This document shows, piece after piece, positions 1-37,744 of a DNA stretch of 37,744 bases. The DNA comes from a virus (taxonomy: Duplodnaviria > Caudoviricetes), in IMG/VR virus record IMGVR_UViG_3300049189_000041, positions 1 to 37,744 of that record. One strand, written 5' to 3'. Under the pieces are notes generated by a model that worked only from the letters and a program-made list of their open reading frames with translations, made no database searches and had not been told where the DNA came from. How positions within the stretch are numbered: position 1 is the first letter of the stretch; each line of letters begins with the position of its first letter. The position numbers and the translations under genes were made by a program.

Positions 1-199
1 TGTTTGTGTTTGGTCTGGCTCCGCCGCGCCGGCGAATTGGCAGACCGATCACGTAGCGGATAAGGTTCGGAGGTGAGAGGCTGCAGATGTGACTCTTCGC
101 CTCTTCCCTGCTTAGGCCGGCCTTCATCGCTACCGCGCCGGCCAGGGCGTACAGGGTTGCTGTTTCCGATTCTGAAAACTCGATAATGACTTTTTTCAT
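1..199 (-). CDS. Hypothetical protein, 3'-truncated by window start (MKKVIIEFSES...RRRGGARPNTN)
   Basis: Manually translated open frame from ATG at 199 running off the left end; basic RGGARP motif. Confidence 0.5.
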   Translation of the reverse strand, partial: MKKVIIEFSESETATLYALAGAVAMKAGLSREEAKSHICSLSPPNLIRYVIGLPIRRRGGARPNTN

Positions 200-256
200 G
201 ATGGAGACATATTGGCCGCAGTTATCGAACGGGGCCGAGGGCGCCCCGTAGGGTTG

Positions 257-454
257 CTACCGCTGAATTACCCAAGCGCGCTCGTCGGACAATTCCTCAT
301 CGCTTGGATTGGCGCCGTTGTAGCGATCTTCCCCATTCGCACAGCCCAGGTGCAGGACTGTGTATTCGCCCTGCTTCGGAACTTCGAGCGAATCAGGATG
401 CAGGTTTTCGGTATCAACCTTCGTGTCACAAACTGAGCATTTTCTGTTAGCCAT
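257..454 (-). CDS. Small hypothetical protein, possible Zn finger (CSVC...HLGC)
   Basis: ORF with GGAGAG RBS downstream of a leftward promoter. Confidence 0.55.
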   Translation of the reverse strand: MANRKCSVCDTKVDTENLHPDSLEVPKQGEYTVLHLGCANGEDRYNGANPSDEELSDERAWVIQR

Positions 455-515
455 ATTCTCTCCGGTTATCTGCGTTGATCTCTCGCCGCTGCTTTATTGC
501 CGCTGCGATGAATGC

Positions 516-544
516 ATCGTAGTTCAAATATGGGTTTGAGTCAA
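516..544 (-). promoter_or_regulatory. Leftward sigma70-like promoter TTGACT-N17-TACGAT
   Basis: Consensus match on the minus strand upstream of ORF 257-454. Confidence 0.55.
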
Positions 545-629
545 GAGAAAAATACGCTGAGCGGCGTTTTTTTTGCTGTATACTGCGCTCTGTAATTCTG
601 CTTCCCGTAGCCCTAATAGAGGAGTAACC

Positions 630-1175
630 GTGAAACAGCCAATTCTATTTATCGCCGCGCTTCTCGCCCTGACATTCGCAGCTGGCGCCCAACAGAAACA
701 GGCGCTAGTGTGCACCGTCCGAATCCTGCTTCTAAACCAGAACTGGGAAGACCGCTCTCAAACCCGTGAAATGATGAGTCCCGACCAGACGAAGTGGTGG
801 CTTGAGGATGGCCAGAAGAAATTCAAGAACTTTTGCTTCGTCTCGGCTTCCAAACCCTACGACTACCGCATAGTCTGGACTGACACCGAAACTCATCACA
901 GGGGCTACATCCCCACAACCACCACAACTTCTGGAACCGTCACTAGCGGCGACAGAACCGGCACGTACTCCGAAACGTCTACCACGAATCCTGGACGCCC
1001 AGTTACCTACAAGACTTCCTATGTTCAGATTCGAGTCTTCAAGGTTGACTCAAATCTGGAATCGGAGCCCCTTTTCAACGAACTCCACAAAGGCAAGTGG
1101 ATATGGTCAAAGGCTGATAGGGCCGCGCTTGAAAACGCGCTCAAAGCGCTTTCTAAGCTAACCAAACAACCTTGA
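630..1175 (+). CDS. Secreted/periplasmic hypothetical protein with signal peptide
   Basis: GAGGAG RBS before GTG at 630; MKQPILFIAALLALTFAAGA signal peptide; Thr-rich segment. Confidence 0.75.
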   Translation: MKQPILFIAALLALTFAAGAQQKQALVCTVRILLLNQNWEDRSQTREMMSPDQTKWWLEDGQKKFKNFCFVSASKPYDYRIVWTDTETHHRGYIPTTTTTSGTVTSGDRTGTYSETSTTNPGRPVTYKTSYVQIRVFKVDSNLESEPLFNELHKGKWIWSKADRAALENALKALSKLTKQP

Positions 1176-1357
1176 CAGCGAGTGATAGAATGCGATTTAT
1201 GAGGAACACGCTGAACGACTTCGCTAAATGGTTATGGCTTCATATAGGCGTTCTGGCCTATCAGGCCGCATTCCTCCTTCTCTGTCTGCTAGTGGCCATT
1301 CCTGCGATTATCTGGACTATTCTGCGCAAACTGAGAGGGGCCGATGAACCGACATAA
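1172..1357 (+). CDS. Small membrane protein
   Basis: Long hydrophobic stretch followed by a basic tail; true start may be ATG at 1190 or 1199. Confidence 0.5.
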   Translation: MTASDRMRFMRNTLNDFAKWLWLHIGVLAYQAAFLLLCLLVAIPAIIWTILRKLRGADEPT

Positions 1358-1509
1358 AACACGCCCAACGCTCGACGAGCTTAAACATAACCCCCCCCTC
1401 CATCCCAATCCCACCCCTCCATTAACTCAACACACTCACAGCTCCTCGAGCCTTCACCAACCTCACCCACTCACCGCACGACCACCATCAATCACACGAC
1501 CACCAGGCC

Positions 1510-1529
1510 AGCGCTGCAGCTGCAGCGCT
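1510..1529. repeat. Perfect 20-bp palindrome AGCGCTGCAGCTGCAGCGCT
   Basis: Sequence equals its own reverse complement. Confidence 0.9.
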
Positions 1530-1747
1530 CACACTCGTACAGGACTCATCGAAGGGGCCTAGATGCCCCATGCCCAGAGGCAGCCGTAGAGGATCCTACA
1601 GCTATCCCCCCTGGGAAATCGCCCACCTTGGCCCGGGTCTTGTGATTCCACACCTATCTCCCCTGGGTTTTTCACTACCCTTGGGAGCGTAGCGGGTGTT
1701 TCGCTGTTCGATCGCTGTTTGTTCGGCGTGTTCGTCGTGGTTTGAAT

Positions 1748-1833
1748 GGCTTACGCTGTAGGGTTACTGTACATGCAACGCGCGTAGTATGAATCATTTT
1801 AGTATTGTGTCAAGCGTGGTAGCCACAGTGGGT
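1748..1833. repeat. Left copy of an 86-bp perfect inverted repeat
   Basis: Exact reverse complement of 37659-37744. Confidence 0.97.
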
Positions 1834-1834
1834 G

Positions 1835-2341
1835 TTACCAGAGGGTTATTGGTGGCGAGTCTTGAGTGGTGACTTCAAGTTGAATGCTACCAATAGTCGC
1901 CGTGATTGCGGCAATATCCGCCAGGTCTACGGTCGTCACCTGATATAACACACGGACTTGTACTTGCGAGATGTCCTGCCCAGCTCCGAGGCTGACAGAA
2001 AACACAGTCGGCCCCTGCGCCGACGTGAAGTTCAACCGCTCAACCGCGTTTATCCATGCGCCGCCGCCGTTCAGAGTGTATTGGAGTCTAAACGTGTTTG
2101 TCGGCGTCGGCCCCACCAATGCCCCGTTGCTCGTGTGGGTTATCTTCAGCGTTACGGCGGTTTTCGCCCCGACGACATCTTGGAACGTGTGCCAACGGCA
2201 ACTCTTCGTCAAGCTGTTGCCCGCGCTTTCTGACGTTGTGGTTTCGGCGTGGCCCGTGTTCGATGGCGTATCTACGGCGGAACCGGACAATACGGCGTCG
2301 GGACTTTGAAACGCGGTCGGAGTAAGCGTGTGGATAGGCAT
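1835..2341 (-). CDS. Beta-rich Thr/Ser/Gly protein, possibly virion-associated
   Basis: Composition and beta-strand patterning; coupled to the upstream ORF by a TAATG overlap. Confidence 0.6.
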   Translation of the reverse strand: MPIHTLTPTAFQSPDAVLSGSAVDTPSNTGHAETTTSESAGNSLTKSCRWHTFQDVVGAKTAVTLKITHTSNGALVGPTPTNTFRLQYTLNGGGAWINAVERLNFTSAQGPTVFSVSLGAGQDISQVQVRVLYQVTTVDLADIAAITATIGSIQLEVTTQDSPPITLW

Positions 2342-2697
2342 TATTTCCCTTTCGCTGTTTGAAGTCCTTCGTTGAGTCTTTGCGCCATCTGCCGAGCGAG
2401 CGCGCCGGCGTCGGAGGCAATGAACGCGGACAACTGCTTACCGTCGCGGCCTTCGATCAGCAAAACGCCGATGACGCCGCGGCATCCAACGTCCTCGCCG
2501 AGAGGCGAGATCGCGGCGGTTATCTCGTAATCCCCTCGCTTTGCAGTGGTCACTACAACGTTGCTGTTCGTCAGTTCGTCGCGCAGCAATCGGGCAAGCT
2601 CTCCGTCTTGCGCATCGAGCGACACGCGCGGCTTCCTGTCCTGCGCCATTGCAGACGCGGGCAGAATCAAAAACAAAATCAGTAACATGTTTTTCAT
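2341..2697 (-). CDS. Secreted hypothetical protein with signal peptide
   Basis: MKNMLLILFLILPASAMA signal peptide. Confidence 0.7.
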   Translation of the reverse strand: MKNMLLILFLILPASAMAQDRKPRVSLDAQDGELARLLRDELTNSNVVVTTAKRGDYEITAAISPLGEDVGCRGVIGVLLIEGRDGKQLSAFIASDAGALARQMAQRLNEGLQTAKGK

Positions 2698-2902
2698 GAT
2701 CTCTTATGCCGCTCAAGGTCTCGTTTGAGCCGTAATCGATTTGTGATAGTCTAACACCCATCGCGGGCCGCTCAGGGCTGAAACCCCTGAGCCGGCCTAA
2801 AACCTGGGATTGGCAGGTACGCGACGGGCAATTGCTTATATCCGAAGCCCTTTCGACTTAGCAACCCCTTCTCTTGCCTGCCTCAAACAAAGTGAGGCAA
2901 CA

Positions 2903-3583
2903 ATGAACAACAACGTTCAAGAAGCATTCAAGTACAACCGAGCGCGAAAGAACGTAATCGTCGGCGGGATGGTGATCTTGCTGGCGATTACGGCGCTTTC
3001 CTGCGTCAGTTCCTACCAGATTTACAAGGACGGCTTCGCGGATTTCCCGCGAGAGCTTCAAGTCGCGCTTGCAATGTTCGCCGTCGTCGTCGTCGAAGGG
3101 GCGTTCGTGTGGCTGGTCTACGGCTTCACCCGGGCCTTCTCTTCCGGGATGGAGCGCCTGGTTTCCCTTGCGGGTATGGGGTTCCTCGTCGTGGTAATGC
3201 TTCTCAACCTTGTGACGCATTTCATGATGGTCAAAGGCATTCCCCTCGCCGAGTTTCAAGAGTCGTGGATCGCGTGGGGCGCGGTGAGCGTTTTTATCGC
3301 CGTGTTGCTGATCGTCCTGGCCATCACGCTCGGCGATCCGGTGATTCGGTTGATTCGGTTGGAACTTCGGTTTAAGGGTAAGCAGGAGGAAACCATCCTT
3401 GCGGCCAAGACGGACGCGCTCGACTCGGACAAGATTCAACACGCGATGGCGGAACGCGCGGACCTCGAGGCCGACCAGCTGGCGACAAGGATACTCGGGC
3501 CCGGCGTATTGCCCCAGAAACTGGACCCCGGCTTCGTCTCTCAAGATCGGCGCAACCGGACCAGAGGGGGCTCATTGGACTGA
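2903..3583 (+). CDS. Four-TM membrane protein with helical C-terminal tail
   Basis: GAGG RBS before ATG 2903; four hydrophobic segments. Confidence 0.8.
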   Translation: MNNNVQEAFKYNRARKNVIVGGMVILLAITALSCVSSYQIYKDGFADFPRELQVALAMFAVVVVEGAFVWLVYGFTRAFSSGMERLVSLAGMGFLVVVMLLNLVTHFMMVKGIPLAEFQESWIAWGAVSVFIAVLLIVLAITLGDPVIRLIRLELRFKGKQEETILAAKTDALDSDKIQHAMAERADLEADQLATRILGPGVLPQKLDPGFVSQDRRNRTRGGSLD

Positions 3584-3600
3584 CGACCGGGAGCGTCGAA

Positions 3601-3975
3601 ATGCAGGCGCGGGACGCTCCCGTGATTGAAGCGCCAAGGCTCGTGGCAATCGAACCGAAGACGCCAATGATTGCCACTCGTGGCAGTAAGCCGATAAGGT
3701 CTTTGAGAACAACGACTCAACGAACGCCAAAGCCAAAAATGAAAACAGGCAGAAAGCCGCCCACCACGAGCGGCTACGAGTGGCGAAAGAACGGCGCCGG
3801 TTGGGACTTGCGAAAGGTTGTTTACATCGAAGACGCCACGAGTGGCAGACAGCGCAAACGGCCTTATCTTGGACACCTGTCCAAGACGGCTTTCGGGGAA
3901 CTAAACCGCAAGCATAAAGGGGCGCGGTTGGAGCGGGCAATCGCTGAGTGGATCGAGGCTCACGACAAGTCCTAA
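3601..3975 (+). CDS. Basic hypothetical protein, possibly nucleic-acid binding
   Basis: Follows the membrane gene; K/R-rich; ends just before a terminator. Confidence 0.65.
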   Translation: MQARDAPVIEAPRLVAIEPKTPMIATRGSKPIRSLRTTTQRTPKPKMKTGRKPPTTSGYEWRKNGAGWDLRKVVYIEDATSGRQRKRPYLGHLSKTAFGELNRKHKGARLERAIAEWIEAHDKS

Positions 3976-3980
3976 AAACA

Positions 3981-4005
3981 AAGCCGGGTTGATCGCCCGG
4001 CTTTT
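3981..4005. terminator. Bidirectional intrinsic terminator AAAGCCGGG-N7-CCCGGCTTT
   Basis: GC hairpin with A-rich and T-rich flanks between convergent genes. Confidence 0.75.
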
Positions 4006-4052
4006 CCTTTGATCCCCGCCTCGCGTGGAGCCGTGGGCGGGTTAGGCGGCGG

Positions 4053-4328
4053 CTACAGTTCGCCGGTGTCAGCGAATCGCAGCAGGGCAGTAGCGATCTC
4101 CCGCGCCATCTCGCGTGTCAGGTGCATACGCGCCAAGCAATCGCCTGTAATGTGATGGTGGGTTCCCTTATCCATCCCAAGCCATATACACGGCCCGCTA
4201 TCTTCCTCGTCTTGGACGCTCTGCAATGAGGACTCCTGAATCGAGCAGGCGTCGCCATTATAGTCTTTGAAATCGGCGCGCTGAAACCCTCGGTCATTGG
4301 CAGGTACAAAATTCAGTTTAAAGCTCAT
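4053..4328 (-). CDS. Phage hypothetical protein (RGF..FKD..CSIQESS..IWLG..RMHLTRE)
   Basis: GGAGGAG RBS; motif pattern recalled from small phage proteins. Confidence 0.75.
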   Translation of the reverse strand: MSFKLNFVPANDRGFQRADFKDYNGDACSIQESSLQSVQDEEDSGPCIWLGMDKGTHHHITGDCLARMHLTREMAREIATALLRFADTGEL

Positions 4329-4360
4329 ATTCTCCTCCATTTCTCACTCAACAGAGTGGG

Positions 4361-4636
4361 TTAGGCGGCGGTGGTTGCTCTTTCTCTTTCATCCGCGCCA
4401 TTGATATACCGATTACAGAGTAAATCCCAACCGCATGTGGGACACCATTCAAGATAGCCGTGCCCCTCGCACTCATCGCAGCGGACGTTATCCATCGGCG
4501 CTAGGCAGCAACAGGTATCATCGCCGCAGTCGTGAGAGCCTGTGCCGTCGCCGCCGCAACTATCGCACCCGCGCTCATATGTGTGGCTCTCGCATTTCGG
4601 GCATATCTCGTCGCCTAATTCAACGTTTGGATGCAT
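4361..4636 (-). CDS. Cys-rich zinc-finger protein with DnaJ-like CxxCxGxG repeats
   Basis: CPKC, CDSCGGDG, CDECEGHG, CPTC; GGAGG RBS. Confidence 0.75.
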   Translation of the reverse strand: MHPNVELGDEICPKCESHTYERGCDSCGGDGTGSHDCGDDTCCCLAPMDNVRCDECEGHGYLEWCPTCGWDLLCNRYINGADERERATTAA

Positions 4637-4690
4637 CGTTTTCCCCTCCATTCATCACTCAACCGAAAGTACCATTCGGTTTCTCTCAAA

Positions 4691-5710
4691 TTATTCATCA
4701 TCGTCCTTGAACGGCTTCGAAGCCTCTGGGTAAATCGCCTTCCAAATCAGGCTTGAATAATCCTTACCGTCAAGCATTTTGAACAGAATGGCGGGATGTG
4801 GGCAGGTTTGGAAGTAGAGCGCTGTAGTCTTCCGGTCGCCCAGGTCTTTGAAATCATCCTTACAGCGGTCTTCTATTGCTGCGTATTCCGTCCTCAACTG
4901 CGCCTCAACCGTCCGAACCCACGCGTAAAACTCATCAGGAACGCGGTCGATAATCGGCTGCAAGCCTTCCGGCGTTTGCATTGATTCCCAGATGCCGCGA
5001 GCGCTCAAGCCGGTCAGTAAGCGGTGAAGGCGTTTATACTCGGCGAACTTCATCTTTACGCGTTGGCCAGACTCGGTGAATCGCACTACGAAGCCTTCCT
5101 TGTTTGGGTCTTCAAGCGCTACGAGTTCGGCAAAGTCCTGAATACCGTCGTATCGCTTCGCAATCGGGAACCCAATATCTTCAAGTGGCAAATCTTTTCC
5201 AGTGGCCGTGTCAATGATGGCCAGCAAAACCAAGTCCTCCATGTCGCCGTAATCAACGACGATTCGATTGGACGGATGAATAATCTCGAAAAGATAGGTT
5301 AGCTCGGTCCGGAAGCGAACCCAGTGATAACGAGAGTCTAAGATATGATTCGCAAATTCGGACTGCTCGCTGGTAAAGCTGCCGCGCGTGGCTATCCAAG
5401 GCCGTTCGCCGATGAAGTAGAGAACGCCAAGTGAGCCGTCCAATTTGTCGTATACCTCAAACGGGCCGCTTGGCAGATTGCCGTCAAGTTGTTCGACGCT
5501 AAAGAACTTAGGGAACGGTCGCGCAACAATCTGGCCATCGTCGGCCACAATCAAGCCGCGACAGGCTATTGTCTCAGGCGTCCAATGCCAGTCGTATTGG
5601 CATTTATGCGTATAATTGTAAATCGTCAGCGGCGCCATCGGGTGTCGCTGCTTTGAGATATAGCCCTCTCGAACCTGTTCTTCTACGTTGTTCCAATTTA
5701 GCATATTCAC
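4691..5710 (-). CDS. T4 Rnl1-family RNA ligase
   Basis: CRGLI..VARPFPKFF, motif I KLDGS, ATRGSF, FEII, EGFVV, RVKMKFAEY. Confidence 0.9.
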   Translation of the reverse strand: MNMLNWNNVEEQVREGYISKQRHPMAPLTIYNYTHKCQYDWHWTPETIACRGLIVADDGQIVARPFPKFFSVEQLDGNLPSGPFEVYDKLDGSLGVLYFIGERPWIATRGSFTSEQSEFANHILDSRYHWVRFRTELTYLFEIIHPSNRIVVDYGDMEDLVLLAIIDTATGKDLPLEDIGFPIAKRYDGIQDFAELVALEDPNKEGFVVRFTESGQRVKMKFAEYKRLHRLLTGLSARGIWESMQTPEGLQPIIDRVPDEFYAWVRTVEAQLRTEYAAIEDRCKDDFKDLGDRKTTALYFQTCPHPAILFKMLDGKDYSSLIWKAIYPEASKPFKDDDE

Positions 5711-5831
5711 CCCACCTTCAAATGCGTTGAACTCGACTCCCCAGGGCGCGCGTGCGGAGGGGAAGAGTGGTTATTTGGTCCTCAATCCTCATTCACCCGA
5801 CGCCAGGCCCAGTTGCGTTTTGGTTTGGTCA

Positions 5832-6002
5832 TCACTCCACTTCTCCGCACTCGCCATCAAGCGATTTCAGAAACCCACTTATACGCACCCGCACTGACTG
5901 ATCCCATTCACTCCAGGCAGTTCCGTCAGCGTGCCAACCGTCGAAGATTTGGGCAATATCGGTCAGTAGTATTTGTAATTCTGAAATTTGCTGTTCAGTC
6001 AT
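5832..6002 (-). CDS. Small hypothetical protein, 56 aa (MTEQQISELQ...)
   Basis: Manually found; GGAG RBS; overlaps the end of the upstream ORF. Confidence 0.6.
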   Translation of the reverse strand: MTEQQISELQILLTDIAQIFDGWHADGTAWSEWDQSVRVRISGFLKSLDGECGEVE

Positions 6003-6258
6003 TCTCCCTCACTCCGCGCTTTCCGCGACGGGGCCGCTTCGGTTTGAATAGTTTGTTAGGCGTCCATATGACGTACAATCCACACGATGCGCATTTCTCT
6101 TGTGCGTGGGTCTTACTCATTCTTTCGGCCCACGAATGCCAGCCCAGATAGCTTTCCGGGCTTGGCGTGTGCTGTTGGATATTCGAGCACGATCCGCGTA
6201 GTGTCAGCGGCTCGTTCTCGTCGGGCACGATGCAGATAATCCCTTTTGCTTTACTCAT
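5995..6258 (-). CDS. Hypothetical protein with His/Cys motifs (HTPSP..WHSWA..CASCG)
   Basis: ATGA overlap with upstream gene; GGAGG RBS. Confidence 0.65.
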   Translation of the reverse strand: MSKAKGIICIVPDENEPLTLRGSCSNIQQHTPSPESYLGWHSWAERMSKTHAQEKCASCGLYVIWTPNKLFKPKRPRRGKRGVREND

Positions 6259-6611
6259 TCCTCCCCTCCGCCCTGGCTCAGCGCTGATTGGCGGGCGCAG
6301 TCGTCCTTGTGGCCGTAAACTGGTCGCGCACGACACCATGCGCACTCGGCTCCGTCTTCGAATATCCACTCCACCTGTTCCAGCGCGGCGCGGAGTTTGT
6401 CCCGGTCGCGTTCTATGCCCTCTGATACGCCAATCCAGTGCGATATGTCGGCGCGAAGTTTGGCGTTCTCGGCTTCGAGTTCGGCAATCCGTGGGTCTTC
6501 AAGCCTCTCGGCTTCTCTTCTCCGCTCCTCCATCAATCGCTCGTCGGTGTCACGTTGGACCTGAAGCGCGAGATTGTGAGCATCGCGTAGTGTAATGCGC
6601 TCCTTAGTCAT
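6255..6611 (-). CDS. Coiled-coil protein with C-terminal CxxC-H-C finger
   Basis: Heptad-rich; CAWC..GHKDDC. Confidence 0.65.
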   Translation of the reverse strand: MTKERITLRDAHNLALQVQRDTDERLMEERRREAERLEDPRIAELEAENAKLRADISHWIGVSEGIERDRDKLRAALEQVEWIFEDGAECAWCRARPVYGHKDDCARQSALSQGGGEE

Positions 6612-7530
6612 TCTCTGAAGCTCCTTCCTGCCGCGTGTCGGGATTGAGGGCGGCTTGCATCTTCTCAATCTGCGCCCTCGTTAGCTGGACAGCGACGGTT
6701 CCGAACACTTGAAAATGCCTCTCAAGCGTGCGCGGCCCCACGGCTTTCCCCGCCTCCCTCAGCACGAGTTGCGCCGCCTTCGCCAAATCCGCCGCGCGCG
6801 CTTCGGCTTTCTGTAGCCATCTTTCGCGTTCGTTGGCTTGCGTCTCCCAGAAATGGCTTCTCTCCCTCGCTATGGTTAGCCCTCTTTCCGCCGCCTCTGC
6901 CCGCGCATTCGCCTCGTCAAGCTCGGCGCACGCCTTCAAGTGTTCGCTCTCTGCTCGATTCAAGGCGGCATGAGCTGCTTCTCTCCTTGCGTTCGCCTCG
7001 GCCAACTGCTGCTCAAGTTCGGTGATTCGTGTATCAGCCTCGCTCGCAATCCATGCTGCGGCCTCGCGAGCAGCGCTCACCCCGTTCTGGTATGCAGAAT
7101 GATGTGAGCCCAAGGGCGTCTTGGCGGCTATATTCATCATCATGTCGCGGTAAGCCTGACGCGCGACGGTTGCGGTTATTTGCCGCATCTTCGCCTCTCT
7201 TACGTCTTCCGGCTCGCCCTCGATAATCTCAATCGTTCCGCGCACGCCGGCTGCGGCCAACTGCGCTTCGGCTGCTTCGGCGCGTTTAACCGCCGCGTCG
7301 CGCTCGGCAAATAATCGTTCTGCCGTGCATTCAGCAATATTGGTTAGCCTATCAATCGCTTCTGTTGTGAATTCGCCGTCATCGTCTACTAGCGGGAAAT
7401 CGCTTTCGCAGACGGACTCTGAAAACAATAAGCGAAATTCATTCTCAGTCATTGGTCCCGATGACGGTAACCATTGCTCGCCCTCGGTTTGTTCGTCCAG
7501 GCTCTGAATCTGACTTAGAAAAACTGGCAT
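6604..7530 (-). CDS. Ala/Glu-rich coiled-coil hypothetical protein
   Basis: GGAGG RBS; RAEAAE repeats. Confidence 0.75.
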   Translation of the reverse strand: MPVFLSQIQSLDEQTEGEQWLPSSGPMTENEFRLLFSESVCESDFPLVDDDGEFTTEAIDRLTNIAECTAERLFAERDAAVKRAEAAEAQLAAAGVRGTIEIIEGEPEDVREAKMRQITATVARQAYRDMMMNIAAKTPLGSHHSAYQNGVSAAREAAAWIASEADTRITELEQQLAEANARREAAHAALNRAESEHLKACAELDEANARAEAAERGLTIARERSHFWETQANERERWLQKAEARAADLAKAAQLVLREAGKAVGPRTLERHFQVFGTVAVQLTRAQIEKMQAALNPDTRQEGASEND

Positions 7531-7532
7531 AA

Positions 7533-8273
7533 TTATTCCTCCACTCCTAACGCCTTCTTCGCGATCTCATAATAGCGCTCGCGGTCGGCAAGTCCATTTA
7601 GGCCACCATTAATCGCGCGCGTAAGTGCCTTGAAGTTCCGCTGATCGGCATGTTCGTTGCACTTGTTCAGTTTCCAGTACAGCGCCGCGATTTGGAACGC
7701 ATATTCAGGTTTCGCTGCAAGATCGGGATTTCCTTCCAGGTCTACGCCAAGCAGATCGCCGTATTTACGGAAGTTAAAACGACCCGTAATCATGATCACA
7801 CCCCGCCCACGGTACCTGTAGCCGTCGCCTTTCTCCGTGTTTCCAAGTTTCTTTGCCAGGTCGCTGGGCGGCTCGTATTTCTTCTGCTGATCCGTCGGCC
7901 CCCATATTTCCTGAAGCCATCGGAATTCGCCGCTCTCATGAGAAACTTGAGCGAGAAAAGCTGAGACGCGCAGCGCCGTATTGATTTCGTATTTTGCCAT
8001 CGCTGCGACGAGATGCGGCAGATATAAGTCGCGTTTCTCTGCCGGCAGGTTCGGCATGATCCTGTGAAGATCAGCGGCCATAAATGGGAATGATCGCTCA
8101 GCCGCCTCGCTCTCGGCAATCGCGGCCTCGATTGCTTTTAGGACCGGATCAAAGCCCCAGCCGCCCAGGTCGCGCCCGTCCTCGGCAATCAGAGCGAGCC
8201 TGACGGCCTTCTCGCCTGCGGCGTTGGTGAATAGCTTTTCCGTGGCAATGCGCGCGCGTTGGTTTGGTGCCAT
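7533..8273 (-). CDS. Glycoside hydrolase family 19 endolysin with N-terminal extension
   Basis: AFLAQVSHESG, LGN..GDGYRYRGRG, TRAINGGLNGLADR. Confidence 0.9.
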   Translation of the reverse strand: MAPNQRARIATEKLFTNAAGEKAVRLALIAEDGRDLGGWGFDPVLKAIEAAIAESEAAERSFPFMAADLHRIMPNLPAEKRDLYLPHLVAAMAKYEINTALRVSAFLAQVSHESGEFRWLQEIWGPTDQQKKYEPPSDLAKKLGNTEKGDGYRYRGRGVIMITGRFNFRKYGDLLGVDLEGNPDLAAKPEYAFQIAALYWKLNKCNEHADQRNFKALTRAINGGLNGLADRERYYEIAKKALGVEE

Positions 8274-8289
8274 AACTTTATTTGCTCCT

Positions 8290-8658
8290 TTATTCGCTGG
8301 CGATTTTTAGCCCAAGTTTCGCTTGTGTTATCTCGCCCAACTCGCCCCAGGTGCAGCCGCCCCAATCGAATGTCGCTGGCCACGTCTCGTGGTGATCGCA
8401 TTCGCATGAGTTGTAGCTTTGACAGCAGGGGCCAAACTCCTCGTCTATCGCCTCGTAGATTTCTTGTAACTGATCGAACCACTCGTCGCTTTTTAGATCC
8501 GTCTTCGAATCAATCCGAACTACGTAGAAGTTGGGACGAGTCAGCATCGGCGATAGTTTAATGAACTTCTGTCCGTCGCCGAATATTTGATCAACTAAAT
8601 ATGGCGTGACTTTGTATTTCGTGCCCCACAAAGAGGCTGTGGTTTCTGGCAGTTTCAT
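8290..8658 (-). CDS. Hypothetical protein (MKLPETT...)
   Basis: GGAGG RBS; ATGA overlap with upstream ORF. Confidence 0.7.
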   Translation of the reverse strand: MKLPETTASLWGTKYKVTPYLVDQIFGDGQKFIKLSPMLTRPNFYVVRIDSKTDLKSDEWFDQLQEIYEAIDEEFGPCCQSYNSCECDHHETWPATFDWGGCTWGELGEITQAKLGLKIASE

Positions 8659-8759
8659 TCGTCGTCCTCCCCTTCCGGTTTGACCTCGCAGAATATCGCT
8701 AAGCACACAGCGATCGGCGCGAGGATCAGGATTAGTGATGTTATTAGGGGGATATGCAT
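8655..8759 (-). CDS. 34-aa single-TM peptide (MHIPLITSLILILAPIAVCLAIFCEVKPEGEDDE)
   Basis: Manually found; fills the gap and its stop overlaps the next start. Confidence 0.45.
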   Translation of the reverse strand: MHIPLITSLILILAPIAVCLAIFCEVKPEGEDDE

Positions 8760-8802
8760 GGGGGGATAGTCTTTCTTTACAAAAGAAACGATTTGTTAAG
8801 AA

Positions 8803-9627
8803 TCAAAGACCGCACATCCCTGTGCATTCCTCGATCCAATTCATTTGGCCGCGATCTTCGGCGGTCGAAAAGTCCACTTCGGCAAGCGGCTGACAACTGC
8901 GGTGCAAATAGAGTTTGCCCCGATGACCGCCACGATTGCGGATTCGTTCGTCGAACTCGATCACGTCTGCCCATTGCTCAGGGTCTTCTTTGATCGCGCG
9001 CCATTCGCTGTTGCCGTGATAGGGACAACCTAGACAGGCAGACTTGCGCGGGGTCGGGTAGCCGTGAAGCTCCAACCACGTGATGCAATCCTTCCGCGTC
9101 ATCGCTAGTTCGCAATCGAAGATCAGCGGATAATGATTTGAATACCAGAGTGCGCGGCTGTCGCGCATCCGTCCGGCTTCGTCTGCGCTGATGCCGAGCC
9201 AGAATTGCGCGCTGTTTGGCTTCGCTCGCTGGCGCGGTTTCAGGCCAAGCAATCGCCGCACTTCTTTTTCAATGACTTCGATCTTGTATTCGCGCGTGCA
9301 TTGGCGGCGAATCATTCCCTCTCGCTGGCCTCCGTCTGAGGTGTAGAGAGGCATCGAGGCTGCACGCTGACCATCCCGCTGCGCGCCACGGTCCGTGGCG
9401 CGCAGCGTGTCATCGCGGATATTTCCGCGCGTGGCTTGAATCACCGGGATGCCGCAAGTGCCGCCGATCCGCGCCAACTCGCTGAGCCATTGATAGACCT
9501 CTTTCGGCTCCCACTGGGTGTCGGCGAAGATCGCGGCGTCTGGCTTAGGCGTCAAGACGCCGCGACACGCCATTAAGAACATTGCGCTTGATTGAACGCC
9601 TGCGCCTAAACTGATCACTCGAATCAT
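8803..9627 (-). CDS. PAPS-reductase-like PP-loop (adenine nucleotide alpha-hydrolase) protein with Cys cluster
   Basis: SLGAGVQS PP-loop, FADT, RQCT..YKI, GISADE, KSACLGCPYH, terminal ECTGMCGL. Confidence 0.82.
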   Translation of the reverse strand: MIRVISLGAGVQSSAMFLMACRGVLTPKPDAAIFADTQWEPKEVYQWLSELARIGGTCGIPVIQATRGNIRDDTLRATDRGAQRDGQRAASMPLYTSDGGQREGMIRRQCTREYKIEVIEKEVRRLLGLKPRQRAKPNSAQFWLGISADEAGRMRDSRALWYSNHYPLIFDCELAMTRKDCITWLELHGYPTPRKSACLGCPYHGNSEWRAIKEDPEQWADVIEFDERIRNRGGHRGKLYLHRSCQPLAEVDFSTAEDRGQMNWIEECTGMCGL

Positions 9628-9668
9628 GATTGCCTCTTTACCTTTGGATTGTTTTGTTAAGAATCCGC

Positions 9669-9902
9669 CTACACCGCGTCGGCCTTCTTAAAATATTCCC
9701 GCGCCTCCGCGTACGCCTCTTCGTACCCTTCGCCGAATCGCTGATACAGCGCTGATCGCATATGCCACGGCAGCGACGAATAGTGCGGGCGGCAGAATGT
9801 TTGGCTCATCGCCTTCCTCGCGCCGCAAAAGCATTTGTTGGTTTGCAGTTCGCGCAGGATGCGAGTGCGCTCGTCGTTGGTTATTGAGGTTTGGTTGGTC
9901 AT
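9669..9902 (-). CDS. Small Zn-finger protein (CFCG..FCRPHY)
   Basis: Cys/His motif and RBS. Confidence 0.7.
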   Translation of the reverse strand: MTNQTSITNDERTRILRELQTNKCFCGARKAMSQTFCRPHYSSLPWHMRSALYQRFGEGYEEAYAEAREYFKKADAV

Positions 9903-9938
9903 GTGAATTCCCCTGTTATGGTGCGTTGGGCTCAGTGT

Positions 9939-10406
9939 TCAGCGTTTCCGTTTCTGTTCTTTTTGCCAGTCCCGGATGATTTCGTAACCGTATTTGTGGC
10001 TTTCGACGAACTTCTTAAACTCATGAAGACCTTCGAGCGAGATGGCAATTTCGCGGTGTTTGACCTGTCTTACGCTGCCGTTTTCAACGACCAGCACACC
10101 GTTATCATCCGCCTTTTCGCCTGAGTAATTGACCGATCCGCTCAGCGTGACATCGTGCGGGGTCAGCACATTGTCAATAAGGTATTGCAGCCACTCTACG
10201 TAGTTATAAAACTTCTCACCGTGATCCCATTCGATTCCGCGACAATCTTTCGTCAATTGCCATTGGCAATATCCGTCCTTTGGCGCGCATGGGTCTTCCA
10301 TATCCCTGCCATCAATCCCCTCAAGTTCGCGCAATCGCACGATCACTTCAGCGGGCGGCAATTTGTCTAAGTCGAATCTGCCGTCAAATTCTGTCGTGTA
10401 TCCCAT
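9939..10406 (-). CDS. Phage hypothetical protein (MGYTTEFDG..CQW..EKFYNYVEWL)
   Basis: AAGGAG RBS before ATG 10406. Confidence 0.75.
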   Translation of the reverse strand: MGYTTEFDGRFDLDKLPPAEVIVRLRELEGIDGRDMEDPCAPKDGYCQWQLTKDCRGIEWDHGEKFYNYVEWLQYLIDNVLTPHDVTLSGSVNYSGEKADDNGVLVVENGSVRQVKHREIAISLEGLHEFKKFVESHKYGYEIIRDWQKEQKRKR

Positions 10407-10455
10407 AGCGTTCTCCTTTATGCCGCGTCCGCGTTTGGGGCGGCGGTTTCGCATC

Positions 10456-11199
10456 CTAGCCGTACATTTCTCTTAGGGTGTTAAGAGCTTCGGCCCATGT
10501 GATTTCGTTGTTGATGGCGGCTTGCGCGTAGTCGCTCGATTCCTTCTCGGGAACCTTCCACTTGCGGACCGATTTCCAAAACTCGGTTGCTGTAACACTC
10601 GGAGTGTTGTTCCCCAGCTGGGCGTCTTGGATCGGGGCAGGGGCCTTCGTCGGCCGCGGCTTGCTCACCGGCGCCGGTTTGACAGGTTCCGTCTCTCCCG
10701 GCTCGGCGTACTTCTCGGCCTTGTAGTCACTGTCGTACAAGTCGAGCGCGATACCCAGCAGTGAGGCGCACTTCTTCAGCGCGTCGGTCGCCGCGCCCTT
10801 GTAGCAGTCGCCTATCGAGACCGGCGCCGTACCGTCGCGCTTCATTTCTATCGGCTGGCAACCGTATTGCGTCTTGGTGACGGTCCGGCCATTCATGCGG
10901 ACCGTCAGCGTTCCGCGTACTTTTATCTCAAAAGGCCTGTCGCCATTCATGAGCAGTTCTTCGTTGTCGGCCACGAAATCCCAATCCCAGCCAAGCGCCT
11001 CGTTAAGAGTGCGGATAACATAAGCGCCGTCAGTGTATTTGAGTTTTTGCCCACCCCTACCCTCACGTACGCGGATTTCACTTGACGGCGTGCGCTGAGA
11101 CAGCATTCGCTTTATCGCCTCAAGTTGCCTGTCTGGCGCAACCTCCGCCAGTTCCGCCGACGCGTCGGTTTGTCGAATCTGTAAAGCTGTATTGTTCAT
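10456..11199 (-). CDS. Rad52/Rad22-family (Sak-like) ssDNA annealing protein
   Basis: REGRGGQKLKY..VIRTLNE.LGW.W..KGAATDALKKCASLLGI.LDLY. Confidence 0.88.
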   Translation of the reverse strand: MNNTALQIRQTDASAELAEVAPDRQLEAIKRMLSQRTPSSEIRVREGRGGQKLKYTDGAYVIRTLNEALGWDWDFVADNEELLMNGDRPFEIKVRGTLTVRMNGRTVTKTQYGCQPIEMKRDGTAPVSIGDCYKGAATDALKKCASLLGIALDLYDSDYKAEKYAEPGETEPVKPAPVSKPRPTKAPAPIQDAQLGNNTPSVTATEFWKSVRKWKVPEKESSDYAQAAINNEITWAEALNTLREMYG

Positions 11200-11224
11200 G
11201 ATTGTTCTCCGTTAGTCTTGAAGC

Positions 11225-11300
11225 GGGGAAGCGCGCCTGGTTTGATTATCTTGCGCGCCTCCCCTTTATTGCGCGCTCGGCCCTCATTCCTTGCGCGCAA
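11225..11300 (-). ncRNA. Two tandem GCGCGC-stem hairpins with 16-nt loops upstream of the annealase gene
   Basis: Stems at 11225-11264 and 11269-11300; one G-U pair works only on the minus strand. Confidence 0.5.
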
Positions 11301-11304
11301 ACCC

Positions 11305-11553
11305 TTAAACCTGCTGAAGAGCCGCGCCGATGAGGCGGCGCAGGCCTCTTGTTATCTCGGCGACAGCGTCCCTCCATTCCGGTCGCGGCGCGGCGAGATA
11401 GGGCAATAGGCTTGTTCTGTAGCGATCGGTGACGATCGGGTTACGCCCGAGCGTCGCTATCCTGTGATGCTCTCGCCCGATTAAGGGCTCCGTCAAAGGC
11501 CCCGTAAGAGGCTCTGTCGGGGCGTTTTCTATGTCGTATGTTTTATTTTTCAT
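11305..11553 (-). CDS. Hypothetical protein with PTEPL/LTGPL/LTEPL repeat
   Basis: ORF in the leftward operon; weak RBS. Confidence 0.55.
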   Translation of the reverse strand: MKNKTYDIENAPTEPLTGPLTEPLIGREHHRIATLGRNPIVTDRYRTSLLPYLAAPRPEWRDAVAEITRGLRRLIGAALQQV

Positions 11554-11589
11554 GGTGAGGTTTTAATTATTCTCTGCGTTGAAACTTAA

Positions 11590-11843
11590 TGGCGAGTCGC
11601 GCCCCTCTTTAGGGTCTATTGAATTCCTTTGCCGCCTGTGGGGTCCACCACCGGGAGGGCTTGCACGGCTTGCGACTCGCCAAACTTGATTCAAAGATCC
11701 CACCCTGAGACGCAGCGCCGCTTTCCCCATACGTGCTCACGACGCCGCGTCTCCGGGCTTGCGAATGGCGGCTAGCGATCCGCCATTCGCGTATTCGGTT
11801 CCGATCCCCCCAGACCGTCCCCGAATCTTGAAAGATCGTCAAG
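11590..11843 (-). ncRNA. Candidate structured RNA with five adjacent stem-loops
   Basis: Two perfect 11-bp stems plus stems whose mismatches are G-U on the minus strand. Confidence 0.65.
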
Positions 11844-12218
11844 TTAAATCGCCCAGCCATCGTAACGAACAACAGCGAACTTAACGCCTGTCCTGTCGGT
11901 CTCGACGCTTCGAGTCGTGAGACGGGGAGCCGCCAGCTTAACGGCCTCCGCGTAGAGCGCGAGCAACCGAGCGCCGGCCCGATGTCGGCAAGGCTGGCTA
12001 TGAAAGAAAGCCTCGCATTGGCACACGCCGTTGGCGCGGTAGGTCTTTCCGCTTTCGGTCGTAAACACGTAGCAGTGTTGCAGCTCGGTAACGATCCACT
12101 TGCCGTTGAGCAGGGCATCGGCAGCCTTGTCAATCGCGGCGATCCATCGTTTGTTGCCGCCAGCTTTCGCCTTCGCATCCGCGACCACTTTCTCGAATTG
12201 GGCTTTGTTGATTTCCAT
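11844..12218 (-). CDS. SWIM zinc-finger protein
   Basis: CQC...PCRH preceded by VFTTESGKTY; GAGGTG RBS. Confidence 0.8.
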   Translation of the reverse strand: MEINKAQFEKVVADAKAKAGGNKRWIAAIDKAADALLNGKWIVTELQHCYVFTTESGKTYRANGVCQCEAFFHSQPCRHRAGARLLALYAEAVKLAAPRLTTRSVETDRTGVKFAVVRYDGWAI

Positions 12219-12238
12219 ATGCTCACCTCACATTTTGC

Positions 12239-12309
12239 ATTCTAGTCAATTGACTAGCGAAGTCAAGAACTTTTTTGCTATTGACTAAACTTTTTTTTGG
12301 GGGTATAAG
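12239..12309. promoter_or_regulatory. Divergent promoters with palindromic operator
   Basis: Leftward TTGACT-N16-TAGAAT (12266-12239); rightward TTGACT-N17-TATAAG (12281-12309); perfect palindrome CTAGTCAATTGACTAG at 12242-12257. Confidence 0.8.
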
Positions 12310-12317
12310 TGGCGCCC

Positions 12318-12539
12318 ATGAAAAAACAAGACAAACTACTGTCGGTCGCAGAGGCGGGAGCGCAACTTAGCGTCGTTCGCCAGCGCGTCCTACAGTTAAT
12401 ATGGGACGGGCTCCTTGAGGCCGAGCGGGTAGGGCGTTCTTATGTGGTAAGGGAGAGCGCGGTCAAGGCCTACAAGGACAAAGGTAAACCGAAGCTAGGA
12501 AGGCCCCCGAAGGGTTCAAAGAACGGACACAAGAAATGA
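12318..12539 (+). CDS. Xis/MerR-like HTH DNA-binding protein with GRP tail, probably leaderless
   Basis: LLSVAEAGAQLSVVRQRVLQLIWDGLLEAERVGRSYVV; ATG 8 nt after the -10 box and no RBS. Confidence 0.85.
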   Translation: MKKQDKLLSVAEAGAQLSVVRQRVLQLIWDGLLEAERVGRSYVVRESAVKAYKDKGKPKLGRPPKGSKNGHKK

Positions 12540-12766
12540 AATACTTTCTGATATACAACTCTGACGGGGACACTATCGTCTCGGAAATCACAAAGGAGAA
12601 ATTCTTGCGCGAGGTCGAAGATGGAGCCTGGGGAGAATCGCCAGAGTTTTTAGATTCTCTCCCTGAGCGCGACACGAACTACTGGAAAGGCAAAATGCTC
12701 CTTATCAAAGGCGAAATCGTAACGCTCAAGAAAAAAGAAGTTGTCACCAAATACGACATTGAATAA
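12536..12766 (+). CDS. Hypothetical protein
   Basis: ATGA overlap with upstream gene; abuts the integrase start. Confidence 0.7.
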   Translation: MKYFLIYNSDGDTIVSEITKEKFLREVEDGAWGESPEFLDSLPERDTNYWKGKMLLIKGEIVTLKKKEVVTKYDIE

Positions 12767-13999
12767 ATGACCGAACCGACGAAAAAAGAGAAGAAGGCCA
12801 GAAGGACCGGCCACCGAAAGCGGCTCGGACCTGACAAGTACCTTTTGCGCGTATTCCTCCTGAAGGACTCAGAAGGGAAGCGACGCTACTATACGGAGAC
12901 CTTCCACGGAAAAGCCTACCAGGCCGAGGATCGCATCCGGGAAATTCTCCGGCGTCACAGGACAGGCGAGCCCTTGAAGGTTTCGGCGGACAGTTTCGGA
13001 GCGGTCCTTGACGAATGGCTCGAAGCGCAAAAACACGCCGTCGCGGAGAAGACCCTGCGGACCTACGAAGACTATGTACGGCTTTACCTTCGGCCAAACC
13101 TCGGCGGAGCGCTTCTCGCCCAGGTCACAGCGGCTGACATTCAGAAGCTCTACAATAAACTCCTGGAAGCGGACTATTCCCGAGGGACTGTCGGCCAATG
13201 CCATGTAATCCTCGGGATGGTCTTTCGGTTCGCTGTCGGACGCCGCAAGCTGACCGGATCGCCGATGGCCGGGGTCCGACCCCCGCGTTCTCAAGCCTCC
13301 GGGGAGTCTGAAGGGTCCAAGGCGATGACCAGGGACGAGGTCGGCAAATTCCTCGACGCCGCGAAGGATTCCAAACTTCTGAACCTCTACGAACTGGCTT
13401 TCCACGTCGGATGCCGCCCAGGCGAACTGCTCGCGGTCAAATGGGACGACCTGGATCCGAAGGGCCGGACGGTTCGGATAGATCAGACGATCGTATGGCG
13501 CAAGCGGGGCGATTGGTATTTGAAGCCGCCGAAGACGAAGGCTGGCCGGCGAGTGATCGCGGTCACTCAGGCCATGGTCGACGTGCTACAGGCCCAGCGG
13601 ACCCTTCAGCTTCAGGCGAGACTGAAGGCCGGGCCGGCGTGGAAGGATCACGGATTCGTGTTCACGCAGGACAACGGCTCGCCCTGGGCGGTCTGGAATC
13701 TATACGCGGATTTCAAGAGAGTCCTGAAGGCCTCGGGGCTGCCGTGGCGCTTCTCGCCCTACACGGCGCGCCACACCGTTGCGAGCCTCCTGATGGAAGA
13801 CGGGGCGAATCCGAGAGCCGTCTCCGATCGTCTAGGACATGCCCGGATCGCCATGACGCTCGAGAATTACACGCACATTTCCAGCGGTCATCAGGCGGAC
13901 CTGAGCGCCCAAATTGAGGGTCTCGTGAGAGCTAGGCATCGCATAAGCAACAAAGATGAGGCCGATTTAAAGGACGACCCTTTAGAATCAGCTATTTAG
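12767..13999 (+). CDS. int: Tyrosine integrase
   Basis: GCRPGELLAVKW (R), PKTK (K), YTARH, RLGH, NYTH (Y); N-terminal arm- and core-binding regions. Confidence 0.95.
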   Translation: MTEPTKKEKKARRTGHRKRLGPDKYLLRVFLLKDSEGKRRYYTETFHGKAYQAEDRIREILRRHRTGEPLKVSADSFGAVLDEWLEAQKHAVAEKTLRTYEDYVRLYLRPNLGGALLAQVTAADIQKLYNKLLEADYSRGTVGQCHVILGMVFRFAVGRRKLTGSPMAGVRPPRSQASGESEGSKAMTRDEVGKFLDAAKDSKLLNLYELAFHVGCRPGELLAVKWDDLDPKGRTVRIDQTIVWRKRGDWYLKPPKTKAGRRVIAVTQAMVDVLQAQRTLQLQARLKAGPAWKDHGFVFTQDNGSPWAVWNLYADFKRVLKASGLPWRFSPYTARHTVASLLMEDGANPRAVSDRLGHARIAMTLENYTHISSGHQADLSAQIEGLVRARHRISNKDEADLKDDPLESAI

Positions 14000-14230
14000 A
14001 GCTTCCGTGTTCTGTACTCCTTGTATAAAATGCGGAAAAAATCAAATGTACCGGGGGATTGTTAGACGTTACTGGAGGTTGCGTATTACATTGATGATAC
14101 AATGGTTTTATGGTAACAACATCAGCGTGGAGGTTCCTTGGCGGCGCTTGGTGTTACTTGAGATTGGCGCCTATCTGGCGCCGGTCGCCATATGTTTGAC
14201 ATCGCACATATAGTTTGGTAATGGTATGAG
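13986..14230. other. Probable attP region
   Basis: AT-rich gap directly after int; AATCAGCTATTTA (13986-13998) fits the IHF consensus WATCARNNNNTTR; core site not identifiable. Confidence 0.45.
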
Positions 14231-14355
14231 CATCTCACTTGACAAGTCGTCCCCAGAGTTATCACGGCTGGTTTTTTGGCCGGAAAGATCCCCATCCCCT
14301 TCCTACCAAGTCCGCCGTCCACAGGACAACCTTATCCACGCCACTGGAGGTACAC

Positions 14356-14613
14356 ATGGCTTCATCGTCGAATCCTAACTTCGATGACCTACGCTCAAAA
14401 CTGGCTTACCGCCTGGGAGAACTCGCTCGGGCCTGCAGCTTGTCGACCCATTTCGTTCGCGCTCAGATCCGTAAAGGCCATCTGCCCGCGCGCAAAATGG
14501 GAACGTGCGTGATTATCCTGGCTGACGACGCCGAGAACTGGCTTCGCAATCAGCCGCTTTATAGAATGGGCGCTGAAGTGGATTCGTCCGCTGATATGTC
14601 CGTTAAAAGCTGA
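14356..14613 (+). CDS. Excisionase-like HTH protein
   Basis: GGAGG RBS; KLAYRLGELARACSLS..IRKGHLPARKMG..IL..WL. Confidence 0.82.
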   Translation: MASSSNPNFDDLRSKLAYRLGELARACSLSTHFVRAQIRKGHLPARKMGTCVIILADDAENWLRNQPLYRMGAEVDSSADMSVKS

Positions 14614-14623
14614 TAAAATAAAA

Positions 14624-14670
14624 AGCGACTTGTAGCGTCCAAGTCCTAACCAGTGTCGCTACAAGTCGCT
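14624..14670 (+). promoter_or_regulatory. 14-bp perfect inverted repeat AGCGACTTGTAGCG-N19-CGCTACAAGTCGCT
   Basis: Direct inspection; lies in the leader of the helicase gene. Confidence 0.7.
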
Positions 14671-14919
14671 GCACCTCGGTCCGAGTGTCTGGGCAGACTC
14701 TATACTACCTTTCGACTCTCGGCAACCGTTCGAGGGTAAAAATCCATGCTAAATATGAGAAAAGCCCAACGGCTTGGGACCGTCAGGCTTTTAGAACTGC
14801 ACCCAGATAATACGGTGGACTGGCCAAATACTACCACTAACCCCATTCTAATTCAATCGACAAAACGCCCAGCCTGTACGAGATGCGGACGCGCCAATCC
14901 GTTCAAGGAGGTGTCCCGA

Positions 14920-16559
14920 TGAAAAACAACGCTCCCCCTCTGCCGCGCGACCGCGATCTGGAGGTCGCCGTCCTTGGTTCCCTTCTCTTCTCCGAGTCTC
15001 CGGATAGGGTCAAGGAAGTCCGCTCGATGGCGCCGCCTGAATGCTTTCTCGCCGGGTCTCGGGAAATCTACGACGCCTTGGGCGACCTGGCCGACAAGGG
15101 CGACTCGATTAACCCGGTCATGCTGGCCGACAGGCTGAAGGATCGCGGATCGAAGATTGAGCCGGCCCACCTGGCGGAAATGCTCATCAATAAGCCCATC
15201 ACGTCGGACCTAACCTCGGAGATTGCGAAGCTCCGGGAGTTTGCCACGAAGCGAGCGATTCTCAGACACGCGGAACACTGGTTTAACGAGGCTCAGGCCC
15301 GCGACGTGGACATTTCCTCTCTCGTCGAGCGGATCAGGAGCGCAGCCGGCGAGTTCGACGGGATGACCTCGGCTGACGACTCAGGGGCGTTTCCCTCAAC
15401 TCCCGGCTTCTACTCCTCTCTGCGCGAACTTCACGCTAAGGAGACCGTGCCGGCTGAAGACCTGATGATCGGGGTCCGGCGCCGACAAGTAACGATCTTC
15501 GCCAGTGTTACGAGCGTCGGAAAGACCACTATCATGCTCAATCACGCCCTCGCGGCGGCTGGTGGCCAAAACTGGGCGCCGCTCCTCCCTGAGCGGCCCG
15601 AACGGCCCCTGAAGATCGTCTTCATCGACGCTGAGAGTACAGATGATGAGCTAAAGCGGGACACTCAGACGATGCTTAGGACGATCGGGAACGGAGACCT
15701 CGCGGCTGAAAACTTTATTCCGGTCGTGGACGCAATGATCGACGGCGAGCCGCTCAATCTTTCGACCAAGAAACACTTCGACCAGGTAAAACGGTTCCTT
15801 AAATACCATCAGCCGGACATAGCGATCTTCGATACGATAAGCGCCCTTTTTACCCTCTACAGCGAGAACGACAACGCCGAAGTAGTGCGCAAGGTGATTC
15901 GGCCACTGAAGGAGCTGGCGATCGCTGGAAATTGCGCCGTCTGGGCCTCTCACCATATCGGTAAAGCCGGTGAGTCCGACGAAGCAGAGGAGGCGTACAG
16001 GGGCCGGGGAGCTTCAGCCTTCGGAGCGAACGTACGCGGCGTCATTACCTTACGAAAAGAAAAGGCGCTCGGCGATGGGTACGTGCGCTTGACGCTAGGC
16101 AAGTCCAAAGGCTCGAAGCTCGACCCGGTTAATTTAAAACTCGATTTCGCCAAGCGGGCCTTCGAGCTTTGCGCGGCGGCGCCCCAGGCTCAGACCCCTT
16201 ATCAACAGGTGATCGGAGTTTTCAACGGAAAGCCGCTGAAGACCGGCGAGGTCAAAAAGCTTCTTTCTGATCTCTCAAGGGCGTCTGTCGAGCGGGCGCT
16301 GGCCGAGGCGGTCAAAAACGGGGACCTGCTTCGGACGACTCACGGCGCCTACGAGCGGCCCAACAATCCCCAAAATCCCAACTCCCTCAACTCCCTCACT
16401 CCTTATAGGGATGAGGGAGTTGAGGGAGTTCCCCAAATCGAAGAAAGTGAAGATGTTAGCGGATTTTTCGAGCAGGTGTCCGAAAATGGGATGAGGGACT
16501 TTTTTGTAGGATCCGAGCCCTGGGAAGACGATCCAGTTCTCGATGCCATAGACCAATGA
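14920..16559 (+). CDS. Replication helicase: DnaB-like N-terminal domain plus AAA_25/RepA-type ATPase and possible C-terminal wHTH
   Basis: DLEVAVLGSLL..IYDAL..INPVML; Walker A ASVTSVGKT; FIDAE; Walker B IFDTI; ENDN; HHIGK; RGASAF; AAGGAGG RBS. Confidence 0.85.
16380..16430. repeat. Palindromic iteron cluster, candidate replication origin
   Basis: (AACTCCCTC)2A-N13-T(GAGGGAGTT)2, 19-bp perfect arms in the 3' end of the helicase gene. Confidence 0.7.
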
Positions 16560-16571
16560 AAGGAGATTCTA

Positions 16572-16970
16572 ATGAAAGCGCAACGAATCACGACAGCCGA
16601 ATACCGCAGCCTCCGCCGCGCTAAACCCGCCCGGAAGGTCAAGGATTACAAAGCAATCTTCCTGCATCAGCTCGACCTGGCCGGATTGCCGCAACCTGAC
16701 CGGGAGGTTTATTTCGCCCTACCGCGCAAATGGCGTGCGGATTTCTGCTTTCGGCGGGAAATGGTAATTGTCGAGTATCAAGGGATATTCGGCGGGCCGA
16801 ACGCGAGTCACGCCAGCCTGGGCGGACTCAAGCGCGACTACGAGAAGTTCACAGAGGCGAGTCTGTTGGGCTACGTCCTCATCTTGATTACCGCCGAATC
16901 CGTGAATGACGGACGGGCTGTCGCGTGGGTTGAGCGGGCGTTGAGGGGCCTTAACGAAAGGAGTTTATGA
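16572..16970 (+). CDS. PD-(D/E)XK endonuclease (DUF559/Vsr-like), possible resolvase
   Basis: REVYF..RKWRADF..VEYQG..RDYEK..A.LLGY. Confidence 0.8.
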   Translation: MKAQRITTAEYRSLRRAKPARKVKDYKAIFLHQLDLAGLPQPDREVYFALPRKWRADFCFRREMVIVEYQGIFGGPNASHASLGGLKRDYEKFTEASLLGYVLILITAESVNDGRAVAWVERALRGLNERSL

Positions 16971-17260
16971 GTTACAGCAAGGATACTTTTACAACCGATA
17001 CGCTTTTGTCTTTCATTGTGAAACTGAAGCAGTTAAAAGCTGCCGCTCACGAGCAGGCGTTTCAGCCTAAATCCGATCCGCGCTACACGGCGATCGAGCT
17101 GAAGATCGACGCGCTGCTCGAAAGGGCGAAAAAGCTGGTCCCAGCCGTCATGCTTGCCGAGGTCGAAGGCTTGAACGCCTTGATAAAAGACCTCTACCAA
17201 ATGTTCGGCGAACAAGAACAATCCGAAATTACAGAGAAAGGAAACGGGAATGGACATTGA
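16967..17260 (+). CDS. Hypothetical protein
   Basis: AAGGAG RBS; ATGA overlap. Confidence 0.7.
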   Translation: MSYSKDTFTTDTLLSFIVKLKQLKAAAHEQAFQPKSDPRYTAIELKIDALLERAKKLVPAVMLAEVEGLNALIKDLYQMFGEQEQSEITEKGNGNGH

Positions 17261-17561
17261 GGAAAACAGAATCGGCTACGAAATAAGAGAGCCACGAGAA
17301 GGCGAGATGGACCCAGCGCCTACGCCCGTCATGCTCTACTCAATCGGCCTGAACGCCGACGAACTACTGACGAGCTACGCGGCGCTCAGAACCTATCTAA
17401 AAGTTCTCGCCAACCGCGAAAACGAAGACCTCGAACAGATTCAGAGCGCCGCGAAGCTGCTTATTTCGTTAAAGTCGCGCGCCGTCAGGGCGTCGAAAGA
17501 GGTTAGTCTAAGGGCAGTAAGAAATGACACGCTCATTGATTCCAGTGCAAATCCCGCATAG
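17250..17561 (+). CDS. Hypothetical protein
   Basis: Overlapping start; ends shortly before a terminator. Confidence 0.65.
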   Translation: MDIEENRIGYEIREPREGEMDPAPTPVMLYSIGLNADELLTSYAALRTYLKVLANRENEDLEQIQSAAKLLISLKSRAVRASKEVSLRAVRNDTLIDSSANPA

Positions 17562-17597
17562 AATCCATACACTGCTGATCGCGCAATGAACTCTCCT

Positions 17598-17630
17598 GGG
17601 CCGCTTTCCACGTGCGGCCCTCTTTTTTTT
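17598..17630 (+). terminator. Intrinsic terminator GGGCCGC-N9-GCGGCCC plus T tract
   Basis: Hairpin followed by TCTTTTTTTT. Confidence 0.8.
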
Positions 17631-17633
17631 GCC

Positions 17634-17662
17634 TTGACAATATGATACAGCTTCCCCACTAT
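17634..17662 (+). promoter_or_regulatory. Candidate promoter TTGACA-N17-CACTAT for the packaging operon
   Basis: Perfect -35 directly after the terminator; weak -10. Confidence 0.5.
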
Positions 17663-17670
17663 TAGCGCGA

Positions 17671-17997
17671 ATGGCGCGAAAGAACACACCAAAAACTGAA
17701 AACGGCTCTGATCTGGATCACTACGCTACAGAGCTTCCCTCCGATCCCGCCGCTCGGATTATCCCCGTGGACGAAAAAGGCCTTCGGGAAATGCTTTCCA
17801 AGCTGAGAGACGGCGAAAGATTCATTGCGGACCTTGCCGCTAAACTGGGGGTCAGCGCCCAGCATCTAGGCGAGGTACTGAAGGGTGATAAAGGCTTCGG
17901 TCCTAAGCTGCTCGGCGCGCTGGGAGTGGTCCGAACTTATCGGATGTTCGATATTGAAGTCATCATGGAGGATTCGACCGATGATCGAATCGCTTGA
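17671..17997 (+). CDS. XRE/Cro-like HTH protein
   Basis: IADLAAKLGVSAQHLGEVLKGDK..GPKLL.ALG. Confidence 0.75.
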   Translation: MARKNTPKTENGSDLDHYATELPSDPAARIIPVDEKGLREMLSKLRDGERFIADLAAKLGVSAQHLGEVLKGDKGFGPKLLGALGVVRTYRMFDIEVIMEDSTDDRIA

Positions 17998-18421
17998 GCG
18001 CGTAATCCCCGAAGAGTCCCGGCAAAAGCTGTTGCTGGCCGTGGCCTTCCCTTCCGCTCGCAAGGTAGGCATCAGAGCGGCAGCGGATGAGGCGGGGATG
18101 AACGTATCTGATGCCGTTCAACTTTTGAATGATCCAACGTTCATCGCCCAAATTCGCCAGATCACTTTCGCCGAAGCCTCGGCTGCGCTTCACGGTCGCG
18201 GTGTTCCCGATCTGGTCGCAATAGCCACGGAGTCGGAGGAGGACCGCAACAGACTGACGGCCTGGCGCGTAATCGCGCAGATCACGGGCGACCTCAAACA
18301 GAAGCATCAACACGAAGTAAGGATTACTTTTGAAGACCTCCGCAAGCGTCAGAGCGATGGCGATCTGGCGGGGCTTTTCGATATTCGATCAAAGGTAATC
18401 GAGGGCGAAATCGAGGAATGA
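17981..18421 (+). CDS. Putative terminase small subunit
   Basis: GGAGG RBS; HTH-like N-terminus; ATGA-coupled to terL. Confidence 0.65.
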   Translation: MIESLERVIPEESRQKLLLAVAFPSARKVGIRAAADEAGMNVSDAVQLLNDPTFIAQIRQITFAEASAALHGRGVPDLVAIATESEEDRNRLTAWRVIAQITGDLKQKHQHEVRITFEDLRKRQSDGDLAGLFDIRSKVIEGEIEE

Positions 18422-20337
18422 ACGCCACAAGCCCACAGCTCATCCCGTTCGACCGGATAAAAATGATCGTTGATCCCGCGCGGATCGAGCGAGAGTATCA
18501 GGCGTATCTCAAGGAGGGTGACGCCTATATTGACCGCCGATTCACTGATCTACGCGATTGGGACTTCCCTGTTTACTGCGCCGTCAATATTACGATCACT
18601 ACGAAGGATGGGCGCGCCGTTCCATTCCTGTTGAACAAGATCCAGCTCAGGCTTGTGGAAATAATCCTCGAAGAATTGACAGCCTTGCGCGCCGTCAGAA
18701 TCCTGATAGACAAGATCAGGCAAGGTGGCGTCTCGACCGTAATCCTGATTTTCTTCTATTGGTTGACATCCCTTCGTGAGAATCGAAACACTCTTGTAAT
18801 CACTCAAGACCTGGAATCGGTGACGAACTTTTCGAGCCGCATACGCGCGGCGATCGAGGAAGCCGACCCGCTTCTGACTCCGAATATCAAGAGCGAGCGC
18901 AACAATCTGATTCACTTCGCCAATCCCACGGCACGCGGCGGCAACAGGCGCGAACGCAAAGGCAAAGGCCTCGATTCAAAGATGATGTTTTTCACCTGTA
19001 AAAAGGTGAGCATCGGGCGCTCTTTCACGTTTCAATACGTCCATATTTCGGAGGCGGCTTTCTACCTCGACCAGAAGCCGAAGGTTAGCGTTAAGACCCT
19101 GCTCAGTTCCCTTGCCCATGCCGTTCCGCTCCTGCCTGGCTCGATCCTGATTATCGAAACCACTCCGAATGGCCTGAACGAAATAGCCGAAATGTGGGAC
19201 AAGGCCATCAAGAAACAAAACGAATTCCGTCCGGTCTTCTTCCCCGCTGTCGCGTCCGAAGAGTACCGCGCGCCGCTCCCGGAAGGCGCAGCCCTTGAAC
19301 TGTGCGAAGCCGAAGAGATGTCGGGTGTTCCAACCATGTACGGCAACGAGCTGGCCGAATCAAAGGTAATCAGGAAACAGCTAATCGAATGGTATCCAGA
19401 CCTTTATGAGAAATGGGGCGACAAGTGGCTTGAGCGCGAATTGCTCGCTCGGTTGAACTGGCGCCGCCAATACATCGCCGGACCCTGCCATGGAGACAAG
19501 GCGGTATTCCGCCGCGAATTTCCGCTTACGCCCCAGCAAGGCTTCGAGGCCACGGGCCGCAACTGCTTCGACCTGCGATCCGTCGCCTTGATGCGGAAGC
19601 TGGTCGAAGACGAAGGCATCCAGCCGCGGCGCTACAGTTACATCCACGATCCTGAAAATACCGATCCGTCATCGAAGTTCAAGGCCGACGATTACGGACC
19701 ACTGGCTGTATACGAACCCCCACAGTTGGGCGTTCAGTACGTATTATCAGCGGACCCCGCGCTCGGCAATCCTAATAGCGATCCGTCAGCCTTGCTCATT
19801 CTGGCAGTGTCGGAAGAGTCGCCGTATCTCCGTGAAGTGGCGTCGTACAACAAGATCACGAAGCCTGACGTATTCGCGGAGTTGACTTACTACCTCGGAA
19901 CGCTTTACGGAATCGCTCTTGTAGCGCCCGAGCGAAACGAGCGGGGCGGCTTTGTCGTCTGTCTGAAACTTCATAAAGAACTGAAATATGAGCGGCTTTA
20001 CTTCGAATTCAACGCCTACGACAAGAAGCCAGCGGAGGAGCCGGGGTTCGTCACGAAGGATTCAAACAAGGCGACGATTGTGGCCGGCCTGGATTATCGA
20101 ATCAGGGACGCGGAAATCCTACTCAGAACGCCGCTCTTGCTTGAACAACTCGAACATTTCGTTGAACTCGAAAACGGCGAACTCGGCGCGGAACCCGGAT
20201 ACAACGACGACCTGGCGATGTGCGCAATGATTGGCGTGAATGTCTCGCTGAAGGTTCACTATTACATACCGAAGCCTGCGCCGCCGCCCGGCTCGATAGG
20301 CGACCTGAAGAAGCGCGGAATTTTTAAGAGGAGATAG
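18418..20337 (+). CDS. terL: Terminase large subunit
   Basis: LNKIQ, KIRQGGVST, YVHISE, ETTPNG, REFP, SADPALG, DDLAM. Confidence 0.93.
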   Translation: MNATSPQLIPFDRIKMIVDPARIEREYQAYLKEGDAYIDRRFTDLRDWDFPVYCAVNITITTKDGRAVPFLLNKIQLRLVEIILEELTALRAVRILIDKIRQGGVSTVILIFFYWLTSLRENRNTLVITQDLESVTNFSSRIRAAIEEADPLLTPNIKSERNNLIHFANPTARGGNRRERKGKGLDSKMMFFTCKKVSIGRSFTFQYVHISEAAFYLDQKPKVSVKTLLSSLAHAVPLLPGSILIIETTPNGLNEIAEMWDKAIKKQNEFRPVFFPAVASEEYRAPLPEGAALELCEAEEMSGVPTMYGNELAESKVIRKQLIEWYPDLYEKWGDKWLERELLARLNWRRQYIAGPCHGDKAVFRREFPLTPQQGFEATGRNCFDLRSVALMRKLVEDEGIQPRRYSYIHDPENTDPSSKFKADDYGPLAVYEPPQLGVQYVLSADPALGNPNSDPSALLILAVSEESPYLREVASYNKITKPDVFAELTYYLGTLYGIALVAPERNERGGFVVCLKLHKELKYERLYFEFNAYDKKPAEEPGFVTKDSNKATIVAGLDYRIRDAEILLRTPLLLEQLEHFVELENGELGAEPGYNDDLAMCAMIGVNVSLKVHYYIPKPAPPPGSIGDLKKRGIFKRR

Positions 20338-20340
20338 ACG

Positions 20341-22293
20341 ATGCCGAGAAAGTATCGCCCGCCCGCCGCAAATACGAGCGACAGAATGCGCGTCAATCGC
20401 GCCTCGGCTGCTGTTGTCGAAGAGACCGGAGACGCCGAGAAAGACGGCCCGCTTTGGATGTCGCGCCTGATGAAAACGCTCCATATGCGCATGGAGTCGG
20501 ACAACGGAGACCGCCATTGGGCCGCGTATCGGAATTGGTTCAACGGGCGGCAGTGGCAATTCGAGGACACTGGGAAAAACTCCTGGGACCTCTACAGTGA
20601 CACGATCACGAGCGTCTACACGAATAATATTGTCCAAACCATCGCGTCGGCCTACATGCCCTTCCTCTTGAACGGCAAGATCGAATTCAAAGTGAAGCCG
20701 AAGCCGAACCGCCCCGGCGACGTGAACGCCGCCGAGATTCACACGTCGATGCTCAACTACGAGTGGGGCGAGCGGGAGATAACCGAACAGGTCAAAAAGG
20801 TGGTCGACGATGTTGTGGTGCTGGGCCACGGCATAGCCGAGACGGCCTACATCGTCGAAGTGGACGAAGCGCGCCGGAAAGCGTCCGGCAACATCGAGTA
20901 TCGAGACTATGTGAAGCGTGACGCTGCGATCGTTGAATGGGTAGACCCGCATGATTTCCTTCACGACCTGACCGGACGCGACGGGACGCCCCGGACGGGC
21001 CGTTGGGCCGCAAGGCGCACATGGATTCCGATTGCGAACGTCGTGGCCAACAAGCGCTATGATCCGAAGGTTACAAGGCTGATCGAAAGCGGCGCCGCGT
21101 CTCATAACCTGACCAGCCGCTCGGCCTATAGAAATGACGCGAGATTCAGCGCGGGCGGAATGTTCGGCAAGGATCTGGCCGTTCGGATTCCCGAAGAATC
21201 CTCAATCGCAATATGGGAGATATGGGACAAGGGCTACAGGCAAGTAATAACAATGGCCGAGGGTCTTCCCTACCCTCTCGACGTTGAGCCGTGGCGCTAT
21301 CCGTATCTCGACGGCGTACCGTTCGTGATGATCCAGTTCCTTCGAGCCGAAGGCCTGCTGTATCCAATCGGCGTTGCGCGCCAACTCAAAGACCCGCAGT
21401 TGCAAATGAACCGCGTTCGGACCCAGCAAATCCAGAACGCCCGCGCGCAAAAGAATATGTACGGGGCGACTCCCGGCGTAGCAAAAGAAGCCCTCGATGA
21501 TTTCGCTAATCTGCCGAATCTGAGCGTTATTCGAATGGAGCGGAACGGCGATCTGTTTGCAATAGATAATCCTTCCCTTAATCGGGATAACCTGATTTTA
21601 GAGCAGGCCATCGCGCAGGACGGACAGAAGGCGACCGGCGCTGATGCGATATTCCAGGGCGAAACGCCATCGGCGCGAACGCCCGCAGGGGTTGTGACGA
21701 CGCAAGTTAATGTGATGCGGTTAAAGGCCGACGATAAAATCTCGAACGTCGAGGCGGGCGTAAACGAGATCGCTCGCCAGGTCCTTCAGCATTTGAAGGC
21801 GAACCGAGTGCAATCCGACGTGATCGAGATCGTCGGCCTTCTCGGCTCTCAGTGGCGCGAGTACAGCCACGCCGAGATACAGGCCGAAACCGATGTCACG
21901 GTGAGCTACTTCTCCGCTCCGAAAACCAACCCCGACATCGAGCGACAGCAGAAAACGCAAGTCGCCCAAGTCGCGGCGCAGTTCGATCCACTCATGGCTC
22001 AACAGGGATCGCCCACGCGGATTAACTTCACAGAGCTGTTCGCGTGGCTTCTGAAATCCTTCCCTGACTATCAGGACGTGGGCCGCTTTTTTACCCCCGC
22101 GCTCGTCATCCAACCCGAACTACAGCAAACATCAGCGCCGGCAGGGGCAGGGGCGGGCCTCCCGCCCGCTCTCGCAGGTCAGCTCGCGCCGCAACAAATT
22201 CCAGGCCAGCCCGGCATCGATCAGCCGGGCGAAGGCTTTTCATCTGAGGATCTTTTGATGCAAATCCTCGGCGCTTCAAGTCAAATCCAATAA
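20341..22293 (+). CDS. Portal protein (podovirus type)
   Basis: Follows terL; 650 aa; Q/P-rich C-terminus. Confidence 0.85.
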   Translation: MPRKYRPPAANTSDRMRVNRASAAVVEETGDAEKDGPLWMSRLMKTLHMRMESDNGDRHWAAYRNWFNGRQWQFEDTGKNSWDLYSDTITSVYTNNIVQTIASAYMPFLLNGKIEFKVKPKPNRPGDVNAAEIHTSMLNYEWGEREITEQVKKVVDDVVVLGHGIAETAYIVEVDEARRKASGNIEYRDYVKRDAAIVEWVDPHDFLHDLTGRDGTPRTGRWAARRTWIPIANVVANKRYDPKVTRLIESGAASHNLTSRSAYRNDARFSAGGMFGKDLAVRIPEESSIAIWEIWDKGYRQVITMAEGLPYPLDVEPWRYPYLDGVPFVMIQFLRAEGLLYPIGVARQLKDPQLQMNRVRTQQIQNARAQKNMYGATPGVAKEALDDFANLPNLSVIRMERNGDLFAIDNPSLNRDNLILEQAIAQDGQKATGADAIFQGETPSARTPAGVVTTQVNVMRLKADDKISNVEAGVNEIARQVLQHLKANRVQSDVIEIVGLLGSQWREYSHAEIQAETDVTVSYFSAPKTNPDIERQQKTQVAQVAAQFDPLMAQQGSPTRINFTELFAWLLKSFPDYQDVGRFFTPALVIQPELQQTSAPAGAGAGLPPALAGQLAPQQIPGQPGIDQPGEGFSSEDLLMQILGASSQIQ

Positions 22294-22304
22294 CGAGGTA
22301 AACC

Positions 22305-22463
22305 ATGAAACTAAAACTCATTCTTTCAATGCTCCTTCCCTTGATGAACATGGCGGTAGCGACACTGCGAAATAAAGACGACAACTCCACGGGAGTGGAC
22401 GACATCGCCGCAAATCAAATCGAGGCCGCTATCAAGAGCCTTGAGGAATACACAAACAGCTAA
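22305..22463 (+). CDS. 52-aa protein with hydrophobic N-terminus and STGVDD motif
   Basis: Manually found; GAGGT RBS. Confidence 0.7.
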   Translation: MKLKLILSMLLPLMNMAVATLRNKDDNSTGVDDIAANQIEAAIKSLEEYTNS

Positions 22464-22545
22464 AGGCTTCGGGGTCGGCTGCGCGCGGGACTGTCAGGCA
22501 GTGGCCTTGCTGGCAGCCGGCGCTGCCAGCCCTGAAAGTGAACCT

Positions 22546-23007
22546 ATGCCGTTATTTGAGTTTCAATGCGAAAGCCATGGGCGATTCGAGATACTTCGCA
22601 ACAGTCTCCCAGAAGACGAACATCACGCCTGTCCGGTGTGCGACATTCCTGCGCCCTTCGCCTGGTCAAAGCCGGTAATGCGCCCGGACAGCCTTTGGGC
22701 CGGCCATGTCCTTGAAAACCACGGATATTTCACATCCGAATCTCAACTCAATAAAAGTATGAAGAAACGAAAACTTACGCGTGTCGGAGATCGCACGGAT
22801 GCCGATGGAATGAAGGCGATGGCGAACGCCGCGGCAAAAGCCCGTGATGAGAAATTCGCCGCCGAATCAAGGCAATTTCTCAGGGATAAGATGGGCGAGC
22901 GCGGTCTACTTGACGCCTTCGGGCAACTCAAACCGGAAGCCTCGAAACCCCTAACCGACACGCCCCTTATCTCAACCAACGACGAGAGACTTAAAGTAAA
23001 ACCTTAG
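22546..23007 (+). CDS. FmdB-family zinc-ribbon protein
   Basis: MPLFEFQCESHG.FE...CPVC; located between portal and scaffold. Confidence 0.8.
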   Translation: MPLFEFQCESHGRFEILRNSLPEDEHHACPVCDIPAPFAWSKPVMRPDSLWAGHVLENHGYFTSESQLNKSMKKRKLTRVGDRTDADGMKAMANAAAKARDEKFAAESRQFLRDKMGERGLLDAFGQLKPEASKPLTDTPLISTNDERLKVKP

Positions 23008-23025
23008 CTTTCCGCTCGTAACTAT

Positions 23026-23054
23026 TTGACACAAAACGGAAACAGGCTAATAAT
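23026..23054 (+). promoter_or_regulatory. Candidate promoter TTGACA-N17-AATAAT for head genes
   Basis: Consensus match in the intergenic gap. Confidence 0.55.
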
Positions 23055-23090
23055 CCGCGCGTCGGACTAGCGCGCAGTTTGGAGTAAACT

Positions 23091-24128
23091 ATGAAAGTAC
23101 AAGCGCCAGTTGGAAACGGAATAGGCGTACAAAAGTTTTCGATGAAGACGACCCCTGGGGGCGGACTTCAGTTCGACGGCAACGCCCAGACGCCATTGCA
23201 GCAAGCGGCAGCGCTCGCAGCTGAGCCGCCCGAGGTTCCCGCCGACACGCCCGAGCCTGCGCCCAAGTCTACACCGCCCGCAACGGCATTCTCTCGACTT
23301 TATCCAGGGGTGGACCCTTCAAAAGTCCAGATGGATCTGGACCCCAAGACGAACAAGATTCGATTCAAGCCGATTGAAGCGCCGGCTAATACTGCGCCCG
23401 ATCCGGTTACGGCGCCGACTCCACCGGCGCCTGTCGCGCCCTCCGAGCCCGATACTGTTGCGCAACTGAGAGCGGAGATTGCGGAGAACAATAAAATACA
23501 GAGCGCAATGCTCACGGCCTTGATGACCGGCAGGCCGCTTATGGAAGTGCTAAGCGGAGCGCCAGCAAAGCCCGCCGAGCCGGACTACAGCCGCTTTGAT
23601 CTTGAAGACGAGGAAGGGCGGGCGGCTTACGCGCAGGCAGTCAGAGCCGATGCGATTGCCGCCGCCAAGGCGGAACTCCAAGCGGAGATGCGCAATCATC
23701 TTCCCTCGATTCAGGATGCGCGCAAACATGGCGAGACCTTTGCGCTCCAGGCCAAGTACGGCGCCGAGCCTGACTTTCAACAGAAATCCGCGCTTGCTCA
23801 AAAGCTGGCCGGCAACAATCCGAATGTTTCAATTGAAGCGACCTACAACCTTATTTCGCAGATTCAGGCCGGACTGGGCGTAAATCCCGCGCCGCAGCCC
23901 GCCGTCAAACAACCTTCAAATCCGATCCTTACGCCCGCGCAGGCCGAGGAGAAAGCTCGCCAAGCCGCGCGCTATCAATCAACGAACGGAGGCCGAGTGA
24001 ACGGCGGGCCGTCGATGCCGCCGGGGCTGAATTTTAAACAGCAAAATGCCTGGGTCGCACAACAGTTGGCCCTCGGTCAAACCCCGGAGGAAATATGGGC
24101 CGCAAATGGCGTTCCAATAAGGAGATAA
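23091..24128 (+). CDS. Putative capsid scaffolding protein
   Basis: Pro/Ala-rich and helical; immediately upstream of the capsid gene. Confidence 0.7.
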   Translation: MKVQAPVGNGIGVQKFSMKTTPGGGLQFDGNAQTPLQQAAALAAEPPEVPADTPEPAPKSTPPATAFSRLYPGVDPSKVQMDLDPKTNKIRFKPIEAPANTAPDPVTAPTPPAPVAPSEPDTVAQLRAEIAENNKIQSAMLTALMTGRPLMEVLSGAPAKPAEPDYSRFDLEDEEGRAAYAQAVRADAIAAAKAELQAEMRNHLPSIQDARKHGETFALQAKYGAEPDFQQKSALAQKLAGNNPNVSIEATYNLISQIQAGLGVNPAPQPAVKQPSNPILTPAQAEEKARQAARYQSTNGGRVNGGPSMPPGLNFKQQNAWVAQQLALGQTPEEIWAANGVPIRR

Positions 24129-24129
24129 C

Positions 24130-25143
24130 ATGGCCTTAGACACCTCTTTCAATCGCGTAGTGGCAACGACATTGCCGCTCTACGCGCCGCGAGTCACGGA
24201 ATCCATAGTCGGCTCAATCGCCCTGCTATGGAAAATGGCAATGATGGACGGAGTAGAAACCCGGCCAGGTGGAACTCAGATCGTCGAGCCGACCATCCTA
24301 ACCACCAATACAAACGTCCACGCCTACACGGAATACCAGACGCTTGACACTGTCCTGCAATCCGATCCGAACGTGGCAAGCTATCTCTGGAAAATCATCG
24401 CCGGAACCGAAGGGCTTTCACTGCTGGAACAGGGCAAGAATTCCAACAGCGCGACGGCGCCCGTGGACCTGTGGGACGCGATCATCAATCGCCTGGCGCT
24501 CTCGATGAGAATCGAGGTCAACCGCGAGCTTTTCCTTGACGGAACGGGCGCAGGTGGCGCGGAGCTTACCGGGCTTGCGCTGGGGCTGGATTTCGCCGGA
24601 ACCAATAGTGTCTACGGCAACATTGACAGTTCAACCTTCACAAACTGGCGCAATCAAACGGAAGCCTCTCCGGGCAATGTCATAGGAACTCCCACGTTGT
24701 TGCCGCCCGCGATGCGCCGTCTGGCCAATTCATGCTCAAGCCAGAACGAATGGCCGACAATGTATATCACTTCGAAAGAAGTGCATGAGGCGTGGGAAGG
24801 AACGCTTGTATCGAATGAGCGTTATATCCGCGAGGCGTTCGACGAGGATATGGTTCGGAGCGGATTCCAGAATTACATCTTCAAGGGCGGTGTGGTTTGC
24901 TTTGACGATCACATATTCCCGCATACGACTTCGGCCTCCCCTTCAGCTACAGCCGGTCATGGATTCCTCGCGCTTAATCTCAAGTATCTCAAGTTCGTGA
25001 TGATGGAGAACTTCGATTTTGTGATGAGCGATCCGATCAGACCTTTCGATCAGATGGCCGACACGATCCAGATGATCCTTCACGCGAACGTCGTAATGAA
25101 TAACCGGCGCCGTCAGGGCCGGATGAATGTAGCGACAGCATAA
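24130..25143 (+). CDS. Major capsid protein
   Basis: 337 aa; GGTQIVEP, LFLDGTG..LTGL, YGNID, GFQNYIFKG, LNLKYL; AAGGAG RBS. Confidence 0.88.
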   Translation: MALDTSFNRVVATTLPLYAPRVTESIVGSIALLWKMAMMDGVETRPGGTQIVEPTILTTNTNVHAYTEYQTLDTVLQSDPNVASYLWKIIAGTEGLSLLEQGKNSNSATAPVDLWDAIINRLALSMRIEVNRELFLDGTGAGGAELTGLALGLDFAGTNSVYGNIDSSTFTNWRNQTEASPGNVIGTPTLLPPAMRRLANSCSSQNEWPTMYITSKEVHEAWEGTLVSNERYIREAFDEDMVRSGFQNYIFKGGVVCFDDHIFPHTTSASPSATAGHGFLALNLKYLKFVMMENFDFVMSDPIRPFDQMADTIQMILHANVVMNNRRRQGRMNVATA

Positions 25144-25154
25144 GGAGACTAACA

Positions 25155-25625
25155 ATGCTAGGAGTAAATCCAACTCAAACAGATACCGTTAGGCAGTTCC
25201 CTTTGGGGACCAGGGCCGCTGACCCGAGAACAACCGATTTCCCGCAGGGCGAACTCAAATACGTCAAAGCGGGGTCCGCAATCTCAGCGGGCAATGCAGT
25301 TGTCGTAAGCCTTGCTGACGCCGACGAGCCTTACGCCGTGGTTCCGTCCTCGGCGCTAAATCAAGTAATCGCCGGAATCGCCGTTACGGCAATCGCCTCC
25401 GGTTCCTTCGGATGGGTGACGGTTCGCGGCAGAGTGGCCTCCGCCTTGAAGACCGCGAGTACTGTGACAGCCGGTGACGCGCTATCCACGACGGCGACGG
25501 CGGGCGCGCTCGCTATCGCCAACTCAACGAGCGCGACGGCGCTAGCGGTCGGGACCGGAATCGGCGTTCAAGCTCTCGATTCCAGCGATTCAAACTCAAC
25601 GACTATCGAGGTGGTTTTAGCTTGA
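25155..25625 (+). CDS. Capsid decoration/cement protein
   Basis: Ala/Thr-rich; LKYVKAG, GIAVTAIASGSFGWV; follows the capsid gene. Confidence 0.75.
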   Translation: MLGVNPTQTDTVRQFPLGTRAADPRTTDFPQGELKYVKAGSAISAGNAVVVSLADADEPYAVVPSSALNQVIAGIAVTAIASGSFGWVTVRGRVASALKTASTVTAGDALSTTATAGALAIANSTSATALAVGTGIGVQALDSSDSNSTTIEVVLA

Positions 25626-26971
25626 TTCGACCTGAATACAATTTCATCAAGGACTCAACGGGAGTAATCCACGTCGGCGCAAGTTCGGGCCAGGAGCGTG
25701 ACATTTACGCCGACGCCGGATTGCCCGTGATCTGGATCGAAGCCGATCCCGATACGTGCGAAGCCTTGAAAGGTAACCTGGTGGGCCGCTATGCGAATCA
25801 GAAAGCCATCGGCTGCTTGATTACCGACAAGGACGACGAGTCGTATCAGTTCAACGTGTCCAATAACAGCGGCCAGTCAAGCTCGATCTTTCCGCTATGG
25901 CTTCATAAGGAAGTATGGCCGGACGTTCGATACAGCCGCGAAATAACGCTGAAGTCCAAAACGCTTCAGACGGCGCTTCAGGGTGAAGACCTGAGCGTTT
26001 ACAACACTCTCATTCTCGACATTCAGGGCGCGGAGCTGAAGGCGCTCGAAGGCGCGGGCGATGTTCTTAAACGCTTGAAATATATCCGCTGCGAGTCCTC
26101 GGACTTTCCTTTATACGACGGCGGAAGTTTGGATTACGAGCTGGACGATTTCCTGCTGAAACATGGCTTTCAGCGCGTCCAGACCTGGGAGGCGAAAGAG
26201 AGCGCGCCGGGGCGCGGGATATATGAAATTCTCTACCAGCGCGCCTCCACGATAAAGAACACCCGCATTCTCGATCCGGTGACGCGCAATGAAACGTGGG
26301 CCAGGGTGGGAGTTATCACGTCGGTTCCGCGCGTCGGCTTTCAGGTCCATGAGGCGATTATGCATGCGGCTTTCGGCGCAAAAGGCTGGCCCGTCGTTAG
26401 AGTCGGCGGCGCGTTTTGGGAACAGGGCATGCAGGGCGGGCTGAATATGATGGTCAAACTCGGCTGTGACTGGATTATCACGGTTGATTTCGACTCGATA
26501 TTTTCCCCGCTGGATGTCGAAGAAATGCTCGTCATGGCCGCTCGTTATCCTGAAGCGGACGCGATAGCCTCGTGGCAGCCGAAGCGCCAGGGCGCCGGTC
26601 AATCCCTTATAGGACTGAAGGACGCCGAAGGACAATTCATTCCCAATATCCCGCTGGATTACCTGCAAGGCGAAACGTCGCTCGTGCATCACACGGTCTT
26701 CGGCCTGACGCTCATCAAGTCGGCATCGCTTCTAAAAATGCCGAAGCCCTGGCTGCAATCATTCCCGAACGAACAAGGGGAGTGGGACACTGGAAAGATA
26801 GACGCGGACGGCTATTTCTGGGACAAGTGGGGCAAGACGGGGCTGACTATTTACACTGCGAACAATGTGAAAATAGGCCAGCTCGAAGAGTACGTCCGAT
26901 GGACCGGCCCAGGCTTCCAGGTGATAGACCAGCAGCTCAGCGAGTTCTACAAAAAAGGCAGACCGTTTTAA
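25622..26971 (+). CDS. FkbM-family methyltransferase fused to a GT-A-like glycosyltransferase domain
   Basis: N-terminal VIHVGA..GQE, WIEAD, SSSI, LDIQGAELKALEG; C-terminal WIITVDFD (DxD), FGLTLIK, MPKPW, DADGYFW. Confidence 0.85.
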   Translation: MIRPEYNFIKDSTGVIHVGASSGQERDIYADAGLPVIWIEADPDTCEALKGNLVGRYANQKAIGCLITDKDDESYQFNVSNNSGQSSSIFPLWLHKEVWPDVRYSREITLKSKTLQTALQGEDLSVYNTLILDIQGAELKALEGAGDVLKRLKYIRCESSDFPLYDGGSLDYELDDFLLKHGFQRVQTWEAKESAPGRGIYEILYQRASTIKNTRILDPVTRNETWARVGVITSVPRVGFQVHEAIMHAAFGAKGWPVVRVGGAFWEQGMQGGLNMMVKLGCDWIITVDFDSIFSPLDVEEMLVMAARYPEADAIASWQPKRQGAGQSLIGLKDAEGQFIPNIPLDYLQGETSLVHHTVFGLTLIKSASLLKMPKPWLQSFPNEQGEWDTGKIDADGYFWDKWGKTGLTIYTANNVKIGQLEEYVRWTGPGFQVIDQQLSEFYKKGRPF

Positions 26972-26981
26972 AGGAGATTTT

Positions 26982-27191
26982 ATGCCTGCAATGAAGAAAA
27001 TGAAGAAAACGACAATCGGCAAAAAGCCGCAATTCAACACGAATACGACAAATCCGGCGCCCGGCAAGGCCAACGGCGCACGCGGCTTCGTGATAGGCAA
27101 CAGCGGCACGAAGACGATGGGCGCCGGTCGAACCGGAGGCGGCGGCAAGGCGATGGGAACCGCGAAAGGTCGCGGCGGGAGGTCGTACTGA
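26982..27191 (+). CDS. Small basic Lys/Gly-rich protein
   Basis: AAGGAG RBS; no acidic residues. Confidence 0.7.
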   Translation: MPAMKKMKKTTIGKKPQFNTNTTNPAPGKANGARGFVIGNSGTKTMGAGRTGGGGKAMGTAKGRGGRSY

Positions 27192-27790
27192 TGGCCGAAG
27201 AATTCCTGACCGCCGAGACTCAGGCGAAGCCGGAGAAGAAGACGCGCAAGCGCGGCCCTATGTCCGAGGCGCAGAAGGACAAGATTCGCGCCTCCAATCT
27301 CGCTACGCGCGAGCGCAAGCAGGCCGGGAAAGCCCCGCAGGCGCCGAGCGTTAAAACCGGCATCACCGCCGATGACGCCGAGGAGATGCGGCGCGAGCTT
27401 CAACTGAAAGCCGCCGAGGCCAAGATCAAGGAAGCCGCGATTTCTGAAGATAACCGCCTAATGGTCCATCAGGAGATCAAGGTGGACGCCTTCAATACCG
27501 TCCGGCGCTATGTCGAGCTGACCCCTTCGATGTGCCGCACTCGTAACTGCCCGTTCGACGCCGCGAAGGAAGCCGGCGCAACGGCATGGGGCGACAGTCC
27601 GATTGGTCAGCCGATGAGCGACGGGAAAACCTTCGGCGATCGGCTTATCGCCCTACGTGAATACCACGAAGCGACGGCCCATAGCGTTCAACAGCTCGAT
27701 GACCACATCGTCACAGCCGGCGAACTAAACAAGCGTCAGTGGGGCGTCGGTCAAAGCATCAAGAGCGAGTTTTTGACAGGTGCAAAATAG
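27191..27790 (+). CDS. Hypothetical protein
   Basis: TGATG coupling; GGAGG RBS. Confidence 0.7.
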   Translation: MAEEFLTAETQAKPEKKTRKRGPMSEAQKDKIRASNLATRERKQAGKAPQAPSVKTGITADDAEEMRRELQLKAAEAKIKEAAISEDNRLMVHQEIKVDAFNTVRRYVELTPSMCRTRNCPFDAAKEAGATAWGDSPIGQPMSDGKTFGDRLIALREYHEATAHSVQQLDDHIVTAGELNKRQWGVGQSIKSEFLTGAK

Positions 27791-27796
27791 ACAGCG

Positions 27797-28498
27797 ATGG
27801 CGACTCCTAACTCCATAGCTTTGAGTCTAATTCAAGAAGTCGGCGAGTCCACGGACGACGCCGACTTCGTTTTGCTCGTCGAAAAGCGCGTCAACGAGGC
27901 CGTCCAGGAGATCGCCCTTGCCGCCAATTTCAACCCCTACAAAGCCCGCGCCACGTTTGCCACGGTGATCGGAACGGCGACATACAACATGCCCGCAACG
28001 GCGCGCGAATTGATTCAGCTCCGATACGTCACGGACGGCGCTCCGATCACTTACGCCACAACTCAAGAACTGGTCATGCGGGGGGTAAAACTTACGGATT
28101 CAGGCCGGGCGCAGTTCTGGCTCGAGGATGGCGTCACGCTCTCGGGATCGGACACGCTGTTGAAGATCCGTCTTGTCCCGGTCCCAGCCGCCGTCGAATC
28201 CATCGAGGAAGAACACTACTTCGATCCGACCGACACGGCGAGCGCATCGAATATCCCAATCCCGCTCTCCTGGATCGTGCCAACGCTTGACCGCGTTCGC
28301 TCGTTTCTGCTCGAAAACCTGGGCAAGTACGACGCGTCGGCGCTCGCCATTCGCCGCTATGAAAAAAGCCTGAAGCGAATCGCCGACCGGGAGAACAATA
28401 AAACCGCCGACAAGGCCGTCTTGCAAGAGGTAGACCTCGCCAATCTGCGCCGCCGTCGCGGTCCGCGCCTTCCCGGCAATTTCCCCGACACATGGTAA
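27797..28498 (+). CDS. Putative head-tail adaptor
   Basis: Size, position and pattern (VNEAVQEI..ATYNMP..LVPVP). Confidence 0.7.
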   Translation: MATPNSIALSLIQEVGESTDDADFVLLVEKRVNEAVQEIALAANFNPYKARATFATVIGTATYNMPATARELIQLRYVTDGAPITYATTQELVMRGVKLTDSGRAQFWLEDGVTLSGSDTLLKIRLVPVPAAVESIEEEHYFDPTDTASASNIPIPLSWIVPTLDRVRSFLLENLGKYDASALAIRRYEKSLKRIADRENNKTADKAVLQEVDLANLRRRRGPRLPGNFPDTW

Positions 28499-28510
28499 GG
28501 AGGTTTAACC

Positions 28511-30148
28511 TTGGCCTCCACAAATGCCGATCAAGCCGGAGTAAAAACCATACCCCACGCCGGATGGGGCCGAGGGATCATCACGGCCAGGCCTTCAACG
28601 GAAATCCCAGACGACGCCGCGCAAGACATCATCAACATGGAGTTCGACGACTCCGATAATCTCTCGACGCGTAATGGTTTCATCGAGCTTTTCGCCACAA
28701 CTTTCGCCGATAGACTTACCAGCGCCTATTACTTCACGAGCGGATCGGGCGAAATCGGAGTCCTTTACACGACAGCGAACCAGCTTCGCATCGTCGAGAC
28801 GGACGGAACCGGCGACACGAATATCACCGGCGCTCTGACCCTACCTAACGATACTTTCTGGCAATGGGTCACTTACAAAGACATCGCCATAGGGGTGAAC
28901 AAGGCGACATCCGGCGACAATCCAGTGAAGGTCTCAACGGGCGCTGTTGCAGCCGCGCTCGGCGGCAGTCCGCCAAAAGGCAAATACATCGCGCTGTGGG
29001 AAAATCGAGTCTGGATCATTTCAGCAACCGAGCCGAATCAACTGCGCGGCTCGCATCTTGGCGACCCTGAAAACTGGTCAACGGGAACGGACGCGCAAGG
29101 CGTTTCTATAGATATAGAGATAGACGACAACGACATCATTACCGGCCTTTTCGCCACGAAGGACGCGCTCTATATCTGGAAAACGAAGAAGATTTATAAA
29201 ATCGTCGCCATTGACCCCGCGACAGCGATTACGAATGCCAGCAATCTCCGCGTGGCGATCCACTCGCAGACCATCGGATGCGTTTCGCCTTATTCAATCG
29301 CGCCACTGCTTGACGACGTTGTTTATCTCTCGCCACAAGGCCTTGCAAGTCTGCGGCTGTCGGAAGTGGCCGAAGATTTCAGGACCGCGCTCTACAGTCG
29401 CAACGTGGCCGAAATCGCCAAGATCCATAAGACGATAGAGGAAATCCCTTGCCTCTTGCTGCCGAATGTCAACCAGTACTGGCTGTCATTTCCAAGCAAT
29501 CTATCAACCCGCTCTATCAACGAAAGCTACGTCCTTGATTATTTGAACATCCAGGCGGGCGTGGACGCCGCTCGCTGGACGCGCTTCACGGGCCTTGCGG
29601 GCTTTACGTGCGCAACCAGCTTTCCGACCGCCACGGGAACGGCGTACCTTGTCGGGGCCGAGAATCCAGACGGAACGCATCAACTATTTAAATATTTCCC
29701 GAAGGAGAGCGGCGGCGTATTTAACGACAACGGGGAGTCTTACCCAAAAGAACTTCGAACAAAGGCGTTCCCGCATGAGTCGGTCTTACTGCGCAAGGAA
29801 TGGCACAAATGGGGCTTTAATTTCGATTTGTTGACCAATTCGGCTCAAGTGGCGATCCAGTATTTCCTCGATGAAAATCTGAACAAGGGTGGGAATCAAT
29901 CATTTAACCTGACCGCCTCCACGCTCGGCGCGCTCTGGGATCAGGCGATATGGGACGTGGATTCATGGGACACCGCCGTACAAGGGCCGGTGCAGATCAT
30001 AAGGCGGCTTCTCTCTAATTCTTCGGGCCGTATCGGGGAGACGATCACGTTTCGCGTCTCGAACGGCCAGGCCGACGAGGCAATTGTCATCAAGGATATG
30101 TTGCTGATGTACACGCTTTTGAACGAGAAAGGAGTCACAACCCTGTAA
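28511..30148 (+). CDS. Putative tail nozzle/stabilisation protein (P22 gp10/T7 gp12-like)
   Basis: Beta-propeller-like; WENRVW, GDPENW, IGCVS, WD-rich segment; AGGAGG RBS before TTG. Confidence 0.75.
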   Translation: MASTNADQAGVKTIPHAGWGRGIITARPSTEIPDDAAQDIINMEFDDSDNLSTRNGFIELFATTFADRLTSAYYFTSGSGEIGVLYTTANQLRIVETDGTGDTNITGALTLPNDTFWQWVTYKDIAIGVNKATSGDNPVKVSTGAVAAALGGSPPKGKYIALWENRVWIISATEPNQLRGSHLGDPENWSTGTDAQGVSIDIEIDDNDIITGLFATKDALYIWKTKKIYKIVAIDPATAITNASNLRVAIHSQTIGCVSPYSIAPLLDDVVYLSPQGLASLRLSEVAEDFRTALYSRNVAEIAKIHKTIEEIPCLLLPNVNQYWLSFPSNLSTRSINESYVLDYLNIQAGVDAARWTRFTGLAGFTCATSFPTATGTAYLVGAENPDGTHQLFKYFPKESGGVFNDNGESYPKELRTKAFPHESVLLRKEWHKWGFNFDLLTNSAQVAIQYFLDENLNKGGNQSFNLTASTLGALWDQAIWDVDSWDTAVQGPVQIIRRLLSNSSGRIGETITFRVSNGQADEAIVIKDMLLMYTLLNEKGVTTL

Positions 30149-31035
30149 TGGCCAGCACACTGGTAAGAGTGACGGACTTCATGCCGGCCACGCCAATCCT
30201 CTCGGCGGAGGTGGACTCTGAATTTAATCAGCTCGTCAATCTTCTCAACGGTACATCGAACAACATCAAGGCAACTCTCGACGTGAGCGATTCCGGCGAT
30301 CCTCCGCTTGAACTGAATCAGCTTTCGACCGGGCCGATCCTCGAACTGTATCAGGCCGGAATCCTGAAGGCGCACTTTCGCAACGACGGCGCGCTGAATA
30401 CTCCCGCGATCCGAGACGCGAACGACAACGAGCAATTGATTTTCACCCCCACGGCCTCGGCGGTGAACGAATTCACGATAACGAACGCGGCGACGGCGGG
30501 AAGGCCGAAACTGAGCGCGACGGGCGGTGACACGAACATCGGGATAGACATCATCCCGAAAGGCACGGGCGTAGTTAAGATTCAATCCGCCGCCCCGGTC
30601 GCCGCTGAAGACGCCGCGAATAAAGCGTATGTTGATGCAAAAGTAGTTCCATTCGCGCTGGGATTCAGGATAGACGATCCTTCCACGTTTGCGCTCAACA
30701 GCGACTCGGCAATGGTCGCAATAAGAGTCCCGGCAATCGTGGCGGGCGGCGCGTTCATAACAAAACTTACGATCCTGCGGACAGGTGGAACGCACACGGC
30801 GGGCGCGAGCGTCACTTTCAATGCGCGAATATTCAACGGCTCGACGGTCGGCTCAGGCGTGAGTTTTAACGACACGAACAATGCGATCAATACGCCGTAT
30901 TTCGATGATTTCACGGATACCGCGATCTCTGAAGGCAATTTCCTTCTCGTTCACATAACAGCGAGAAGCGGAACGATCAGCGAAACGCTGGTCAATATCA
31001 CGCTCGAAGGCTACCAGAAGGTTAAGACCCTGTAG
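30148..31035 (+). CDS. Tail fibre/spike 1
   Basis: N-terminal EVDSEFNQLVN anchor; DAANKAYVD motif; beta-rich C-terminus. Confidence 0.75.
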   Translation: MASTLVRVTDFMPATPILSAEVDSEFNQLVNLLNGTSNNIKATLDVSDSGDPPLELNQLSTGPILELYQAGILKAHFRNDGALNTPAIRDANDNEQLIFTPTASAVNEFTITNAATAGRPKLSATGGDTNIGIDIIPKGTGVVKIQSAAPVAAEDAANKAYVDAKVVPFALGFRIDDPSTFALNSDSAMVAIRVPAIVAGGAFITKLTILRTGGTHTAGASVTFNARIFNGSTVGSGVSFNDTNNAINTPYFDDFTDTAISEGNFLLVHITARSGTISETLVNITLEGYQKVKTL

Positions 31036-31040
31036 GCGCT

Positions 31041-31904
31041 ATGGCTGCCATTCAACGGATAACCGATTTCATTCCCAATACGCTCATCGTCTCGCAAGAG
31101 GTGGACGACGAATTCAACCAGCTCGTGAACCTGCTGAGCGGCGTATCCGACGATAACGACACGATCCTGAGATACACGCACGCCACGGACCCTGTTCTCA
31201 AGGTGGATCAGCTCGGCGCGGGCCTTATTCAGCAATGGCTGCAAAACGGCAGCGTCAAATCGCGGATCAACAATAACGGCTCATTTGAATCCATTGCAGG
31301 CCCCGCGCTCGCCGCGTCGCAACTGATAGCGGCCCCTTTGACGATAGATGGAACGACCGACATTCTACTGAAGGCGAACGGGCAGATTGTCGGCTATCCT
31401 CGAACTATCGAGGTTAACACGGCGACCACGAATAGTTCGGGCGCCGGGCCGGACACGCTCCATAGCTTCAGCCTTCCGGCGAACAGTCTTGCAAATGACG
31501 AAGATTTCCTTGAAGTCGAATATGCTTTCATATTCGCGGGGAACGATAATAATAAAGGCATAGGGGCCACATTTGGCGGGACGGAATACGCAAGGCGCGG
31601 GCTTGCGTCAACAGACCTCGATGGAACCGTGGGCGGAGTTATTAAGTCCAAGATAGTCAGGCTCTCTACAACGAGCGTAATCGTATCGTCTATGATGGTG
31701 GCTAATGTGATGTTCGGAGATTCGGCGAACGTGTTCACCGGAACAGGCGGCAATGGCGGGATAGTATTTGGATCAACGGTTGCGATCACCGGATTGCCGG
31801 ACCTTACGGCAAATGCCACCACGATGACCGGACAAAGCCTAGGCGTGGCCGCTGCGGACGTGATCCAGCGGCTTTCGGTTATTAAACTCACTCAAATGAC
31901 ATAG
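31041..31904 (+). CDS. Tail fibre/spike 2 with paralogous N-terminus
   Basis: EVDDEFNQLVNLL matches fibre 1. Confidence 0.72.
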   Translation: MAAIQRITDFIPNTLIVSQEVDDEFNQLVNLLSGVSDDNDTILRYTHATDPVLKVDQLGAGLIQQWLQNGSVKSRINNNGSFESIAGPALAASQLIAAPLTIDGTTDILLKANGQIVGYPRTIEVNTATTNSSGAGPDTLHSFSLPANSLANDEDFLEVEYAFIFAGNDNNKGIGATFGGTEYARRGLASTDLDGTVGGVIKSKIVRLSTTSVIVSSMMVANVMFGDSANVFTGTGGNGGIVFGSTVAITGLPDLTANATTMTGQSLGVAAADVIQRLSVIKLTQMT

Positions 31905-31911
31905 GTGTTTT

Positions 31912-32874
31912 ATGGCGGTATCGAACCTTTCAGCGTTTCAACAGGCTTTACAGACCGTGGTCGGCTCAGGCAAGGGCGCGGGCGCGAACCTGACGCCTGA
32001 AATCCTGGGCCGTGTGGCAGATTCGGTATTCGGGCCATTCCCGATTCCGCCCGGTTCGCAAATCATTTTCCAGGGGCCGGACCGCGCCGAGTGGATCGAT
32101 CCTGACGGCTTCAAGCACAGCGCGATGCGCTCGCTCGACGGGCGCGATCCGAACGCTGGCCGCATTATGGACAACACGGACCGCCCGGCGATCCTGCCAG
32201 CCGGCCAGGGCCAGCAGAATCTTTTATCGCAACTGACAGGCGCGCAGGGTATACAATCCGACATCGAAGCCGTTCGCAATCTGGCCGCGCGGTTGCAGGA
32301 ACCCGCCACGCTCGCCACGCTCGACCCCGCGACAGCCGCATCGCTGAAGGCCATCACGGATAACACGCTGCTGCAATTAACCGAGCAATTCAAGCGGGAC
32401 CAGGCGGCGAACGTGGCGCAGCTATTCGGGAATCGGGTTCAGTCAAGCTCTATCGCGACAGATGCCCTAAGCCGACTTCTGGAGAGTCAGGGCCGTGTTA
32501 CATCGGACGCCCTGGCGCAAGGCGCCGCGCGCGAACTCGGAGCGCGGCAATTCGTAACCGATACCCAGCGGGCGAACCTTGCGACCGCGCTTCAAGGCTT
32601 GCTCGGCGGCGCGGACCTTCAGAGCGGATTGATTCAAAATCTTTCAGGCCAGCAGACGCAGCGCGACATCGCGGGCGGAAATCTCAATCTGGGCTTTGCC
32701 GATCTGGCTGAAAGGGCGAGACAAGGCAACCTGAACTTCGAGCTTAGCCAGCAAGAACAGGATCGAAAACTCGCGGAATCCAGGGCATTATTACCGAAGA
32801 TTCTGGCGACGATTCAAACGCTAGGCCAGACTGCCCAAGGCGTTGGAACGGCCATTGGGGGCTTTAAGGCGTAG
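31912..32874 (+). CDS. Putative internal virion/ejection protein 1
   Basis: A/Q/G-rich helical protein after the tail genes. Confidence 0.6.
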   Translation: MAVSNLSAFQQALQTVVGSGKGAGANLTPEILGRVADSVFGPFPIPPGSQIIFQGPDRAEWIDPDGFKHSAMRSLDGRDPNAGRIMDNTDRPAILPAGQGQQNLLSQLTGAQGIQSDIEAVRNLAARLQEPATLATLDPATAASLKAITDNTLLQLTEQFKRDQAANVAQLFGNRVQSSSIATDALSRLLESQGRVTSDALAQGAARELGARQFVTDTQRANLATALQGLLGGADLQSGLIQNLSGQQTQRDIAGGNLNLGFADLAERARQGNLNFELSQQEQDRKLAESRALLPKILATIQTLGQTAQGVGTAIGGFKA

Positions 32875-32882
32875 GAGGATTT

Positions 32883-34052
32883 ATGGCATTTGGCCCGGCT
32901 ACGGCAGGCGTTGAACAGGCGATTCTAGCCCTACTCGAAGGGCGAAACGCGAGCCCTCTCGCGCCTGTTCCGCTTGCCCCTACAGGTGGAATAGGGCCGC
33001 TTCAGATGGACACGACGGCGGCTCTCGCGGCGCTTCAGCCGCAACCCGTGCCGCCTGCGCTTCCCGGTCCCGTGGACGCGGAGGCTATCCGATCTCGTTT
33101 CGCCGGGATGGCCGGACCCGAACCGCAGGCGCCCACGGTCGAGCCGACGAGTATGATTATCCGCATCGCTCGCGCCCTTCAGGGTTTCGGCGCGGGCGTT
33201 CAAGGGCAAGGGCCGCAATTCCTCGCGCAGATCGCAGAGCAACGCGAAGCGCCACAGCGTGAATTCAGGGCAAGGAAGGAACGCTTTGATACGCGCAAAC
33301 AGGAACTTGGAGTGATGGCCGAACAGGCCGTATTGTCCGCCGAGGACCGTCGCGCGCAGCGAACGCAACAGCTTTTGGACAAACAGGCTGACCGGGATTT
33401 CGAGGAATCAATCAAGCGGGCGGGCATTAAGAGCGCTGAGGCTATCGCGCAAATGCGCGCCGCTTTCGATCTGGAGCGGGATGCTCGCAAGGCCGAATTC
33501 GAGCGACAGAAGCAAGCCCGCAAGGACGCCAAGGACCGTAAGGCGGCGATTACGACGCTCGCCAATACCTTCACGGATGATTTTAAAGTCTCGCGGCAAG
33601 AGGCTTTACGGTTCGCTCAGCACGAAATAGAAGGGACGCCCCTCAGCGCGGCGGAGGCCAAGCGTTACAGCCGCATTGAGAAATACAGGCCATCCGCGGG
33701 CGGATCGGGCGGCGCGGGATCGAGCGGCAAGGTCATGGTCGAAATCGTCAATCCTGACGGCTCCACGTCGGTCGTCCCTTTCGGTCAGGTAAGCGGAGCG
33801 ATCAATTCGGGAACTATGAACATGGGACCGCGCGGCGTATTCGTCGAAGGCGGAACCGTGACGCCGCAGCCGATGCCAGGACAGCCCGGTGGGCCGGAGG
33901 GGCCATTCGTTCCACCTTCCGCCATTCAGCCCGCGCCCCCGCCTGGAACCGTATTCACTCGCGCGCAAGTCGAGGCGCACGCGAAGAAGACAGGCCGCGA
34001 TCCGAATGCCGTCGAGGCTGACATACGCGCTCGCGGCGGCGTAGTGCAATAA
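32883..34052 (+). CDS. Putative internal virion/ejection protein 2
   Basis: Coiled-coil core with Pro-rich ends; GGAGG RBS. Confidence 0.6.
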   Translation: MAFGPATAGVEQAILALLEGRNASPLAPVPLAPTGGIGPLQMDTTAALAALQPQPVPPALPGPVDAEAIRSRFAGMAGPEPQAPTVEPTSMIIRIARALQGFGAGVQGQGPQFLAQIAEQREAPQREFRARKERFDTRKQELGVMAEQAVLSAEDRRAQRTQQLLDKQADRDFEESIKRAGIKSAEAIAQMRAAFDLERDARKAEFERQKQARKDAKDRKAAITTLANTFTDDFKVSRQEALRFAQHEIEGTPLSAAEAKRYSRIEKYRPSAGGSGGAGSSGKVMVEIVNPDGSTSVVPFGQVSGAINSGTMNMGPRGVFVEGGTVTPQPMPGQPGGPEGPFVPPSAIQPAPPPGTVFTRAQVEAHAKKTGRDPNAVEADIRARGGVVQ

Positions 34053-34055
34053 GTT

Positions 34056-37000
34056 ATGGCCGATGACGCAATCGCAAAATTCCTTAAACGGCCGGTCCCT
34101 AAGCCGAAGCCCGTCTCGATTGATGAATTCCTGAAGGAACCGATCGTTTCAACTCCCGCGCCAACTCCGAGACCCGGACTCGGGACGGCGAAGAATCTGG
34201 CGCTCGGCGTCGAGCAAGAGGTTTACGGGAACCTCGCGCCGTCCGCCGTTTCAGGACTTGAAGCCCTTGGCGCCGCACTGACTGGCGATCTAGGGCCAGC
34301 GGCGCAAATCGGGGAGCTGGCCCTTAGAGGCGTCGGCCAGATACTCATGGGCGGCAATCCTTCCTTTGCCGGGGCGGCAAAGTCGAACGCCGAAGCGATA
34401 GCCCGCACACAGGGGGCCCGGCAAGCTGGCAGGCAGGGCGATCCGATCTATGGAGCAATCGAGAGGGCCGGACGCGAAGTTGAGACAGAAGCCGCTCAAG
34501 ACCCCTCGTTGCGGGGCAGAATCGAGCGCGGAGCGGGCCGAATCGGAGCCGCCGCCGCGCCCGGACTCGTGACCGCTATAGCGTCAGGCGGTAGCATCCC
34601 GGCAGTATCCGCAGTTGCGGCGGCTCAGTCCTTCAACTCACCGGAGATGCTGATTCCCAATGTCGCCCTCAACGCCGTGCCTATTCCGATTGGAAAAGTG
34701 GTCGCCCCGATCGTTCGCAGAATCAGGCCCGGCAAAGTCACCGCCGAAGTCGCGCCAGTAGTGCCGGGAATCGTTCCAGAAATACCCGCCATTTCGCCGG
34801 AAACGCCCCTTCCTGCGATCCAAACCCGTCCCCCCTCCCCTGCCCTTGCGCCGGACGTTCCGGTCAATCCTGCGCCGCAGGAGGCCGCCGCGCTGAATTC
34901 GGCCATCCAAAAACTTGGAACCGACAGCGTTGACGAAATCGCGGAGATGATCGCAAACGCCAATCGGCGCTTTAACAAGACCGTCTCGGCGCCGGGCCAG
35001 CCAAAGCGGGCGATCACGCCAATTGAACGCCAGTCAATGCGGGAGGACTATCAGAAGGTAAGCGCGCTTACGGAGGCGGAAAACAAGGCGCTGGCCGAGG
35101 TCTTGCCCGAACGAACATTCTCGCCTGTAAATAAAATACTGGTCGAAGGCGAGCCGACCGCGCGCGCCATATCTGATATTCCATTGGATGAGCCAAGCGC
35201 GCAGCTTGACGCCAACCTACGGGAACTAAAAGCGTTCTTCGGTTCGCGGGACATCGTGCAAGAGAGCAAGATCGCGGCAGCCGTAGGCCAAAGCGTTGAC
35301 GATCCCGCGATAGTGTCGACCGCCGATCTGGGCCTCGATGTCGTTCCGGTTCCAGTCCGCCCGGTGGACGCCGTTCCAGTCACGCGGCGCATTTCCGTGG
35401 ACGACATTTCGCTCGGACGCGACACGCTTTCCAAAGGCCGAATGTTCCAGGCTCAAGAATCTCTCAAGGGAGGCGTAAAGCCTGAGACAAAGGGCGTACC
35501 GCTACGTCAGCAAGTGGAGCCGATGACGGTTGTTCCCGATCCGCAAAGGCCTGGTAAATTCATTGTCGAGGACGACGGCAATCACCGGGTCGCGCTTCTG
35601 AAACTACAGGGCGTGACGGATGACATCCCGGTGAAGTCGTTCGAGACGCCGGCGCAAACGGCTTCGATCAGGTCGGCGGTCGGCCCTCGCGCGGGCGAGA
35701 TCGCGCCGATGGAAGTGGAAATAGGGCGTCAACTAGGGCAAGTGTCGCGGCCTAGCGTAGCGCGCAATATGGACCCGCTGAACGTCGAATCAATGGCCGG
35801 AGCTGAGCAGTTACCGCTTTTGGATGTGGCCCAAAAGAGCAGACTGCGCAAGGCCCTGAACATTGCCGCCGATGTTTACAACATTCCGCGCGCACTGCTC
35901 TCAAGCTCTGATATTTCAGCGCCTTTCAGGCAGGGCGCGATTCTCACCCTTCCGCCTTCGCGCTGGGGCAAGGCGCTTCGATCTTCGGTTGAGATGTTTC
36001 GCGCGCTCGTACCGGACAAGCCGACATCCATCAAAGGTGGCATCAAGGCCCAATTCCAGCCGAAAACGGAGCGCTTCCAGCGGATGGTGGACGCCATCGC
36101 CGCCGATCCCGATGCGCAGGCCGGCCAGAACGCGGGCCTTCACCTCGGAACGCAATCGCAGGGCGCGCTGCGTAAGGCTGAGGAAGAATTCGTATCGCGG
36201 ACAGCGGATCGAATCCCGATCGTCAGGGAGAGCCAGCAAGCCTACACGGCGTACCTGGACAATATCAGGCTCAACACGTTCAAACAGTATAAGCAAGCGA
36301 TCGACGCTCAGGGATTCTCGGCGGCGCAAACGGAACGCGCGTACAAGGCGGCGGCGGACTGGATCAACATTGCTTCCGGGCGCGGCAGTTTTGGGCCGAA
36401 GCTCGACCGGGCGATGGACGCCCTGAACTTCTTCATCTTCTCGCCACGCTTGCTGGCTTCGCGCATTCAGGTATTGAATCCGCTCACGTACCTAAAGAAC
36501 GCCACGACAGCCGAAGGCCGCGTCGTTCTGAAGAAACAAATGTCGGAGATGGGGCAATTCACCGGGATGATCGCTAGCACGCTCTTGCTCGCAAAGGCCG
36601 CAGGCTTCAAGGTCGGAACGAGTCCCGAAAAGCCGGATTTCCTGCGGATCAGTCTCGGCAGTTACCATTATGACGGCCTTGCCGGCCTTCAGCCCGTGAT
36701 GCGATTGATCTGGAACGTCGGAGCGGATGCGGTCAGGGCGTCGAAAGGCGAGAGGCCTCAGACCGGGGCGAGAGACGCGCTCGATGTCGGCGCTCGATTC
36801 TTGCGAGGGAAAGCGGCCCCGGTCCCGTCTTTCTTCGTAGACTTTCTTGATCGAAAGACCTTCGAAGGCAAACCGTTCAACTTCACAGACGCCGCTGTCG
36901 AGCGCGTCACGCCAATTATGTGGCAGGATTTCTACGAAGCCTATCAACGTGAAGGTCTCGGCGGACCCTTGATGCTCTCGCCGGGGCTCGTAGGATTCGG

Positions 37001-37394
37001 CGCTCAGTATTACGAACAGAAACCGATAGACGCGGCAATCGAGCAGCGGCCCGGCCTTCTGACCGAACTGACGCGCCTTCAGGTCCGGATTGCCGATCCG
37101 CGCCGCAAGCCGGGCGAAACGGACGCCGCATACAAGGGCCGGCAGCAAGCCATGGCCAATCTGTATAGCCGATTTGGCGTCAGCCTGATGTCGGATCGCC
37201 AATACGCGAACTTGCCCGACACTGAAAAGCGGGACGTTTTTGATATGTTGCATTCCAGAATTTTGGATGCGATAAACACGCGGGATCGGCGCACGGGACA
37301 GTTTCAGGCCTCGCAGTTGATAAACTCGCTTCGTAAATCCGCCAGGCGGAAAACCATCCGCGAGCGATTGATTTCTCGAAGGCCCCCGCTTTGA
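34056..37394 (+). CDS. Large internal virion/ejection protein with embedded ParB/Srx-like domain
   Basis: 1112 aa; position; PMTVV..FIVEDDGNHRV..IPV. Confidence 0.7.
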   Translation: MADDAIAKFLKRPVPKPKPVSIDEFLKEPIVSTPAPTPRPGLGTAKNLALGVEQEVYGNLAPSAVSGLEALGAALTGDLGPAAQIGELALRGVGQILMGGNPSFAGAAKSNAEAIARTQGARQAGRQGDPIYGAIERAGREVETEAAQDPSLRGRIERGAGRIGAAAAPGLVTAIASGGSIPAVSAVAAAQSFNSPEMLIPNVALNAVPIPIGKVVAPIVRRIRPGKVTAEVAPVVPGIVPEIPAISPETPLPAIQTRPPSPALAPDVPVNPAPQEAAALNSAIQKLGTDSVDEIAEMIANANRRFNKTVSAPGQPKRAITPIERQSMREDYQKVSALTEAENKALAEVLPERTFSPVNKILVEGEPTARAISDIPLDEPSAQLDANLRELKAFFGSRDIVQESKIAAAVGQSVDDPAIVSTADLGLDVVPVPVRPVDAVPVTRRISVDDISLGRDTLSKGRMFQAQESLKGGVKPETKGVPLRQQVEPMTVVPDPQRPGKFIVEDDGNHRVALLKLQGVTDDIPVKSFETPAQTASIRSAVGPRAGEIAPMEVEIGRQLGQVSRPSVARNMDPLNVESMAGAEQLPLLDVAQKSRLRKALNIAADVYNIPRALLSSSDISAPFRQGAILTLPPSRWGKALRSSVEMFRALVPDKPTSIKGGIKAQFQPKTERFQRMVDAIAADPDAQAGQNAGLHLGTQSQGALRKAEEEFVSRTADRIPIVRESQQAYTAYLDNIRLNTFKQYKQAIDAQGFSAAQTERAYKAAADWINIASGRGSFGPKLDRAMDALNFFIFSPRLLASRIQVLNPLTYLKNATTAEGRVVLKKQMSEMGQFTGMIASTLLLAKAAGFKVGTSPEKPDFLRISLGSYHYDGLAGLQPVMRLIWNVGADAVRASKGERPQTGARDALDVGARFLRGKAAPVPSFFVDFLDRKTFEGKPFNFTDAAVERVTPIMWQDFYEAYQREGLGGPLMLSPGLVGFGAQYYEQKPIDAAIEQRPGLLTELTRLQVRIADPRRKPGETDAAYKGRQQAMANLYSRFGVSLMSDRQYANLPDTEKRDVFDMLHSRILDAINTRDRRTGQFQASQLINSLRKSARRKTIRERLISRRPPL

Positions 37395-37431
37395 ACATGA
37401 CCTCCCCCGGAAAGTTCAGCAGGCAGCCTGC

Positions 37432-37653
37432 ATGCGTTTTATGAAAATTGAACTGCTTTCAATTATCATTAGCAACCTTGTTCTTGTTATCGGCGCAGTC
37501 TGGCGCATGGGCTTACTTCTTTCCAAGATCGAAGCCAGACTTGCGCACGTAGAAGACAAACTCGGCATCTTCAACGGCGAATCCCTACGCCGCCTCTCCG
37601 ATCTTGAATCTCGCGTGCTTTACCTGGAGCGCATCGATCTAAAACCTAAATAA
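37432..37653 (+). CDS. Single-TM plus coiled-coil protein, holin candidate
   Basis: N-terminal TM then heptads; last gene of the late arm. Confidence 0.6.
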   Translation: MRFMKIELLSIIISNLVLVIGAVWRMGLLLSKIEARLAHVEDKLGIFNGESLRRLSDLESRVLYLERIDLKPK

Positions 37654-37658
37654 CCCCA

Positions 37659-37744
37659 ACCCACTGTGGCTACCACGCTTGACACAATACTAAAATGATT
37701 CATACTACGCGCGTTGCATGTACAGTAACCCTACAGCGTAAGCC
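37659..37744. repeat. Right copy of the 86-bp inverted repeat, running to the window end
   Basis: Exact reverse complement of 1748-1833. Confidence 0.97.

What the first reader, a model, noticed from the sequence alone, without database searches (positions are those of the whole stretch)
1748..37744. Terminase/integrase phage bracketed by perfect inverted repeats placed where both transcription arms end
Seen: 1748-1833 is the exact reverse complement of 37659-37744 (86 bp, a minimum because the window ends inside the match). The last leftward gene stops 1 nt from one copy and the last rightward gene 5 nt from the other. Each copy carries an outward-facing TTGACA, two TAGTAT direct repeats and small palindromes (TGTACA, ACGCGCGT). 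Known: terminase-packaged phages normally have cos ends, direct repeats or circular permutation. Inverted termini usually go with protein-primed PolB (phi29, PRD1) or protelomerase hairpin ends (N15), and neither enzyme is evident here. Inference: either a linear genome with long ITRs (1-1833 duplicated and collapsed in assembly), or a circle whose 1-1747 segment is invertible, giving two isomers. In the latter case the tyrosine recombinase or the annealase could drive flipping, possibly as 2-micron-like amplification.
Basis: partly seen in the sequence, partly recalled or inferred. Interest (0 to 1): 0.8.

Follow-up and report, generated by a model that had tools for sequence, protein, structure and literature searches.

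The report
Soil phage with herpes-like mirrored repeat
This soil phage genome carries two identical, mirror-image copies of a 448-base element that separate a 1.4-kb segment from the 36-kb main part; the segment likely flips, and the element likely also forms the ends of the packaged DNA, a layout that would resemble herpesviruses.

Summary
The 86-nt inverted match is real but is only the visible tip of a 448-bp repeat (1386-1833). Both core-side junctions occur in 6 of 6 sequencing runs (3 studies, all possibly the source), and none forks at 1748. In 3 of 6 runs (one study) the graph closes: a 38,124-bp circle of core 35.8 kb, repeat, single-copy 1,403-bp spacer, inverted repeat. Positions 1-1385 are single-copy (0.94-1.19x), so 1.8-kb collapsed ITRs are rejected. 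Six related phages carry the element; one contig shows repeat-spacer-inverted repeat directly. Visible parts of the copies are identical within three of four genomes but 66-82% alike between genomes. Repeat depth is 2.3-3.0x in one study, which fits a third, terminal copy (herpes-like a-core-a'-spacer-a), but only about 1.0-1.6x in two other studies. Flipping and termini are inferred, not shown. Closest known: Anabaena cyanophages with 400-700-bp inverted repeats and two isomers, and jumbo phage Matilda. The scan noted similar layouts on other DNA (e1-10034660, e1-9781830, e1-10216954). New variant of a known kind.

The parts
1386..1833 (+). Repeat copy A, 448 bp: C/A-rich inner third, G/T-rich outer part, conserved ~90-nt core-side block
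   Evidence: 448-nt unitig in X2 and X5, 443 nt in X4; homologs in relatives; strand switch of 0.40 exceeds all 1417 core windows, max 0.25
37659..37744 (-). Repeat copy B, first 86 nt; the other 362 nt lie beyond the record end
   Evidence: loose end at 1833 equals the reverse complement of 37629-37658 in 6 of 6 runs
1..1385 (.). Single-copy spacer between the repeats (1,403 bp with 18 nt missing before position 1)
   Evidence: 1463-nt loop unitig with 1386-1415 at both ends in opposite orientation in X2 and X5; depth 0.94-1.19x
1786..1813 (-). Sigma-70-like promoter (TTGACA-16-CATACT) pointing from the core into the repeat; function untested
   Evidence: 2 sites found, 1.4 expected by chance; TTGACA kept at this place in 6 of 6 elements compared
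1816..1826 (.). Small palindrome GTGG-TAG-CCAC at the outer border; TAGCCAC invariant
   Evidence: alignment A2, 6 sequences
1391..1417 (-). Four G-runs (G-quadruplex pattern); C-run length varies; not conserved as a pattern
   Evidence: pattern in 1 of 6 elements; homopolymer variants in X4, X6
1835..2341 (-). Last leftward gene (168 aa); homolog also abuts the repeat in G003 and lies inside the structural operon in G005, G007, G008, G013
37432..37653 (+). Last rightward gene (73 aa)
630..1175 (+). Spacer gene, signal-peptide-like start, no Pfam/PHROG family; look-alikes mainly Acidobacteriota
   Evidence: 78% homolog in G012
257..454 (-). Spacer gene, 65 aa; 80% homolog in G012
1172..1357 (+). 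Spacer ORF, 61 aa, hydrophobic
1344..1562 (+). ORF whose first ~15 codons match a 93-aa gene intact in L093, then runs into the repeat
10456..11199 (-). Rad52/Sak-like annealase, candidate for recombination between the repeats (inferred)
   Evidence: PF04098 E 1.2e-12
12767..13999 (+). Tyrosine integrase with excisionase-like HTH gene at 12309-12539; named homologs from Blastocatellia/Acidobacteria
14883..16559 (+). DnaB-like helicase; holds a palindrome at 16380-16430 also present in G004, possible origin
17885..18421 (+). Possible terminase small subunit (by position only; no family hit)
18418..20337 (+). Terminase large subunit; nearest cultured relatives only 22-28% identical over 29-89% of its length
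20341..22293 (+). Portal, SU10/P22-like
24130..25143 (+). Major capsid protein
   Evidence: phrog_9953 E 3.5e-33

Best explanation
The genome map is a 38.1-kb circle in which two identical inverted copies of a 448-bp element separate a 35.8-kb core from a 1.4-kb single-copy spacer; the element is likely the packaging/terminus signal, so virion DNA would read a-core-a'-spacer-a, and homologous recombination between copies likely flips the segments. Shown: both core junctions, the loop, the sizes, single-copy spacer, conservation in relatives. Inferred: terminase starts and ends packaging in the element, either copy can serve as start, the free ends and the Rad52-like annealase (or host RecA) keep the copies identical and produce orientation isomers as a by-product. 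No tail-fibre gene crosses a border and the promoter sits in both copies, so flipping would not switch host range.
For: Fork at 1833 with the same alternative junction in 6 of 6 runs, both branches at like depth in five runs (X1 19.5/18.4, X2 13.6/12.5, X3 25.6/24.2, X4 13.6/12.9, X5 25.6/21.9; X6 29.9/19.1). Loop unitig in X2 and X5, fork at 1386 in X4. Relative L093 reads arm-repeat-1628-nt spacer-inverted copy in one contig, 115/115 identical; G003 110/110; between genomes 66-82%, z 16-29 over shuffles for four relatives, 3.9 for G005. Repeat/arm depth 3.04, 2.66, 2.25 in X2, X5, X4 and 3.0 implied in X1; a rough simulation gives 2.0 for permuted genomes, 3.0 for three copies with sheared DNA. 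In G005 the element lies about 1.5 kb upstream of the possible terS-terL genes, where packaging signals often lie (recalled). The element persists while integrase differs. T7 has an outward host promoter beside its terminal repeat, as here.
Against: In X3 and X6 (two other studies) the core-side part of the repeat is only about 1.0x and 1.6x, with breaks at 1443-1511, so depth in the repeat is library-dependent and below even the 2x the graph demands; library types are not on record and amplification bias is not excluded. X4 fits 2x better than 3x (z +1.2 vs -2.9). The inner fork is seen in 3 of 6 runs, all one study; X1 runs 67 nt past position 1 without a piece laid on the repeat, X3 stops at 1, X6 goes 25 nt beyond. 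All six runs may be the source of the record. k=31 contigs cannot show orientation or ends. TerL is too distant from cultured phages to assign a packaging class. The C/A-to-G/T switch is not general in known terminal repeats. CheckV rates the record 44% complete, against a closed 38-kb map.
Confidence: 0.45

Rival explanations
1. Internal inverted repeats in a circularly permuted (headful) genome, two copies only, with RecA/annealase flip-flop as in Anabaena cyanophages; the excess depth is a library effect.
For: Same graph; repeat size within the 400-700 nt of the cyanophage repeats; X4 2.25x, X3 and X6 under 2x; distant TerL hits include Stx2/933W-like and T4-like phages (headful packaging recalled).
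Against: X2 and X5 lie 4-5 approximate SD above 2x, X1 implies 3.0x; a permuted genome gives 2.0x in both simulated library types; repeat GC (56.5%) is like its flanks.
Confidence: 0.33
2. Two copies, fixed orientation: a duplicated promoter/regulatory block kept alike by gene conversion, no isomers.
For: Window and L093 were assembled in the same relative orientation; no read-level evidence of two orientations.
Against: G010 was assembled in the opposite orientation (weak, other phage and assembler choice); perfect 448-bp inverted repeats are substrates for homologous recombination (established knowledge), and comparable repeats flip in cyanophages and Matilda.
Confidence: 0.1
3. The phage integrase inverts the spacer at a site in the conserved outer block (P1 cix-like or 2-micron-like), possibly to amplify the genome.
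For: Conserved outer motif with a small palindrome; tyrosine recombinase present.
Against: No shared word above 10 nt with the integrase region; G005 has the element with an unrelated integrase; the gene has the usual three-domain phage integrase build with an excisionase-like neighbour; the likely origin (16380-16430) is about 14.5 kb from the nearer repeat.
Confidence: 0.07
4. Linear genome with 1.8-kb inverted terminal repeats collapsed in assembly.
For: Both arms join the same sequence; spacer-containing unitigs are 1.3-1.4x in X3 and X6.
Against: Spacer 0.94-1.19x and closed as a loop in X2, X5; L093 shows the second copy after the spacer; no PolB or protelomerase.
Confidence: 0.03
5. Fold-back or chimera artefact.
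For: Overlap at a contig end is what assemblers leave at a fork.
Against: Same junction in 6 of 6 runs of 3 studies; same element and place in relatives at 66-82% identity.
Confidence: 0.02

Closest known systems
Anabaena/Nostoc cyanophages A-1(L), N-1, Elbi, A-Lf14, A-Alj1, A-Hlh1 (bioRxiv 10.64898/2026.02.14.705889; passages and sections 8, 9 read)
   Same: Tailed phage; inverted repeats of 400-700 nt split the genome into two parts; no dedicated invertase identified; both isomers shown there by PCR and reads.
   Different: There the segment is about 30 kb of 68 kb and packaging is described as headful; the A1 repeat is 717 bp at 98.5%, far from terL, without strand switch or similarity to this element. 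Here 1.4-kb spacer, identical copies, depth up to 3x; isomers not shown.
Burkholderia jumbo phage Matilda and Sarumanvirus (bioRxiv 10.64898/2026.10.21.760668; abstract, Results parts 1-2 of 4, Discussion read)
   Same: A 1.3-kb bidirectional segment between inverted repeats at a genome terminus, hidden by assembly as short end overlaps; flip-flop by homologous recombination proposed.
   Different: 267-kb lytic myovirus with two unrelated repeats (1.5 and 18 kb), one pair per end, no circularisation; here one 448-bp repeat joins both core ends, in a 38-kb phage with an integrase.
Herpes simplex virus a sequence (PMC8461477; passages read)
   Same: About 425 bp; two direct terminal copies plus one inverted internal copy; carries packaging and cleavage signals; four isomers. 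This is the layout that 3x depth would imply.
   Different: Animal virus with long b and c repeats and DR1/DR2 subrepeats; no homology claimed; termini and cleavage not shown here.
P1 C segment / Mu G segment (as summarised in the two preprints; details recalled)
   Same: Segment between inverted repeats (about 600 bp in P1) in a temperate phage.
   Different: Those use a serine invertase and switch tail-fibre genes; neither is present here.
phi29/PRD1 ITR phages and N15 hairpin phages (recalled)
   Same: Inverted sequence at apparent ends.
   Different: No protein-primed PolB, no protelomerase; the repeat is closed by a spacer loop.

Membership tests
Cyanophage A-1(L)/Elbi-type IR-bounded isomeric genome | Pair of 400-700-nt inverted repeats dividing a tailed-phage genome | tested here: met
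   448-bp repeat, loop unitigs; L093, G003
Cyanophage A-1(L)/Elbi-type IR-bounded isomeric genome | Both orientations coexist in the population | not testable with these tools
   only k=31 contigs were served
Cyanophage A-1(L)/Elbi-type IR-bounded isomeric genome | Sequence kinship of the repeat | tested here: not met
   profile finds nothing in A1; no match in 50,697 phage records
Matilda/Sarumanvirus tripartite genome | Small segment between inverted repeats | tested here: met
   1,403-bp spacer
Matilda/Sarumanvirus tripartite genome | Two distinct repeat pairs, one at each end of the core | tested here: not met
   both core ends join the same repeat in 6 of 6 runs
Matilda/Sarumanvirus tripartite genome | Physical end at the repeat | tested here: inconclusive
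   depth 2.3-3.0x in one study, about 1.0-1.6x in two others
Herpes-like a-UL-a'-US-a layout (works-like only) | Three copies per virion genome, two terminal direct and one internal inverted | tested here: inconclusive
   for; X3, X4, X6 against or neutral
Herpes-like a-UL-a'-US-a layout (works-like only) | Element holds the terminase cleavage/packaging signal | not testable with these tools
   position upstream of late genes in G005 only
P1/Mu invertible segments | Serine invertase | tested here: not met
   PF00239 0 of 1, control rings in 13 of 14 genomes
P1/Mu invertible segments | Tail-fibre gene halves in the segment | tested here: not met
   spacer holds ORFs of 61-181 aa without tail families
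Protein-primed ITR phages | Family B protein-primed polymerase | tested here: not met
Hairpin-ended linear phage-plasmids | Protelomerase | tested here: not met

The most novel reading that the evidence does not exclude
A clade of small temperate soil podophages, probably of Blastocatellia, has a herpesvirus-type genome: one 400-540-bp packaging element at both ends of the virion DNA and inverted inside, so the genome can be packaged from either end and forms up to four isomers; the second copy sits at different places in different relatives, so the two single-copy parts range from 36+1.4 kb to about 23+8 kb.
Probability: 0.4. Interest if true: 0.8.

Novelty: new variant of a known kind. Interest (0 to 1): 0.55.

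Why it matters
If the element is terminal, a bacterial virus has reached the same solution as herpes simplex virus (terminal packaging repeat with an inverted internal copy), which would give a small bacterial model for how terminase-made ends create and homogenise inverted repeats and isomers, a question the Matilda and cyanophage preprints leave open. Even if not terminal, it shows that records classed 'linear, 44% complete' with a short inverted end overlap can be nearly whole genomes (here 380 nt short), and that a spacer or a whole arm is easily lost in assembly.

Tried and rejected
Exact 30-nt search of viral contigs: 0 hits. Prophage in GTDB genomes: none with capsid or TerL alignment, so host and attP stay open; no tRNA or att-like Rfam hit. 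Structured RNA in the repeat: no Rfam match, consensus fold of 5 sequences has a covariation penalty of +5.4; rejected. G-quadruplex as conserved signal: 1 of 6. Strand switch as a general mark of terminal repeats: not seen at the left ends of phiEco32 or N4, partial in T7 (3 records); not used as support. Packaging class from TerL: nearest cultured hits too distant. Identity of the gene before terL: no family. Orientation from assemblies (window and L093 one way, G010 the other): not counted as proof, since assemblers may choose at an unresolved repeat. Distant relatives (TerL 23-40%: G007, G008, G011-G015) show no element (0 of 5 by pattern; no profile hit), and two complete circles (G008, G012) have no long inverted repeat. 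Records G004, G009 and loci L051/L090, L052, L053 end before the repeat position and are uninformative. The original Elbi paper was not in the library. Supplements of the two preprints were not seen; they may hold repeat alignments and read maps that bear on the comparison.
Full report
Observation. The window is a whole 37,744-nt virus record. Positions 1748-1833 and 37659-37744 are 86 nt and 100% complementary; the next inverted pair is 36 nt at 75%. The last leftward ORF (1835-2341) stops 1 nt from one copy, the last rightward ORF (37432-37653) 5 nt from the other, and the listed motifs are present. The genome encodes TerL, an SU10/P22-like portal and adaptor, capsid, tyrosine integrase, DnaB-like helicase and a Rad52-like annealase (56 ORFs scanned). 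Protelomerase, protein-primed PolB and serine recombinase were not found in six frames. Named integrase homologs come mostly from Blastocatellia/Acidobacteria, so that host is likely; no prophage was found in GTDB genomes.

True size of the repeat. Six soil runs of three studies hold at least 97% of the words of 1-6000 (all flagged as possible sources). All six were laid. In 6 of 6 the graph forks at 1833, one branch into 1834, the other into the reverse complement of 37658 and onward; branch depths are alike in five runs and 29.9/19.1 in X6. None forks at 1748, so 86 nt is only an assembly overlap. In X2 and X5 a 448-nt unitig covers exactly 1386-1833 and a 1463-nt unitig holds 1-1385 with 1386-1415 at both ends in opposite orientation; X4 shows the same fork at 1386 with a C-run variant. 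The map is therefore a 38,124-bp circle: core 35,825 bp, repeat 448, spacer 1,403, inverted repeat 448. Against this, X1 passes 67 nt beyond position 1 without a listed second piece, X3 ends at 1 and X6 goes 25 nt beyond, so the inner junction is seen in 3 of 6 runs, one study. The spacer is single-copy: 1.19, 0.94, 0.95 of the arms in X2, X5, X4; the unitigs that hold it are 1.3-1.4x in X3 and X6. Long collapsed ITRs are rejected.

Relatives. TerL and ejection-protein searches gave close relatives (TerL 70-91% where the gene was on the contig). Six distinct phages carry the element: G001/G002/L093 (counted once; L093 and G001 are 99.99% alike), G003, G010, L091, L092 and G005. In the first five it follows the end of the structural arm, with a stop codon at the border in G003, G010 and L093. 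L093 reads arm, 395-nt repeat, 1,628-nt spacer, inverted copy in one contig, 115 of 115 identical; G003 has both copies, 110 of 110. In G005 the element lies about 1.5 kb upstream of the gene before terL and the contig end folds back on the adjacent 127 nt at 97%. Between genomes the elements are 66-82% alike, far above shuffles for four relatives and weakly for G005. Identity within and divergence between genomes points to continual copying or recombination between copies (inference). Seven distant relatives (TerL 23-40%) lack the element, two of them complete circles of 36.9 and 47.8 kb without long inverted repeats, so the layout is a trait of this clade and the genome size is normal for the wider group despite the 44% CheckV figure.

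Anatomy. The element is C/A-rich for its first 150 nt and G/T-rich later; the switch exceeds all 1,417 core windows and recurs in the relatives, weakest in G005. The outer 90 nt are best conserved, with TTGACA in 6 of 6 and TAGCCAC invariant; the promoter-like site points from the core into the repeat, the same way as both gene arms. No RNA family or covarying fold was found. The spacer holds small accessory ORFs with their own promoter-like sites; spacer contents differ between relatives apart from one gene start and one promoter.

Is the repeat terminal? Repeat depth is 3.04, 2.66 and 2.25 times the arms in X2, X5, X4, and 3.0 if X1's spacer is single-copy. A rough simulation gives 2.0 for a permuted genome in either library type, 1.9/1.3 for a cut inside one copy and 3.0/2.2 for three copies (sheared/transposase). 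PhageTerm states that terminal repeats double coverage and that transposase libraries lose termini (PMC5557969, passages). Three copies mean a-core-a'-spacer-a, the layout of the herpes simplex a sequence: two direct terminal copies, one inverted internal copy, about 425 bp, with packaging signal and four isomers (PMC8461477, passages). But X3 and X6 give about 1.0x and 1.6x on the core-side 340 nt with breaks at 1443-1511, X4 fits 2x better, library types are unknown, and TerL cannot be classed. I put terminal location at about 0.45.

Mechanism. Most likely the terminase recognises the element, packaging can start at either copy, passes the inverted copy and ends at the next direct copy of the concatemer; ends and annealase or RecA recombine the copies, keep them identical and flip spacer against core (all inferred). 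The integrase is an unlikely invertase: no shared word above 10 nt between repeat and integrase region, and G005 keeps the element with an unrelated integrase. Flipping would be neutral for expression because both arms end at identical borders. Assemblies differ in spacer orientation (window and L093 versus G010), which is weak.

Known systems and novelty. Cyanophages A-1(L), N-1, Elbi and kin have 400-700-nt inverted repeats and two isomers shown by PCR and reads (bioRxiv 10.64898/2026.02.14.705889, passages and sections 8-9); the A1 repeat (717 bp, 98.5%) is unrelated in sequence and composition. Matilda has a flipping 1.3-kb terminal segment between 1.5-kb repeats (bioRxiv 10.64898/2026.10.21.760668, abstract, Results parts 1-2, Discussion) but two unrelated repeat pairs. 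So terminase phages with repeat-bounded isomers are known, and the scan noted like layouts elsewhere (unchecked notes). Searches found no tailed phage described with a terminal repeat plus an internal inverted copy, and none for an Acidobacteria phage; the library lacks most subscription papers. Verdict: real, conserved, new variant of a known kind; interest 0.55; the herpes-like reading has probability about 0.4 and would merit 0.8.

Noticed in passing
window 1344-1562 (+); L093 14542-14823; L065 1280-1545 (-): A gene of about 90 aa in two relatives is cut after about 15 codons by the inner repeat border here; the border looks like a deletion joint.
   Followed up: partly
window 16380-16430; G004 4662-4714: Long palindrome inside the helicase gene, kept in a relative; candidate replication origin.
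   Followed up: partly
G005 8250-9028 and 31849-31975: Same element upstream of the late genes, repeat extended about 300 nt into the next ORF; integrase and a RecT-like gene lie outside the bracketed structural part.
   Followed up: partly
G003 1-542 and 26849-26958: 26.3-kb core between the repeats has no match to the window's integrase, helicase or annealase; they may lie in a larger unseen spacer.
   Followed up: partly
window 1835-2341 (-): Gene sits inside the structural operon in G005, G007, G008, G013 but at the end of the other arm here and in G003; perhaps a relocated structural or fibre gene.
   Followed up: partly
window 257-454 and 630-1175; G012 13182-14784: Spacer genes have 78-80% homologs just after the last structural gene of a distant, repeat-free circular relative: mobile accessory genes.
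   Followed up: partly
window 4691-5710, 7533-8273, 8803-9627, 25622-26971: T4 Rnl1-like RNA ligase, GH19 endolysin on the leftward arm, PAPS-reductase-like gene, and an FkbM methyltransferase fused protein within the head genes.
   Followed up: no
window 30148-31035 and 31041-31904: Adjacent genes share a paralogous N-terminal region of about 80 aa.
   Followed up: no
window 1804-2719, run X6: Unitig next to the repeat at 29.9 against 19.8 further in; could be headful redundancy or bias.
   Followed up: no
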